The translations under genes were made by a program, and so were the position numbers. From NCBI GenBank assembly GCA_038060895.1, contig JBBTCT010000001.1, positions 160,001-224,000 on the forward strand: a stretch of 64,000 nucleotides of DNA. Reading direction: 5' to 3'. Positions 1-64,000 of this stretch are shown in pieces. The stretch comes from Planctomycetota bacterium. Its GTDB lineage: Bacteria > Planctomycetota > MHYJ01 > WSZJ01. Under the pieces are notes generated by a model. The model searched no databases. It had not been told where the DNA came from and saw only the letters and a list, made by a program, of their open reading frames with translations. Every line of letters begins with the position of its first letter. Position 1 is the stretch's first letter.

Positions 1-5
1 AGGCG

Positions 6-2129
6 ATGACCGCGAACGCCGAGGGATACATCGAGGCGGAAGAACTGGCGCCGGGCGCCGCGATGACCGTCGTGACGTCGGATTCGGACCGGGTCGCGAT
101 CCTGAGGTGCCCCGGGGCGGGGACCGTCTACGTGAATGGCGTTGCCTTTGCCGCCGACCTGTATTCATCCGGGGTCGAGGGCGTGCCGGTTTTCCTCCGC
201 AAGGGCGAGAACCGCATCCTCTGCCGGGCCGGGCGCGGCGTGCTGGGGCTGTTTGCGTCGGATCCGCCCGCGCCGGTCTACATCGCGGACAAGGACGAAA
301 CGCTCCCCTGGCGCATGTTCGGCGTCAACCAGGGGACCTGGGGCGCGGCGCCGATCGTGAACGCGACCCACGAGTGGGTGCGCGGGGCGACCCTCGAATA
401 CGGCAAGGTCAGAGCGCCGCTCCCGCCTCTTCCTCCGCTCTCCGTTTACAAGGCGCCGTTCCTCGTGGGCCAAGGGGAAGAAGTCACGCTCCGCGTCGTC
501 TTCGGCAAGAGCACGCACTCGCGCACGTGGAAACTCTTCACCCCCGAAAAACCCGGCGGCTTCCAGCGGACCTTCCGCTCGAAAATCGACAGGTCTGTGC
601 AATCTTTCGGCGAATTGCGCCCGGCGAATTTCGACTCGAAGAGAGAAGTCGCCCTCGTCCTGTCGCTTCACGGCGCAGGAGTCGGTGCCGACGGGCAGTC
701 GCGCTCCTACGCGGCCCAGGACTGGTTCGCGCTGGTCGCTCCCACGAACCGAAGGCCGTTCGGCTTCAACTGGGAAGAGTGGGGGCGCCTGGACGGGCTC
801 GAAGTGCTGGAGCAGGGGAAAAAGGATTTCAAGGTCGACGAGTCGCGGATCTACCTGACCGGCCACTCGATGGGCGGCCACGGCGCCTGGCACTTCGCCG
901 TCACGCACCCGGACCGCTGGGCAGCCGTCGCGCCGTCCGCCGCATGGGTCAGCATCTGGACCTACCCCGCCGCGGGCCGCGACCCCGCGGCCGACTACGG
1001 CCGCCTCTTCCGCGCCTCCGCCGCGCCCTCCGACACGATGGCGCTTCTGCGAAACCTCGACGGCCTCCCCGTCTTCATCCTGCACGGCCTCGACGACGAC
1101 GTCGTCCCGCCGGCGCAGGCGGATCTGATGGTGGAAGCGCTGAAGCCGTTCCACAAAGACTGGCGCTATGTCCCGGTCGAAGGAAAGAAGCACTGGTGGA
1201 ACGCGCTGGAGACGCCCGAGGTGGACTGCGTCCAGCTCCCGGAGATGTTCGACTGGATGCAGGCGCGGCGGCGGCCGGACAGTCTCGCGCGCTGGGAGTT
1301 CCGGACGTTTTCGCCCGCCGTGTCCTCGAGCTGCCGGGGCGTCGAGATCCTCGCCCAGAAGCGGCCGTACGGCCTGTCTCGCGTAAAGGCGACCGAAGAC
1401 GACCTGGGGAAGCGCCTCTTCGAGACGGAGAACGTCGTTCATCTCCGTGTCAAGTCACCGCGCGAGTTCATGCTCGACGGTGAAGCGATGAAATCGGGCG
1501 AGTTCCATAAGGGCGCCGACGGGAAATGGACCACGGGTGCGCCCGCCGGCCTGCGCAAGACCCCGAAACTCCAGGGTCCCTTCACGCAGGCCTTCCACAC
1601 CCCGTTCCTTCTCGTCACGCCGACGGGCGGCACCGAGTCAGAAATCGCCGACGCGGTCGCGCGCGCCCGCTTCGACGCCCAGGTCTGGTGGTATCGCGGA
1701 AACGGGCGCGCGACGGTGGTGACGGACGCCGAGGTCTCGGCGAAGGACTGGAAGAGCCTCAACCTGATTCTGTACGGCAGCGCGGAGTCGAACGGCTGCT
1801 GGAAGAGAATCGCCGACCGCCTGCCTTTCCGCGCGTCGCCGGGCGAGATCACGATCGGCAACGACGTCCTGAAGGGCGACCTGGCTCTCACCGCGGTCTA
1901 CCCGAATCCGGAAGTGCCGGCGCATCTCGTGGCGGTGATCGGCGCGAGCGGGGCCGGCGGAAGGCGTGCCTGGCATGCGATGGGTTTCTGGCATCCCGAC
2001 ACGGGTTCGCCGGACGTGATGTGCTGGGGTGCGGACATCCATGAGAAGTGGCTGGATTCGATCCGGGCGGTGGGGCACTACGGGGCGGACTGGAAACCGG
2101 CAGAGGGGATGTGGGAAGTGAAGCGCTAG
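6..2129 (+). CDS. Alpha/beta-hydrolase (S9 prolyl-oligopeptidase/esterase-like) multidomain protein; may start before the window
   Basis: GHSMGG nucleophile elbow, LSLHGAG oxyanion segment, ILHGLDDDVVP acid motif and later His (KKHWW). The frame is open back to the window edge. Confidence 0.8.
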   Translation: MTANAEGYIEAEELAPGAAMTVVTSDSDRVAILRCPGAGTVYVNGVAFAADLYSSGVEGVPVFLRKGENRILCRAGRGVLGLFASDPPAPVYIADKDETLPWRMFGVNQGTWGAAPIVNATHEWVRGATLEYGKVRAPLPPLPPLSVYKAPFLVGQGEEVTLRVVFGKSTHSRTWKLFTPEKPGGFQRTFRSKIDRSVQSFGELRPANFDSKREVALVLSLHGAGVGADGQSRSYAAQDWFALVAPTNRRPFGFNWEEWGRLDGLEVLEQGKKDFKVDESRIYLTGHSMGGHGAWHFAVTHPDRWAAVAPSAAWVSIWTYPAAGRDPAADYGRLFRASAAPSDTMALLRNLDGLPVFILHGLDDDVVPPAQADLMVEALKPFHKDWRYVPVEGKKHWWNALETPEVDCVQLPEMFDWMQARRRPDSLARWEFRTFSPAVSSSCRGVEILAQKRPYGLSRVKATEDDLGKRLFETENVVHLRVKSPREFMLDGEAMKSGEFHKGADGKWTTGAPAGLRKTPKLQGPFTQAFHTPFLLVTPTGGTESEIADAVARARFDAQVWWYRGNGRATVVTDAEVSAKDWKSLNLILYGSAESNGCWKRIADRLPFRASPGEITIGNDVLKGDLALTAVYPNPEVPAHLVAVIGASGAGGRRAWHAMGFWHPDTGSPDVMCWGADIHEKWLDSIRAVGHYGADWKPAEGMWEVKR

Positions 2130-2190
2130 CGCCCCCCCACCTCAGTTTCTACCTTGACCTGCGCCGCCAACGGCGCGACAACCTCTATTC

Positions 2191-4344
2191 ATGCGTTCCC
2201 TCCCCTTGATCCTCGCGCTGAGCTTTTTCGCCGGTTGTGCCGGCGACTCCGGCTCACCGAAGGATCCATCCCGTGACCGCGAAGCGGCGCCGCCTCCCCG
2301 CCCGGAGCCCGCGCCGCCCCTGGCCGATCCCGGGCCCGGGGATCCGGAGCCCGGTCCCGCGCCTGCGCCGGAACCGGCGCCGGCCTCCGCGCCGCGCATC
2401 GTCGCACACACGATCACGCTCTCGCTCGACCCCGCGACGCACGCGATCGAGGCGAGCGACGTCATTGAGCTTGAGGGCGCGGGCACGCGTTCGCTCGACT
2501 TCGACCTGAACCCTGGATTCAAGATCACCTCGGCGGCGTTCGGGCGCCTGGCCGCCGAATCGAAATTCCACGACGGCTCCTTGCACGTCGAGTTTCCCGC
2601 GGCCTCCGGGGAACACTTCACCGTCACGATCGCCTACAAGGGCACTCTTCACGACCCGCCCCACCGCGACGAGGTCCGCTTCGTCGTCGGCGAGAAATGT
2701 AACGGCACCATCCAGGCCGAAGGCGCGTTCCTGCCGGGCTCGGCGGAGTGGTACCCGGACATCGCCGGCTCCATGGCGCGCTTCACCGTCACCGCAAGGG
2801 TCCCCGAGGACTGGGAAGTCATCGGCCAGGGCGCGCGCCACGACTACGACCCGAAGACGAGGCGCGCGACGTGGTGCGACCCGGTCCCGGCCGACCGGCT
2901 CGACGTCGTTGCGGGACCGTACGTTGCCGAAGAGCTGAAAGTCGGCCGCGTCACAGTGCGCTCGTACTTCTTCAAGGAAGACGCTTCGCAGGCGGAAACC
3001 TACCGCAAGGCCGCCGCGGACTGGATCGATCACTGGTCGAAACTTCTCGGTCCCTACCCTTACGACGACTTCTCCATCGTCGAAAACTTCTTCTCCACCG
3101 GCTACGGCATGCCGGCCTTCACTCTCCTCGGGCAGGACGTCATCCGCATGGGCCCCCGCTACCTCATGGAAGGCGGCCTCGGCCACGAAGTCCTCCATTG
3201 CTGGTGGGGAAACGGCGTTTTCATCGAGGGCGGCAACTGGTGCGAAGCCGCCACCACCTATTGCTCCAACTACCACTGGATCGAGTTCACGCAGGACGAA
3301 GCCGCCGCCCGCAGGTACCGCCGCCACCAGGCCGTCCGCTTCTCGATGCACGTCACCTTCGAAAACGATTACCCCGTCCGCGAATTCCGCGGCAAGGTCA
3401 ACGAGGTCGACAACGAAATCGGCTACGGCAAAGGCTCCATGCTCTTCCACCTCGCCCGCCGCCAGATCGGCGACCGTCCCTTCTGGCTCGCCCTCCGCCG
3501 CGTCTTCAAGGAGAAACTGGGCGCTCGCGCTTCCTGGGACGACTTCCGGAAGACGATGGAAGCGGAGTCCGGCGAGGACTTGTCGAAATTGTTCACGGCG
3601 TGGCTTGACGAGGAAGGCGCTCCGGAAATGACGCTGGCGAGGTCGGAGAAGGGCCTGAAGCTGCGCGTCGCCGGGCCGCTGCGCGACCTCAAGGTGCGCG
3701 TCCGGACGACGCTTCCGTCGGGACCGGTGGACGACGAAGTGCAGGTCAAGGACCGCGTCGCCGAATGGACGATCCCGGCGACGGCGACGCGCGTCGAGGT
3801 CGATCCCGATTTCGACGTTTTCCGCCGCCTGTCCGCGGCCGAGCTTCCCCTCTGCCTGAACCGCGTCGTCGTCGCGCCGAAGAAAGCCGTCATCATTCCC
3901 GACGGGGACGTGGCCCCGTATGTGGAGTTGCTCATGCGCCTGGAAGGCTGGGAGCAGATCAAGGGAGCGGAAGCGACGGCGGCGAACCTGTCCGGGAAAT
4001 CGGTGCTGGTCCTCGGCGGCCCCGACACGAATGCGCTGTCGAAAAGGTGGGCGGCCGATGGAAAGTTGAAATTCGCGAACATCGAAGTCCGCGCGGACGG
4101 CTGGACGGCGGACAACGAGGAAGTAAAGCTCGGGCAGGATCGCGGCGTGCTCGTTTCATTCGCGTCGCCGGACGATGCGGCGCAGCAGGCGGCGCTTTTC
4201 TTCCCCGCCAGCCGGGCCGCGACCAAGCCGTCGCGGCTTCTCCTCTACTACGCCTGGGACTCCTGGCTCGTCTGGCGGGACGGCAAGATCGCGGCGCGCG
4301 GCGACTTCCCCGTCGCCAACCCGCTCGCGATCGACCTGAAATAG
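2191..4344 (+). CDS. M1-family (gluzincin) aminopeptidase-like lipoprotein
   Basis: Lipobox FAGC, Pro-rich linker, GYGMP (GAMEN-equivalent), HEVLH plus NWCEA zinc motif, GYGKGSMLFH. Confidence 0.85.
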   Translation: MRSLPLILALSFFAGCAGDSGSPKDPSRDREAAPPPRPEPAPPLADPGPGDPEPGPAPAPEPAPASAPRIVAHTITLSLDPATHAIEASDVIELEGAGTRSLDFDLNPGFKITSAAFGRLAAESKFHDGSLHVEFPAASGEHFTVTIAYKGTLHDPPHRDEVRFVVGEKCNGTIQAEGAFLPGSAEWYPDIAGSMARFTVTARVPEDWEVIGQGARHDYDPKTRRATWCDPVPADRLDVVAGPYVAEELKVGRVTVRSYFFKEDASQAETYRKAAADWIDHWSKLLGPYPYDDFSIVENFFSTGYGMPAFTLLGQDVIRMGPRYLMEGGLGHEVLHCWWGNGVFIEGGNWCEAATTYCSNYHWIEFTQDEAAARRYRRHQAVRFSMHVTFENDYPVREFRGKVNEVDNEIGYGKGSMLFHLARRQIGDRPFWLALRRVFKEKLGARASWDDFRKTMEAESGEDLSKLFTAWLDEEGAPEMTLARSEKGLKLRVAGPLRDLKVRVRTTLPSGPVDDEVQVKDRVAEWTIPATATRVEVDPDFDVFRRLSAAELPLCLNRVVVAPKKAVIIPDGDVAPYVELLMRLEGWEQIKGAEATAANLSGKSVLVLGGPDTNALSKRWAADGKLKFANIEVRADGWTADNEEVKLGQDRGVLVSFASPDDAAQQAALFFPASRAATKPSRLLLYYAWDSWLVWRDGKIAARGDFPVANPLAIDLK

Positions 4345-4351
4345 GCGCCGC

Positions 4352-4771
4352 GTGCAAGCCACCTGCACCGAGGGAAAGCAGCGCGAGCTCGAGATCTCCG
4401 CAAGCGCCGAGGAATGGCTCGCATTCGCAGACCTGCTCGACACCGCATCCGGCGCGGTCAGGTTCGCAGGCCGGCCCGCAAAATCGCCGCGCGAGTTTCC
4501 GCTGCGCGCGATCCTGATCCGAAGCGAAGACCGCCCGAAACTCCTGATCAGCATCGATCCCGCCGCAATCGACGCTTCTATCGCAGGCCGGCCCGAGCAC
4601 CTGGAGCACTTCGCCCGCGTCGTCCGCCTGTTCGCGCAGAAGTCCCGGCGAGGCCAGGCAGACCCGATCGAGAACCGCGGCCCCGACCATTTCATTGATC
4701 CGGAGAGCGTCCTGACGCTGTTTCACCTGGGCGGGGAGGATGCGCCACGCATGGGGGATGTTGGCGGGTGA
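4352..4771 (+). CDS. Small hypothetical protein, resembles Imm32-type immunity proteins
   Basis: 139-aa ORF starting 7 nt after the upstream stop. The ELEIS...IAG..EHL...DHFIDPES pattern recalls Imm32-like proteins; family call is weak. Confidence 0.45.
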   Translation: MQATCTEGKQRELEISASAEEWLAFADLLDTASGAVRFAGRPAKSPREFPLRAILIRSEDRPKLLISIDPAAIDASIAGRPEHLEHFARVVRLFAQKSRRGQADPIENRGPDHFIDPESVLTLFHLGGEDAPRMGDVGG

Positions 4772-4772
4772 A

Positions 4773-4939
4773 GCAGGCGGGCAGGCGGGCAGGCGGGCAG
4801 GCGGGCAGGCGGGCAGGCGGGCAGGCCAAATGCAAACGACGCCCAATTGTCGGTTAGTCGTTCTTTTTCGCCCGCTCGCCCGCCCGCCCGCTCGCCCGCT
4901 CGCCCGCTCGCCCGCTCGCCCGCTCGCCCGCTCGCCCGC
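4773..4939. repeat. Two opposed 8-mer tandem arrays: (GCAGGCGG)x6+ and (TCGCCCGC)x9
   Basis: Read directly: 4773-4826 and 4868-4939 (one variant unit). The arrays are imperfectly complementary to each other. Confidence 0.9.
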
Positions 4940-4977
4940 GTCCTTGACTCTCACAGCCATTCGGCGACCCTCACTCT

Positions 4978-6522
4978 ATGACCTCGCGCATGTCGCCGGT
5001 CCTCCTCGGCATCCTTGCCGCCGCTTCGCTCATCGGCGGTTTCGTCATCCTGTCGCCTGAAACCCAACAGCGACGCCCCGCGGCCGCGATGCCCGTTCTT
5101 CCCTCGCAGTCGGCGATGGTGGACGACGTCCGCGCGCTGGCCGCTCCTGCCATGCGAGGCCGGTCGGAAGAAACGGGCGGCGCCGCGCTCGCCGCGGAGT
5201 TCGTCGAGCGCCGCTTCAAGTCCCTCGGGCTCCGCACCGAGCAGCAGTCGTTCGAAATTCCGCGCCGGAGACTGCTGGCGGAAACCCGGCTCCAGACCGG
5301 GCGCGAGACATTCGTCCCCGGAACGGATTTCGCCCCCCTGACCTGGAGCGGAAACGCCTTCGCTTCGGGCCCGCTCGTCGCCGGATTGGCCTCGCGCATC
5401 TGCGGCGACTCCCTGGCAGGCGGAATCGCGGTAGAACGCTTGCCGGCCGCTCCCGGGATGTTCCGGACGCTGGTCCCATCGCTCGCCGATCGCGCCCTGG
5501 CTTACCAGGACCTCGGCGCCGTCGGCGTCCTCTTCGTTGCCGACTCGCGCGATCCCTCGGCCGGAGGCGAAGCGGCGTGGGCGTCGCGTCTGGACGAGCG
5601 GACGGAGGCGCGGTTGAAGGGTGAGCCGGACGGGGTGCGCGGCTGGGCCCGGGACCGCGCGGCGGTCGGCGCGCAGTCCCGCGCCCCGCGGCCGTCGCGC
5701 CCGCTCAGGATTCCCGCGGCGCTCGTCTCTTACGACGCCGGGCGCCGCATCGACGAGTCGCTGAACGCGACGGCCGGCATCCGCGTCGCCATCGAGGACG
5801 AGCCGCTCGCCGGGGCCAACGTCATCAGCATGCTTCCCGGCGAGTTCCCGGGGCGCGCCGCGGTGATCCTCTGCGCGCACTACGACTCGCACGGTCTCCA
5901 GCCACCCTCCCCGGGCCACCCCGCCGGCCGCCTCTACCCCGGCGCCTGCGACAACGCTTCGGGAATCGCCGTCCTCCTCGCCGTTGCCGAAGCGCTGGCC
6001 CACGACTCGCGCTCGCTTCCACACCCCGTCATCTTTGCGGCGTTCGGCGGCGAAGAACTCGGCCTCCACGGCTCCCGCGCCTTCGCCGCGGCGCTTCCCC
6101 GCCTCCGTGGCGGCGCCCTCTGCGCCATCAACGTGGACATGGCGGCGCGCAACGCCGAGAACGAGATTTCGCTCGTCGGAAGCGCCTTCGCGCCGGACGT
6201 GGCCTCGATCGCAAGAAAATCGATGGAGGAGGCAGGGTTCGCGGTCCTGACAACGATGAAGGGCGGATTCGACATCGACTTCACGTTCCGAAACGGCTCG
6301 GACCACTGGCCGCTTCACCAGGCCGGCGTCCCCTCTGTCCTCTTCACGTGCTCGCGGTTTCCGGAGTGTGACACGCCCGGGGACACGCCGAACCTCTGCT
6401 CGCCGGCGAAGCTGCGAAAGGTCGCCGAAGCGGTGCTGGCCGCCGTCCTGGCGGCGTCGCGCCGGCAGGAAACTTTTGCGCGACCGGTGGATGCCGTGGT
6501 GAAGTTCCCGGGAGAGAAGTAG
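4978..6522 (+). CDS. M28-family metallopeptidase with PA-like insert and N-terminal membrane anchor
   Basis: AHYD, GACDNASG, FGGEELGLHGS, INVDM and SDHWP motifs. Confidence 0.85.
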   Translation: MTSRMSPVLLGILAAASLIGGFVILSPETQQRRPAAAMPVLPSQSAMVDDVRALAAPAMRGRSEETGGAALAAEFVERRFKSLGLRTEQQSFEIPRRRLLAETRLQTGRETFVPGTDFAPLTWSGNAFASGPLVAGLASRICGDSLAGGIAVERLPAAPGMFRTLVPSLADRALAYQDLGAVGVLFVADSRDPSAGGEAAWASRLDERTEARLKGEPDGVRGWARDRAAVGAQSRAPRPSRPLRIPAALVSYDAGRRIDESLNATAGIRVAIEDEPLAGANVISMLPGEFPGRAAVILCAHYDSHGLQPPSPGHPAGRLYPGACDNASGIAVLLAVAEALAHDSRSLPHPVIFAAFGGEELGLHGSRAFAAALPRLRGGALCAINVDMAARNAENEISLVGSAFAPDVASIARKSMEEAGFAVLTTMKGGFDIDFTFRNGSDHWPLHQAGVPSVLFTCSRFPECDTPGDTPNLCSPAKLRKVAEAVLAAVLAASRRQETFARPVDAVVKFPGEK

Positions 6523-6758
6523 CGGTCGGGGCAGGGCCCGGCTGGTTTGCGATTCTGCCCGGAGCCGGATTGATTTCGTTTTCACTCCTTGTCATTCACT
6601 TCGACCGCCAGTACAGGCTTTTCGCGAAGAACGACTCGGAGCCGTTCTGCAGCCCCATCCCAAACCCCATCCCTTTCCCGAGCCGGCCCTGCCCCGTCGT
6701 TCCCTATGCCCTGCCGTTCTCCCGCGTTAGACTCCCCTTTCACCCAAAGGAGCCCCGC

Positions 6759-7517
6759 GTGGACGCCCAACCCCCGCGGACCTCGCTCCCCCCCGAGCGC
6801 CTGAGGACGCTCGAGGAGGCGCTCGAGGTCCGGTTCGAGAATCCTGAATTGCTGCTGCGCGCGCTCGTCCATTCGTCGGCGAAGGACGCGACGCTTCCGT
6901 GCAACGAGCGCATGGAGTTTCTCGGCGACTCGGTCCTCGGGCTGCTCGTCAGCGAACACCTGTTTCATCTTTTCCCCGACTTCCCCGAAGGCGACCTGTC
7001 CTCGATCAAATCGGTCGTCGTCAGCGCGACGTCGCTCTCGGCGTGCGCGAAGACGCTGAACATCGCGGACTACGTGATCCTCGGGAAAGGGATTCTGCAG
7101 AGGAAGTCGATCCCGGATTCGGTTCTGGCCAATGCGCTGGAAGCCACCATCGCCGCGATCTACATGGACCAGGGGCTGGAAGCGGCGCGGAAGTTCGTGT
7201 TGCGGATTTTGAGGCCGCGGATCGAAGAGGTGCTCAAGGACCAGCACGCGAAGAACTGGAAGTCTCTGTTGCAGCAACACACGCAGAAGGAGCTGGCCTG
7301 CGTGCCGGCGTACCGGGTGGTGGGAGAGTCGGGGCCAGACCATGAGAAGGCGTTTGAGGTCTCGGTGGAAGTCGCAGGGAAGACCTATGGCCCCGGGGGG
7401 GGAAAGACGAAGAAGGACGCGGAGCAGGCGGCGGCGCGCGTGGCGTTTGAGGCAATTCAGGCAAGGGCAGCCGAGTCCGTGAAGCCCTCTAATCCGGTCG
7501 AGGGCAGCAAAGCCTGA
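6759..7517 (+). CDS. rnc: Ribonuclease III
   Basis: NERMEFLGDSVL signature and C-terminal dsRBD (GPDHEKAF, GKTKKDAEQAAA). GTG start after an AAAGGA SD. Confidence 0.96.
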   Translation: MDAQPPRTSLPPERLRTLEEALEVRFENPELLLRALVHSSAKDATLPCNERMEFLGDSVLGLLVSEHLFHLFPDFPEGDLSSIKSVVVSATSLSACAKTLNIADYVILGKGILQRKSIPDSVLANALEATIAAIYMDQGLEAARKFVLRILRPRIEEVLKDQHAKNWKSLLQQHTQKELACVPAYRVVGESGPDHEKAFEVSVEVAGKTYGPGGGKTKKDAEQAAARVAFEAIQARAAESVKPSNPVEGSKA

Positions 7518-7627
7518 CGAAAACCGGCAGCCGGCCGGCACCATAACTCATTTCCTGAGCTGCGCTTGCGACGCACAGCTCGATTTTTCAGGACTGACTA
7601 CGGAATCCGGCTAGAATTCTCCACTTC

Positions 7628-7752
7628 ACGCGCCGAATCCGCTTCCCACAGGAACCGGAACGGGGGACCCAAGTCGCAGGGGTGAACTCCTCCTCAGGGA
7701 GGACAGGGCTATCCGGAAGGCCCGAACCCGTCAGCTAACCCCGCAGGCGTCG
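7628..7752 (+). ncRNA. c-di-AMP (ydaO/yuaA) riboswitch
   Basis: Consensus blocks in order: CGCCGAATCC...GGAACGGGGGACCC...GGGGTGAA...AGGG...CCCGAACCCGTCAGCTAACCCCGCAGGCG. Lies upstream of a YdaO/KimA homolog. Confidence 0.92.
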
Positions 7753-7802
7753 ATCCGGGGCAACCCGCAACCGGCGGGGGCTCCACGTTCAGGAGCGCCT
7801 TC

Positions 7803-9815
7803 GTGGGTAATCCCGCCCCTTTCTTTGCCCGGACTCAGTCCAGCGCGCCCGAGCCGCCGAAGGGCGGCTGGTTTCGCCGTACCCTGCGATTCCTCGTCGG
7901 CCCGCCACGCAACCTGCGCGACCGGTCCCTCTTCACTCACCTTTCCCTCGTCGCATTTCTTGCGTGGGTCGGGCTCGGGGCCGACGGGCTGTCGTCCTCG
8001 GCCTACGGGCCCGAGGAAGCATTCCGGACGCTCGGACAGCACTCGTACCTCGCGCTGGCGCTGGCGCTCGTGATGGCGACGACTGTCCTCGTGATCGCGG
8101 CGGCCTACAGCCGCGTTATCGAGCAGTTCCCGCACGGCGGCGGCGGGTACGTCGTCGCGACGAAACTGCTCGGCGAGCGCGCGGGACTGGTTTCGGGCTC
8201 GGCGCTCCTCGTCGACTACGTTCTCACGATTACCGTCTCTATCGCGGCCTCCGGCGACGCGCTCTTCAGCCTCCTTCCTCACGCCGCGCTCGCGTGGAAG
8301 CTCCCTGCCGAAGGAGTGTTCCTGGGTGTACTCGTCCTCCTGAATCTTCGAGGGGTGAAGGAGTCGGTCCTCGTCCTCACGCCGATCTTTCTCGTTTTCG
8401 TCATCACGCACCTCGTTCTGATCGTTGGCGGCGTCTTTGCACACGCGTCGGACGCGCCGGCCCTGATGAGCTCTGCATCCACGAGCCTGACGGCGGACCT
8501 CGCCGCCATCGGCGCAGGCGGCATCCTGCTCCGATTTCTTCACGCGTACTCCCTGGGCGGAGGCACGTACACGGGAATCGAGGCCGTTTCGAACGGTCTT
8601 TCAATCATGAGAGAGCCGCGGGTGCAGACGGGAAAGCGGACGATGCTGTACATGGCGCTGTCGCTGGCATTCACGGCGTCGGGACTGCTCCTTTGCTACC
8701 TGCTCTGGAAGGTCACGCCCGTCGCCGGCAAAACGCTGAACTGGGTGCTCGCGGAAAAGTTCGCTGGCCAGGGCTCCGCCGGGCAGATTTTCGTCTGGGT
8801 CACCATCGCTTCGGAGGGCGCTCTCCTCATCGTCGCGGCCCAGGCCGGCTTCCTCGACGGCCCTCGCGTCCTCGCCAACATGGCCGTTGACTCCTGGGTC
8901 CCCCGCCGCTTCGCCGCCCTCTCCGACCGCCTCACCACCCAGAACGGCGTCGTCCTCATGGGCGCCGCATCCCTCGGGGCGCTCCTCTATACGCAAGGCG
9001 ACATCCGCGCCCTCGTCGTCATGTACAGCATCAACGTGTTCCTGACCTTCTCGATGACGACCCTGGCGATGTGCGTCTTCTGGTTCCGCGAACGGCGCAA
9101 GGATCCGAAATGGAAGCGGCGCGCGGCGATCCACGCGGTGGCGTTCAAGTTGTGCGCGACCATTCTTTGCGTGACCGTGTTCGAGAAATTCGGGGAGGGC
9201 GGCTGGCTCACGCTGGTCATCACGAGCGGCGTCATCTTCCTGTGCGTCCTGATCCGGCGGCATTACAACGCCGTGACCAGCCGCCTGGCGCTTCTGTACC
9301 GCGGTCTGCTCGACGCGCCCACCGCCCCCGAACGGGCTTCCGGCATGATCGACCCGGCGCAGCCCGTGGCCGCGATCCTCGTCGCAGGATTCGGCGGGCT
9401 CGGGCTCCACACCTTCCTCGGCGCCTTCCGCGATTTCCCGGGGCAGTTCAAGGGCGCCGTTTTCGTTTCCGCCGGCGTCATCGACTCCCAGCAGTTCAAG
9501 GGCGAAGGGACCATTGAATCCCTTCGTACGAACGTCCGGGAGACGCTGAAGAAGTACGTCGATTTCGCCCGGAACCAGGGGATCCCGGCCGAGTACCGCA
9601 TGGGGTTCGGGACCGACGCAGTTGAGGAGTGCGAAAAACTCTGCGCTGGCGTCTCCCGGGAGTTTCCGCGTTCCGCCTTCTTTGCCGGAAAGGTGCTCTT
9701 TGAGCGCGAACGCTGGTACCAGCGCGTCCTGCACAATGAGACGGCGTTTGCGATCCAGGGAAGGCTTCAGTGGGCGGGTAAGACGGTTGTCATCGTGCCA
9801 GCGCGCGTGACGTGA
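7803..9815 (+). CDS. kimA: APC-family potassium transporter (KimA/YdaO-like)
   Basis: GADGLSSSAYGPEE, FPHGGGGY, DYVLTITVS and TGIEAVSNG motifs, about 12 hydrophobic segments and a cytoplasmic C-terminal domain. AGGAG SD. Confidence 0.85.
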   Translation: MGNPAPFFARTQSSAPEPPKGGWFRRTLRFLVGPPRNLRDRSLFTHLSLVAFLAWVGLGADGLSSSAYGPEEAFRTLGQHSYLALALALVMATTVLVIAAAYSRVIEQFPHGGGGYVVATKLLGERAGLVSGSALLVDYVLTITVSIAASGDALFSLLPHAALAWKLPAEGVFLGVLVLLNLRGVKESVLVLTPIFLVFVITHLVLIVGGVFAHASDAPALMSSASTSLTADLAAIGAGGILLRFLHAYSLGGGTYTGIEAVSNGLSIMREPRVQTGKRTMLYMALSLAFTASGLLLCYLLWKVTPVAGKTLNWVLAEKFAGQGSAGQIFVWVTIASEGALLIVAAQAGFLDGPRVLANMAVDSWVPRRFAALSDRLTTQNGVVLMGAASLGALLYTQGDIRALVVMYSINVFLTFSMTTLAMCVFWFRERRKDPKWKRRAAIHAVAFKLCATILCVTVFEKFGEGGWLTLVITSGVIFLCVLIRRHYNAVTSRLALLYRGLLDAPTAPERASGMIDPAQPVAAILVAGFGGLGLHTFLGAFRDFPGQFKGAVFVSAGVIDSQQFKGEGTIESLRTNVRETLKKYVDFARNQGIPAEYRMGFGTDAVEECEKLCAGVSREFPRSAFFAGKVLFERERWYQRVLHNETAFAIQGRLQWAGKTVVIVPARVT

Positions 9816-9845
9816 GCCCGCCGCGCAAGCGGGCCTCGACGGACT

Positions 9846-12800
9846 TCAGGATCCTGCCTCGGCGTCCCGCGCCACTCCCAGCTCGCCGAGCAGATCCTGG
9901 ACCAGGCGGCTGTGGCCCGGCCAGCCCGGCCGCGAGAACATCCTCTCGAGGCGTCGTGCGACCGCCACGGCCTGCTCCCGCTGCCCCGCGGCAGCCAGCG
10001 CTCTCGCCAGCGTCGGCCCGACGCGCGCCAGGTCCCGGCGGGAAAGATCGTTCCAGGCAGCATCGTTTGCCACGAACGCCTGTATCGAGCGGCCCTCGAA
10101 CACGTCGCAAACGGCAAGCATGGCGGGCGCGAAGTTACGGCCGCGCGGGAAGTTCGAGGCCTTGCTTCGCGACGCCGCGCGCTCGAGGTATTCGCGCGCA
10201 ACGGCCGGCGAATCCGGGAAGCGCAATTCGGCGGCGGCGAGGAGCGCGTCGACCGACTCCCAGGTCCAGCCGCCGGCCTCCAGCACCCGGATGGCCTCGT
10301 CCGCCATCGCGATCGCGCGGAGCCGGTCGCCGAGTGCTGCCGCCGACAACGCCCGCGCGACGCTCACCTCGGCCGTCTTCAGGGGGTTCCCGAGCTGACG
10401 GAACAGATCTTCCGCTTCCGCCAGCTGCTCCTCCGCGCCCGCCCCATCGCCCGTGTCGATGGCCAGCTGGCCCAGGCGATGAAGCGCGAACGCGAGGTTC
10501 ATCTGCATGCCTCCCTGCCGGGCCAGCGTGAGGGATTCTTCCAGGTACTGCCGCGCGGGATCAAAGTGTCCCGCGCCAAGGCACGCCTGCGCGACGCTGT
10601 TGAGCGCATAGCCGAGAATCGACCGGTCGCCCACTTCGCGGCAGCGGCGGATTCCTTCCTCGTACAACTCCTTTGCCTCCTGGAACGATTGCCTCAGCCG
10701 GATGTTCGCGATCCCGATGAGGCTCCTGGCCTCCAGCATCCGGTCCCCGATTTCCCGCGCGAGGACGAGCGATTGCTCGCAGGCCGCCCCCGCCTCTTCG
10801 ATCCGGTGACGCCCGTAGTACGCGCCGGCAAGCACGTAAAGCGCATTCGCCAGCCCCGCGCGGTCGCCGACTTCGCGCTTCAGCTCGACGGTTTCGAGCG
10901 AAACACGCAGATTGCCTTCGAAGTCTCCATGCTGGAACAGGATGCTGCCGATCACGTTCAGGTCGCCCGCGGCACCGAAACGGTCGCCGCGCGCTCGACG
11001 GGAGCGGAGGGACTCTTCGAGAAGAGCGAGCGCCTCCGCGTTGCGGCCCAGGACCAGGAAGCACGAAGCGGTCGCTGTCTGGAGATCGGCGCGCACGCCT
11101 GCCGCCGACTCCCCCGCCACCCCGGTTGCGAATTCCTCCTCCGTTCGCGCGATCTCGGCCAGCGCCTCGCTGCTTCGACCGGTGCGGGACATCAGCAGGA
11201 TGCGGGCGCAGCGCGAGTTGAGGCGATCCACTCCGGGAGGGAGAAGCGCGATCGCTTCGGCCGAGGCCGCCAGTGCTTCCTCGTTGCGGCCCATGCCGAG
11301 GAGGACGGAGGCGCGGATCGAGGCGGAGGCCCCCCGGTGGACGCCTGAAGCGGTGTCCGTTATGTGCGCGCATTCGTCGAGCGCCTCGGGGTACCGCGCG
11401 AGGCGGAACAGGGCATTGGCCGCGACGAGGCGGGCCTCCGGACTCGACCCCAGCCGGGAGGACTCGCGTGCTGCGGCGAGAGATTCGGCCCAGGCTCCGC
11501 CGTCGAGGGCCTGCCGCGACGCGGCGAGAAGGACCCGGGCAGCCTCTTCGGCTTCGCCGGCCGCCTCGCGGTGCCCTGCGGCAATTCCGAGCGCCGCGCG
11601 CCCCGCGTCGGCGGCGGCCGATTCGAACAGCAGCGCCGCTTCGTGGTGCAGCCGGGCGCGCTCGCGTTTGGTCACGAGGGAATACGCGGCGTCGCGCAGA
11701 AGCGCGTGCTGGAATGCGAGCTGGCGGTCGCCGGGGAGGAGCGACGCCGGCCGCGCGTAGATCATCTCGCGGCGCCGCGCTTCCTCGAGCGCTTCGGCGA
11801 CGCCGCGTGCCAGCAGCCGGGCCAGCAGCCCTTCCCAGAATTCGCGTCCCACGACGCTCGCCGCTTTCACGATTTCCTTGTCCGCGGCGGGAAGCGCGTC
11901 GAGGCGTGCGACGAGGAGGGCGTGGAGGCCGATCGGAACGCGGGAGGGCGCGGCGAGGAGGCGGGCGGGCGAGTTGCCGACGAGGTTCTCGGTCCGGAGG
12001 AACCGGCAGAGCTCCTCGACGGCGAACGGATTCCCGCCTGAGCCGGATGCGAGGAATTCGGCGAGCGCGGGGTCTGGTGCGGAGCCAAAAGCAGCCTGGG
12101 CGATCGACGCGATCGCCGGCGCGTCGAGGGCGCCGAGCGGGAGGAGTTGCTCTCCTCGAAGCGCGCGCCCCTCTGGCCGCCGCGTGACAACCCACAGCAA
12201 ATCTGTGCCGCGCAGGGACACGGCGAGTTCTTCCAGGAGCGCCAGCGTGTCCTCGTCCGCCCAGTGCAGGTCCTCGAGGCAGACGAGCGCGGGCGCCTGC
12301 GCTTCCAGCCACCGCCGCCAGGCATCCCGGGTTTCCGTCGCGACGCGGGCCGCGGGCAGGTCGCGAATCCGGGCGTTGGGCACGCTGAGGCCGATCGAGA
12401 CGGCGATGAGGCTGGCTGCGTTTTCGCGCTGGACTGATTCGGGCATGGAGCGCTCGAGGGCCGAAGCGAGCGACGCGACGATCCGCGAGGCGTCCGCCCT
12501 GGGGCCTGCGGCCTCGCGGACGAGGCCTGCCAGCGGACCCAGCGGCGGGCGCGCCGATTCGAGAGCGCGCCCTGACAACACGCGCATTTCGGGCCGCGTC
12601 TCGCGGGCCCGCAGACGGAACTCTCCCAGCAGCCGGCTCTTCCCCATGCCCGGCCCCGCTTCGAGGGCCATCAGGGCGCCCCGCCGGCCGAGGGATTCCA
12701 GGAGCGCAGCCATCGGCGCTTCTCGCCCGGCCAGCGGCGCGCGCGCCGTCGCGCCTTCGTGGATCTCCTCGACTTCGAACGCGCTGACCGGCCGTTCGCG

Positions 12801-13313
12801 GCCCTTGAGAACCAGGGGTTCGAGGGCGCGAAGCCGCGCGGCGTGCCGGACTTCCGCGGCGATGCTCTCGCCTGCGATCACGGCGCCCGGCGCCGCCGCG
12901 GCCGACAGACGCTGCGCGACGTTCACGACGTCGCCCATCGCCGTCGCCCGCTCGCCGGCGACGCTTCCCCACAACACTTCTCCCGCGTTCGCGCCGCACG
13001 CCGCCGCAAGCGTCACGCTTCGCTCGCGGGCCAGCGCCGCGACCGCGTCGCGCATCCGGAGGCACGCGCGCACCGCCCGGTGGCCGTCGTCCCGGTGCGC
13101 GACCGGCGCGCCGAAGACGGCCATCAGCGTCTCGCCCACGATCTTGTCAAGCGTTCCTCCCGCGGACTCCACCGCTTCGCGCATGGCGCCGAGCGCGGCG
13201 TCGAAGAGGTCCAGGGCCTCGAGAGGGGGTAGCGACGCCCGAACGGCGTCGACTCCGGCGAGCCGGGCGAAGACGACGGCGACGGTGCGGCGCTCGGAAG
13301 CGGGTTCGGGCAC
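9846..13313 (-). CDS. Class III cyclase-like domain + STAND/AAA ATPase + TPR protein
   Basis: Cyclase fold (GGTLDKIVGETLMAVFGAP, GDVVNVAQRL), Walker A AGPGMGKS, Walker B LEDLHWAD, SGGNPF, C-terminal TPRs. Start trimmed to GTG 13313 to avoid overlapping mfd. Confidence 0.88.
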   Translation of the reverse strand: MPEPASERRTVAVVFARLAGVDAVRASLPPLEALDLFDAALGAMREAVESAGGTLDKIVGETLMAVFGAPVAHRDDGHRAVRACLRMRDAVAALARERSVTLAAACGANAGEVLWGSVAGERATAMGDVVNVAQRLSAAAAPGAVIAGESIAAEVRHAARLRALEPLVLKGRERPVSAFEVEEIHEGATARAPLAGREAPMAALLESLGRRGALMALEAGPGMGKSRLLGEFRLRARETRPEMRVLSGRALESARPPLGPLAGLVREAAGPRADASRIVASLASALERSMPESVQRENAASLIAVSIGLSVPNARIRDLPAARVATETRDAWRRWLEAQAPALVCLEDLHWADEDTLALLEELAVSLRGTDLLWVVTRRPEGRALRGEQLLPLGALDAPAIASIAQAAFGSAPDPALAEFLASGSGGNPFAVEELCRFLRTENLVGNSPARLLAAPSRVPIGLHALLVARLDALPAADKEIVKAASVVGREFWEGLLARLLARGVAEALEEARRREMIYARPASLLPGDRQLAFQHALLRDAAYSLVTKRERARLHHEAALLFESAAADAGRAALGIAAGHREAAGEAEEAARVLLAASRQALDGGAWAESLAAARESSRLGSSPEARLVAANALFRLARYPEALDECAHITDTASGVHRGASASIRASVLLGMGRNEEALAASAEAIALLPPGVDRLNSRCARILLMSRTGRSSEALAEIARTEEEFATGVAGESAAGVRADLQTATASCFLVLGRNAEALALLEESLRSRRARGDRFGAAGDLNVIGSILFQHGDFEGNLRVSLETVELKREVGDRAGLANALYVLAGAYYGRHRIEEAGAACEQSLVLAREIGDRMLEARSLIGIANIRLRQSFQEAKELYEEGIRRCREVGDRSILGYALNSVAQACLGAGHFDPARQYLEESLTLARQGGMQMNLAFALHRLGQLAIDTGDGAGAEEQLAEAEDLFRQLGNPLKTAEVSVARALSAAALGDRLRAIAMADEAIRVLEAGGWTWESVDALLAAAELRFPDSPAVAREYLERAASRSKASNFPRGRNFAPAMLAVCDVFEGRSIQAFVANDAAWNDLSRRDLARVGPTLARALAAAGQREQAVAVARRLERMFSRPGWPGHSRLVQDLLGELGVARDAEAGS

Positions 13314-13425
13314 GATTGGGCGTGGATGATACCTGCGGCGCGCGCTAAGATGCGCCCCTCGCGCAACGGCCGCGGGGCGGAAAGTGCCCTTCGGCCGCGG
13401 CCCTGTTTTTATTTCGGGGCGTTTC

Positions 13426-16400
13426 ATGAGGGAATTTGCGTTGCTGGCGCGCACGCTGCCTGAAATCCAGGCGGCGATGGTCGTGGTCCGCGACCGCAAT
13501 GCCGTGGACCTCGGCGGGCTCTGGGGCTCGAGCGCTGCGCTGGTTGCAGCCTCCATGGCGGCCGCCCCGCCTGCGGAAGAAGACAAGAAGCGTCCTTCTC
13601 CGGCCCGCTGGCTGGTCGTCACAAGCGGAGTCGAGGAAGCCGAACAGACCGTCCTCGACATCGCTTCGTTCTTCGACGGCACAGTCGCCCGCTTTCCCTC
13701 GTGGGAAGCGGCCCCCGGTCCCGACTCCCGCCTGTCGCCGCGCATCTTCGCCCAGCGCCTGAACGTCCTCCTCGATTTCGCAATCCCGGGGCGGACCGCG
13801 CCGCGGGTCGTCGTCGCGCCGATCCAGGCGGTGCTGCAAGGCGTGCCGTCGCCGGACCTGCTCTGGGGAAACCTCCTCGAGATCCGCCCCGGGAAGCCGC
13901 TTCCCATCGACACGCTCGCCCAGCAGCTGGTCGACCACGAGTTCGTGCGCGTGCCGCAGGTCGAGGCGCCCGGGGAATTCAGCGTGCGCGGCGGGATCGT
14001 CGACGTCTTTGCGCACTCGGACGAGCGGCCGTGGCGGATCGTTTACGACGGCGACAACGTCGAGACCGTGAAGCCGTTCGACCCAGCGACGCAGCAGTCG
14101 TTCCGGGCGGAGCGCGAGGCGACGCTGGGGCTGGTGAAGCGGTCGCAGTTCTTCCTGACGCCGGGGACGGGGCACTCGATCGTGGATTACCTGGCGGACA
14201 CGGACTGCGTGCTCTTCCGAGAAGAGTCGGAGCTGGACGAGCGGGCACGGAGGTATCTCGGCACGATTCCTGGCGTTGGCCTCGAACCGCTCGCAGCGCT
14301 GCTCAAGAAGACGGCGAAGCGCGGCGTCGTCCGGACGCACACGCTGCCGGTGAACGAGTCGCCGCATCGCCTGAACATCCGGACGCTGTCGACGCAGCGC
14401 TTCAGCGGTGACTTGAAGAACATCCTGGGCGAGCTGAATCGGGTCGCCGAGGAGGTCCGGAGGGTCATCGTGTACTGCCAGGCGGAGGGCGAAATCCAGC
14501 GTCTCAAGGAGATTCTCAAAGAGGGGAACCTCGAATCACGCGTGACGCCGCACCTTGGCATGCTCCACCGCGGCTTCGTGCTTCCGGCGCTGTCCGCCGC
14601 GTTCATCCCGCACAACGAGCTGTTCAACCGACCGCACCGCCACCACGCCGCGACGACGGGCGCCGTCGAGAAAAAGGGCGAGACGCGCGCGATCGACGCC
14701 TTCCTCGATCTCGAGCCCGGCGACTTCGTCGTGCACAACGTCCACGGCGTCGGCAAATTCATCGGCATCGCCCGCATGGCCCGCGACGGCCGGCAGCAGG
14801 AGTTCCTGCAGGTCGAGTTCAACGAGGGCGTCCGCGTCTACGTCCCCGCTTCGCAGATCGACCAGATCAACAAGTACGTCGGCGGCGGCGCCGCGGTGTC
14901 GCCCGAGCTGTCGCGCGTCGGGTCGGCGGCCTGGGAAGCGAAGAAAGCGCGGGTGGCCGATGCGCTGGAGAAACTCGCGGGGGAGCTGGTGGAAGTGCAG
15001 GCGATCCGCGAGCAGGAACTGGGAACGGCGTTTCCGCCCGACACGCCCTGGCAGCGCGAGTTCGAGGCCGCGTTCCCGTTCGAGGACACGCCCGACCAGA
15101 TCGACGCGACGATCGCGCTCAAGAAGGACATGGAGCGCCCGAAACCGATGGACCGCCTGCTGTGCGGCGATGTCGGCTACGGCAAGACCGAGCTCGCGAT
15201 GCGCGCCGCGTTCAAGACCGTCATGCACGGCAAACAGGTCTGCATCCTGGTGCCGACGACCGTCCTGTCGCAGCAGCACTACGACACGTTTCGCGAGCGC
15301 ATGGCCGCCTACCCGGTCCGCATCGCCGCGCTGTCGCGCTTCCAGTCCAAGGCCGAACAAAAACTCACCGTCGAGGCCACGTCTGCGGGCGCCGTCGACG
15401 TCGTCATCGGCACCCACCGCTTGTTCTCGGGCGACATCCGCTTCAAGGACCTCGGCCTCCTCGTCATCGACGAAGAACAGCGCTTCGGCGTCGAGCACAA
15501 GGAGAAGCTGAAGCGCCTGCGCGCGACGGTGGACATCCTGACGCTGACCGCGACGCCGATTCCGAGGACGCTGCATCTCGCGCTTCTGGGCGTCCGCGAC
15601 ATCAGCACCCTGTCCACGCCGCCGCAGGGCCGCCGCTCGATCCAGACGGAGGTCATGCGGTACTCGAACGAGCGTGTGCGCGAAGCGATTCTTCGCGAGA
15701 TCAACCGCGACGGGCAGGTGTTCTTCGTCCACAACCGCGTGTACGACATCGAGGGTGTCGAGCGGCACCTCAACGACCTGGTGCCGGAAGCGAAGACGAC
15801 GGTCGTCCACGGCCAGATGTCCCCCGACATGCTCGAAGAGCGCATGCTGGCCTTCGTCAATGGCGACGTCGACATGCTCGTCACCACGACGATCATCGAG
15901 TCCGGGCTCGACATCCAGAACGCCAACACGATCATCATCGACGACGCCGACATGTACGGCCTCGCCGACCTTCACCAGCTGCGCGGAAGAGTCGGCCGCT
16001 CGGCCCACCAGGCGTACGCGTACTTCCTCATCCCGAGCGACCGCCCGGTTTCGCACGACGCGGAGAAGCGTCTGCGCGCGATCGAGGAATTCAACGAGCT
16101 CGGCGCCGGCTTCAAGATCGCCACCCGCGACCTCGAGATCCGCGGCGCCGGCAACATCCTCGGCAAGGAACAGTCCGGCCACATCGCCGCCGTCGGCTAC
16201 GAGATGTTCTGCCGGATGCTCGACCAGGCCGTGCGCAAGGCGCGCAAGCTCCCGCCGCCGCTCGACGTCGAGGCCTCGGTGGACTTCCCGGTAGACGCGT
16301 TCATCCCCGCGGAATACGTCCCCGGCGACCGCGTGCGCATCGAGCTGTACCGCCGCATCTGCCGCGCGAAATCGCAGGAAGAACTGGAAGCCGTCAAAAT

Positions 16401-16764
16401 TGAGCTCAACGACCGCTTCGGCCCCCCGCCCGAGCCAGTCCAGACCCTGATCGCGATCGCCGAGGTCCGCGTCGGCGCTTCCCGCCACGACCTCGCCACC
16501 ATCGGCCAGGGCGGCAGCCGCATCATCGCGCGCTTCCGTATCCGCGCGACCGCCGAGATGCTCAAGGCGAAATTCCCGGGCCGCGTCCGCATTGTCGACG
16601 ACGCGAACCTCCACATCGTTCCCGACCCCGAAACGAGCGACCCGCGCAAACTTCTGGCACTCGCGCGCGAGACGCTCGATCCCGCCACGAAGGCGCTCCC
16701 TCCCCCGCCGCCGCCTCCACCGCCGAGGCCCGTGTGGAAGCCGGTGAGAAAGCGCAGCTGGTGA
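13426..16764 (+). CDS. mfd: Transcription-repair coupling factor
   Basis: UvrB-like N-terminus, CarD/RID (VVHNVHGVGKF), MDRLLCGDVGYGKTE, DEEQRFG, LHQLRGRVGR, DLEIRGAGNILG. Confidence 0.97.
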   Translation: MREFALLARTLPEIQAAMVVVRDRNAVDLGGLWGSSAALVAASMAAAPPAEEDKKRPSPARWLVVTSGVEEAEQTVLDIASFFDGTVARFPSWEAAPGPDSRLSPRIFAQRLNVLLDFAIPGRTAPRVVVAPIQAVLQGVPSPDLLWGNLLEIRPGKPLPIDTLAQQLVDHEFVRVPQVEAPGEFSVRGGIVDVFAHSDERPWRIVYDGDNVETVKPFDPATQQSFRAEREATLGLVKRSQFFLTPGTGHSIVDYLADTDCVLFREESELDERARRYLGTIPGVGLEPLAALLKKTAKRGVVRTHTLPVNESPHRLNIRTLSTQRFSGDLKNILGELNRVAEEVRRVIVYCQAEGEIQRLKEILKEGNLESRVTPHLGMLHRGFVLPALSAAFIPHNELFNRPHRHHAATTGAVEKKGETRAIDAFLDLEPGDFVVHNVHGVGKFIGIARMARDGRQQEFLQVEFNEGVRVYVPASQIDQINKYVGGGAAVSPELSRVGSAAWEAKKARVADALEKLAGELVEVQAIREQELGTAFPPDTPWQREFEAAFPFEDTPDQIDATIALKKDMERPKPMDRLLCGDVGYGKTELAMRAAFKTVMHGKQVCILVPTTVLSQQHYDTFRERMAAYPVRIAALSRFQSKAEQKLTVEATSAGAVDVVIGTHRLFSGDIRFKDLGLLVIDEEQRFGVEHKEKLKRLRATVDILTLTATPIPRTLHLALLGVRDISTLSTPPQGRRSIQTEVMRYSNERVREAILREINRDGQVFFVHNRVYDIEGVERHLNDLVPEAKTTVVHGQMSPDMLEERMLAFVNGDVDMLVTTTIIESGLDIQNANTIIIDDADMYGLADLHQLRGRVGRSAHQAYAYFLIPSDRPVSHDAEKRLRAIEEFNELGAGFKIATRDLEIRGAGNILGKEQSGHIAAVGYEMFCRMLDQAVRKARKLPPPLDVEASVDFPVDAFIPAEYVPGDRVRIELYRRICRAKSQEELEAVKIELNDRFGPPPEPVQTLIAIAEVRVGASRHDLATIGQGGSRIIARFRIRATAEMLKAKFPGRVRIVDDANLHIVPDPETSDPRKLLALARETLDPATKALPPPPPPPPPRPVWKPVRKRSW

Positions 16765-17231
16765 GCAAGCTCCGGCTCCTTCGAACGGACTCGGAAAGTC
16801 GGCTGTTTGTCGCCGACCCCTGGCTGACGTTGCGATCGGAAGACTATGCCGGCGTACGTTGGCCGTCCTGCCTTCTCGCAACCGATCACGAAGTGGACAT
16901 TGCCGCCATTCTGCCCGCGCTGCGCGAGATCCTCTGCGCGGGAGCGACGTACTTTTGTTTCTGCGGACCCAATGCCTCTGCCATTCACGTCGCGACGGAC
17001 GGCCTGGACATCCTGCTGACCAGCAACCGAGACATACCGGTCGGCCGCGGTGGATACGCAGGCACGATTGGAGAAAATGACACGTCTCTCGAAGACTCAA
17101 TCTTTGAATTCGGGACCTGCGCTATTCACGAAGACCACACGGCCTTTGACCGGCTGGTCATCCCCCTTGGTCTGCAGCCCTTCAAGGATGATCTCCTCCG
17201 CCGGCTGAAGAATTCCTCAGACTTCCATTAG
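16761..17231 (+). CDS. Hypothetical protein with lower-GC codon usage
   Basis: GTG overlaps the mfd TGA (GTGA). Protein-like composition; visibly more A/T-ending codons than neighbours. Confidence 0.6.
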   Translation: MSKLRLLRTDSESRLFVADPWLTLRSEDYAGVRWPSCLLATDHEVDIAAILPALREILCAGATYFCFCGPNASAIHVATDGLDILLTSNRDIPVGRGGYAGTIGENDTSLEDSIFEFGTCAIHEDHTAFDRLVIPLGLQPFKDDLLRRLKNSSDFH

Positions 17232-17289
17232 TCGGAACCGGCTCTTGAAGTAGCCTCTAGCCAGTCTGTCTAGCTAGAAAGGACTTTCG

Positions 17290-17541
17290 ATGAAAAACCA
17301 GTGACCCCTGCAGGATGCCAAGAACCGCTTCAGCGAGGTCGTCGAGCGCGCGCTTCGGGAAGGACCACAGTACGTGACGCGTCGCGGCAAGGAGGCCGTT
17401 GTGGTCGTCGCGATCGACGAATTCCGCAAGGCCCGAGCGCCACGCGAAACTCTCTTCGAGTTCCTCCAGAAGTCCCCGATGCGCGGGGTGCGCCTCGACC
17501 TCCGCCGGCCGCGCGACATGGGACGCCGTATCGACCTGTGA
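17290..17541 (+). pseudogene. Phd/YefM antitoxin with a nonsense codon at codon 5
   Basis: MKNQ*PLQDAKNRFSEVVERALREGPQYVTRRGKEAVVVV... matches the Phd/YefM pattern WxLQDAKNRFSEVV. TGA at 17302-17304 occupies the Trp position. SD GAAAGGA upstream. Confidence 0.85.
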
Positions 17542-17665
17542 ACTACCTGCTGGACACCTGCGTCATCTCGGAGGGGACCCGGCCGCGCCCGTACACGAGG
17601 ATGTCGGCCTGGCAGGCGTCCCTGCCGCGGGAATCGAAGTGCTCGACCCGTGGAAGAGAGCATGA
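17538..17665 (+). pseudogene. VapC/PIN toxin remnant with internal deletion
   Basis: GTG overlaps the antitoxin stop. The PIN N-terminus (NYLLDTCVISE..RPRP) is joined out of frame to the PIN C-terminus (GIEVLDPWKRA*); only about 128 nt in total. Confidence 0.82.
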
Positions 17666-17687
17666 CGCCGGATGCTAAGATTCGACC

Positions 17688-18815
17688 GTGATCCGGCTGC
17701 TCTCCACGACTCTCCTCATGGCGCTCGCCTCGACCGCAGCCGCGGAGGAGACGAAACTTGAATCGGCGGGCGCATTCCGCGTCAGGCGTCCTGCGGACTG
17801 GAGCCGGGTCGAGGACAAGGAGCAGGGGACGGTGATGTATGCGCCGGAGGAAGCCGAAGCGGGGTCGTGCGCGCTGATGAAACTCCCCGGCGAGGAATCC
17901 AAGGCGACCCCCGCGGCCTGGGCCAGGACCACGTATGACAAGATGGCCGAGGGCAGCGTTTCGTCCAAGGCCGCCGATCCTGCGAGCCGGGGGCGCTGGG
18001 CGGTGCAGGGCGGGACGATCACGGATGCCGCGGGGACGAAGGCGAAGGTCGCGATCTACGCCGTGCGATTGGGGAAACGCATCGAGGCGTTTGCGTATCT
18101 CGGGGACTCCTCGAAGACTTTCAAGAAGTACGCGACGGACGTCGAAGCGCTTCTCGATTCCGCGACGTGGATCGGACGCAACGAGCCGGGATCGCCCGTG
18201 AAAGGCATCGTCTACCGGCACTACAGATCCACACTGATGCCCGCTTCCGCAGGCGGCGGGACGTTCTGGCGCACCACGGTGGTGCACGTGACGCTCTTCG
18301 ACGACGGACTCGCCTGCGAGCTGTGGCCCGAGGGGGGAATCGCGACGGCGGACCCGAACGTCATTCATGAGAACGCCGTGAACGACTGCTTCGGGGAGTG
18401 GAAGCGCGACGGCGACACGATGACGGTCCAGTGGCACGTCGGCCGCACGGATGTCTACGACGTGGAAGACGGGAAGCTCGTCGCCGGGCGCCACCCGCTC
18501 GTGCCCGTGGCGCCTGTCGACGGCCTGCGCTTTTCCGGCCGCTACGAGTGGATGGGCATCGAGAAACTCTCCTGGATCGAGTTCCGCGACGACGGCACGT
18601 TCGACGGCGACCGCGTCCTCGAGATGATTCCCCACCGTAACGGCGAGGCGCGCCCGGGCCGAGGCACCGGCACGTACGTGATCCGCGATTTCGCGATCGA
18701 GCTGAAGTGGGACCAGGGCGGCTTCGCGCGGACGATCTCGTTCGATGCGTATGGGGACGACCCGAAGAAGGCGGACAGCCTGGGGCTCGCGGGGACGACG
18801 TTCGGGGCGAAGTAG
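17688..18815 (+). CDS. Secreted hypothetical protein
   Basis: Signal peptide (LLSTTLLMALASTAAA), host-like codon usage. Confidence 0.75.
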   Translation: MIRLLSTTLLMALASTAAAEETKLESAGAFRVRRPADWSRVEDKEQGTVMYAPEEAEAGSCALMKLPGEESKATPAAWARTTYDKMAEGSVSSKAADPASRGRWAVQGGTITDAAGTKAKVAIYAVRLGKRIEAFAYLGDSSKTFKKYATDVEALLDSATWIGRNEPGSPVKGIVYRHYRSTLMPASAGGGTFWRTTVVHVTLFDDGLACELWPEGGIATADPNVIHENAVNDCFGEWKRDGDTMTVQWHVGRTDVYDVEDGKLVAGRHPLVPVAPVDGLRFSGRYEWMGIEKLSWIEFRDDGTFDGDRVLEMIPHRNGEARPGRGTGTYVIRDFAIELKWDQGGFARTISFDAYGDDPKKADSLGLAGTTFGAK

Positions 18816-18825
18816 CGTGAATGAC

Positions 18826-22362
<3,537 letters not shown>

Positions 22363-22372
22363 GCCGCTCCAG

Positions 22373-23368
22373 TTACTTCCCCGTTCCGGCCTCCGCGACG
22401 GCCCACACCAGCACGATGAGATTTCCCCCGCCCGTCGCGACGAGCTTGCCGTCCGGCGAAATCGCGACGGAGTACACGCGAGAGCCATGGCCGTCGATCT
22501 TGAAGCGCGCTTCCCCGGTCTCCGCGTCCCAGGCGCGCAGGGTCTGGTCGGTACTTCCGGAAACGATGAGTTTCCCGTCGGCGCTGAAGACCGCCTTCGT
22601 GGCCATGCGCTCGTGACCGACGATCTGTCGCTCGCGCTCGCCGGTTTCCGCATTCCAGATCCCTACCGTCGCTTCGCGCCCGGCCGTCACGAGCTTCGAG
22701 CCGTCCGGCGACCAGGCAACGTGATTCGTGCCGCCCTCGTGGCCCTTGAGTTTGCGAAGAGCCTTCCCCGCCGGGAGTTCCCAGAGGCGGACGGATCCGT
22801 CCAGGCTGGACGACGCGAGCGTCTTGCCGTCCGGCGCGAAGGCGACGGACATGACGACGTTCTCGTGCCCCTCGAGCGAGGCCTGCTCCTTGCCGGTCGC
22901 CGCTTCCCAGAGCTTGATCTTCTTGTCGCCGGCGCCTGAGGCGACGGTCTTGCCATCCGGCGAGAAGGCCGCGGCATAGACGTAGCCGACGTGTCCCTTC
23001 ATCGTCCGGACTTCCTTGCCGGTCGCCGTGGTCCAGAGCCGCACCGTGCCGTCCGCGCTCGCCGTGACGATCGTCTTTTCGTCGGGCGAAAACGCCGCGC
23101 CGTAAACCCACCCGGTGTGCCCGATGAACGCCCGCACTTCCTTGCCCGTCGCGACCGTCCAGAGGTGCGCCCGTCCGTCTTCGCTTCCCGACAAAAGCAG
23201 CTTCCCGTCCTTGGAAAATGCGACGCTGTCGACGGCGCAGTCGGATTTCGTCGTGGCGCGTCCCATGCGGACGGTGGCTCCGGCGGGAAGCGGGTCGCCA
23301 TTGGAGTCCTTTTTCGGTTCCTGGGCGAAAGCGGCGGACACCAGGAAGAGGGGCATGAGGAAGCGCAC
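22373..23368 (-). CDS. Secreted WD40-repeat protein
   Basis: Signal peptide, DSNGDPLPAGATVRMG leader motif, about seven GH...V..AFSPDGK...W repeats. Confidence 0.93.
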   Translation of the reverse strand: MRFLMPLFLVSAAFAQEPKKDSNGDPLPAGATVRMGRATTKSDCAVDSVAFSKDGKLLLSGSEDGRAHLWTVATGKEVRAFIGHTGWVYGAAFSPDEKTIVTASADGTVRLWTTATGKEVRTMKGHVGYVYAAAFSPDGKTVASGAGDKKIKLWEAATGKEQASLEGHENVVMSVAFAPDGKTLASSSLDGSVRLWELPAGKALRKLKGHEGGTNHVAWSPDGSKLVTAGREATVGIWNAETGERERQIVGHERMATKAVFSADGKLIVSGSTDQTLRAWDAETGEARFKIDGHGSRVYSVAISPDGKLVATGGGNLIVLVWAVAEAGTGK

Positions 23369-23501
23369 GTTTCCATCTTATCCCGTCGGGGCGCGAGAGC
23401 TTGCTCCTGTCCGGAAGCAGGGCGAAACTTGAGTTCGTGACATTCCGGCGGCTAACATCCGCCTTCCGTACAACGATGACGGGAGCAATGGAGCAGAGAA
23501 A

Positions 23502-24212
23502 GTGACGCCTCCTGGCGATCCGGAACCCGAGGTCAGCGACGCGCTGAAGATCGCGCGCGCGACGGTGACGAAGGCGAAACTCCGCTTCCCCGTCGTCCCG
23601 CAGGAATTGCAGGGCGAGTTCAGGAAGTATCGGAACTGGTCCTGGGGCACGCTGGAAACGCCGATCGCCGACCCTTACGAGTACGAGTTGCTGGGATTGC
23701 GAGTGCTTTCCGAGCACATCGACAGGGCGCGGCGCATCCGGCACAGGGGAATCGGCAACCTCGCGATCCTGGGCCAGGGCGGCCAAGGGGCAAACTCGAT
23801 GGCGCTGACCTGGGTGCTCGTCCGCCGGCCGCTCGAAATCGTCCTGCAGATCGGCTGGGGCGGCGCCTACGCGGACGCTTCGGATTCCTGCAAGGCCTGG
23901 AACGACGCCATCGCCGCTTCCGACGAACTGCTCGACCTCGTGCCGGCGGGCGACCCCTCGACCACCCACCCGCTCAACCGCGAGTTCGACCGGTTTGTGC
24001 TCTGCGGCTCGGAATTCTACGGCGCCGGGAAACTCGAGGATTTCGGCGAACTGGCGCCGTACGACCCGAAGGCGCCGCCCGCGCCGCCCCTTCCGCCATC
24101 CACTTCGCTCGGACCGCGCGTCTTCATCGGCAATCCCAAAATTGTGATTCCCGCGGCGCTCGAAAAGGCGCGCGAATGCAGGAAGGCCGGAAAGAACCCC
24201 GCGGCGCCGTGA
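23502..24212 (+). CDS. Hypothetical protein
   Basis: 236-aa ORF with host codon bias and a GGAG SD. Motif-like segment GQGANSMAL...LQIGWGGAY. Confidence 0.7.
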   Translation: MTPPGDPEPEVSDALKIARATVTKAKLRFPVVPQELQGEFRKYRNWSWGTLETPIADPYEYELLGLRVLSEHIDRARRIRHRGIGNLAILGQGGQGANSMALTWVLVRRPLEIVLQIGWGGAYADASDSCKAWNDAIAASDELLDLVPAGDPSTTHPLNREFDRFVLCGSEFYGAGKLEDFGELAPYDPKAPPAPPLPPSTSLGPRVFIGNPKIVIPAALEKARECRKAGKNPAAP

Positions 24213-24269
24213 CTTTGGTTTCGAATCCATGAATTTTTCCGCTTCGCTCATGCCACAATTCCCCTCCGC

Positions 24270-25625
24270 ATGATTCGATCCTTTTCTCTGGTCCTCGTTC
24301 TCCTCTCCGCGGGCCTCGCCGCACGGGCCGAAGACCCGCCCCTTCGCGGCGTCGCGGCTTGCAACAAGGCGCTCAAGCTCGCCGGCGAGGGGAAGCCCGC
24401 CGAAGCGCTGAAGGTCCTCGAAGCGGCCAAGGGGACGATGGACGCGGAGGACGAGTGGCTCTGGTGGGGCAACAAGGGAAGCGCCCACCGGGACCTGCGG
24501 CAGGACGCCGAGGCCCTCCCGGCGTACCAAAAGGCCGTCGAACTCAAGCCCGACTGCTGGTTCCAGGTCGAGTACGCGACCCTGCTTCACGAGTTCGGAC
24601 GGTTCGACGAAGCGCTCAAGGTGCTCGATAAACCCGTGCAGAAGGGTTACGCAGAGAGCGCGGCCCGCCTGCGCGCGGTGGTCACGGGGCCGTACCGCAA
24701 GCGCTGGCCGCACGCCTACAAGAAGCTCGAGTATTCCGCCAAGGCGGGGCACTACCAGGTCGTCTCGGATGTGGGGGTAGACGCTGCGGAAATGGACCGG
24801 ATCGAGGCCGCGGCCGCGAAGCTGAACCCGGCCGAGAAGGTCAATATTTCAAAGCTCGAGGCCCTCTTCAAGCCAAACCCCCAGATCGTGAACATCGCCA
24901 ATCTTCTGGAGCTGACGCGCGTCGAGTACATGCGGCTGTCGGGAATGAAAGAAGCCCAGTGGCCCAAAGGCAAGGTGAGCCGGGTCTTCTACTTCCAGGC
25001 GCAGCAGGAGTTTCTCGACTTCGCTTCGGCGGCGGGAGGCGAGAAGGAGCGGGAGAGCACCGTCGGGTTCTTCGACCCGAACTTCAAGGACATCCTGCTC
25101 TACAACACGCCGGGCGGCGGCGAGGCGTTCGGGATTGCGAAGGAGACGCTGGACACGTTCTGGCACGAGGGGTGGCACCAGTTTTTCGACGTGCTGACCT
25201 CGCAGACTCCGACCTGGATTGACGAAGGGATCGCGGAATACGTGGGGAAAGGCGTGATCTCCAAAGACGGCACCAAGCTGGCGCTGGGCCAGCTGGTCAA
25301 GGAAGAGGGCGAGTTCGTCACGAGGTACGAGAAGGTGAAGGGGCTCGTGGCAGACCGCAAGCACGTCCCGTTTCGCGAGTTCTTCAAGTACGACAACAAG
25401 AAATGGAATGCAGGGGACACGCTCGCGCATTACGCGCAAGCCTGGTCGATCGTGTACTACGCGATGCGCGGCGACAACGCGGCGTTCCAGAAGGACTTCC
25501 GCAATTTCTTCCTGGAGCTGGTGAAAGGGACCCCCTGGCTCGACGCGGTCGCATCGATTTTTCCGGACGCGAAGCTGGACGCTTACGAAAGCCAGTGGCG
25601 GGTGTTCATCGACAAGCTCAAGTAG
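24270..25625 (+). CDS. Secreted TPR + DUF1570-like zinc metallopeptidase-domain protein
   Basis: Signal peptide, TPR-like helices, WHEGWHQ (HExxH), WIDEGIAEY, YAQAWS. Confidence 0.8.
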   Translation: MIRSFSLVLVLLSAGLAARAEDPPLRGVAACNKALKLAGEGKPAEALKVLEAAKGTMDAEDEWLWWGNKGSAHRDLRQDAEALPAYQKAVELKPDCWFQVEYATLLHEFGRFDEALKVLDKPVQKGYAESAARLRAVVTGPYRKRWPHAYKKLEYSAKAGHYQVVSDVGVDAAEMDRIEAAAAKLNPAEKVNISKLEALFKPNPQIVNIANLLELTRVEYMRLSGMKEAQWPKGKVSRVFYFQAQQEFLDFASAAGGEKERESTVGFFDPNFKDILLYNTPGGGEAFGIAKETLDTFWHEGWHQFFDVLTSQTPTWIDEGIAEYVGKGVISKDGTKLALGQLVKEEGEFVTRYEKVKGLVADRKHVPFREFFKYDNKKWNAGDTLAHYAQAWSIVYYAMRGDNAAFQKDFRNFFLELVKGTPWLDAVASIFPDAKLDAYESQWRVFIDKLK

Positions 25626-25902
25626 CGTCGGTGCGGGGGCCGAACCTCTGCGCCGCCCGCGCCTTCGCCCGGGCCGCTTCAACACCACGGTCGCGAGCTG
25701 GCGTCGCCGTCACGAGGCCGTCGACCAGCCGCCGCGCGACGAGGAAAACCTCGTTCACGGAGCGCTCGAACGCAGCCTCGTTCGCCTTTGAAGGCGCGTT
25801 GAAGCCGCTGATCTTCCGGACGAACTGAAGCGAGGCCGCGCGGATTTCGTCGTCGGTGGCTGGCGGCTCAAAATTGAAAAGCGTGCGGATGTTCCGGCAC
25901 AT
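25618..25902 (-). CDS. DUF2277 family protein
   Basis: MCRNIRTLFNFEPPATDDEIRAASLQFVRKISGF is the family signature. Confidence 0.9.
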   Translation of the reverse strand: MCRNIRTLFNFEPPATDDEIRAASLQFVRKISGFNAPSKANEAAFERSVNEVFLVARRLVDGLVTATPARDRGVEAARAKARAAQRFGPRTDAT

Positions 25903-25917
25903 GGGGGATTCTCCGTG

Positions 25918-26415
25918 TCAGGCCACGCCGCCCGCGGGCTGCATCAGGGCGACGACCGCGCCGGTCGGGTCCTTGAAGATGCAGAAGCGACCGACGTTGG
26001 GGATGTCCGAGGGCGGATGGATGTGAGTCCCGCCGAGCTCGGCGATCTGCTTCCATGCCGCATCGATGTCGCGCACTGCGATGTACCCGCACCAGTGCGT
26101 CGGCACCTGCGCCGGGAACTGCGGCTCGGTCATCTTCAGGATGCCGGCGGCGGACTTCCCGCCCGCCTTCGTCACGCGATACGGCGCCTGGCCCGGCCCC
26201 ATCGGCCAGTCCTCGTGCGTCCACCCGAGCAGCTTCTCGAAGAACGTGAGCGCGGCCACGTCGTCGCGCGTCATCAGCTCGTTCCACATGAACTCGCCGT
26301 GTCTCGGTTTAGGGTTCATGCTGGAAGAAGCGGGCGCGGCGGCTTTCTTGCGCGCGGGTTTGCGGGCGACACTTCTTGCCGTCTTCATTGGAGATTTCCG
26401 GGACCTTTTCGCCAT
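25918..26415 (-). CDS. VOC/glyoxalase family protein with basic N-terminal tail
   Basis: HGEFMWNELMT, W..YIAVRDIDA, DIPNVGRFCIFKDPTGA. GGAGG SD before ATG 26415. Confidence 0.88.
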   Translation of the reverse strand: MAKRSRKSPMKTARSVARKPARKKAAAPASSSMNPKPRHGEFMWNELMTRDDVAALTFFEKLLGWTHEDWPMGPGQAPYRVTKAGGKSAAGILKMTEPQFPAQVPTHWCGYIAVRDIDAAWKQIAELGGTHIHPPSDIPNVGRFCIFKDPTGAVVALMQPAGGVA

Positions 26416-26461
26416 GAACACCCTCCTATCTTTGGATGATTGCGTCGACGCTACGAGAACT

Positions 26462-27262
26462 TTATGTGGGAACTCCCAGCACCACAGCAACGCGCCAAAC
26501 GGATTGGGGCTTGGCGACTCCCTTCAACTCAACTTGCTCCTTGCTCTTTGCCAAGTTGTTTTGTGGCAGCTCAGGCTCAAAAGCACTCAGAAGACCTTCC
26601 GCATCAATGAGAAGCCCGAAGTCAGGGGCGGCCTGCTGCAGGCGTGCCGCCATGAAGATCGTTCGCCCTACGGGTGCGAGCCAGGCACCGATCTGCGGGT
26701 TTCCACCGCAGAAACGAACCTCGATCGGTCCGCGTGTGACCCCGAATCGGCCATCGACCATGTCCGAGTCGTTCAAGATCAGCGCGCCACCAAGGTTGAC
26801 CGTTCGCGTCTTGGGATTCCTGTGGGGCCGACGATTTGCTCGCACTGTCTGGTAAGCGACAAGAAGATTGATGATGCCCTTGGCAGCTTCATATTTGTCG
26901 GAGGAGTTCGGAAACCGGTCGCCGAGGTTGAACATCAGAAAAAAGCCATCACCCGTGGCGGTTACCAGGTCGGGAGGGAATTGGCGAATTAGAGCAAGAA
27001 GTTCAAAAAGCAAGTCGGACTGGGCAAGCCACGAGGGATCCGGAGTCGCCTTTTCGTCCATGACCTTTGAAGTGCTGGATTTCATGTCCCACGAGACGAC
27101 AAGTGTGTCTGCCCACGCTTCGAACATGGCTTGGTCGGGACTCGTCAAGGTGGGGATGTGACCAAGCGGCTTGCTTCGGTCACGTCCGACGATTCCAAGC
27201 CATGAGCCGAAGATGTGTGGGTTAAGCATGGTCACCTGAATTCTCAAGGGCAAGGAGGACAA
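26462..27262 (-). CDS. Stand-alone divergent class III nucleotidyl cyclase, lower GC
   Basis: VVSWDMKSST (metal Asp 1), TGDGFFLMF (Asp 2), VGRTIFMAARLQQAA, VELKGVAKPQSVW. Start codon uncertain. Confidence 0.75.
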   Translation of the reverse strand: MSSLPLRIQVTMLNPHIFGSWLGIVGRDRSKPLGHIPTLTSPDQAMFEAWADTLVVSWDMKSSTSKVMDEKATPDPSWLAQSDLLFELLALIRQFPPDLVTATGDGFFLMFNLGDRFPNSSDKYEAAKGIINLLVAYQTVRANRRPHRNPKTRTVNLGGALILNDSDMVDGRFGVTRGPIEVRFCGGNPQIGAWLAPVGRTIFMAARLQQAAPDFGLLIDAEGLLSAFEPELPQNNLAKSKEQVELKGVAKPQSVWRVAVVLGVPT

Positions 27263-27308
27263 ACACTTTAACTCCCACTGGTGGGTGACCGTTCGGGATT
27301 GCCGGGCG

Positions 27309-27602
27309 TCAAGATGTCGATCCTCCCGATATCGCCGGCACGAACGCGATCTCGTCCCCTTCCTTCAACTCCACGAGGAGCGACTTCATCTCGCGCGTGT
27401 TGTTCTCGTTGAGGAAGCAGAGCACGTGCGGCCGGAACTTCCCGTTGTCCTCGCACAGGTGAAATCTCAGCGCGGGCGCGGCGAGAAACGTGGCCTCGAT
27501 CGCCCCGGCGAGCGTCGCCGCCTCCACGCGGAGTTTCTTCGACCCCACGATGGCGTGCAGCATCGAGGGGATCAGGACGTCCACGGAGACGCTCTTCGCC
27601 AT
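27309..27602 (-). CDS. MoaD/ThiS-family ubiquitin-like (sulfur-carrier fold) protein
   Basis: 97 aa; RPHVLCFLN...LKEGDEIAFVPAISGG-STS. Starts 2 nt after the BNR gene stop. Confidence 0.9.
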   Translation of the reverse strand: MAKSVSVDVLIPSMLHAIVGSKKLRVEAATLAGAIEATFLAAPALRFHLCEDNGKFRPHVLCFLNENNTREMKSLLVELKEGDEIAFVPAISGGSTS

Positions 27603-27604
27603 GG

Positions 27605-28729
27605 CTACACGACGGCGGCGCTGACCGAAAGGACGGGGGGCAGGTACGAGGCGAGTGCCTTCCAGGAGCGCCCGGCGTCCGCGCTGTTGAAGACCTGGCC
27701 GGTGCCGGTCCCGACGTAGAGGCCGCACGGGTCCAGGGAATCGGACGACATTCCCTCGCGCAGGACATTGAGGTACGCGCCGCTTGCCGGCAGTCCCTTG
27801 GACATGGACTTCCAGCCGCCGCGCGGTCCGTTCCAGCGGAACACGCGGAACGCCCCGCTCGTGGCGCGGTAGGCGTAGTTGTTCTTCTTCTCGAGCGGGA
27901 CCGTGAAGCATGTATCGGGGTCGTTCCAGTCGAGAGCGAGCCCGAATCCGTAGTCCGTCGGGAGCCCCATCTCAATCGAATTCCAGGTCTCGCCGTGGTC
28001 GTCCGTGCGGAAAACGCCGACGTGATTCTGCTGGTACGCGCGCCCCGGCACCGCCGGGTGCAGAATGAGTTTGTGCACTCAGGTCCCGACGTCCGTGACC
28101 TTCGGCGCGCCGGGATACTTCGCGACCGCCTTGTTGATCGGCTTCCAGTTCTTCCCCCCGTCGTCCGTCCGGAACGCCCCCGCGGCCGAAATCGCCACGT
28201 ACATCCGCTTCGAATCGTGCGGGTCGAGCTGGATCGTGTGGCAGCACATCCCGCCCGCTCCCGGGCTCCACTGCTTCCGCGTCGGGTGCTCATTCAGGCC
28301 CGGCACCGGCTCCCAGGTCTTCCCTTCGTCCTCGCTCCGGAACAACCCCGCGGGCGCCGTCCCCGCGTACAGCACGCCCTTCTCCCCCTTCCGACCAGGC
28401 TCGATGTGCCAGACCCTCTCGGCCTTCGAGATGCCCCATTTCTTGTAGATCTTTTCGTGGGACGGAAGCGGCTTCGGCGGAATCGGCGGCTTCTTCGCGC
28501 CTGTGAACTTCGCGTCCTTCAGGCCGGCGCTGAAAGTAGAAGCGGCGAACACGTCGCTGACCGCGGCGGCGTGGATCTTCGGCGAGCGGCGGGCATCGAC
28601 GGTGGCGTGGTAGATCGACCATCCCTCGAGGAACGGTCCGCGCCGCTTCCACTCGCGGCGCTTTGCGGACGACTCGAACACGAACAGCCCGCGCTTGGTG
28701 CCGACGCAGACGACGACCTTGTCCGCCAT
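27605..28729 (-). CDS. BNR/Asp-box beta-propeller protein, predicted selenoprotein (Sec at codon 217)
   Basis: ORFs 28079..28729 and 27605..28078 are the same frame, separated only by TGA 28081-28079. Asp-boxes lie on both sides (RSEDEGKTW, RTDDGGKNW, RTDDHGETW, SADAGRSW). DVGT-U-VHK corresponds to the family's recalled EVGHCVH motif. SECIS-like hairpin follows. Confidence 0.85.
28042..28061 (-). promoter_or_regulatory. Putative bacterial SECIS element (BNR gene)
   Basis: GC(A)CCCGGC-GGU-GCCGGG-GC hairpin; loop starts 27 nt after the UGA. Confidence 0.7.
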
Positions 28730-28798
28730 GAAAGCCTCCGGGATTCTCGGTTCGGTGTGAGGTTACGCGACGAGGTAGCGCATGGATTCTCTCCGCTC

Positions 28799-29224
28799 CT
28801 ACTCGGACTTTGCTTTCTTCTCACGCATCGCATCCACGCTCATCGGCCCGGAACCCTTGCAGGCCATGAACAGGAAGAGGAAGCAGTAGAGCACCGCCGG
28901 TTCGCCGCCGTTCGTTCCGGGGAGGAACCTCGAGATGCCCTCCACCTTGCTGTTGACGACGTGGAACTGCCAGTAAGCGACGGCCATGGTGCCGCTGGCG
29001 AGGAAGGCGGCCGTGCGGCCGAAGAAGCCGATGGCGATCATGAGGCCTGTCACCAGCTCGATGATCCCGCCGGCCTTTCCCTGCGAGTCCAGCTGCGAGA
29101 ACGACATCTTCGAGAGCACGCCGAAGACTTTTTGCATGCCGTGAAACGCGAACATTCCGCCCGAGACGATGCGAACCAGGGCGTAAACGCGGTCCGCTAT
29201 GGGAGCCAGCATGGAACCCAGCAT
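28799..29224 (-). CDS. DoxX family membrane protein
   Basis: RIVSGGMFAFHGMQKVFG, AGGIIEL, AAFLASGTMAVAYW, NGGEPAVLYCF. Confidence 0.9.
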   Translation of the reverse strand: MLGSMLAPIADRVYALVRIVSGGMFAFHGMQKVFGVLSKMSFSQLDSQGKAGGIIELVTGLMIAIGFFGRTAAFLASGTMAVAYWQFHVVNSKVEGISRFLPGTNGGEPAVLYCFLFLFMACKGSGPMSVDAMREKKAKSE

Positions 29225-29461
29225 GTATCCCTCCTCCGTTCAGGCATTGGCGCGATTCACGAGTGCTCAGGAACATCCCGCGGCGAATGAGGCTCCCTTT
29301 TACCCTGAAGCGCCCTCAACGTCACGGTCAGGTTCCCGTGAAGTCGGAGGTCGGGCCAGAAGCAGGGTGGAGCTGCCCAGGGAAGTTCGCCGGTGATTTC
29401 GCGGACTTCCGCGTCCGCCGCGCTGCAATACCGCTCTCGCGCTTATGATCGCCGGCAAAGA

Positions 29462-29998
29462 ATGAAGCGCCGCAAGCCCCCGCAGGACCACACCTCCGCC
29501 GCTCCCCCCGAGATCGCCTGCCGCGTCATCGGCCACGTGCGTTCCCCCTACAAGGAGCGCTTCGGCACCCCGCGCCAGCCGTCCGTCACCGAGCAGACGC
29601 TCGAGGACCGCGCGCTCGAGGCGAGCATCGAGCTCCTCCCGGGGCAGAACTTTGAGCAGGCCCTCAAGGACCTCGCGGGATTCGAATACATCTGGGTGCT
29701 CGCCTGGCTGCACCTGAACGAGGGATGGAACCCGCAGGTGATTCCGCCGCGCGGTCCCGAGGTCAAGCGCGGGCTCTTCGCCACCCGCGCGCCGCACCGG
29801 CCAAATCCCATTGCGCTTTCGGCTCTTCGGCTCGTCGGCATCGAAGGCCGGATCCTCAGGATTTGCGGCATCGACCTGCTCGACGGCACGCCGGTGCTCG
29901 ACATCAAGCCCTACATTCCCTATTCCGACGCGTTTCCGGACGCGAAGGCCGGCTGGCTCGAAGGGTTGGATCCCGGCGCACCCGACCGGTGGAAGTAA
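29462..29998 (+). CDS. trmO: tRNA m6t6A37 methyltransferase TrmO/TsaA family
   Basis: IGHVRSPYKERFGTPRQ, GLFATRAPHRPNPI, GIDLLDGTPVLDIKPY. Confidence 0.9.
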   Translation: MKRRKPPQDHTSAAPPEIACRVIGHVRSPYKERFGTPRQPSVTEQTLEDRALEASIELLPGQNFEQALKDLAGFEYIWVLAWLHLNEGWNPQVIPPRGPEVKRGLFATRAPHRPNPIALSALRLVGIEGRILRICGIDLLDGTPVLDIKPYIPYSDAFPDAKAGWLEGLDPGAPDRWK

Positions 29999-30007
29999 AG
30001 GGACCGG

Positions 30008-31063
30008 CTACTTCGCCTTCTCCCACGCCGCCTTCAACGACTCCGCAGCCGCCGTTGCCTCGTCCACGGCCGCCTGCGCCCGCTTGATCTCCGCTTCCAG
30101 ATCCACGATCTCCGTCTCGGCGGCGGACTTTTCCGTTTCGATCGCCTTGAGCCGGACCTGCGCTGCTGATTTCTCGACCGCCAGGTCGGTGGACGTTTTC
30201 TTGACTGCCGTGAGCGCCTTCGATTCCTTCTCCGCGGCGGTACGCGCCGCGATCAGTTTCTTCTCGGCGTCCTTCATCGCCGGGCTGGCGTCCTTCGGCG
30301 GATCGCCCTCCTTCGGCTTCTCCTTCTCCTGGACCGCGACGAGCTTGTCCGAAGCGGCCTTGACCTTGCCTTCTGCGGCCGCGACGCGTTCTAGCACCGC
30401 AGCCTGGTCGGCCGTCGCCTTGACGATCAGTTTCTCGATGCGCTCGATGTTCGTCCGCTCGGCGGACGCGCGCGTTTCGATCTTCTTGACCTTCCCGGAG
30501 CCCCCGCCCAGCGCGGACTTCGCGGCGTCCCGCGCCGCCGCCAGGGTCGCGACCTCCCTCAGCCCCATCCGGTACGCATGCTCCGCGGGGGAGCACCAGC
30601 GGTTCTCGAATTTGATGTACCCGATGGAAGGGTAGTACGTGTCGGGGTCCCGCCAGTGGCCGTCCACCAGGTGGTAGTCCTGCTTCGTCAATTCGGCCGG
30701 GATTCCTTCCAGCTTCGGGTCGATCTTCCACGCGGCAATCAGGTGCTGGACCGCCTGGTCCGGAAGATCGCGCCCGCCCGCCCAGCGGCCAAGATCGAAC
30801 TGCGAAACCGCATTGTTCGGATCGAGCTTCGCAAGCCGCTCCTTGTACTCCTCTTCCGGCGTCGGCTTCTCCACGACCGAAGCCACGTCCTTGTGCTCGA
30901 GCGTCATCGTCCCCTTTTTCATCTTGATCTTCAGCGTCTTGCCGTCGTCCTCCAGAACCTGCCCCTCCAGGACGCGACCGTCCTTGAGGGTCACGACGTC
31001 GGCGGCCGCGAAACGGGCGGCACAGACAACGAAAATCGCGGCGCGCAGGGGATGGCACTTCAT
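30008..31063 (-). CDS. Secreted hypothetical protein with coiled-coil C-terminus
   Basis: Signal peptide, DVVTLKDGRVLEG beta-domain, A/K/E-rich heptad tail. GGAGG SD. Confidence 0.8.
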   Translation of the reverse strand: MKCHPLRAAIFVVCAARFAAADVVTLKDGRVLEGQVLEDDGKTLKIKMKKGTMTLEHKDVASVVEKPTPEEEYKERLAKLDPNNAVSQFDLGRWAGGRDLPDQAVQHLIAAWKIDPKLEGIPAELTKQDYHLVDGHWRDPDTYYPSIGYIKFENRWCSPAEHAYRMGLREVATLAAARDAAKSALGGGSGKVKKIETRASAERTNIERIEKLIVKATADQAAVLERVAAAEGKVKAASDKLVAVQEKEKPKEGDPPKDASPAMKDAEKKLIAARTAAEKESKALTAVKKTSTDLAVEKSAAQVRLKAIETEKSAAETEIVDLEAEIKRAQAAVDEATAAAESLKAAWEKAK

Positions 31064-31136
31064 GCGGTCCTCCAGGCAGTTCGGGACGTGAAGCGGGCAG
31101 GGCTGTCCGCCGGCGATCTTATCAGCCGGAAGCCCT

Positions 31137-31607
31137 TCAAGCCCCGAGCAGCTTTTCCATCATCCCGTTCTGGGCCGAGTAACCGAGGTCCTCGTAGAGA
31201 GCGATCGCCCCGGCATTCGTTGCGTGGACGACCAGCCGCAGGAGGCCGATCCCCTGGCCCCGGGAACGCCGCTCGACCTCCGCAAGAAGCGCCCGCGCGA
31301 TGCCGTGCCGCCGTTCGCTCGCGAGGACGAACACCATCGCGACCTCCGTGAACTTCGGGCCGTGCAGGCCGTCGCCGTCCGATCGCACGCCCGCATGGAT
31401 CCACGCGATCACGCCGGCGCCGGCGTCGGCGACGATCCAGAATTCGGCAGGGTCGGCGATGTCGACCGCGAAGACGGCGGAAGCGTCGCGCAGGAAGCGC
31501 AGGCGCTCCGGGGAATGGCCCAGCGCATCGGGGAGGTCTATGGCACTCTCGCGGAGGCCGCGGACGGCCGCAAAGTCGCGCAATTCGGCGGAGCGGACGA
31601 GAAGCAT
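31137..31607 (-). CDS. GNAT N-acetyltransferase
   Basis: VFVLASERRHGIARALL (motif A), NAGAIALYEDLGY. Start uncertain. Confidence 0.8.
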   Translation of the reverse strand: MLLVRSAELRDFAAVRGLRESAIDLPDALGHSPERLRFLRDASAVFAVDIADPAEFWIVADAGAGVIAWIHAGVRSDGDGLHGPKFTEVAMVFVLASERRHGIARALLAEVERRSRGQGIGLLRLVVHATNAGAIALYEDLGYSAQNGMMEKLLGA

Positions 31608-31946
31608 GCAGGCGATCAATCTGATGGTGTCGGGCGGAAGGCCCGTGGGAAGCCGCCCGCACTGTACGCTTCCGGATTGCAAATCGTTTATACAAATTGT
31701 CCTGACGGATTCTCTCGAACATATCCACCTTCGTCGTTCCGTTCAAGGATCCGCAACCGTCGTTCATGGTGGGACCTGCCTGGCAAACTCACCCGACCCC
31801 TTGCTGCTCTCATTCTTCACGCGGTCTGGTCTTTCCCGGCGCCTGAACCGGGTCCACCGGTCCGCGGGATTCGAACTCGCGCTCTACGAAGACATCCCCT
31901 GCGGCCACGCTGCCGGACGGGCGATTCCGCTCGCTCCCTGAGGCCG

Positions 31947-32819
31947 CTACCCCTTCGGACGCCAATGCCCGGCAATCATGTCCTCCGTGTAACCTCCGGC
32001 CACCTGCCCGGTCGAGGCGTAGCGGTAAAGCGCGACGTGGAAAACGCCCTGAAGGGCCGCTGACACGACGGCCAGGGCGATCCAGTAGAACAGGACGGCG
32101 CCCCCGATCATGACGGCGACGGGAATTCCAAGGGCGCCCTGGGAGCCCAGGTAGATCGCAAAACCGATCGGGAGCAGGCCGATCATGAAGAGCATCCCGA
32201 AGAACAATCCCATTCCACCTTCCCCGACGACCGCCTCGCCCCAGGTTTTCTTGAAGAGCTCCCCGGATCGCGTGATGGCGCGGCCGACGCCGGCCCCTTC
32301 AAAGATCATGACCGGCACCGCAAAGTACGTGAGCAGCGACCAGGCGAGACCGAGAAGCGAGGTGATGATCTTGCCGACAAGCCCCGACTTTTCAGAGATG
32401 ACCCTCAGGACCATCCCGACGGTCGCAGCGACCAGCGCCCACATGAAGATCGGGCCGACGTTCGCGAAAGCCCCCCGGAATCCGTCCGCAACGGTCGGAT
32501 CGCCGCCGTCCATCCGCTTCGCGGCGCAGTGCATCACGCCGACGTTGAAGAAGATCGTGATGAAGTAGCTGACGAGGTAGAAGAGGAACGAGTAGGCGTA
32601 CCACGCCGCCTCGATGTGGACCTTCGAGTCCTGCGGCTGCCCGGCCGGAGCCTGAGGCTGATTCACTCCGAACACGATGACCGGGACAATGAAGGACGCG
32701 GCAACCAGGAGTGAGGCGAGCGCCGAGAGCACCGGGAAGATCATGATCTCCTTGTCCTGCCGGAGGACGGCCCAGCTGTGGGTGACGAGCTGGTAGCTGC
32801 GTGAGAAGCTTCCGAACAT
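31947..32819 (-). CDS. Integral membrane protein (DUF6159-like)
   Basis: SWAVLRQDKEIMIFP, RSGELFKKTWGE, ALYRYA; about six hydrophobic segments. Confidence 0.8.
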   Translation of the reverse strand: MFGSFSRSYQLVTHSWAVLRQDKEIMIFPVLSALASLLVAASFIVPVIVFGVNQPQAPAGQPQDSKVHIEAAWYAYSFLFYLVSYFITIFFNVGVMHCAAKRMDGGDPTVADGFRGAFANVGPIFMWALVAATVGMVLRVISEKSGLVGKIITSLLGLAWSLLTYFAVPVMIFEGAGVGRAITRSGELFKKTWGEAVVGEGGMGLFFGMLFMIGLLPIGFAIYLGSQGALGIPVAVMIGGAVLFYWIALAVVSAALQGVFHVALYRYASTGQVAGGYTEDMIAGHWRPKG

Positions 32820-32977
32820 GGGCGCTCCTGGAATGGAGAACAGGGCGATGTCGATCGATGGGAGAAAACGCTCCTCCCTTCACCACACACATTCCGTGCC
32901 GTTTCGGCTCCTCCTCAGGAGCTCCGCCAGGTCCCCGCAATCGTACACCGCTGTCCCCCGTGGTGCGTAACTGCGCA

Positions 32978-33955
32978 TTACTTCCCCGAGCCCTCGTCGG
33001 ATCCTTCGCTCCCGGTCGTCGTCTCCATCGGACCCATCACCCGGAGCTCAACCTCGCCGCCATCGCCGCCGTTCAGCTTCGGCCGGAGCTTTTCATCGGT
33101 GACGCGATAGAACCCCTTCGGCACGTCGCTCTGCTGGAATGTCAGCTGTGTGATGCGCACGGGGTTGAAGTCCACCTTGGCGTCGAGAACGTTTCGGAGA
33201 AGCGCGGGGTAGTCGGTCCACCGGAGTTTCTGCAGGCAGATGACCTGGCCGCCGCCGACGATCTTCGCTTTCTTGAGGTCCACCTTGTCCACGTGCGTCA
33301 TCAGGCCGCTTCCGCGCGAGTCGATCGTCCCTTCGAGCATCCCCAGAACGACGACCTCGGAGAGCCGGAACAGGCCGCTCGCCTCAACCGACTGCCTGCG
33401 AGCAACCGTTTCGAGAGTCCCGTCCCCTTTCTCCACCGGCGGATCTTTCGGCGCCTCACCGTCTTTCACGACCTCGTCCACCGGCTTCCCGGGGAACCAC
33501 CCGACCACCAGCAAACACCGCCCGTGCGCCGCGTCGGCGCGGTCGTGATTGGCCGTGACGTCACCGTAGCTCGATCCGCCGATGATGACCGTGAAGGGGC
33601 ACATCGCCTCGATCGTCCCTGAGAAGTTCGCGCCGATCAGGATGACCCCGCCCTTTTTTTCGATTCTGATGGAGCCGTTCACCGTCCCCTTCACGTACAG
33701 CGTCCCCGCAGCCAGCGCAATGTCGCCTTTCACGCTGTCCGCAACGTAAACCCCCTCCGCAAGCTTCTGCGGCTTCTCGACCGCGCCCAGTTTCTTCGCG
33801 TCGTCGCCGGGAAGCGCGGGCAGGTCCTTGACCTGGTGCTGGCACGGGCACCCGAATCCCGCGGTCGGACCCTCGGCCTTTTCAAGGCCGGCCGGGACCT
33901 TGTCCTGGGCGTGCGCGATGAGTGCGAGGAGTGGGAACAGCAGCAGGGATCTCAT
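32978..33955 (-). CDS. Secreted hypothetical protein, Gly-rich beta-solenoid-like
   Basis: Signal peptide (LIAHA), repeated short G-x-I beta motifs. AAGGAG SD. Confidence 0.7.
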   Translation of the reverse strand: MRSLLLFPLLALIAHAQDKVPAGLEKAEGPTAGFGCPCQHQVKDLPALPGDDAKKLGAVEKPQKLAEGVYVADSVKGDIALAAGTLYVKGTVNGSIRIEKKGGVILIGANFSGTIEAMCPFTVIIGGSSYGDVTANHDRADAAHGRCLLVVGWFPGKPVDEVVKDGEAPKDPPVEKGDGTLETVARRQSVEASGLFRLSEVVVLGMLEGTIDSRGSGLMTHVDKVDLKKAKIVGGGQVICLQKLRWTDYPALLRNVLDAKVDFNPVRITQLTFQQSDVPKGFYRVTDEKLRPKLNGGDGGEVELRVMGPMETTTGSEGSDEGSGK

Positions 33956-34159
33956 GAGGTCTCCTTCGATTCAGTAGCCTTGTTTTCCACCTTCGAACGA
34001 ACCGGAAGCATAGCGCAATTCGCTCAGGCCACGATTCGGCCTTTGTACAATCGCGGGCATGCTTCCCTGGTCCTGGAACAAGCTGTACCGGACGCGTCCG
34101 GAGAAGCTTCCGCGGCACTCCGGATCGGCGGAGCCGTGGGCGCTTTTCGCGAAACGACG

Positions 34160-35446
34160 TTGAAGCCCTTCCGCTCGGCCCGCGCCGCGCTCGCCTACCT
34201 GTCGCGCTTCACCAATTACGAGAAGACGCCGCCGAAGGGGCGACGGACGCCGTACGACCTGGCCCGGATGCGGCGGCTGTGCGAAGCGCTGGGGCATCCT
34301 GAGAGGGCGTTCGCGGCGTATCACGTGACGGGGACGAAGGGGAAAGGCTCGACGGCGCATTATCTGGCGGCGGCGTTCGGGGAAAACGCGGGGCTGTATA
34401 CGTCTCCGCACCTCTCGTCGATGCTGGAGCGGATCCGGGTCGGCGGTTGCCCTGTGTCGGGAAAGCGGTTCGCGGCGCTGATGACGCGCGTGGTCGCGAA
34501 ATCCGAGACGGCCCCCGGTGAGTTCGCGACGTACTTTGAACTCATGACCGCCTGCGCGTTCGAGGCGTTTCGCGGGTGCGGCGTGGCGGTCATCGAGGTC
34601 GGGCTCGGCGGCAGGCTTGACGCCACCAACGTCCTCCCGGCGCCGCTGGCCTGCGGGATCACTTCGATCGACTGGGACCACATGGACCGGCTCGGCAACA
34701 CGCTGGAGAAAATCGCGGCGGAAAAGGCCGGGATCGTCAAGCCGGGCGCCGTCGTCGTGACGGCTGAGCGCAAGCCCGGCCCGCTCGGCGTGATCCGGCG
34801 GGCCGCGGCGCGCGCCGGGTGCCGGCTGCTGATCGTGGGAAGGGAGGTTCGGATCGACGAAGCGGTCTCCGACGGGCGGGACCGGTGGAGCGCGACACTT
34901 TCGATGAAGGGGTCGCCGTCCATGCGCGTTACGCTCGCGACGCCGGGCCGGCACCAGCTCGACAACTTCGCGGTCGCCTGGGCGATGGCGCAGTCCACCG
35001 CGCCGCTGCCCGCCGCGCACTGGCGCGCTGCGGCCTCCGTCCAGATCCCCGCGCGCCTGCAGCTGTTCCCGGGCGCGCCCCCCGTCCTCCTGGACGTCGC
35101 GCACAACCCGGTCTCCCTGCGCGCCCTCGCCGTCCACCTGGCCCGCGCGTTCCCGCGGCGCCGCACCGCGCTCGTCTTCGGAACGTCGTCCGACAAGGAT
35201 GTCGCTGCCAATGTGGAAGCGGTCGCCGGCGCCGCGGACGCGCTCTTCTTCGCGGCCGCCCGCCATCCGAGGGCGTCTGACCCCGCCACGCTCCGGGCGC
35301 TGGCCGGCCGCGGCGAGGCGTTCGCGAACGCACGGCGCGCTCTTGACGCAGCGCGTCAATATGCCGGAAAACGCGGGCTCGTCGTCGTCGCCGGCTCGTT
35401 TTACCTCGCCGGCGACCTGCTGCCGTCGATCCGCCGGCGCCCGTAG
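34160..35446 (+). CDS. folC: Folylpolyglutamate/dihydrofolate synthase
   Basis: HVTGTKGKGST, YTSPHL..ERI, EVGLGGRLDATNV, LGNTLEKIAAEKAGI, LDVAHNP, GSFYLAG. TTG start is approximate. Confidence 0.93.
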   Translation: MKPFRSARAALAYLSRFTNYEKTPPKGRRTPYDLARMRRLCEALGHPERAFAAYHVTGTKGKGSTAHYLAAAFGENAGLYTSPHLSSMLERIRVGGCPVSGKRFAALMTRVVAKSETAPGEFATYFELMTACAFEAFRGCGVAVIEVGLGGRLDATNVLPAPLACGITSIDWDHMDRLGNTLEKIAAEKAGIVKPGAVVVTAERKPGPLGVIRRAAARAGCRLLIVGREVRIDEAVSDGRDRWSATLSMKGSPSMRVTLATPGRHQLDNFAVAWAMAQSTAPLPAAHWRAAASVQIPARLQLFPGAPPVLLDVAHNPVSLRALAVHLARAFPRRRTALVFGTSSDKDVAANVEAVAGAADALFFAAARHPRASDPATLRALAGRGEAFANARRALDAARQYAGKRGLVVVAGSFYLAGDLLPSIRRRP

Positions 35447-35497
35447 CGGACGCCGTTCACTCGTCGCCTGCAACGCACCGCTGCTACACTGATCCCA

Positions 35498-37258
35498 ATG
35501 CCGCGCACCCCTTCCAACGAGGATCTTCTCGTCGGCCGAATCGCACTCGCCAGCGGGCTCCTCACGCGCGACAAACTCGACGAGTGCATCCACCTCTTCG
35601 AATCCTCGGAACTCCCCCCTACGCTCGGCGAGGTCTTCGTCGAGCGCGGCTACCTGACCCGCGAACGCCTCGCCATGCTCACCGCCGTCGTCGATCGCGA
35701 CCTCCCCGCCCCGGTCGCCGCTTCCCCGACGCCCGTCCCCCAGAAATCCATCACGCCCCTTCCGGATTCCCTCACCGAGTCCGCATTCTTCGGCAAGATC
35801 GCCATCCGCGAAAACCTCGTCACGCACGAGCAGCTCTTCGAGTGCCTGGACCAGCAGGTACGGCTCGAGAAGGAAGGCAAGGCGCGGCAGCTCGGCGAGA
35901 TCATGGTGGACAAGGGATACCTGAAGCTGGGCGACGTGACGCGGCTTCTGCGGTTGCAGAAGAAAGTGGTGATGAAGTGCCCCACCTGCGAGGCGTCGTT
36001 CACGGTCAGCGAGGAGCTGGCGAAGACGAAGCTGCCGTGCCAGCAGTGCAAGGCGCTGCTGATCCCCGTGAAGCGATTGGTGACGGCGCGGACGGAGACG
36101 ATTACGGCGACGGGGGCTGTGCAGGACTCGATCATCGGGAAGATGTTCAGCGGGGTGCAGGTGACGCAGCGCGTCGGGCGCGGCGGGATGGCGACCGTGT
36201 ACAAGGGAATCCACATCGCGCTGAACAAGCCCATGGCAGTAAAGATCCTGTCGGTTTCGGTGAAGGACCCGGACATGATCCAGCGCTTCGTGAAGGAAGC
36301 GCGGTCGGTGGCGAAGCTGGAGCATGCGAACATCGTGCAGGTCTACAACGTGGGGCAGAAATTCGGCTACACGTTCATCCTGATGCAGTTCATCGAAGGT
36401 CACACGATCGCGGAGATCCTGGACCACAAGAAGAAGATCCCTCCGGGGCAGGCGATCAAGATCGTGCGGGAGATTGCGAAGGGTCTCGGGTACGCGCACC
36501 GGATGGGCCTGGTGCACCGGGACGTGAAGCCGGACAACGTGTTCGTGACGGTGGACGGCGAGGTCAAAGTCGGGGATTTCGGGCTTGCGATCGAGACCAG
36601 GAGCGTGCGCAAGACGGACACGATCACGGGGACGCCCTACTACATGCCTCCGGAACAGTGGCGAGGCGACCCGCAGGACGGGCGCAGCGACATCTACTCG
36701 CTCGGCGTGACGTTCTATTACTTCGTGACGGGGAGACGGCCCTTTGAAGGCGAGGGCCCGATCATCCTCATGGAGCAGCACATGCACGAACGCCCGCGGA
36801 CGCCCGCTTCGCACAACCCCGACATCCCGCAGGGCGTCTCCGCCGTGATCATGAAAATGATCGCGAAAAAACCTGCGGACCGGTACCAGTCCGCCGAGGA
36901 ACTGCTTGCGGACCTGGAGCGGGTCGAAAGCGGCCGCGAGCCGCTGGCGCCGCCGGACCCCAGCGAAATGCTCACGTGCCGCTTCTGCCAGGCGCAGAAC
37001 AAGCCGACGGCGAAGAAGTGCATGGACTGCGGGGAGAATCTCGGCGCGAACATCGAGATGCTGCTGATGGACAACGAGTTCCAGTGCCCGAAGTGCCGGA
37101 ACGCGGTGACGATGGGAGTACGGATGTGCGAGTCGTGCGGCATGATGTTCTGCAAGTCGTGCAAGATCTCGCCGGTGGCGGCAGGGACGCAGTACTGCCC
37201 CCAGCATCAGGAGCCGCCGCCGCAGTTTCCGGAGCGCAGGCAGGTCCGGAAAAAATAA
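35498..37258 (+). CDS. Cytoplasmic Ser/Thr kinase with MshEN-like repeats and zinc ribbons
   Basis: GRGGMATV, HRDVKPDN, DFGLA, GTPYYMPPEQ. CxxC pairs before and after the kinase domain. Confidence 0.92.
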   Translation: MPRTPSNEDLLVGRIALASGLLTRDKLDECIHLFESSELPPTLGEVFVERGYLTRERLAMLTAVVDRDLPAPVAASPTPVPQKSITPLPDSLTESAFFGKIAIRENLVTHEQLFECLDQQVRLEKEGKARQLGEIMVDKGYLKLGDVTRLLRLQKKVVMKCPTCEASFTVSEELAKTKLPCQQCKALLIPVKRLVTARTETITATGAVQDSIIGKMFSGVQVTQRVGRGGMATVYKGIHIALNKPMAVKILSVSVKDPDMIQRFVKEARSVAKLEHANIVQVYNVGQKFGYTFILMQFIEGHTIAEILDHKKKIPPGQAIKIVREIAKGLGYAHRMGLVHRDVKPDNVFVTVDGEVKVGDFGLAIETRSVRKTDTITGTPYYMPPEQWRGDPQDGRSDIYSLGVTFYYFVTGRRPFEGEGPIILMEQHMHERPRTPASHNPDIPQGVSAVIMKMIAKKPADRYQSAEELLADLERVESGREPLAPPDPSEMLTCRFCQAQNKPTAKKCMDCGENLGANIEMLLMDNEFQCPKCRNAVTMGVRMCESCGMMFCKSCKISPVAAGTQYCPQHQEPPPQFPERRQVRKK

Positions 37259-37342
37259 GGGATCCCGGATCCCCGGTCCCCCCCTGTCCCACCCGCGCCC
37301 GAAATGGTTCAATCTCGCCCCGACGTCTGCCGCACTAAATGG

Positions 37343-37420
37343 CGGGGTGTAGCGCAGCCTGGTTAGCGCGCCACGCTTGGGACGTGGAGGTCGGCGGTTC
37401 GAATCCGCCCACCCCGACCA
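37343..37420 (+). tRNA. tRNA-Pro (UGG)
   Basis: Acceptor stem CGGGGTG/CACCCCG plus ACCA, anticodon arm CCACG-CTTGGGA-CGTGG, T-loop GTTCGAATC. Confidence 0.97.
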
Positions 37421-37454
37421 TTTGCGGATCCTTCCGGCTCTCGAGGCGCACCCG

Positions 37455-37910
37455 ATGGGACTGACTCAGAAGATCGCCGACGAAATGAAGGTCGCGATGA
37501 AAGCGAAGGACCAGTCGCGGCTCGACGCCCTTCGCCTCATCAAGGCCGCCCTCATGCACAAGGAAGTCGCTTCCGGCGTCCACAAAGAGCTGACGGAGGC
37601 GGAGGAGATTTCGGTGGTCCAGGCGCTGGTGAAGCAACGGAAGGACTCGATCGAGCAGTTCACGAAGGGGGGGCGACCGGAGCTCGCGGCGAAAGAGGCT
37701 GCGGAGCTGAAAATCGCCGAGGCGTTCCTGCCGGCGGGACCTTCGGACACGGAGCTATCCGCCGCGATCGAAGCCGCGGTGACGGAAACTTCGGCGACCG
37801 GCCCGAAGGACATGGGCAAAGTGATGAAGGCGCTCAAGGACAAGTTCGCAGGCAAGGCGGTGGACGGCGGAGCGCTTTCCGCGAAGGTCAAGGCCCGGCT
37901 GGGCGGGTAG
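37455..37910 (+). CDS. GatB/YqeY domain protein
   Basis: MKVAMKAKD, KQRKDSIEQF..GGRPELA, KDMGKVM. Confidence 0.93.
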   Translation: MGLTQKIADEMKVAMKAKDQSRLDALRLIKAALMHKEVASGVHKELTEAEEISVVQALVKQRKDSIEQFTKGGRPELAAKEAAELKIAEAFLPAGPSDTELSAAIEAAVTETSATGPKDMGKVMKALKDKFAGKAVDGGALSAKVKARLGG

Positions 37911-37982
37911 AATCCCGCCTCCCGGGAAGATCCGTTGCACGCCCGTTGTTACAGGTCCATCCCCCATGAAAGCGAGCCATCG

Positions 37983-38987
37983 ATGAGCAGGGTGTTTCTG
38001 GCCGCCGGAATCGCACTCGCCCTCTGCCGCGCCGCTTCGGCCGGCGGCATCGAGTGGATCGACAACGATTACGACAAGGCCGTCGCGAAGGCGAAGGAGG
38101 CCGGCAAACTCGTCCTCGTGCACTGGCGCAAGGACGGCTGCCACTGGTGCACCGATCTCCAGGAGAAGACGCTCGCGACCGACGATGTCGCGAAGTTTCT
38201 CGGCGAGACCTGCGTCAGCGTGCGAATGGACCGCGCGAAATACGGCCAGCTCGCGGAGAAATTCCACGTCGATGCCACCCCCGACACCCAGTTCCACTCC
38301 AGCGACGGGCGCGTCGTCAAACGCATCGTCGGATTCCTCCCGGCGGAGCAGTTCCTGGCGGAAGCGCAATCGGCGCCGGAAGCGTGGAAGCGGATTCAGG
38401 AACTCGAGGCCGCCATCGCCAAAGACGACAAGGACGCCGCTTCGAAGCTCGACCTGGGCCGTCTCCTGGCCGCGGCCGGTGATCTCGACGCGGCGGACAG
38501 GCACCTGCGCGCCGCCGCGGGCCTGGACACGGACAACGCGAAGGGGCTGGCGCTGGAAGCCTGGTGGACTATGGCGGACTCACGGATGCGCGAGCCGCGT
38601 CCGGACGTAGGTCTGGCCAAGGAAGCGCTCGCGAAAGTGCAGGAGCTGGACCCGAAGAACGAAAAGGGACGGATGGACAATGCGGCGGTGCAGCTCGCGC
38701 GCATCGAGCTCAATGCGGCGCCGAAGCTTGCAAAGGCCTCGCTGGAGAAAATCATGGCGGACTACCCCGGCACCGACGGGGCGGCAGAAGCGATGTTCGT
38801 CCTCGCGGCCGATGTCCTCGTCGATATCGACCGCAACTTCGACGCCGGGGAAGCTATGCTGAAGAAGCTCGCGGCGGAGATGCCTGAGGATCCGTGGGCG
38901 AAGCGCGTCCCGGCCGCCCTGGAACAACTCGCCGTCATCCGCAAGGAATCCACGAAGGACATCAAGAAAGAGGGAGAAGAAAAATGA
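37983..38987 (+). CDS. Exported thioredoxin-fold (CHWC) + TPR protein
   Basis: Signal peptide, IEWIDNDYDKAVAKAKEAGKLVLVHWRKDGCHWC, cis-Pro loop ATPDT, helical repeats. Confidence 0.88.
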   Translation: MSRVFLAAGIALALCRAASAGGIEWIDNDYDKAVAKAKEAGKLVLVHWRKDGCHWCTDLQEKTLATDDVAKFLGETCVSVRMDRAKYGQLAEKFHVDATPDTQFHSSDGRVVKRIVGFLPAEQFLAEAQSAPEAWKRIQELEAAIAKDDKDAASKLDLGRLLAAAGDLDAADRHLRAAAGLDTDNAKGLALEAWWTMADSRMREPRPDVGLAKEALAKVQELDPKNEKGRMDNAAVQLARIELNAAPKLAKASLEKIMADYPGTDGAAEAMFVLAADVLVDIDRNFDAGEAMLKKLAAEMPEDPWAKRVPAALEQLAVIRKESTKDIKKEGEEK

Positions 38988-39919
38988 AGCGCCTCCAACT
39001 CGCCGCCGCTTTCCTTGCCGCCGCCGCGATCGCGCGAGCCGACGGCGTGGACTGGGTGACCGACTACTCCAAGGGCCTTGAGAAGGCGAAGGAGTCCGGG
39101 AAACTCGTACAGGTGCACTTCACGGCCGACTGGTGAAACGCCTGCAAAGTCATGGATACGGATACGTATTCCAACGCCGACATCGCGAAGTACCTGAACG
39201 AGACTTTCGTCAACATCCGGATCGACACCGACAAAGACCCGGACACCGCGAAGAAGTTCAAGGTCCGCGCCATCCCGGACACCCGCTTCCTCGACTCCGG
39301 CGGGAAAGAGCTTCTGCGGATCATCGGACATCGCGCGGAGTTCTTCGACCAGGTGAAGTCCCTGGGTGAAATCGCGGCGGTTGAGTTATCGGTGAAAAAC
39401 AACCCGAAGAACGTCCCGACGCTGATCGCCGCTTCCATCGTTTACCTGAAGCTGGGCCGCATTGATGAAGCCGGCGCGCTGCTGGAAACGGCGATCGACA
39501 ACGACCGGGACAACGCGAGCGGAAAGCGCGAAGAGCTTTTTTACCGCCTCGGCCTCGTGAACATGAAGGCCGGGAACGATGCGAAGGCGGAGGCGGCGTG
39601 GGCGGAGGTCGGGAAAATGGACCCTGAGAACAAGAAGGGGTACATCGACGACCTGCAGTTCGACCGGTGCCTGAAGCAGACGGACGAGGAGGACTACCAC
39701 GGGGCGGAGCGTTCGCTGGGCGACTTTCTGAAGCGGTATCCGGACAGCGAGCACGTGCCGGAAGCCCGCTACCTGCTCGGCATGTCGCAGTTCTTCATGG
39801 AGAAGCGGGAAGACGCGGTTTCGACATGGAAGGACCTGATCCGCGAGAAGCCTGACACGGACGCGGCGAAGAAAGCGGAGAAGGGTCTGAAGTTCGCGGA
39901 GAAGAAAACGAAGAAGTAG
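38984..39919 (+). CDS. Exported thioredoxin-fold (UNAC) + TPR protein, predicted selenoprotein (Sec at codon 51)
   Basis: ATG 38984 overlaps the upstream stop. HFTADW-TGA(39134-39136)-NACKVM continues in frame into ORF 39152..39919. UxxC aligns with CHWC of the adjacent paralog. SECIS-like hairpin follows. Confidence 0.9.
39153..39173 (+). promoter_or_regulatory. Putative bacterial SECIS element (UNAC gene)
   Basis: UGGAUACG-GAUA-CGUAU(U)CCA hairpin; loop starts 25 nt after the UGA. Built from GAT/TAT synonymous codons that are uncommon in these genes. Confidence 0.75.
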
Positions 39920-39935
39920 AGCGGGCAGAATCCAG

Positions 39936-39969
39936 CGGGGCCGGCTCGTCGCCGGCCCCGTTTTGTTTT
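39936..39969 (+). terminator. Intrinsic terminator
   Basis: CGGGGCCGGC-TCGTC-GCCGGCCCCG followed by TTTTGTTTT. Confidence 0.8.
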
Positions 39970-39983
39970 GAGGGAGTGAGACG

Positions 39984-40532
39984 ATGCCCCGCCCCGCCGT
40001 CTTCCTGGACCGCGACGGAGTCCTCTGCGAGGACCGGACGGACTACGTGAAGTCGTGGTCGGAGTGGCGCTGGGTGCCAGGGGCGCTGGAGGGAGCGGCG
40101 GCGCTGGCGCGCGCCGGAAGGCTCCTGGTAGTGATCTCGAACCAGGCGTGCGTGGGCAAAGGAATTGTCGCGCGCGTGACGCTCGACGACATCCACGGCC
40201 GGATGAAGGACGACCTTGCGGCCGCGGGAGCGCCCCTGGCCGGGATTTACGTCTGCCCGCACACCGACGCCGACGCCTGCGCCTGCCGCAAGCCGAAACC
40301 GGGATTGCTCCTTGCTGCCGCCCGGGAACTCGACCTCGACCTCGCCGCGTCGGCGTTCATCGGCGACAACCTCCGCGACCGCGACGCCTCCACCGCCGCC
40401 GGAGTCGGCCGCTTCGTCCTCGCCCTTACGGGCCAGGGGGAGCGCTGGGCGGCGGAGGGGGCGGCGCAGGGGATTCCGCTCGAGACGGCGCCGGACCTGG
40501 TGGCGGCGGCGAGGGTGATCCTGGCGCCTTAG
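39984..40532 (+). CDS. gmhB: HAD-IIIA phosphatase, heptose-1,7-bisphosphate phosphatase-like
   Basis: FLDRDGVL, ISNQ, CPH...CACRKPKPG, IGD. Confidence 0.88.
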   Translation: MPRPAVFLDRDGVLCEDRTDYVKSWSEWRWVPGALEGAAALARAGRLLVVISNQACVGKGIVARVTLDDIHGRMKDDLAAAGAPLAGIYVCPHTDADACACRKPKPGLLLAAARELDLDLAASAFIGDNLRDRDASTAAGVGRFVLALTGQGERWAAEGAAQGIPLETAPDLVAAARVILAP

Positions 40533-40959
40533 CCGATGTTTTTTTTTCGCCCCGCTTCAACCCGGCCTGTTCCAGCCTCGTAACGACCGCTTCCCTGTTT
40601 CCGCGGAACCGCAGGAACAACCCGCGGAACGGGTCCAGCGGAGACGGCGACTCGAAGGGCGAGAGGTGGACGCCGATGGAGTGCGCGTAGAAGCGGCGGT
40701 ACCGGGTCCACGGCGCGCGCGTCGTAAGTCCGCAGAACCGGACTGAGATCGCGTCGGGGCGGAGCTCGTAGGCGGTCGGCAGGAACCACTTTCCCAGTGA
40801 AGCCGGGAGCAGGACCGCCGCGAGCCAGCCGAGATGGCCGAAGACGAGGAAGAACAGTGCGATGATTCCCGCGAGGGTCAGGACTTTGAGCGCCGCGCGC
40901 GGACCTTCGTCGCGGAGGGGCCACGCGGTCCAGGCGAGCGCTTCAGGATGCCCGGTCAT
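40426..40959 (-). CDS. Small membrane protein; 3' end uncertain (may be 40529)
   Basis: Two hydrophobic helices then FLPTAYEL, GVHLSPF...LDPFRGLFL. ATG overlaps the ridA stop. Confidence 0.75.
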   Translation of the reverse strand: MTGHPEALAWTAWPLRDEGPRAALKVLTLAGIIALFFLVFGHLGWLAAVLLPASLGKWFLPTAYELRPDAISVRFCGLTTRAPWTRYRRFYAHSIGVHLSPFESPSPLDPFRGLFLRFRGNREAVVTRLEQAGLKRGEKKTSAKAPGSPSPPPPGPAPSRAESPAPPPPPPSAPPGP

Positions 40960-41336
40960 GCCTTTGCGATGACGTCGATCTCGACCGCGGCGTCCTTCGG
41001 GAGCCGGGCGGCCTGGATGGTGGCGCGGGCTGGCGGATCCTTGGCGAAGTACTCGGCGTAGGCCGCATTCATCGCGGCAAAGTCGTTCATGTCCTTCAGG
41101 TACACCGTGGTTTTGACGACCCGGTCGAGGCCGCTTCCCGCCGCGGCAAGCACAGCCTTGAGGTTCTCGAGGGCGCGCCGCGTCTGCGCGCCGGTGTCGC
41201 CGGCGACCATCTGGCCCGTGGCGGGATCGAGGGGGATCTGGCCGGAAGCGAAGACCCAGCCGTCCATGACGACGGCCTGGGAGTAGGGGCCGATCGCCTG
41301 AGGTGCGCCGGGGGTGCTGACGGTCTTGCGGCTCAT
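40956..41336 (-). CDS. ridA: RidA/YjgF enamine deaminase
   Basis: APQAIGPYSQA, SGQIPLDP, PPARATI..ARLPK...VEID. Confidence 0.95.
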   Translation of the reverse strand: MSRKTVSTPGAPQAIGPYSQAVVMDGWVFASGQIPLDPATGQMVAGDTGAQTRRALENLKAVLAAAGSGLDRVVKTTVYLKDMNDFAAMNAAYAEYFAKDPPARATIQAARLPKDAAVEIDVIAKA

Positions 41337-42412
41337 CGCGTGTTCTCCGCGTCTGCGCGCAGCTTCGCGTCGGCGAGGACGCAGGCCACGCAGGCCTCCA
41401 CGATCGGCACGGCGCGCGGGACGACGCAGGGGTCGTGCCGCCCTTTCGTTTCGATGACGGCGGGTTTCATGGTCGCGAGGTTGACCGTGTCCTGCTTGCG
41501 AGGGAGCGAACTGGTCGGCTTGAACGCGACGCGAGCGACGAGCGGCATGCCGGTCGAGATGCCCCCGAGGATGCCGCCGGAATTGTTCGTGCGCGTCGTG
41601 ACGTGCCCCGCGTGGTCGACGTCGAACGCATCGTTGTGATCGCTTCCCTTCATGCGCGCCGCCCGGAAGCCTGCGCCGAACTCGACCCCGCGGGCGGCGG
41701 GGATGGCGAGCAGCGCGCGGGCCAATTCGGATTCGAGCCCGTCGGCGCCGGGGCCGCCCCAGCCGGCGGGCAGGCCCTGGGCCCTGACCTCGACGACGCC
41801 GCCCACGGAGTCCGCTTCGGACCGGGCCCTGGTGATGGCGTGCTCCATCAGTTCGGCCGTGCTGGGATCGGCGCAGCGCGTCGGGTGCGCTTCGGCCGCC
41901 GCGAGCGAGGAGAACGGGATCTCGTGCGGAACCTCGATCCCCGCGATCTCGACCACGTGCCCCGCGATCTTCACGCCCGCCAGAATCTGCCGCGCGATCG
42001 CCCCTGCGGCCACGAGCGGCGCCGTCGTCCGGGCCGAGAACGGTCCGCCCCCGCGGTGATCCCGCGCGCTTCCCCACTTGGCCCACGCCGTGAAGTCCGC
42101 GTGCCCCGGCCGCGGCAGGTCCTTCGTCGCGTCGTAGGGCCGCGAGTCGACGTCCGTGTTCCGGATGAAGATCGTCAGCGGCGCGCCGGTCGCCGCGCCG
42201 TGCATCAACCCCGCGAGAAACTCCGGCTCGTCCTCTTCCTTCCTCTGCGTCGTCAGCTTCGACTGACCCGGCCGCCGCCGCGCCAGCTCGTGACGCATCG
42301 CGTCCATGTCGAGTTTGAGACCCGCGGGAACGCCCTCCACCACGGCGCCGACACCCGGTCCGTGGCTCTCGCCGAACAACGTCACGCGGAAAATCGTCCC
42401 CAGCGTGCTCAA
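41333..42412 (-). CDS. aroC: Chorismate synthase
   Basis: FGESHG, RRPGQS, PRPGHAD, RGGG.FSAR, NNSGGILGGISTG, GRHDPCV. Confidence 0.96.
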   Translation of the reverse strand: MSTLGTIFRVTLFGESHGPGVGAVVEGVPAGLKLDMDAMRHELARRRPGQSKLTTQRKEEDEPEFLAGLMHGAATGAPLTIFIRNTDVDSRPYDATKDLPRPGHADFTAWAKWGSARDHRGGGPFSARTTAPLVAAGAIARQILAGVKIAGHVVEIAGIEVPHEIPFSSLAAAEAHPTRCADPSTAELMEHAITRARSEADSVGGVVEVRAQGLPAGWGGPGADGLESELARALLAIPAARGVEFGAGFRAARMKGSDHNDAFDVDHAGHVTTRTNNSGGILGGISTGMPLVARVAFKPTSSLPRKQDTVNLATMKPAVIETKGRHDPCVVPRAVPIVEACVACVLADAKLRADAENTR

Positions 42413-43215
42413 CGCAGGCCTTCTTTCTGGAAGCGCTTCAGCGCGGCCTCGTCGCCCTTCCTCAGGGCCATCGCGAGTCCGCGCAGGTCGTCGCCCATTC
42501 TCTCCAGCGCGGCGGCAACGTGGAAGCGGTTCGCGAGGAGGAGGTCGAGGGACATCGCGGCGGGCTGGGCCGCGACGCGCGTGGCGGAACGGAAGGAGCC
42601 GGCGGCGAGGCGGGCGGCGAGAGGGCCGCCCTTTCGACCGAGCCTTACAAGAGCGAGCGCGAGAGCATACGGCAGGTGAGAAATGAGTGCGACGGCGCGG
42701 TCATGGGCTTGTGCGGTGACGACGAGCGGGACGGCGCCGAGCTGCACCACGAGCTTCTTCATGGCCGGCAGGGCCGCGCGATCTCCCGGCACGAGCGCCC
42801 AAGTCGCCCCCTTGAACAGCGCCGGGTCCGCCGCCTCGATCCCTCCCCGCTCCGTGCCGCACATCGGGTGGCCGCCGACGAATCCGCGCACGCCGCGGAA
42901 CGCGCGCATGATCCCGGCTTTCGCCGAGCCGACGTCCGTGATGCGCGTGCCGGGAAGCTGCAGCTCCGCGATCTTCCACGCAAGCGACTGGATCGTCCGC
43001 ACCGGCGTCGCCAGGACCACGAGGTCCGCTCCCGCGACAGGCCAGAGATTCTGCGCCGTCTCCGTGCACGCGCGCCGGCGAAGCGCCCGCCGCAGGACCG
43101 CAGGGTCGCTGTCGATCCCCACGACGCGCCTTGCCAGCCGCCGCGTGAGCAGCGCCATGCCGAGCGATCCGCCGATGTGGCCCATGCCGACGATGACGAC
43201 GCTGGCAGGTTTCAT
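42409..43215 (-). CDS. tyrA: Prephenate/arogenate dehydrogenase
   Basis: GMGHIGGS Rossmann motif, TDVGSAK, GGHPMCGTE, HDRAVALISHLP. Confidence 0.93.
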   Translation of the reverse strand: MKPASVVIVGMGHIGGSLGMALLTRRLARRVVGIDSDPAVLRRALRRRACTETAQNLWPVAGADLVVLATPVRTIQSLAWKIAELQLPGTRITDVGSAKAGIMRAFRGVRGFVGGHPMCGTERGGIEAADPALFKGATWALVPGDRAALPAMKKLVVQLGAVPLVVTAQAHDRAVALISHLPYALALALVRLGRKGGPLAARLAAGSFRSATRVAAQPAAMSLDLLLANRFHVAAALERMGDDLRGLAMALRKGDEAALKRFQKEGLR

Positions 43216-43592
43216 TTCAGGTAAGTCATCTCGCCGCCGCCCCAGGACCAGTTCTCTTTGGGGACCTCGACGAGGCTGATGACGATGTCCTCCCGGTTCA
43301 CGCCGGCGCCCGCCAGCAAGTCCGCGATCTTCGCGTAAAGCGCACGCTTCAATTCGACCGTCCGCCCCGCGTTCATCGTCACCTGGATCACGACAATTCC
43401 GTCCGATTTCGGCATCCCCATGTAAGAAGGCGGGTGGACAAGCCCCTCCGGCCCGTGCTCCGTGATGACCTGGAATTTCCCGTCCGCAGGCGCACTCACC
43501 GCCTCGACCAGCGCACGGTGCACCGCGTCGCCGATGGCTTTCACCGCCGCCGGCGGGCGCCCCGAACGCATCGAGATCCTCACGAGCGGCAT
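43212..43592 (-). CDS. Tautomerase superfamily protein (MSAD-like)
   Basis: N-terminal catalytic Pro (MPLVRI), GRTVELKRALY, ENWSWGGG. Confidence 0.9.
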   Translation of the reverse strand: MPLVRISMRSGRPPAAVKAIGDAVHRALVEAVSAPADGKFQVITEHGPEGLVHPPSYMGMPKSDGIVVIQVTMNAGRTVELKRALYAKIADLLAGAGVNREDIVISLVEVPKENWSWGGGEMTYLK

Positions 43593-43608
43593 CGTTCCAC
43601 CCCCTCTC

Positions 43609-43644
43609 AAAACAGAACGGGGAGGCCGGCGAACCGGCCTCCCC
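43609..43644 (-). terminator. Intrinsic terminator-like hairpin
   Basis: Minus strand GGGGAGGCCGG-TTCG-CCGGCCTCCCC followed by GTTCTGTTTT. Confidence 0.75.
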
Positions 43645-43663
43645 GGATTGAGCCGTCCATTCG

Positions 43664-44587
43664 CTACTTCGGGTCCTTCTCCGACTTCAGCTTCTTCAGG
43701 GTCTTCTCCTTCGCGTCGAAAAACCCTTTCGCCTGCGGGTTGTCCCCGAACATCGCCTTCAGCCCGTTCAGCGCAGCCTCGAAACCCGCCGCGTCTTTCT
43801 CCTTCTCCGAGTAGTTCAGGATCGCCATGTAAAACGTCTGCCCGACTTCCTTGTCCGTCGGCGCACGCTTCGCCTTCAGCATCTCCATGAACTTCTTCGC
43901 GGTCGCCGCCTCCTGCTCGTCCAGAATCTGCTGGACCTCGGCGTTCGCCAGCGCGCCGTTCAGCCGCGGCTCCTGCTCCGCCGACGGCTTCGGAAGATCC
44001 TTCAGCTTCTTCTTCGCCTCGTCCGCCTTGATGGCGCCCGTCTCCAGCTTCCCGATCAGCACCTCCAGCGCAGCGGCTTTGTCCCCGCCTTCCGCCTTCT
44101 TCACCATCGCAATGAATGACTCGGCCTTTTTCAGTGCTTCCGAGAACGTGTCCACCGTGTACGGCCGATCGAACTTCGAGATCACTTCCCCCGCCGAGTC
44201 CAGGTACGCCATGTACGGAAACCCGTCGCCGCCCTTCGCCTCGAACAGCTCCTGGTACTGGTCCTCTTCGACGTGCGACGTGATGTGCAGGAAAAGAACC
44301 ACCTTGGAAGCGAACGTCAGGAATTCTTCAGAGGAGAGCGTACCGCCCTCCAGGCTGTTGCACGGCCCTCAGGGGGCGTAGGAACGGGTGAAATACACGA
44401 GCATCGGCTTGCCGGATTTCTTCGCTTCCTCGCGAGCCTTGTCGTAGTCGAGGAGCCAGTGACCTTTTTCGATGAAGGGCTCTTTGAGCTTCTTGTCGCG
44501 CTTGTCTTCGAGGTCGCCTGCGGTGGCGCGGGCGCCGAGGAGGGCGACCAGCGCGGCCACGAGCGGCAGCAGTTTCAGGTTCGTCAC
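43664..44587 (-). CDS. Exported thioredoxin-fold (UGPC) protein with helical C-terminus, predicted selenoprotein
   Basis: GTG 44587 after a GGAG SD, signal peptide, WLLDYDKAREEAKKSGKPMLVYFTRSYAP-TGA(44371-44369)-GPCNSLE. Continues in frame for 22 codons into ORF 43664..44302 (GFP cis-Pro loop). SECIS-like hairpin follows. Confidence 0.9.
44333..44351 (-). promoter_or_regulatory. Putative bacterial SECIS element (UGPC gene)
   Basis: GGAGGGCG-GUA-CGCUCUCC, an 8-bp hairpin with one G-U pair; loop starts 26 nt after the UGA. Confidence 0.78.
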
Positions 44588-44698
44588 AAGCCTTCTCCGA
44601 CGGGGGAGGAAATGCCGGCCGGGCGGGGGCGTCTGGGCCCCCTGGAAGCCCGCATCGGCGCGTGGCATCCTAAACACGGAACGCCTATCGGATAATCC

Positions 44699-45748
44699 TT
44701 AAATGCTGCGCCCGATGCACCGGGCGATCGCGGAGAGTTCCTTCATCAGGACGTCGAACTGGTCAGGGTGGAGCGACTGCGCGCCGTCGCACTTCGCGAC
44801 TTCCGGCCTCGGGTGGACCTCGATGATGAGCCCGTCCGCGCCGGCCGCGATCGCCGCCTTGGCAAGGGGGCCGACGAGGTCGCGGTCGCCCGCGGCGTGC
44901 GAAGGGTCGCAGACGATCGGGAGGTGGGAGAGCTTCTTGACCACGGGGACGCAGGAGATGTCGTACGTGTTGCGTGTGTACTTTTCAAATGTGCGGATGC
45001 CGCGCTCGCACAGGATCACGTTGTAGTTGCCCTTCGAGAGGATGTACTCCGCGCTCAGCAGCAGTTCCTCGATGGTGGACATCATTCCGCGCTTGAGCAG
45101 CACCGGCTTCCCCGCTTTCCCGACTTCTTCCAGCAGGTTGAAGTTCTGCATGTTGCGCGCGCCGATTTGAAGGATGTCCGCGTACTCCATCACGGCCGGG
45201 ATGTCCTGCACCGAGAGGACTTCCGTGACTACGGCCATGTCGTTCGCGTCGGCCGCTTCCCGCAGGATTTCCAGCCCGGGCTTCCCCAGCCCCTGGAACG
45301 CGTACGGGCTCGTCCGCGGCTTGAACGCGCCGCCGCGCAGGATCGTCGCCCCCGCGGCCTTCACACGCTTCGCCGCTTCCATCACCTGCGCCCGGTCCTC
45401 CACCGCGCAGGGCCCGGCCATCACCGTCACCTGCCGGCCGCCGATCCGCCGGCCGCGCACCTCGACGACCGTGTCCTCCTGCTTGAACTCGCGCGACGCC
45501 AGCTTGTACGGCTTGAGAATCGGGATCACGCGCTCGACCCCCGCAAGGCCGTCAAACGCCGCCGGCTCCACCTTCCGGTCGCTTCCGATTATCCCGATCA
45601 CCGTCCGTTCCTCGCCGCTCGAAATGTGCGGCTTGAATCCCAACGACTCGATCTGCTGCAGCACGGCGCCCGTTTCGCGGGCGGAAGCGCTGGATTTCAT
45701 CACGACGATCATGGCGGTATCGCTTTCAGCTTTCGGGGGAGGGCTCAT
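44699..45748 (-). CDS. aroF: DAHP synthase type I-beta with N-terminal regulatory domain (start may be 45712)
   Basis: MIVVMK..., AGPCAVE, RGGAFKPRTSPY, QIGARNMQN, CERGIRTFE, DPSH. Confidence 0.96.
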   Translation of the reverse strand: MSPPPKAESDTAMIVVMKSSASARETGAVLQQIESLGFKPHISSGEERTVIGIIGSDRKVEPAAFDGLAGVERVIPILKPYKLASREFKQEDTVVEVRGRRIGGRQVTVMAGPCAVEDRAQVMEAAKRVKAAGATILRGGAFKPRTSPYAFQGLGKPGLEILREAADANDMAVVTEVLSVQDIPAVMEYADILQIGARNMQNFNLLEEVGKAGKPVLLKRGMMSTIEELLLSAEYILSKGNYNVILCERGIRTFEKYTRNTYDISCVPVVKKLSHLPIVCDPSHAAGDRDLVGPLAKAAIAAGADGLIIEVHPRPEVAKCDGAQSLHPDQFDVLMKELSAIARCIGRSI

Positions 45749-45962
45749 CGGGCACCTGTCTTCGAAGAGGGTTTCCGGCGCCGTCCCGCGGCCGTGGCGA
45801 CAGGACTCGCCTTGGCCGGAATCGCGGGGAGGGTGCCGGTTGCGTATCGGTCGTCATTGTGGACCAGGCGAACGGAAGACGGGAGACCGGAGTCGGGAGA
45901 CGGGAGTTGCGTCGTTTGCGCTGAAACCTCCGGAACGACCGAAAGCGGTGAATGCGGCGCCC

Positions 45963-46102
45963 TATCCGCGGCCGTTTCCGCGTCATTCGCTTTCATCCGC
46001 GTATTCCTTTCTCTTTTCTCGAATCCGCGAGTCGAACGCAGCCCGGAATCGAGAAAGGACATACGCGGATAAAGGCGAATGACGCGGAAACGGCCGCGGA
46101 TA
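45963..46102. repeat. Long intergenic inverted repeat, 42-bp arms
   Basis: 45963-46004 matches the reverse complement of 46061-46102 at 40/42 positions. Confidence 0.9.
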
Positions 46103-46124
46103 CGTCGAGGCGAAGCGATCGCGT

Positions 46125-46496
46125 TCACTTCTTCCCCTCCCCCGCCAGGTCCGGTCTCAGCGCCGCGGCACGGCCGAGGTACTGGTGCCGGATCTCCTGC
46201 GGGCTGAGCTCCGTCTCGACGAGCACCATGACGCGCACAACGCGCGGGAGCGCTCCTTCAACTTCGAGCTCGGGCGAACACATGAGCGGGACGCGCGTCC
46301 AGCCGATCTCGCGCGCAGCGGTTGCCGGGAAAGCCGCAGTCAGGTCGGTCGTCGCGGTGAAGAGGATCATCGACACGCGGTCCGGCTCGATCGCGTTCGC
46401 GTCCGCCATTTTCTGCAGGAGCTCCCGCGTCGCGCCGAGGATCGCCTCGCGCGTGTTCGCCTCCACCCCCGTCGCTCCCCTAACGCCGCGCAGCAT
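46125..46496 (-). CDS. aroH: Chorismate mutase, AroH class
   Basis: RGVRGAT, FTATTDL.AAFPA.AAR, VPLMC..E..V.GALPRVVR, YLGRAAALRPDL. Confidence 0.95.
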   Translation of the reverse strand: MLRGVRGATGVEANTREAILGATRELLQKMADANAIEPDRVSMILFTATTDLTAAFPATAAREIGWTRVPLMCSPELEVEGALPRVVRVMVLVETELSPQEIRHQYLGRAAALRPDLAGEGKK

Positions 46497-47254
46497 CGAG
46501 CGCCCTCCTCATCTTCTCCAGGAACTTCCGCACCTCGCCCGCCGCGCGCTTCTTCCCCGCCTCACGGATGATCCTGACGATCGCGCTTCCCACGATCACC
46601 CCGTCCGCGAACCGTCCCACCGCGGCCGCGTGCTCCGGCGTCGCAATCCCGAATCCGACGCAGACGGGCCGCGGCGTCTCCCGCTTCACCCGCTTCACGA
46701 ACGCCTCCAGCCCCGGCGGCAGGTCCTTCCGCGCGCCCGTCACCCCCGCGACCGAAACAAGGTACACGAATCCGCCGCGGCCCTTCACGAGCGACCGCAT
46801 CCGCGCCGGCGTCGTGGTCGGGGCCACCATCGGGATGAGATCGATTCCGTAAGAGCTGGCGACGTGGCGCCGCGCCGCCTCGGGCGTCAGGTCGGGAATG
46901 ATCGCGCCGGAGAACCCGGCGGCGGCCGCCTTGCGGAAAAACGCGGCAGCGCCGGGCGCGAGGACCACGTTGGCGTACGTCATGACCACCTTGACCGGAC
47001 CGGCCACGTCGCGGCTCCACGCGAGCGCATTGTGGGGCGTCGCGCCGGCCAGAAGCGCTTCGTGGGACGCATGTTGGATCGCGGGCCCGTCGGCGATCGG
47101 GTCGCTGAACGGAATGCCGACCTCGACGAGGTCAGAGCCCGCGTCGGCGGCGGCGCGGAGAAGCGCTCGGAACGTCGCGGCGTCGGGGAAGCCGGCGCAC
47201 AGGTAGGGCATGAGCGCGGGACGGTTCTCGCGACGGAGATCCGCGAAGCGCTGG

Positions 47255-47268
<14 letters not shown>
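46480..47268 (-). CDS. trpA: Tryptophan synthase alpha subunit
   Basis: [36 protein letters not shown]. Confidence 0.97.
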
Positions 47269-48426
<1,158 letters not shown>

Positions 48427-48430
<4 letters not shown>

Positions 48431-49023
48431 CGGCGGGCCTCCTCGATGAAGCGGCGGATGCGGGCGTGGTCCTTTTTTCCGGGGCGGGACTCGACGCCGC
48501 TCGCGGTATCGACGGCGAAGGGCCGGGCGATCCGGACGGCTTCGCGGACGTTCTCGGGCTTGAGCCCGCCCGCGAGGATGACGTCGGCGACGCGGCCGAC
48601 GCGTCGTGCGATGCTCCAGTCGAAGGATTTTCCGGAACCGCCGACCTTCCCGGCTTCCAGCAGCACGAGCGGATCACCCCAGCGCCGCACGCGCTCAACG
48701 ACCTTGCCTTCCGAGACCGCGAACATCTTCACGCTCGGAAACGGGATGGCCCTCGCGTCGGCCTTCGACTCGTCGCCGTGCAGCTGCACCCACGTCAGCC
48801 CGGCGGCGCGCGCGATCATCGCGACGTCGGCGGGAAGGGCGTTGTAGAACACGCCGACCTTGTGCAGGAACGCCGGGAGCTGGCGCGACATCTTGCGCGC
48901 GGCGCCCACGCTGACGCGGCGCGGCGACTCCGCGAACACGAACCCGACCGCGTCCGCGCCGGCGTCGGCCGCCGCGACGGCGTCGCGCAGATTCGTGATG
49001 CCGCAGATTTTTACCCGGATCAC
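48427..49023 (-). CDS. trpF: Phosphoribosylanthranilate isomerase
   Basis: [40 protein letters not shown]. Confidence 0.96.
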
Positions 49024-49781
49024 AGGAGTTTCAGCTCCCGGATGCGGGGCGCGGGGTCGCCCACCTTCACGATTTCCTCGCCGACGAGGATCGCGCGGGC
49101 GCCGGCGGCCCTGGCTTTCAATGCATCCTCGCGGGTCTTGAATCCGCTCAGCGCAACGCGCACCGCCGCACGCGACTTCGGCATCACGCGCTCCATCGTC
49201 GTGAGGTCCATTTCGAGAGTCCGGAGATTCCGGTTGTTCACACCGACGATTTCCGCATCTCCGGCGTCGGCGAGCTCGGATTCCTCGTGGACTTCGACGA
49301 GGGCCGCGAGCCCCGCCCCCCTTGCGACGGCGCGCAGGTGGGGTGTCAGCTTCCCCAGCGCAGCCACGATCAGGAGCACCGCGTCGGCACCGTGGGCGCG
49401 GGCTTCCCAGACCTGGTACTCGTCCACGATGAAGTCCTTGCGAAGCACCGGCAGGTCGCAGGCGGCCCGCGCCGTGGACAGGTCCCAGAGCGATCCTTTG
49501 AAAAAATCGCCCTCGGTCAACACTGAGAGACAGTCCGCGCCGCCCGCCGCGTAGCTCCGCGCGCGCTCCGCCGGGTCGAGTTTCACCGCGATGTCGCCCT
49601 TCGCCGGAGTCGCCCGCTTGATCTCCGCGATGAGACCCAGGCCCTTTGCGTTCGCCAGCGCTGCGCGGAAATCCCTCGCCGGGGGCTGGTTCCGGGCACG
49701 GGCGATGACCTCGCGCATGGGCAGCGCCGCCATTGCCTCTGCAAGCCGCCTGCGCCTCAGCTCCAGGATTCTCCCTAACAT
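49020..49781 (-). CDS. trpC: Indole-3-glycerol phosphate synthase
   Basis: IAEIKRATPAKG, SVLTE, LRKDFI, ALVEVH, GVNNRNL. Confidence 0.95.
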   Translation of the reverse strand: MLGRILELRRRRLAEAMAALPMREVIARARNQPPARDFRAALANAKGLGLIAEIKRATPAKGDIAVKLDPAERARSYAAGGADCLSVLTEGDFFKGSLWDLSTARAACDLPVLRKDFIVDEYQVWEARAHGADAVLLIVAALGKLTPHLRAVARGAGLAALVEVHEESELADAGDAEIVGVNNRNLRTLEMDLTTMERVMPKSRAAVRVALSGFKTREDALKARAAGARAILVGEEIVKVGDPAPRIRELKLL

Positions 49782-50773
49782 CGAGCCGCCTCCAGGGCCT
49801 CCGCCGCGCGGCCGCTCTTCACGGACTCGCGCGCCGCGTCGACGCCCTCGCAGATCGTGCAATTCCTCGCAACGGCGATGGCGAGGCCGGCGTTCAGGAC
49901 CACGGCATCGGAAACCGGGCCGTTCTTCCCCTCGAGCACCCCGCGGATCGCTGCGGCGTTCGCCGCCGCATCGCCCCCGGCGAGCGCGGCGTTCGTCGAC
50001 GTTGCGAATCCTGCCGAACGCGGGTCGAGGACCTCGCGCTTCACGATGCCGCCCTCAACGCGCGCGACGTGGAACGGCCCCTCGAGCGTCGCCTCGTCCG
50101 CGCCCCCGGCGCCGTGAACGACCATCGCGCGCTTCACGCCCAGGGAAGCGAAGGCGTTGGCTACGAGGTCGACGAAGCGCTCCTCCGGCACGCCGACGAG
50201 CTGGTACGGAGGGAGCGCCGGGTTGGCCAGCGGGCCGATGAGGTTGAAGATGGTGCGGACGCCGAGCTCCTTGCGGACGGGCGCGGCGTGCTTCATCGCG
50301 GGGTGGAACGCCGGCGCGAACATGAAGCCGAAGTTTTTATTTCTGATGGCGGCCGCCACTTCCCCTGCCGGTCGCTCGACCGGGACGCCCAGCGCGGCGA
50401 GGACGTCAGCGCTGCCGACGCGCCCCGAGGCCGACCGGTTGCCGTGCTTCGCCACCGGCACACCGGCGCCGGCGACCACGAACGCCGCGGCCGTCGAGAT
50501 GTTCACCATCGCGAGCCCGTCGCCGCCCGTGCCGCACGTGTCGATCGCCGGGCAGTCGCCGATCTCGACGCGCACGGCGCTGGCCCGGACCGCTTCCACC
50601 GCCCCCGCCAGCTCATCGCCCGTCTCCCCCTTTGTCCGCAGCCCCATCAACAGAGCCCCCAGTTGCGCGGGACTTACCTCACCGCGCAGGACGCGCAGAA
50701 ACACCGCGCGCGCTTCGTCTTTCGAAAGACTTGCGCGTTTTGCGATTTTTTCGAGCGCGTCGTTGAGGGTCAT
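49775..50773 (-). CDS. trpD: Anthranilate phosphoribosyltransferase
   Basis: [32 protein letters not shown]. Confidence 0.96.
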
Positions 50774-51348
50774 GTGTTCGGAGGCCGTTGTTCGAGGAAG
50801 TTTCGCAGCAGGGTCTTGCCGGGCACGGTCAGGATCGATTCTGGATGGAACTGCACGCCTTCGACCGCAAACGTCTTGTGCCGCAGGCCCATGATTTCGC
50901 CTTCGGCCGTGTGCGCGACCACTTTGAGCGTCGGCGGGAGCGTTTCTTCCCGGACGACGAGCGAGTGGTAGCGCGTGGCCGGGAATGGGTTCGGCACCCC
51001 CTTGTACAGGCCCTTGTTGTCGTGGTAGACGAGCGACACCTTTCCGTGCATCTGCCTCTCCGCCCGGTTCACGACGCCGCCGAACACCTCGCCGATCGCC
51101 TGGTGCCCCAGGCAGACCCCGAGCGTCGGGATTTTTCCCGCGAAGTGACCGATGAATTCCTTCGACACCCCCGCCTCCGCCGGCGTCCCGGGACCCGGGC
51201 TGATCACGAGATGCGAAGGGCTCATCGACTTCGCCTGGTCGAGCGTGATCTCGTCGTTGCGCTTCACGACGATGTCAGCGCCCAACTCCCCGAAGAACTG
51301 GACGAGGTTGAACGTGAAGCTGTCGTAGTTGTCGATGAGCAGGAGCAT
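50770..51348 (-). CDS. trpG: Anthranilate synthase component II (glutamine amidotransferase)
   Basis: [34 protein letters not shown]. Confidence 0.96.
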
Positions 51349-51357
51349 GGCGACCTC

Positions 51358-51390
51358 AGTGGGTAGTGGGTAGTCGGTAGTGGATAGGTC
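51358..51390. repeat. Short heptamer tandem repeat (GGTAGTS-like) between trpE and trpG
   Basis: agtgggtagtgggtagtcggtagtggatagg read directly. Confidence 0.65.
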
Positions 51391-51392
51391 GG

Positions 51393-52796
51393 CTAAAGCT
51401 CGGTGGCGGTTTCTACTGCCTTGCGGAGGGCTGCGACCTTGCTCATGCACTCCTGGTACTCGCCCTCGGGTGTGCTGCCGAGCGTGACACCGGCGCCGGC
51501 CTGCAGGTGCGCGACGCCCCGCTGCACCACGATCGTCCGGATCGCAATGCACGTGTCCATCTGGCCGTTCGCGCCGAAGTAACCGACCGCGCCCGCGTAC
51601 GGGCCTCGGCGCGACGTCTCGAGGGACTCGATGATTTGCATCGCGCGAATCTTCGGCGCCCCTGTCACCGTGCCCGCCGGGAACGCGGCGCGGAAGAGGT
51701 CGAACTGGTCCTGGTCCTTGCGAAGCGTCCCCCGGACTTCTGAGACGAGATGCATCACGTGCGAGTAGCGCTCGACCGTGAAGAGATCCGTGGGCTTGAC
51801 CGAGCCGTACTCGCAGACGCGACCGAGATCGTTCCTCGCCAGGTCCACCAGCATGACGTGCTCGCTCCGCTCCTTTTCGTCGGCCAGCAACTCCTGCTCG
51901 AGCTTCGCGTCCTCCGCTTCCGAAGCGCCGCGCGGGCGCGTCCCCGCGATCGGCCGCACAATCGCGGTACGCCCTTCGAGTTTCACCAGGACCTCGGGAC
52001 TCGAGCCGACGAGCTGGAAATCGTCGAAGTCGAAGTAGAACATGTACGGGCTGGGATTCTGGATGCGCAGCGCGCGGTAGACCTGGAAGGGCGCGACGCC
52101 GATCTCGCCGCTCCATCGCTGCGAGAGCACCACCTGGTAGGCATTTCCCGCCCTGATGTGTTCCTGCGCCGCCTGAACGGATGACTGGTACTTCTCGCGG
52201 GTGGTGTCGCCGTCGAGCGGCTTCAGCGTCTTCTCCGAAAGCGGAAGAGCCGGCAGCGCGCCGCGCAGGCGTTCGACGATCGCGTCCAGCCGTTTCTCGC
52301 CCGCCGCCGCGTCGTCCGCCAGCGCGACGAGCGTCATGCGGCGGCGGATGTGGTCGAACATGACGAGCGCGTCGGTCAGCAGAAAAACGCCGTCCGGGAG
52401 GCCGAGTCGATCCGGCAGGGTCGCCGGGATTTTTTCGAGATTGCGGGCGAAGTCGTAGCTGAGGTACCCCACCAGCCCGCCGAGAAGCGACGGGGCTCCC
52501 GCTTCCGCGGGCATTTCCTGCGCGAGCAGGAGGTCGCGCAGCGCGCCGAGGGGACCGCCGTCGCCGAACGGAACGGAACGCTTCCCTCCCGCGCCGTCCA
52601 CCTCCAGCGCTTTCGCGCCGACGGTGACCCGCGCGGCGTTCCCGACGCCGATGAACGAGAACCGGCCGAGTTTTTCGCCGTTTTCGACGGATTCGAGGAG
52701 GAAGCGTGCGCCTGCGGCGCGGAGTTTCAGGAACGCGCTGACGGGCGTTTCGAGGTCGGCGGGGATATCGCGTTTGACGACGGTTTTCGGGCTCAT
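51393..52796 (-). CDS. trpE: Anthranilate synthase component I
   Basis: [50 protein letters not shown]. Confidence 0.96.
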
Positions 52797-52813
52797 GATT
52801 TTCTCCGTGGACG

Positions 52814-52912
52814 AAAAAAAAAGCCCTGTCCGTTTGGGGACAGGGCTTGTTGCGGCGCTGGGTTCGTTATCCCGGCTGGCCCGCAAAGGCCTCCGTCCCG
52901 TAGGTATACGGG
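52814..52912 (-). promoter_or_regulatory. Transcription attenuator (protector, antiterminator, terminator)
   Basis: Terminator AAGCCCTGTCC-CCAAAC-GGACAGGGCTT plus U-tract (52848-52814). Antiterminator pairs 52899-52881 with 52855-52837. Protector CCCGTA-TACC-TACGGG at 52912-52897. Confidence 0.9.
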
Positions 52913-52953
52913 CGCCAGGTCCAGCTCGGGATGAAGGGGGCGTTGCGGGTCAT
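52867..52953 (-). CDS. trpL: trp operon leader peptide (28 aa)
   Basis: MTRNAPFIPSWTWRPYTYGTEAFAGQPG, with Trp codons 11 and 13 just before the protector hairpin. Confidence 0.85.
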   Translation of the reverse strand: MTRNAPFIPSWTWRPYTYGTEAFAGQPG

Positions 52954-52962
52954 GGGGGCGGC

Positions 52963-52992
52963 AAGATAGAGATGTCGGGGGGAGTGTGTCAA
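52963..52992 (-). promoter_or_regulatory. Sigma70-type promoter of the trp leader
   Basis: TTGACA-N18-TATCTT, ending 9 nt before the leader ATG. Confidence 0.7.
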
Positions 52993-53280
52993 CAGGAATT
53001 CGGGAGGGCAGGAACCGGCAGGATGGAGGGCTGAGTTGGGAGTAGGGGGTAGGTTGCAGGTAGCAGATGCAGCCGCCGAAACGGCTGGATTCCCGGATTT
53101 CAACGCTTTCGGCGGAAGGCTTGAAATCTTAAGCTGTTATGCCATATATACTTGTGATAACACCACGACGTTTCCAACAAGAAATAAACGACGGATGTTT
53201 GACTTCCATACATTTATACTTTATAAAGTATAGAGACAGAGGGGATTTTGCATACTTTTCACGACCTTCGGAGAGGACTC

Positions 53281-54492
53281 ATGCTCAAAGCCATCGCCTG
53301 CGCGGTCGTCATCACGACCGTGACTATCGTCGCCTATTTCCGCGGTTGGCTCCCGGTCCACTCCCGCAGCTCCACCCCCGCGGAAAAAGTGAGCCTCGCC
53401 CCCGCCCGTCCCACCGTCAGCACGACCGGCGGCGCTCCCTCCGTCAGCGATGCCCAGTCCGCCGCCGTCAAGCCGGAACCAAAGGGCGGCCTCGGCCTCT
53501 TCCAGCTCGGCGACTACGAAGCCGCCATCCCGGAACTCGTGAAAGAAGTCGAGAAGAACAAGGTCTCCGCTTCCCTGCGCGCCGCACTCGCCGTTTCTTA
53601 CGAGAAGACCGGGCGGACCGTGGAAGCGATCGCGCAGTGGGCCAAGCTCGCGGAGTCCTGCCCGAAGGCGCCGGAGCGCGCTTCGGCCCTCGCCCGCGTG
53701 TACATGGGGAGCGAAGGGTCGGCCCGCGTGGACGCGGGGATGAAGCTGCTGAGGGACCATCCGGAGTCGGCGGAGTCGTCCTCGAGCGTGCTGGCGATCG
53801 CGGATGCGGCGGACAAGAACGGGCGTCCGCTGGAGGCGTGGGAGGCGTGTTCGCTGGCGGTGAACCTGGGGGTCGGGAACGAGCCGGGCCTCGTCACTCG
53901 CTGCAGCAACTACGCGGACCAGCTCGCGTTCAGCGCGAAGGACGTCGCGGAGCTGGGTACGGTTTACGTCGTGAAATCGGGCGACCTCGTCGTGACGATC
54001 GCGAAGAAGCACAAGATCGACTCGGGCGTGATCGCGCGCGTGAACAAGGTCCAGAACGGGATGATCCGCGCCGGGCAGCGCCTGAAAGTCCTGACGGCGA
54101 AGGCTTCCATCGAAGTGTCGATCAAGCGGACGTGGCTGAGGCTCTGGTACAACGGCCGGCTGCTGGCCCGGCAATACCCGGTCTGCACGGGAAAGCTCGA
54201 CGAGAGCCCGACGCCGATCGGCGAGTTCACGGTGTCCACCAAGCTGGTCAATCCCGAATGGACCCGCGCGGGACAGCGGGCCGTCTCCGCTGACGACCCG
54301 GAGAATCCGCTCGGCACGCGCTGGATGGGCTTCGCCGAGCCGGGATTCACGAGCTACGGCATCCACGGAACGCGCAAGCCGGAAACGATCGGGAAGCACG
54401 AGTCGAACGGGTGCGTGCGGATGCGGAACGAGAGCGTTGAAGAGCTGTTCGACCTTGCGGGGTCGGGGACAAAGATCTCGATTCACGAGTAA
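53281..54492 (+). CDS. L,D-transpeptidase (YkuD) with LysM and TPR-like region
   Basis: N-terminal TM helix, LysM (YVVKSGD...IAKKH), NPLGTRWMG, YGIHGT, SNGCVRM. Confidence 0.93.
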   Translation: MLKAIACAVVITTVTIVAYFRGWLPVHSRSSTPAEKVSLAPARPTVSTTGGAPSVSDAQSAAVKPEPKGGLGLFQLGDYEAAIPELVKEVEKNKVSASLRAALAVSYEKTGRTVEAIAQWAKLAESCPKAPERASALARVYMGSEGSARVDAGMKLLRDHPESAESSSSVLAIADAADKNGRPLEAWEACSLAVNLGVGNEPGLVTRCSNYADQLAFSAKDVAELGTVYVVKSGDLVVTIAKKHKIDSGVIARVNKVQNGMIRAGQRLKVLTAKASIEVSIKRTWLRLWYNGRLLARQYPVCTGKLDESPTPIGEFTVSTKLVNPEWTRAGQRAVSADDPENPLGTRWMGFAEPGFTSYGIHGTRKPETIGKHESNGCVRMRNESVEELFDLAGSGTKISIHE

Positions 54493-54530
54493 GCGCCGCG
54501 GCAGCCACGAAAGGAAGAGCGAAACAACAA

Positions 54531-54555
54531 CGGCCACCTCCCCCTGAGGTGGCCG
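54531..54555. terminator. Hairpin between convergent genes
   Basis: CGGCCACCTC-CCCCT-GAGGTGGCCG. On the minus strand it is followed by TTGTTGTTT. Confidence 0.65.
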
Positions 54556-55968
54556 CTACTTTTTGGCTCGCTCCTCAAGGAATTCCCCGACCGCATCTTT
54601 CATCGCACGCTCCCCTTCTTTCCCGAACCACGCCTCCCACTGCCGCCGCGCCTGCCCCGCAAACATCCCGACTCCGGAGATTGCGCGGCATCCCCGCGCC
54701 CCCGCTTCCCTGAGAAGCCTCGTCTCCCTCGGCGTGTAAACGCAGTCGTACACCGCGCACCCGTCAGGCAGCCTGGCGGCGGAGAACGGCGTCTCGTCCG
54801 CCGCCGGGTCCATTCCCACGGAAGTGGTGTTCACCAGGACGTCGAACGCGATCCCTTCTCCCCCCGTCCATGGAACCGGAGTCGCGTCGAATTCCCGCGC
54901 GAGATCCCCCGTCTTCACGGAGTTGCGGCCCGCCAGGAAGAGGACATTCGGTCCCGCGAGCGCCGCGAGAATGGCGCGCGCAGCGCCTCCCGCGCCCAGC
55001 ACCACGACGCGCAGCCCTTTGGCCGCCCGCCCGAGCCCCGCCTCCAGCGACTCGAGAAACCCGGCAGAATCCGTATTCGTCGCCTCCCACATGCCGGCGC
55101 GCTTCGTCAGCGTGTTGGCCGCCCCGGCGCGTCGCGCCGCCGCGTCCGCTTTCGCGCCGCGGCCCGCCTCGACCTTGTGCGGGATCGTGACGCTCGCGCC
55201 CTCGACGCCAAGCGATTCGAGCGCCGCGAAAAGCTCCCCCTCGCGAACAAGCGCGGGAACGTACACCGCGTCCAGGCCGGCCTTCGCAAACGCCGTGTTG
55301 AACAGCCGCGGCGACTGCGAATGCGCCACCGGGTCGCCCGCGACGCAGAACGCCCTCGTGGAAGCGCCGATGCGCTCGAACCGGTAGAGGCCGCGCAGTT
55401 CCCCTTCACCCCATTGCCCTTCGGCCGTCGGTTCTCCGCCCTCCGGCGCCGCATAGGTCCACGGCGCGCCGATGCGGGCGCCGAGGATGCGGGCCGCGGC
55501 GCCGAGGCCACCCATGGGGACGATGACGGCGCGCGCGCCGAGGTCGCGCTGGAGTTCGAGAAGCGCGCGGAGCTCTGCGGCGGACTTCGGCGTCGCCGCG
55601 ATCTTCACGACGTCCGCCTTTTCCGCGAGCATGCGGTGCGCGAGCCCGCGCGCGTCCGCCGGCACTCCTTCGAAATCGTGGTGCGACAGGATCAGCCGCA
55701 CCCCCGCCGGCCGCGCGGGGCGCCACGCCGCGCGCGCCTCGACATCCACCGCCCACGCCCCGGATGCCGCGGCGCGCTCGACCGCCGTACGCCGCTCTTC
55801 TTCGCTCCCCGCAAATGTCCCGCCCTCCCAGGAGGCGCGGCACGTCGCGATCGCGTCGCAGCCGGACGGAACCTGGGGCCACGTCGCTCCCCGGTCGAGA
55901 CGGATCTCCACGAAGGCGCGCCCGGCAATCGCCGCGCCCCCGGACAGAGAGACGCAAATCCGGCTCAC
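54556..55968 (-). CDS. aroE: Fused type I 3-dehydroquinate dehydratase / shikimate dehydrogenase (AroDE)
   Basis: N-terminal VEIRLD, ILSHHDF, VVKIA, TAEGQ. C-terminal HSQSP, SVTIPHK, NTD, GAGGAA, NTTSVGM. GTG overlaps the DedA gene stop. Confidence 0.92.
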   Translation of the reverse strand: MSRICVSLSGGAAIAGRAFVEIRLDRGATWPQVPSGCDAIATCRASWEGGTFAGSEEERRTAVERAAASGAWAVDVEARAAWRPARPAGVRLILSHHDFEGVPADARGLAHRMLAEKADVVKIAATPKSAAELRALLELQRDLGARAVIVPMGGLGAAARILGARIGAPWTYAAPEGGEPTAEGQWGEGELRGLYRFERIGASTRAFCVAGDPVAHSQSPRLFNTAFAKAGLDAVYVPALVREGELFAALESLGVEGASVTIPHKVEAGRGAKADAAARRAGAANTLTKRAGMWEATNTDSAGFLESLEAGLGRAAKGLRVVVLGAGGAARAILAALAGPNVLFLAGRNSVKTGDLAREFDATPVPWTGGEGIAFDVLVNTTSVGMDPAADETPFSAARLPDGCAVYDCVYTPRETRLLREAGARGCRAISGVGMFAGQARRQWEAWFGKEGERAMKDAVGEFLEERAKK

Positions 55969-56636
55969 TTCGGCGCCTCTTCGCCCGGGGGAACCGGCGG
56001 CGCCGCTTCCATCGCCTTCGCCGCCATCCGGTCCTTGTGCCCCTTCCACCAGTGCCACAACACCGTCAGCACCACGATCACCAGGATCCCGCCGAAGATC
56101 CAGTGGTTCGCGTGCTCAACCTTCGCGATCGCCTCCTTGAAGTTCTTCGAGAAGCGAAACGCGATGTAGATCGACGTCGGCCCGCTGATGAGGGTCCCGG
56201 CGAGGTCGAGGAGGACGAAGCGCACCGGGTGCATCTTCATCGTGCCGGCATAAAAGTAGACGGGCATGCGGATGCCGGCGAAGAAGCGGGCGAAGAAGAC
56301 CGTCTTGCTGCCGTGTCTCTCGAAGTAGTGCTCGACCTTGGCGAGGCGCGGCGCGGGAAAGAGCCACTTTCCGAACCGCGTGGTCAGGAGCTGGCGGCCC
56401 CATCGGCGGGCGATGAAGAACATGGTGAGGTCGCCGCCGATGATGGAGGCGACGCAAAGGACCATGATGAGCCAGAGATGGACGTATCCCTCGTACGCGG
56501 CCCACCCGGCGAGCAGGAGGGTGATTTCTTCGGGGATCGGGACCCCGAGTCCGCAGACATAAAGGACGCCCACGATGACCGTGTAGGCGTTGTCCTGGAC
56601 CAGGGACTGGAGCGCAAAGGTGAGTTTTTCGAACAT
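55965..56636 (-). CDS. DedA family membrane protein
   Basis: GLGVPIPEE, GGD...F, RHGSKTVFFARFFAGIR. Confidence 0.92.
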   Translation of the reverse strand: MFEKLTFALQSLVQDNAYTVIVGVLYVCGLGVPIPEEITLLLAGWAAYEGYVHLWLIMVLCVASIIGGDLTMFFIARRWGRQLLTTRFGKWLFPAPRLAKVEHYFERHGSKTVFFARFFAGIRMPVYFYAGTMKMHPVRFVLLDLAGTLISGPTSIYIAFRFSKNFKEAIAKVEHANHWIFGGILVIVVLTVLWHWWKGHKDRMAAKAMEAAPPVPPGEEAPK

Positions 56637-56701
56637 GGCGGGGCGAGAGTCTATCACGAGGCCCGGTGGACGCGCCCCGCGGCGCCCGCTACAGTCGCGG
56701 C

Positions 56702-57544
56702 ATGAGCCGCACGGTTTCCGTCGTGGGCGCGGGCCGGGTCGGCGCGGCGCTGGGGGCTGCGCTGAAGCGCGCGGGGTGGCGGGTCGCGGCGGTTTCCTGC
56801 CGGGGGGCTGCTTCGGCGAAGCGCGCGGCACGATTCGTCGGCGCGCCCTCAACGAGCGCGCGCGAAGCGGCGGCCCGGGGCGATGTGGTCATCGTCGCCG
56901 TTCCCGACGATGCGCTGGCCGCCGTCGCGCGCGAAATCGCTCCGGCCGTCCGCGGCGGCGCCGTCATCGTCCACACGGCGGGCGCGCTCTCCTCCGACGC
57001 GCTCGCTGCCGTCCGCCGCCGCGGCGCCCGCGCCGCGAGCCTGCACCCGCTCATGACGTTTCCGACGGCCGCGAAGGGCCTCGCGGGAATCCGCGGGGCG
57101 CACTTTTTCCACGAGGGCGACCGCGGGACGGCGCCGCTTCTTCGGTCGCTCGTCCGCGCGATCGGCGGAGTTCCTGTGGCCGTGTCGAAGCGAGGCAAGG
57201 TGCTCTATCACGCCGGCGCCGTCCTGGCCTGCAACGACCTCGTCGCGCTTCTCGCCGACGCCTTCGGCCTCTTCGCCACTGCCGGCGTTCGCGAGAAAAA
57301 AACACGGGCGGCGCTGGGCCCGCTCATCCGCCGGACCGTCGAGAACGTCCTTGCGCTCGGTCCGGCCCGGGCGCTGACGGGTCCGGTCGCGCGCGGCGAC
57401 GCCGAAACGGTCGCATTGCACCTCGCGGCGCTGCGCGGCCCCGCCCGCGAAACCTATCGCGTCCTCGGCCTTGCGACGCTCCGGCTTGCCGGCCTTTCCG
57501 CCCCGCGTCGGGCCCGCCTTGCCCGGCTGCTCGCGGCGCGATGA
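56702..57544 (+). CDS. Rossmann-like + DUF2520 oxidoreductase (PanG-like)
   Basis: VGAGRVG, AVPDD, HTAGA, LHPLMTF, YHAGAV..N, ALTGPVARGD. Confidence 0.9.
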   Translation: MSRTVSVVGAGRVGAALGAALKRAGWRVAAVSCRGAASAKRAARFVGAPSTSAREAAARGDVVIVAVPDDALAAVAREIAPAVRGGAVIVHTAGALSSDALAAVRRRGARAASLHPLMTFPTAAKGLAGIRGAHFFHEGDRGTAPLLRSLVRAIGGVPVAVSKRGKVLYHAGAVLACNDLVALLADAFGLFATAGVREKKTRAALGPLIRRTVENVLALGPARALTGPVARGDAETVALHLAALRGPARETYRVLGLATLRLAGLSAPRRARLARLLAAR

Positions 57545-57591
57545 GGGAGGCCGGGATGCATTTTCCCGGCTCTAAGCTTAGAATCGTCCGC

Positions 57592-58161
57592 GTGTGCAAC
57601 ATCATCCTCGTCGGTTTCCGCTGCACCGGGAAAACCACCGTCGGGCGCTACCTCGGCAAGCGCCTGCGCATGGAATTCGTCGATTCCGACGAGCTGATCG
57701 AGCTGCGCGCGCGGCAGAACATCCGTGAGATCTTCGAAAAGAAGGGCGAAACGTGGTTCCGCGGGCAGGAGGCGGACATCCTGGCCGAGCTCGGCCACCG
57801 CGACAACCTGGTCATCGCCACGGGCGGCGGCTGCGTGCTGCGGTACAAGACCATCCGGGAACTGAAGCGCAACGGCAGGGTCGTCCTGCTCGAGGCGGAC
57901 CCGGAGACGCTTCACCGCCGCATCAAGGAGGATCCCCGGACGTCGACGACGCGCCCCGCGCTGACGACGATGAGCCTCTACGAGGAGATCATTTCGCAGC
58001 TCGAGCTTCGGCGGCCCTACTACGAGCAGGCTTCCGAAATAAAAATATCGACCGTCAGCCGCCCGATCGACGACATCGCCGAGGAAGTCATCACGCGCCT
58101 CGGCCTGAAAGCGACGATGAACGCGCCGGATCCGCGGAAGCACCCCGAGAATGATCCCTGA
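57592..58161 (+). CDS. aroK: Shikimate kinase
   Basis: NIILVGFRCTGKTTVG, FVDSD, GETWFR..E, IATGGG, RPAL. Confidence 0.95.
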   Translation: MCNIILVGFRCTGKTTVGRYLGKRLRMEFVDSDELIELRARQNIREIFEKKGETWFRGQEADILAELGHRDNLVIATGGGCVLRYKTIRELKRNGRVVLLEADPETLHRRIKEDPRTSTTRPALTTMSLYEEIISQLELRRPYYEQASEIKISTVSRPIDDIAEEVITRLGLKATMNAPDPRKHPENDP

Positions 58162-58221
58162 CCGTTCGATGTGTATGATGCGGCCGCTTCAGTCGGGGGG
58201 GATCCTGGCTGGAGGTGCCCG

Positions 58222-59484
58222 ATGAAACTGCGCCGGTTCCTGTCGATGTTCGCGATCCACCTTTCGATCGCGCTGGCCGTGGGATGTTCCTCCGACCCGG
58301 ACCCGGATCCCCTCGACGGCCTCGGCCTGCGTGAAGCGCCGGTCGCACCCGCGGAGCACGGGCTCCCGGGCGAGTTCATCGCCGGCGGCACCGGGACCGA
58401 CCTGTCGGTGCTCCGCCTGAATCCCGGCGGGTCGTGGGAGATGGAAACCCCCGACTGGAAGTACGGCATCGAGGAATCGTCCGGGATCTGGCGGCGGCAG
58501 GGGACGCGGCTGGCGCTTTTCTACGGCGCCGAGGCCAGGCGGACCGCCGAAAACTGGGCGGACCTGCGTGCGTGGCAACCGTCGGATGGCGTCATTCCCT
58601 TCCGCATCATCGCGTGGGGACGTCGCACCTACCTCGTGGACGACGCGCGCGCGCGGCAGTTCGCGGCGGCGGTCGAGTCGGGTGCCGAGCCGCGCGGGAC
58701 GGCGGGCGGCGCGTTCTTCATGGCGAGCGGCGACGACTCGCGCCGGGCCGGCGGCCCGCCGTCGCTTCCGGATGAATGGAAGACGCTGCTGGCCGCGGTT
58801 CCCACCGGCGAATACACGCGGGGCCCGTACCCCGGCGGGTCGTATGAACTCCGCGAGGACGGAACCTGGACGAACGAGGAGCACAGCTGCAGCGGATTGA
58901 GCCGTGCGCGTCGAGGCGTCTATTCCTCGGACAACGACCTGCTGGTTCTTGAAATCCTGGAGGCGGTGACGGAGCCCGTGGAGGACGGCGATCCCGTCGT
59001 CTGGAAACCCTGGTCGGGGACGATCCGGTTCCATGTGGTCCACTGGGGGAAACGGGCCTACCTGGTCGAGCCGGGAAAGTGGCTCGAGTTCGTCAACGTC
59101 GTCAACCAGGGGTACGAGCCGCGCCGGGAATACGAAGGATTCGTCTTTCTGCTTGTGGGAGACGAGGGGATTCCCGTCAGCGGGCCGCCGCCGGTCCCCG
59201 AGGAGTGGCGCGCCTGGCTGCTCCCGCAGCCGCTGAAAGGCGAAATCGTCGATGTCCTTCCGGACGGAACAGGAGTCTGTTCCCTCGGCGAAAGACACGG
59301 CGTCCGCAAGGGAATGGTGTTCTACGCACGGTCGCCCGGGGGACGAAACGGCGTCGCCGGGAGTGTCATCGCCGTCCAGGAGGACCGTTGCATCCTGGCC
59401 TGCGAAGAAGGGAAGAGCTCGCCGGAATTCACAGAAGGAATGCGAGTGCTGTCCCGCTTCGCGAACGACGAAGACAGGGAGTGA
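58222..59484 (+). CDS. Lipoprotein with two copies of an uncharacterised WG-x3-YL domain
   Basis: Lipobox AVGC, GGAGG SD, visible internal duplication. Confidence 0.8.
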   Translation: MKLRRFLSMFAIHLSIALAVGCSSDPDPDPLDGLGLREAPVAPAEHGLPGEFIAGGTGTDLSVLRLNPGGSWEMETPDWKYGIEESSGIWRRQGTRLALFYGAEARRTAENWADLRAWQPSDGVIPFRIIAWGRRTYLVDDARARQFAAAVESGAEPRGTAGGAFFMASGDDSRRAGGPPSLPDEWKTLLAAVPTGEYTRGPYPGGSYELREDGTWTNEEHSCSGLSRARRGVYSSDNDLLVLEILEAVTEPVEDGDPVVWKPWSGTIRFHVVHWGKRAYLVEPGKWLEFVNVVNQGYEPRREYEGFVFLLVGDEGIPVSGPPPVPEEWRAWLLPQPLKGEIVDVLPDGTGVCSLGERHGVRKGMVFYARSPGGRNGVAGSVIAVQEDRCILACEEGKSSPEFTEGMRVLSRFANDEDRE

Positions 59485-59568
59485 CCGGCGGTCGGGCCTC
59501 AGCCATTGACACGCGTTATCGGGATCCCCACCATTTTCCGCGCCAACGGCTCACTTCAAGGAGAACCT

Positions 59569-60306
59569 GTGCTCCCGCGGATTTGCCGGTGCCTCGCCGT
59601 CGCATCGCTCGCCGTCGCTGCCGGCTGCGCCTCCCGCGAGCCGCAACCCGGCGAACCCCCCTTCACCCCCGCCTCGGCCTCCGAGCTGCAGGACATCGCC
59701 GGGGTCTACGCCTACGAACTGGACGGGACCCGCAGGCTGGAGATCGGAACGGGGGGCGGATACGAAGAGACGATCGAGGGATCGTGTTTCGAAACTCCGC
59801 CGGACGAGGGAGACGTGGGGACGGACTCAGGAGTGATCGTTTTGCGGCCCGAGAAGCGGCCTTTGGAGAGGATCCGGATGGTGTCGGTGGCGTGGGGGGA
59901 GCGGAGGTACCTGCTCGAGGAGCGGGACGTGCCCGAGTTCTGCCAGCGGGTGAAAAGCGGCGACGAGCCGCGGAGGGGGGCGAAGGGACTCTTTTATCTG
60001 CGCGAGGGAGACTGGAACAGATCTGCCGCGGGCGAGCCGGGGGTGCCGCAGGAATGGAGGGCGTTCCTGTCGGAGGAGGCGCGCCTCGGGAAGGTGACGT
60101 GGGTGGAGGGAGACGGGCGGGCGTGGACGTCGCTGAACGCGGCGGAAGTCGCGAAAGGGAGGAAGGTCTACGTCGAGTGCGCGCGCGGGTGGGAGGATGC
60201 TGAGGTCGTGGACGTGACGGAGAAGGACAGCGTGGTGAGGCTGGTGGTGGAGGGAGAGGAGATTCGCGCGGGGGCGCGTGTGGCGACGGTGAAGCCGGGG
60301 GAATGA
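59569..60306 (+). CDS. Lipoprotein, single-copy paralog of the upstream gene
   Basis: AAGGAG SD, GTG start, lipobox AAGC, same WGERRYL...EPR...GEPGVPQEWRAFL domain. Confidence 0.78.
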   Translation: MLPRICRCLAVASLAVAAGCASREPQPGEPPFTPASASELQDIAGVYAYELDGTRRLEIGTGGGYEETIEGSCFETPPDEGDVGTDSGVIVLRPEKRPLERIRMVSVAWGERRYLLEERDVPEFCQRVKSGDEPRRGAKGLFYLREGDWNRSAAGEPGVPQEWRAFLSEEARLGKVTWVEGDGRAWTSLNAAEVAKGRKVYVECARGWEDAEVVDVTEKDSVVRLVVEGEEIRAGARVATVKPGE

Positions 60307-60429
60307 GCGGAGAAGCCCACGTCCACGGCGGGCCGACGCAGCGGGCCTTTACGACGGCGGGTTGCGAGGCGCGGTCGCGCGCTGGCGCTCGATTTTTTCG
60401 CGCGCTCTCTGCTACAATCTCCAGGTCGC

Positions 60430-61770
60430 GTGTCCACCCAGCGCGCTGCAAAATCCCGCTCTTCCCGCCGGCTTCCCGTGTCGGCTTGCCGCGGCCCTGA
60501 GGACGTCCTGATCGCGGCCTGGTACGGGCTCCGCTTTGCGCGCGAGGCGCTGCGGACTCTCGAGGGAGACGAAGTCCGGGTCTTCTCGCCGGGGGCGCGA
60601 ACGGCCGGATCGGGGCCGGACTTTCGCAGCGCGCGGCTGTCGATCGGCGGGTGCGAGGTGTGCGGCGAGGTTGAACTGCACTGCGACACGGCGGAATGGG
60701 CCCGGCACGGGCACGACCGGGACCCGAGATACGACGGCGTCGCGCTTCACGTGTCCCTCACCTCGGGAGCGGAGGTCGTGACATCCTGCGGCCGCCGTGT
60801 GCCGCGCCTTCTGGTGTCGCCGCTGGGGAACGAGCCGTCTGCGTGGCGTCGCGTGCCCGCCGTGGCCGCGGAGGCGGGAATCGGGCCGTGCCACGCGGCG
60901 TCGGCGGCACGGCTCGTCCGCGAGCTGGAATGCCTTGGTGTCGAACGAATGCGGCGGCGCGCGGCGCACTTCGCGGAATGGGCGAGGGAGGACGGCGAGG
61001 ACGAGGCCGTCTGGCGCGCCCTCGCGGAGGCGATGGGATACGGCGCGAACTACGAGGCGTTCCGCGCTCTCGCGCTTCACGTCCCGTGGCGATCGCTCGC
61101 GGCCACGCCGCCGGGGCCGGATCGCGCGACGGCCGTGGAGGCCGCTCTGCTCCAGGCTTCCGGACTCTGGCCGGCGGACTCGCGCGACCCCGAATCCCGC
61201 GTGCGCCTCCTCCACCTGCACGCTACCCTGCCCTCCCCGCTCGCCGAAGCCTTCCGATCCGCCGCGTGGCGCCCCGCGGTTCGCCCGCCGGACGCACCCG
61301 TCCGCCGTTTCGCGGCCCTCGCGGCGCTCGTCGCCAACGCCGCCTCGCCCGCGACCCTCCTCGACGAATGGGCCGCCGCCACGGATCTCGCTCACGCCGC
61401 CATTCGAGTCCCTCCCCTTTCCTACTGGGATCGCCGCACCACCTGGGGCGCCCCCACGTTCGCACGCCCCGTCGCCCTCGTCGGCCAGGGACGCGCCCGC
61501 ATCGCCGCCGCATCCGCTCTCCTTCCCCTCGTCGCGGCCCTCCGTCCGGGCTCCGCCGACGCCGCCACGCGCTCCTTCCTCAACCTCACGGCGCTCCCCG
61601 AGGATCACGTCACCCGGTTTGTCCGCTTCCGTATCTTCGGCTCCCCCCGCGGACGCCGGCTGTCGGCCGCCGCACAACAGGGACTTCATCACCTCTACCG
61701 CGCGGGATGCGCCCTGGGAAAACTGGGTTGCCCCAAATGCGAATTGGCAAAGCGGGTCGGGCTTCGATGA
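60430..61770 (+). CDS. DUF2851 family protein
   Basis: GPDFRSA, GEVELH, W..HGH..DPRYD.V.LHV, MGYGAN, QQGLHHL, terminal Cys cluster. Start approximate. Confidence 0.85.
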   Translation: MSTQRAAKSRSSRRLPVSACRGPEDVLIAAWYGLRFAREALRTLEGDEVRVFSPGARTAGSGPDFRSARLSIGGCEVCGEVELHCDTAEWARHGHDRDPRYDGVALHVSLTSGAEVVTSCGRRVPRLLVSPLGNEPSAWRRVPAVAAEAGIGPCHAASAARLVRELECLGVERMRRRAAHFAEWAREDGEDEAVWRALAEAMGYGANYEAFRALALHVPWRSLAATPPGPDRATAVEAALLQASGLWPADSRDPESRVRLLHLHATLPSPLAEAFRSAAWRPAVRPPDAPVRRFAALAALVANAASPATLLDEWAAATDLAHAAIRVPPLSYWDRRTTWGAPTFARPVALVGQGRARIAAASALLPLVAALRPGSADAATRSFLNLTALPEDHVTRFVRFRIFGSPRGRRLSAAAQQGLHHLYRAGCALGKLGCPKCELAKRVGLR

Positions 61771-61820
61771 CCCACTTATCCCACCCCTTTCCCAACACCC
61801 CCCGCTACAATTCAGCCCCC

Positions 61821-63665
61821 ATGAAACAGATCGCCTGCCCCGCCTGCTCCGCCAAGTTCGACGTCTCCGCTTACCCCGCCGGGAAAAAGTTCCGCTGCGG
61901 CCGCTGCAAAGAAGTCCTCACCGTCCCCGAGGACGCCCTCGCGGACGAACTCATGGAAGAACCGGAACCGGAGCCCGAACCGGAGCCGGAGCCTTCGGAA
62001 GCGCAGGCCGTTGACGATGCCGGAGAGCCCCAGGACGAACCGGCGGCGGCAGAAGCGGAGCCGGAGCCTGAAGCGGCTCCTCGCCGTTCCCCCCGCGGCG
62101 CGCTGGCGGCACGCACGCGCGGAGCCCGTCCGGGCGCGCGTGCGGCCGCGGCCCCCGCGGAGAACGGGGAAGAATCCAGCGAGCCGCTTCCCCAGAAAAT
62201 GTCGCCGCTTCCCAGGATTCTCGTCGCCGTCCTCGTCCTCGGCCTTCTCGGCGGCGGCGGGTTCTTTGCGTGGAAGAAGTTCGGCGCCGGCAAGGGCGAG
62301 TCGACCGACGGACAGGCCGCCATCGGCGACGAGTACGCGAAGAAGCTGAAGAAGCTGGAGAAGTCCAGCGCGCTCCAGAACCTGCAGCTGGCGTTCTGGT
62401 GCAAGGCGAAAGGGCACGACAAGTACGAGTTCCACCTGCAGGAGGCGGCGAAGCTGTCGCCGAACGACGGGCAGGTGAAGGCGGGGCTTGCGGAGAATTA
62501 CTGGACGCGCTCTTCGGAGAAGCCGCCCGCGAGCGCGGCGGAGTTGCTGGAAGCGGCGGCGGTCGCGAAGGCGGCGGGGCTCGAGGGAGAGAAGCGGCGG
62601 CTGGCGCGGCTGGCGACGGTGGCGGAGCCGGAGAACGCGGCGGCGTGGGACATGCTGGGGTGCGTGAAGTACGAGCCCGAGGGCGCGCCTGCACGGTGGC
62701 TGTCGAAGGCGGAGGCGGCGAAGGCGGCGGCGACGGACGAGGAGCGCAAGGCGGCGAAGGCAAAGATCGAGGGCATGACTCCGCGCGAAAAAAGGATCGC
62801 GGAGATGAAGCAGACGCTCGGATTCGAATTCGGCCCGAACTTCGCGTGCCGCGACGAGAAACCCTTCCTGTTCTGCATGGAGAAGTCGGAGGGATTCAGC
62901 GCGGACCTCGTGATGGACAGCTACATCTCGGAGATGAAGGCGTTCTACCAGCGGTTCTACGACCGGTTCGGGGAGAAATTCGGGCTGGGAGACCTGACCG
63001 AGCAGGTGATGCTGATCTGGATTTTCAAGAGCCGCGAGGCGTACTTCACGTACGGCAACAGCATCGGCATCCCGGCGAACGCGGGCGGCCACTGGGAACC
63101 GGACAAGGAACGGCTGATGATCTTCCACAGCACGGACGCCCGGGCGGACCCGTATGGGACGATCTTTCACGAGACGACGCACATGATCGTGACGTTCGCG
63201 ACGAAGCTGCGCGGCAAGGTGAGCGGCCAGATGTTCTGGTTCACCGAGGGGATCGCGACGTATTTCGAGCCGTTCGAGCGGGACAAGGCGACCGGGAAAA
63301 TCCTGCAGCAGGTGGGGACGATCAACCGCGACCGGCTTCCGGGGCTTCTGAACTGGGTCAAGACGGGCAGGCACCCGAAGCTGAAGGACATGCTGTCGTG
63401 GAGGTACGGCGATTTCGCACAGATGAACCAGGCCCACATCCAGAAGAACGACCTGGCATGGGGCGCGCTCTGCTACGCGCAATCCTGGTCGCTCCTGCAC
63501 TTCTTCTACAACTACGAGGGCGGCAAGTACGCGGCGAAGTTCGAGGCGTACTTCAAGGAAGAGCTGGACGGCAATCCCGGCTTCGCGACGTTCAAGAAGA
63601 TATTCGGCGATGACATCGACGCCCTGGAGAAGGAATGGTTGGAGTACACGAAGTCGCTCAAGTAG
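61821..63665 (+). CDS. Zn-ribbon + TM + DUF1570-like zinc metallopeptidase-domain protein
   Basis: CPAC...CGRC, acidic EP linker, TM helix, FHETTH, WFTEGIATYF, YAQSWS. Confidence 0.85.
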   Translation: MKQIACPACSAKFDVSAYPAGKKFRCGRCKEVLTVPEDALADELMEEPEPEPEPEPEPSEAQAVDDAGEPQDEPAAAEAEPEPEAAPRRSPRGALAARTRGARPGARAAAAPAENGEESSEPLPQKMSPLPRILVAVLVLGLLGGGGFFAWKKFGAGKGESTDGQAAIGDEYAKKLKKLEKSSALQNLQLAFWCKAKGHDKYEFHLQEAAKLSPNDGQVKAGLAENYWTRSSEKPPASAAELLEAAAVAKAAGLEGEKRRLARLATVAEPENAAAWDMLGCVKYEPEGAPARWLSKAEAAKAAATDEERKAAKAKIEGMTPREKRIAEMKQTLGFEFGPNFACRDEKPFLFCMEKSEGFSADLVMDSYISEMKAFYQRFYDRFGEKFGLGDLTEQVMLIWIFKSREAYFTYGNSIGIPANAGGHWEPDKERLMIFHSTDARADPYGTIFHETTHMIVTFATKLRGKVSGQMFWFTEGIATYFEPFERDKATGKILQQVGTINRDRLPGLLNWVKTGRHPKLKDMLSWRYGDFAQMNQAHIQKNDLAWGALCYAQSWSLLHFFYNYEGGKYAAKFEAYFKEELDGNPGFATFKKIFGDDIDALEKEWLEYTKSLK

Positions 63666-64000
63666 CTCCTGAGCGTGCCGCGGCGCTGTCGGCGAAGGCG
63701 CGGCTGCTCCAGGAGACGATCGCGGTGGCGATCGTCGGCAAGTCCATGGCCATCGAGCTTCTGGCCGTGGGGCTCGTGGCCCGGGGGCACGTGCTGATCG
63801 AGGACGTGCCCGGGGTCGGCAAGACGGCGCTCGCGAAGGCGCTGGCGCGCTGCGTCGGGTGCGAGTTCCGCCGCATCCAGTTCACGCCGGACCTGCTTCC
63901 CTCGGACATCACCGGGCTCTCGATGTACGACCCGGCGACGAAGGACTTCCAGTTCCGACCCGGGCCGATCTTCACCCAGATCCTCCTCGCCGACGAAGTC
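63635..64000 (+). CDS. moxR: MoxR-family AAA+ ATPase (truncated by window end; absent from the ORF track)
   Basis: Manual translation: GHVLIEDVPGVGKTALAKALA...RRIQFTPDLLPSDITG...FRPGPIFTQILLADEV. Confidence 0.93.
   Translation, partial: MVGVHEVAQVAPERAAALSAKARLLQETIAVAIVGKSMAIELLAVGLVARGHVLIEDVPGVGKTALAKALARCVGCEFRRIQFTPDLLPSDITGLSMYDPATKDFQFRPGPIFTQILLADEV

Follow-up and report, generated by a model that had tools for sequence, protein, structure and literature searches.

Three genes interrupted by an in-frame TGA

The stretch of Planctomycetota DNA analysed here (the window, 64,000 nucleotides, 67% GC) holds three genes in which a single coding frame is interrupted by a TGA codon. The codons lie at 28081..28079 on the minus strand, within the frame 28729..27605; at 39134..39136 on the plus strand, within the frame 38984..39919; and at 44371..44369 on the minus strand, within the frame 44587 (or 44677)..43664. 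These coordinates agree exactly with those of a first-pass annotation, which had also proposed that each TGA occupies a cysteine-equivalent position and that standard gene callers fragment the genes. Both proposals hold. The corresponding homologue column is Cys in 101/101, 3/3 and 1/1 full-length proteins, respectively, and in the database these three genes of the window are entered as fragments 216, 255 and 212 aa long. GC3 is 0.85-0.89 both upstream and downstream of each TGA, and in tblastn comparisons protein similarity crosses the codon. The relatives used for comparison were seven loci of Planctomycetota MAGs (L001-L007) with 10-kb flanks; the first gene, for example, is 71% identical to its L004 orthologue over 374 aa. 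Among 11 in-frame TGA candidates picked out by composition, three are credible. Same-frame TGA junctions at 24210, 25918, 59482, 60304, 9813 and 58159 were set aside: they read as normal stops, after which a new gene begins that has a start or signal peptide of its own.

The first gene (27605..28729, minus strand) encodes a 374-aa beta-propeller of the BNR/Sortilin-Vps10 type, assigned from Pfam BNR and Sortilin-Vps10 matches, with the putative Sec at residue 217 in the motif G-T-U-V-H-K. It was called as two pieces of 216 and 157 aa, and NCBI labels the 216-aa pieces "hypothetical protein". Besides the full-length homologues, 13 truncated ones stop just ahead of the Sec column. The AlphaFold model has a pLDDT of 93, and its top PDB match is 3b7f. 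Within the G-[TS]-C/U-V-H-K subfamily one Cys is invariant, as are several His residues. Directly upstream lies a gene for a DoxX-family membrane protein (28799..29224, minus strand), and directly downstream one for a ThiS/MoaD-like small protein ending in ...ISGGSTS (27309..27590, minus strand). Both neighbours also adjoin the L004 orthologue, and propeller, DoxX and ThiS-like protein form a conserved gene trio. The propeller is predicted to be cytoplasmic, with Sec apparently replacing the invariant Cys beside an invariant His, and this Sec/Cys-His centre may serve in redox chemistry or in metal or sulfur handling.

The other two genes encode exported thioredoxin-like proteins with Pfam Thioredoxin_7, DsbH and Thioredoxin domains. 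The gene at 38984..39919 (plus strand), identified from Pfam and the homologue alignment, specifies a Thioredoxin_7/DsbH domain followed by TPRs; the active site reads W-U-N-A-C. The ATG of this gene shares bases (ATGA) with the TGA that ends the preceding gene, a tandem Cys paralogue with G-C-H-W-C (37935..38987, plus strand). The three full-length homologues of the Trx-TPR protein read W-C-G-P-C, and four fragments begin just past the codon. The gene at 43664..44587 (minus strand) specifies a Thioredoxin_7-like protein in which the active site is A-P-U-G-P-C and the C-terminal half is helical. Where it starts is uncertain: a GGAG-like site precedes GTG 44587, and no stop interrupts the frame as far up as GTG 44677. 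The sole full-length homologue reads A-P-C-P-P-C, the other five matches being C-terminal fragments. When the two proteins are aligned with solved Trx folds (2kuc, 6x0b, 2ju5), U falls on the leading Cys of CxxC, giving a Trx fold with Sec as the first CxxC residue.

Hairpins downstream of the TGA codons

The first-pass annotation had described a stem of 6-8 bp with a loop of 3-4 nt opening with G at +27, +25 and +26 after the three TGAs, and this geometry was reproduced at all three sites. Hairpin 1 (28041..28062, minus strand) has the core CCCGGC/GGU/GCCGGG at 28044-28058 (loop G at +27, -10.3 kcal/mol), lengthened by three more pairs with a bulged A; the gap between UGA and loop is 26 nt. 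Hairpin 2 (39154..39171, plus strand), GGAUACG/GAUA/CGUAUUC, places the loop G at +25 after a gap of 24 nt; the contiguous stem has -6.7 kcal/mol, short of the generic-model threshold of -7.5, allowing a bulge gives -7.4, and a local fold gives -9.1. Hairpin 3 (44333..44351, minus strand) is GGAGGGCG/GUA/CGCUCUCC; its loop G stands at +26, the gap is 25 nt and the energy is -11.8 kcal/mol, which, like that of hairpin 1, is lower than -7.5 kcal/mol. The stems, of 6, 7 and 8 bp, are unrelated in sequence, as had been noted, and what the hairpins (loops GGU, GAUA and GUA) have in common is shape and spacing alone. Fig. 2 of PMC13188914 gives limits for bacterial SECIS elements of 3-9 nt for the loop, 4-16 bp for the stem, a G among the first two loop bases and a spacing of 16-37 nt; all three hairpins fall within these limits. 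Their common shape is the ordinary bSECIS shape and nothing new. No Rfam SECIS family matched at gathering thresholds, nor at E values up to 10 over 27900-44500.

Both the codons and the hairpins recur in the related MAGs. At site 1 the TGA is kept in the same column of the single orthologue (L004), whose hairpin core is identical; its minimum-energy fold is a different structure, and its centroid includes the hairpin. The TGA of site 2 is kept in L007, L002 and L005; L003 has TGC in its place. Hairpin 2 is retained in the three Sec orthologues with changes that preserve pairing, A-U to G-U in L005 and G-U to G-C in L007 and L002, and in L005 it persists despite an amino-acid change from MDTDTY to MDAETY. 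At site 3 the one orthologue (L007) keeps the TGA and forms GAGAGCG/GUA/CGCUCUC at an equal offset, with one G-U replaced by A-U. A fourth Sec site appears in the L005 orthologue of the Cys paralogue, which reads W-U-H-F-C and has a GAUU loop at +25. In 9/9 Sec-TGA instances from these four genes, the first loop base is a G between +25 and +27. The Cys paralogue in the window has no hairpin where the Sec gene has one, and in the L003 Cys orthologue a 5-bp remnant, read by eye, lies outside the minimum-energy fold. Covariation support is thin because there are few orthologues (one, three and one per site), and the hairpins are conserved in part because the residues they encode are, as with H-P-A-V-P-G-R at site 1.

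How often such hairpins arise by chance was assessed with a narrow criterion (six or more contiguous base pairs closing a 3-4 nt loop whose first base is a G at +25 to +27), which is post hoc since it was taken from the three sites themselves. It was passed by 9 of the 1268 TGA triplets on both strands of the window, three of these nine being the sites, by 123/18354 in-frame codons and by 0/219 in-frame Cys codons. Comparing the list of stops with the nine passing triplets, we found the geometry after 0/19 ordinary TGA stops, the comparison that the first-pass annotation had singled out. By frame arithmetic on the ORFs, the other six passing TGAs (16825+, 21773+, 22915+, 36008-, 15974- and 13621-) are out of frame, antisense or intergenic. 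The generic published bSECIS model was far more permissive, passing 124/1268 TGA triplets (9.8%). Folding 60 nt after the TGAs, the check that had been suggested, gave structures no more stable than those of shuffled sequences (z = -1.33, -0.37 and -0.09). As these z-scores are not significant, thermodynamic stability was dropped as evidence for SECIS elements.

These data bear on an explanation in which the Sec codons are real and the small hairpins arise incidentally from GC-rich coding sequence and conserved residues, the true SECIS elements being larger or shifted. The fold z-scores, the permissiveness of the generic model, the weakness of hairpin 2 and the preference of the L004 minimum-energy fold for another structure all speak in its favor. 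However, it leaves the constant position of the loop G across all nine instances unaccounted for, together with the absence of the geometry after Cys codons and true stops, the pairing retained in orthologues through base changes even where the amino acids differ, and the lack of a hairpin, or its reduction to a remnant, in the Cys forms. We therefore consider this explanation improbable.

Decoding of the UGA codons

Altogether, the Cys columns, the conservation of TGA in orthologues, the continuation of coding past the codon and the SECIS-fitting hairpins uphold the proposal that these sites are decoded as selenocysteine. We are confident, from sequence comparisons, that the three TGAs are very probably Sec codons, each with a canonical bacterial SECIS hairpin in the coding sequence. 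We envision a scenario in which a short hairpin after each UGA, with a small apical loop opening with G 24-26 nt away, would act as the SECIS element. On established knowledge, SelB-GTP-Sec-tRNA(Sec) would bind this loop while the ribosome stands at the UGA, leading to Sec insertion rather than termination. The constant distance between UGA and loop would then be set by how the SelB-bound loop is placed relative to the ribosomal A site, which would explain why unrelated stems share spacing and shape. In the exported Trx-fold oxidoreductases, Sec would stand for the attacking Cys of CxxC (U-N-A-C and U-G-P-C).

The window shows no sel gene, as the first-pass annotation had remarked: none was found when its 111 ORFs (43 + 68) were compared with NCBIfam. 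Likewise, selA, selB and selD were absent among 121 ORFs of the seven related loci, and tRNA-Sec was found neither in the window nor in those loci, the sole tRNA in all this DNA being a tRNA-Pro. Sec-insertion genes have been reported in other Planctomycetes (PMC4807772). The lack of Sec machinery in these regions is what one would expect if UGA were read through without a Sec system, by near-cognate Trp or Cys insertion or lineage-wide recoding, with the hairpins as mere read-through stimulators. But 19 normal genes in the window, among them rnc, mfd and trpB, end in TGA, so the UGA code is not reassigned; moreover, every in-frame TGA falls on the Cys column of a redox motif, a signature of Sec, and the hairpins agree with a SelB-type model with an apical G. 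We judge such read-through to be very unlikely. That the TGAs are true stops, arising from nonsense mutations or pseudogenes, assembly errors or split genes that yield two polypeptides, is scarcely credible: a single base change does convert TGC or TGT to TGA and databases do store the genes as fragments, but the identical TGA occurs in orthologues from several independent MAGs, the 13 additional propeller homologues are truncated at one column, coding composition and protein similarity persist past the codon, and all three TGAs lie on catalytic or invariant Cys columns and have a hairpin.

Relation to known selenoproteins

Taking the three sites as Sec codons, the mechanism is mostly ordinary, and the novelty is modest and lies in one member. 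The Trx-like pair falls into established selenoprotein classes. The BNR propeller is a candidate new selenoprotein family: a 2026 inventory of 119 selenoprotein families does not list the G-T-U-V-H-K protein, and the available part of the BSepDB supplement has no BNR, sialidase, glycosyl or propeller entry. The groundwater-MAG candidates of Deng et al. 2026 (Cell Rep) may affect this claim to novelty. A broader possibility, towards which we are slightly more sceptical than convinced, is an uncatalogued family of G-[TS]-C/U-V-H-K BNR propellers with ThiS-like and DoxX partners, together with repeated switching between Cys and Sec in exported Trx-like proteins and a SelB that needs G at +25 to +27. 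If this is true, the propeller would be the first bacterial selenoenzyme of its fold, its Sec/Cys-His centre would act with the ThiS-like carrier and DoxX in a sulfur or redox reaction, and the loop-G rule would be tight enough to enumerate the selenoproteome of the lineage.

Several consequences would extend beyond the locus. Database entries split or truncate at least three genes of this window, as well as their orthologues from several public MAGs. The propeller family would bring a non-thioredoxin, non-metal-cofactor fold into the list of bacterial selenoproteins, and its invariant Cys/Sec-x-His motif would flag an active site in the 3b7f structural-genomics family, for which no function is known. 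Tandem Cys and Sec paralogues, along with Cys forms nested among Sec forms in a quick tree, offer a compact natural case of Sec/Cys interconversion. Finally, the tight spacing between UGA and loop could serve as a lineage-specific filter with which to find more selenoprotein genes in GC-rich genomes, where the generic model passes about one in ten TGA triplets.

The prototype of the bacterial SECIS is that of E. coli fdhF. As in the canonical bSECIS, the consensus model on which bSECISearch rests (PMC13188914, Fig. 2), each hairpin here lies within the ORF 3' of the UGA and has a small loop with G first, at a spacing of 24-26 nt within the permitted range; the loops of sites 1 (GG) and 3 (GU) also match the common G[G|U] pattern. 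Unlike the canonical elements, those of this lineage are very tightly spaced in every instance, and the loop of site 2 is GAUA or GAGA, with A second and an energy at the margin of the model. The Trx-like pair resembles the UxxC Trx-fold selenoproteins (Trx PF00085, thiol:disulfide interchange protein PF13098 and others; PMC13188914, Table 1) in its fold, in having Sec for the N-terminal Cys and in the existence of Cys homologues or paralogues, but differs in being of the Thioredoxin_7/DsbH (DUF255) type and in having a signal peptide and an extended C-terminal half made of TPRs or helices. The pair scored below the cut-off of every NCBIfam selenoprotein model: NF041199 (Trx7/PDZ; cut-off 300 bits), whose motif is CxxU with PDZ rather than UxxC, gave 32 and 25 bits, with no PDZ domain in the pair, and NF045694 (TsoB; cut-off 805 bits), a rhodanese/DsbD fusion of a kind not seen here, gave 57 and 19 bits, with no rhodanese domain in either protein. 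For the propeller, the closest structural relative is 3b7f (Reut_B4987, "putative glycosyl hydrolase with BNR repeats"), which shares its fold (TM 0.89; sequence match at E = 3.5e-63) and BNR/Asp-box repeats but has Asp rather than Cys at the Sec column. Matches to GH74 (TM ~0.3-0.58, identity 14-18%) amount to a likeness of fold and repeats only, and the Ycf48-type BNR propellers have the same beta-propeller fold with BNR/Asp-box repeats as the site 1 protein.

Reading frames through the three TGA codons

When TGA is read as a residue, three pairs of neighbouring open frames fuse. At site 1, TGA 28081(-) becomes residue 217 of a 374-aa BNR beta-propeller protein (28729..27605, -). At site 2, TGA 39134(+) lies within the frame of a thioredoxin-TPR (Trx-TPR) protein at 38894..39919(+), whose likely start, ATG 38984, shares bases with the preceding gene's TGA stop (ATGA), and at site 3, TGA 44371(-) lies within a thioredoxin-like (Trx-like) frame at 44677..43664(-), whose likely start, GTG 44587, is preceded by a GGAG-like site. 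Codon-position GC is gene-like both upstream and downstream of each of the three codons. TGA is also the terminator of 19 ordinary genes of the window, including rnc, mfd and trpB, which means that the genetic code has not been reassigned. When the window was scanned by composition for more in-frame TGAs, 11 candidates came up, of which sites 1-3 alone were credible.

The first-pass annotation had placed all three TGAs on Cys-equivalent positions, and the homologues bear this out. The propeller protein search gave 7988 matches among 8000 scored candidates; in the best 120 of these 7988, from which the propeller counts are taken, Cys occupies the TGA column in 101/101 full-length homologues, within the invariant motif G-[TS]-C-V-H-K, and 13 more homologues, of 216-245 aa, stop exactly one residue ahead of this column. 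All 3/3 full-length Trx-TPR homologues have W-C-G-P-C where the window has W-U-N-A-C, and the four remaining matches are 255-aa fragments that start directly past the TGA codon. The sole full-length Trx-like homologue (1/1) has A-P-C-P-P-C against A-P-U-G-P-C in the window, the five remaining matches being C-terminal fragments. Aligned to solved thioredoxin-fold proteins, the codons of sites 2 and 3 fall on the first of the two CxxC cysteines.

Hairpins downstream of the codons and in relatives

Each TGA is followed by a hairpin whose first loop base is G, numbered here from the end of the codon: CCCGGC/GGU/GCCGGG with G at +27 after 28081(-), GGAUACG/GAUA/CGUAUUC with G at +25 after 39134(+), and GGAGGGCG/GUA/CGCUCUCC with G at +26 after 44371(-). 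These loops and spacings had been described from the sequence beforehand, and the downstream bases match that description exactly. Folding the 60 nt past each TGA to minimum energy recovers all three hairpins. A narrow geometry (uninterrupted stem with 6 bp or more, 3-4 nt loop, first loop base G at +25 to +27) follows 9/1268 TGA triplets of the window, 3 of these 9 being sites 1-3, as well as 123/18354 in-frame codons, 0/219 in-frame Cys codons and 0/19 ordinary TGA stops; the criterion was derived from the sites themselves, so that these counts overstate its significance.

The generic bSECIS model, as set out in one figure legend (PMC13188914, Fig. 2), allows loops between 3 and 9 nt and stems between 4 and 16 bp, and asks for G within the first two loop positions, a spacing of 16-37 nt and a minimum free energy of -7.5 kcal/mol or lower. 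Its contiguous-stem version is passed by 124/1268 TGA triplets and by 2/19 true stops. Hairpins 1 and 3 satisfy the generic model (-10.3 and -11.8 kcal/mol), and hairpin 2 lies around its energy threshold at -6.7 kcal/mol contiguous, -7.4 when a bulge is allowed and -9.1 in the local fold. The 60-nt folds after sites 1-3 are no more stable than shuffled sequences and no Rfam family matches the hairpin regions; the support therefore comes from position, loop identity and conservation, not from stability.

Scanning species-representative genomes with the FolC gene located between the sites gave 79 loci, among which seven close relatives (L001-L007) have FolC identities of 71-85% and a gene order partly conserved with that of the window (GC 63-70%). 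Names of homologues, together with the nearest genomic relatives, put the window in uncultured Planctomycetota/Planctomycetia. In L004 the orthologue of the propeller gene carries TGA in the same column and a core hairpin identical to hairpin 1. Trx-TPR orthologues have TGA in L007, L002 and L005 and TGC in L003, and the Trx-like orthologue in L007 keeps its TGA. Orthologue hairpins retain their position, with substitutions that preserve pairing: in hairpin 2, A-U becomes G-U in L005 (GAGA loop; peptide MDTDTY to MDAETY) and G-U becomes G-C in L007 and L002; in hairpin 3, G-U becomes A-U in L007. Counting four genes across the window and relatives, the loop G lies at +25 to +27 in 9/9 Sec-TGA instances. 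At the SECIS place of the L003 Cys form (14954-15013 region, +) we spotted by eye a 5-bp remnant, GGACG/AGGAGA/CGUUC, with a 6-nt loop, which is absent from the minimum-energy fold of that sequence. A weak remnant of this kind would fit a recent replacement of Sec by Cys, or a change in the opposite direction.

The propeller and thioredoxin-like genes in context

The site 1 protein carries BNR and Sortilin-Vps10 repeats, and its structure is predicted with confidence (pLDDT 93). Structurally it comes closest to 3b7f (TM 0.89), a structural-genomics protein with Asp at the column of the Sec; GH74 and Ycf48 propellers match far more weakly. C217, H219, H148, H164 and H236 are invariant in a 62-sequence alignment. 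A quick-search tree of the N-terminal part, in which the Sec state of 12/14 rows was taken from truncation alone, implies at least 5 Sec/Cys changes for the 14 Sec rows and nests two Cys forms within the main Sec group. The gene is flanked by genes for a DoxX membrane protein and a ThiS-like protein, a trio conserved between the window (27309-29224, -) and L004 (1880-4177, -). The small ThiS/MoaD-like product extends three residues beyond GG (...ISGGSTS). In L004 the ThiS-like frame continues into sequence that, by eye, looks like SRPBCC/AHSA1.

At 37935-39919(+) a Cys form (G-C-H-W-C; 37935..38987, +) and the Sec form W-U-N-A-C stand as tandem paralogues joined by the ATGA overlap, and the Cys copy has no hairpin at the place equivalent to hairpin 2. 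Its orthologues are Cys forms in L007, L002 and L003, and a Sec form in L005 (W-U-H-F-C, GAUU loop at +25). Both tandem copies are Sec forms in L005 (9100-11035) and Cys forms in L003.

The site 2 protein combines Thioredoxin_7/DsbH and TPR domains and that of site 3 is Thioredoxin_7-like; both proteins end in long TPR or helical tails and begin with what, by eye, resembles a signal peptide.

Around these genes the window holds several other features. A large cluster for aromatic amino acid biosynthesis spans 41333-58158 (aroC, prephenate dehydrogenase, DAHP synthase, aroH, trpA, B, F, C, D, G, E, aroD/E and aroK). The Sec Trx-like gene sits inside it, with prephenate dehydrogenase on one side and DAHP synthase on the other, and its L007 orthologue is likewise placed near aroC. 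Three large genes with TPR regions, of Ser/Thr kinase or kinase/cyclase-like type, lie at 9846-14042(-), 18706-22362(+) and 35498-37258(+), the last having an MshE-like c-di-GMP-binding motif and adjoining folC in 7/7 relatives. A c-di-AMP riboswitch of the ydaO/yuaA type (7621-7764, +; 85.9 bits) precedes an amino-acid-transporter-like gene (frame 7686-9815), and a small ORF at 17305-17538(+) matches the Phd/YefM antitoxin family (E = 3.8e-13).

Sec machinery and known selenoproteins

As had been noted, no sel machinery gene is visible among the 111 ORFs of the window, nor is there one among the 121 ORFs of the seven relatives' loci; tRNA-Sec was not found in either set, where tRNA-Pro is the only tRNA. 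A passage of PMC4807772 reports complete Sec-insertion gene sets in other Planctomycetes.

No BNR, sialidase or propeller protein is among the 119 families and subfamilies of a 2026 review (PMC13188914, Table 1), and the part of the BSepDB supplement covered has no BNR, sialidase, glycosyl or propeller entry. A literature search did not meet selenocysteine alongside exo-alpha-sialidase, and the listed papers that combine bacterial selenoproteins with beta-propellers concern other proteins, going by their titles and the starts of their abstracts. On the sources covered, the propeller appears to be an uncatalogued selenoprotein family. Neither Trx-like protein reaches the cut-off of the NCBIfam selenoprotein models; both fit with the known UxxC thioredoxin-fold selenoproteins. 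Judged from sequence, the three TGA-hairpin pairs are real and their predicted mechanism is an ordinary one, bacterial Sec recoding via canonical SECIS elements, to which the three genes are putative new members.
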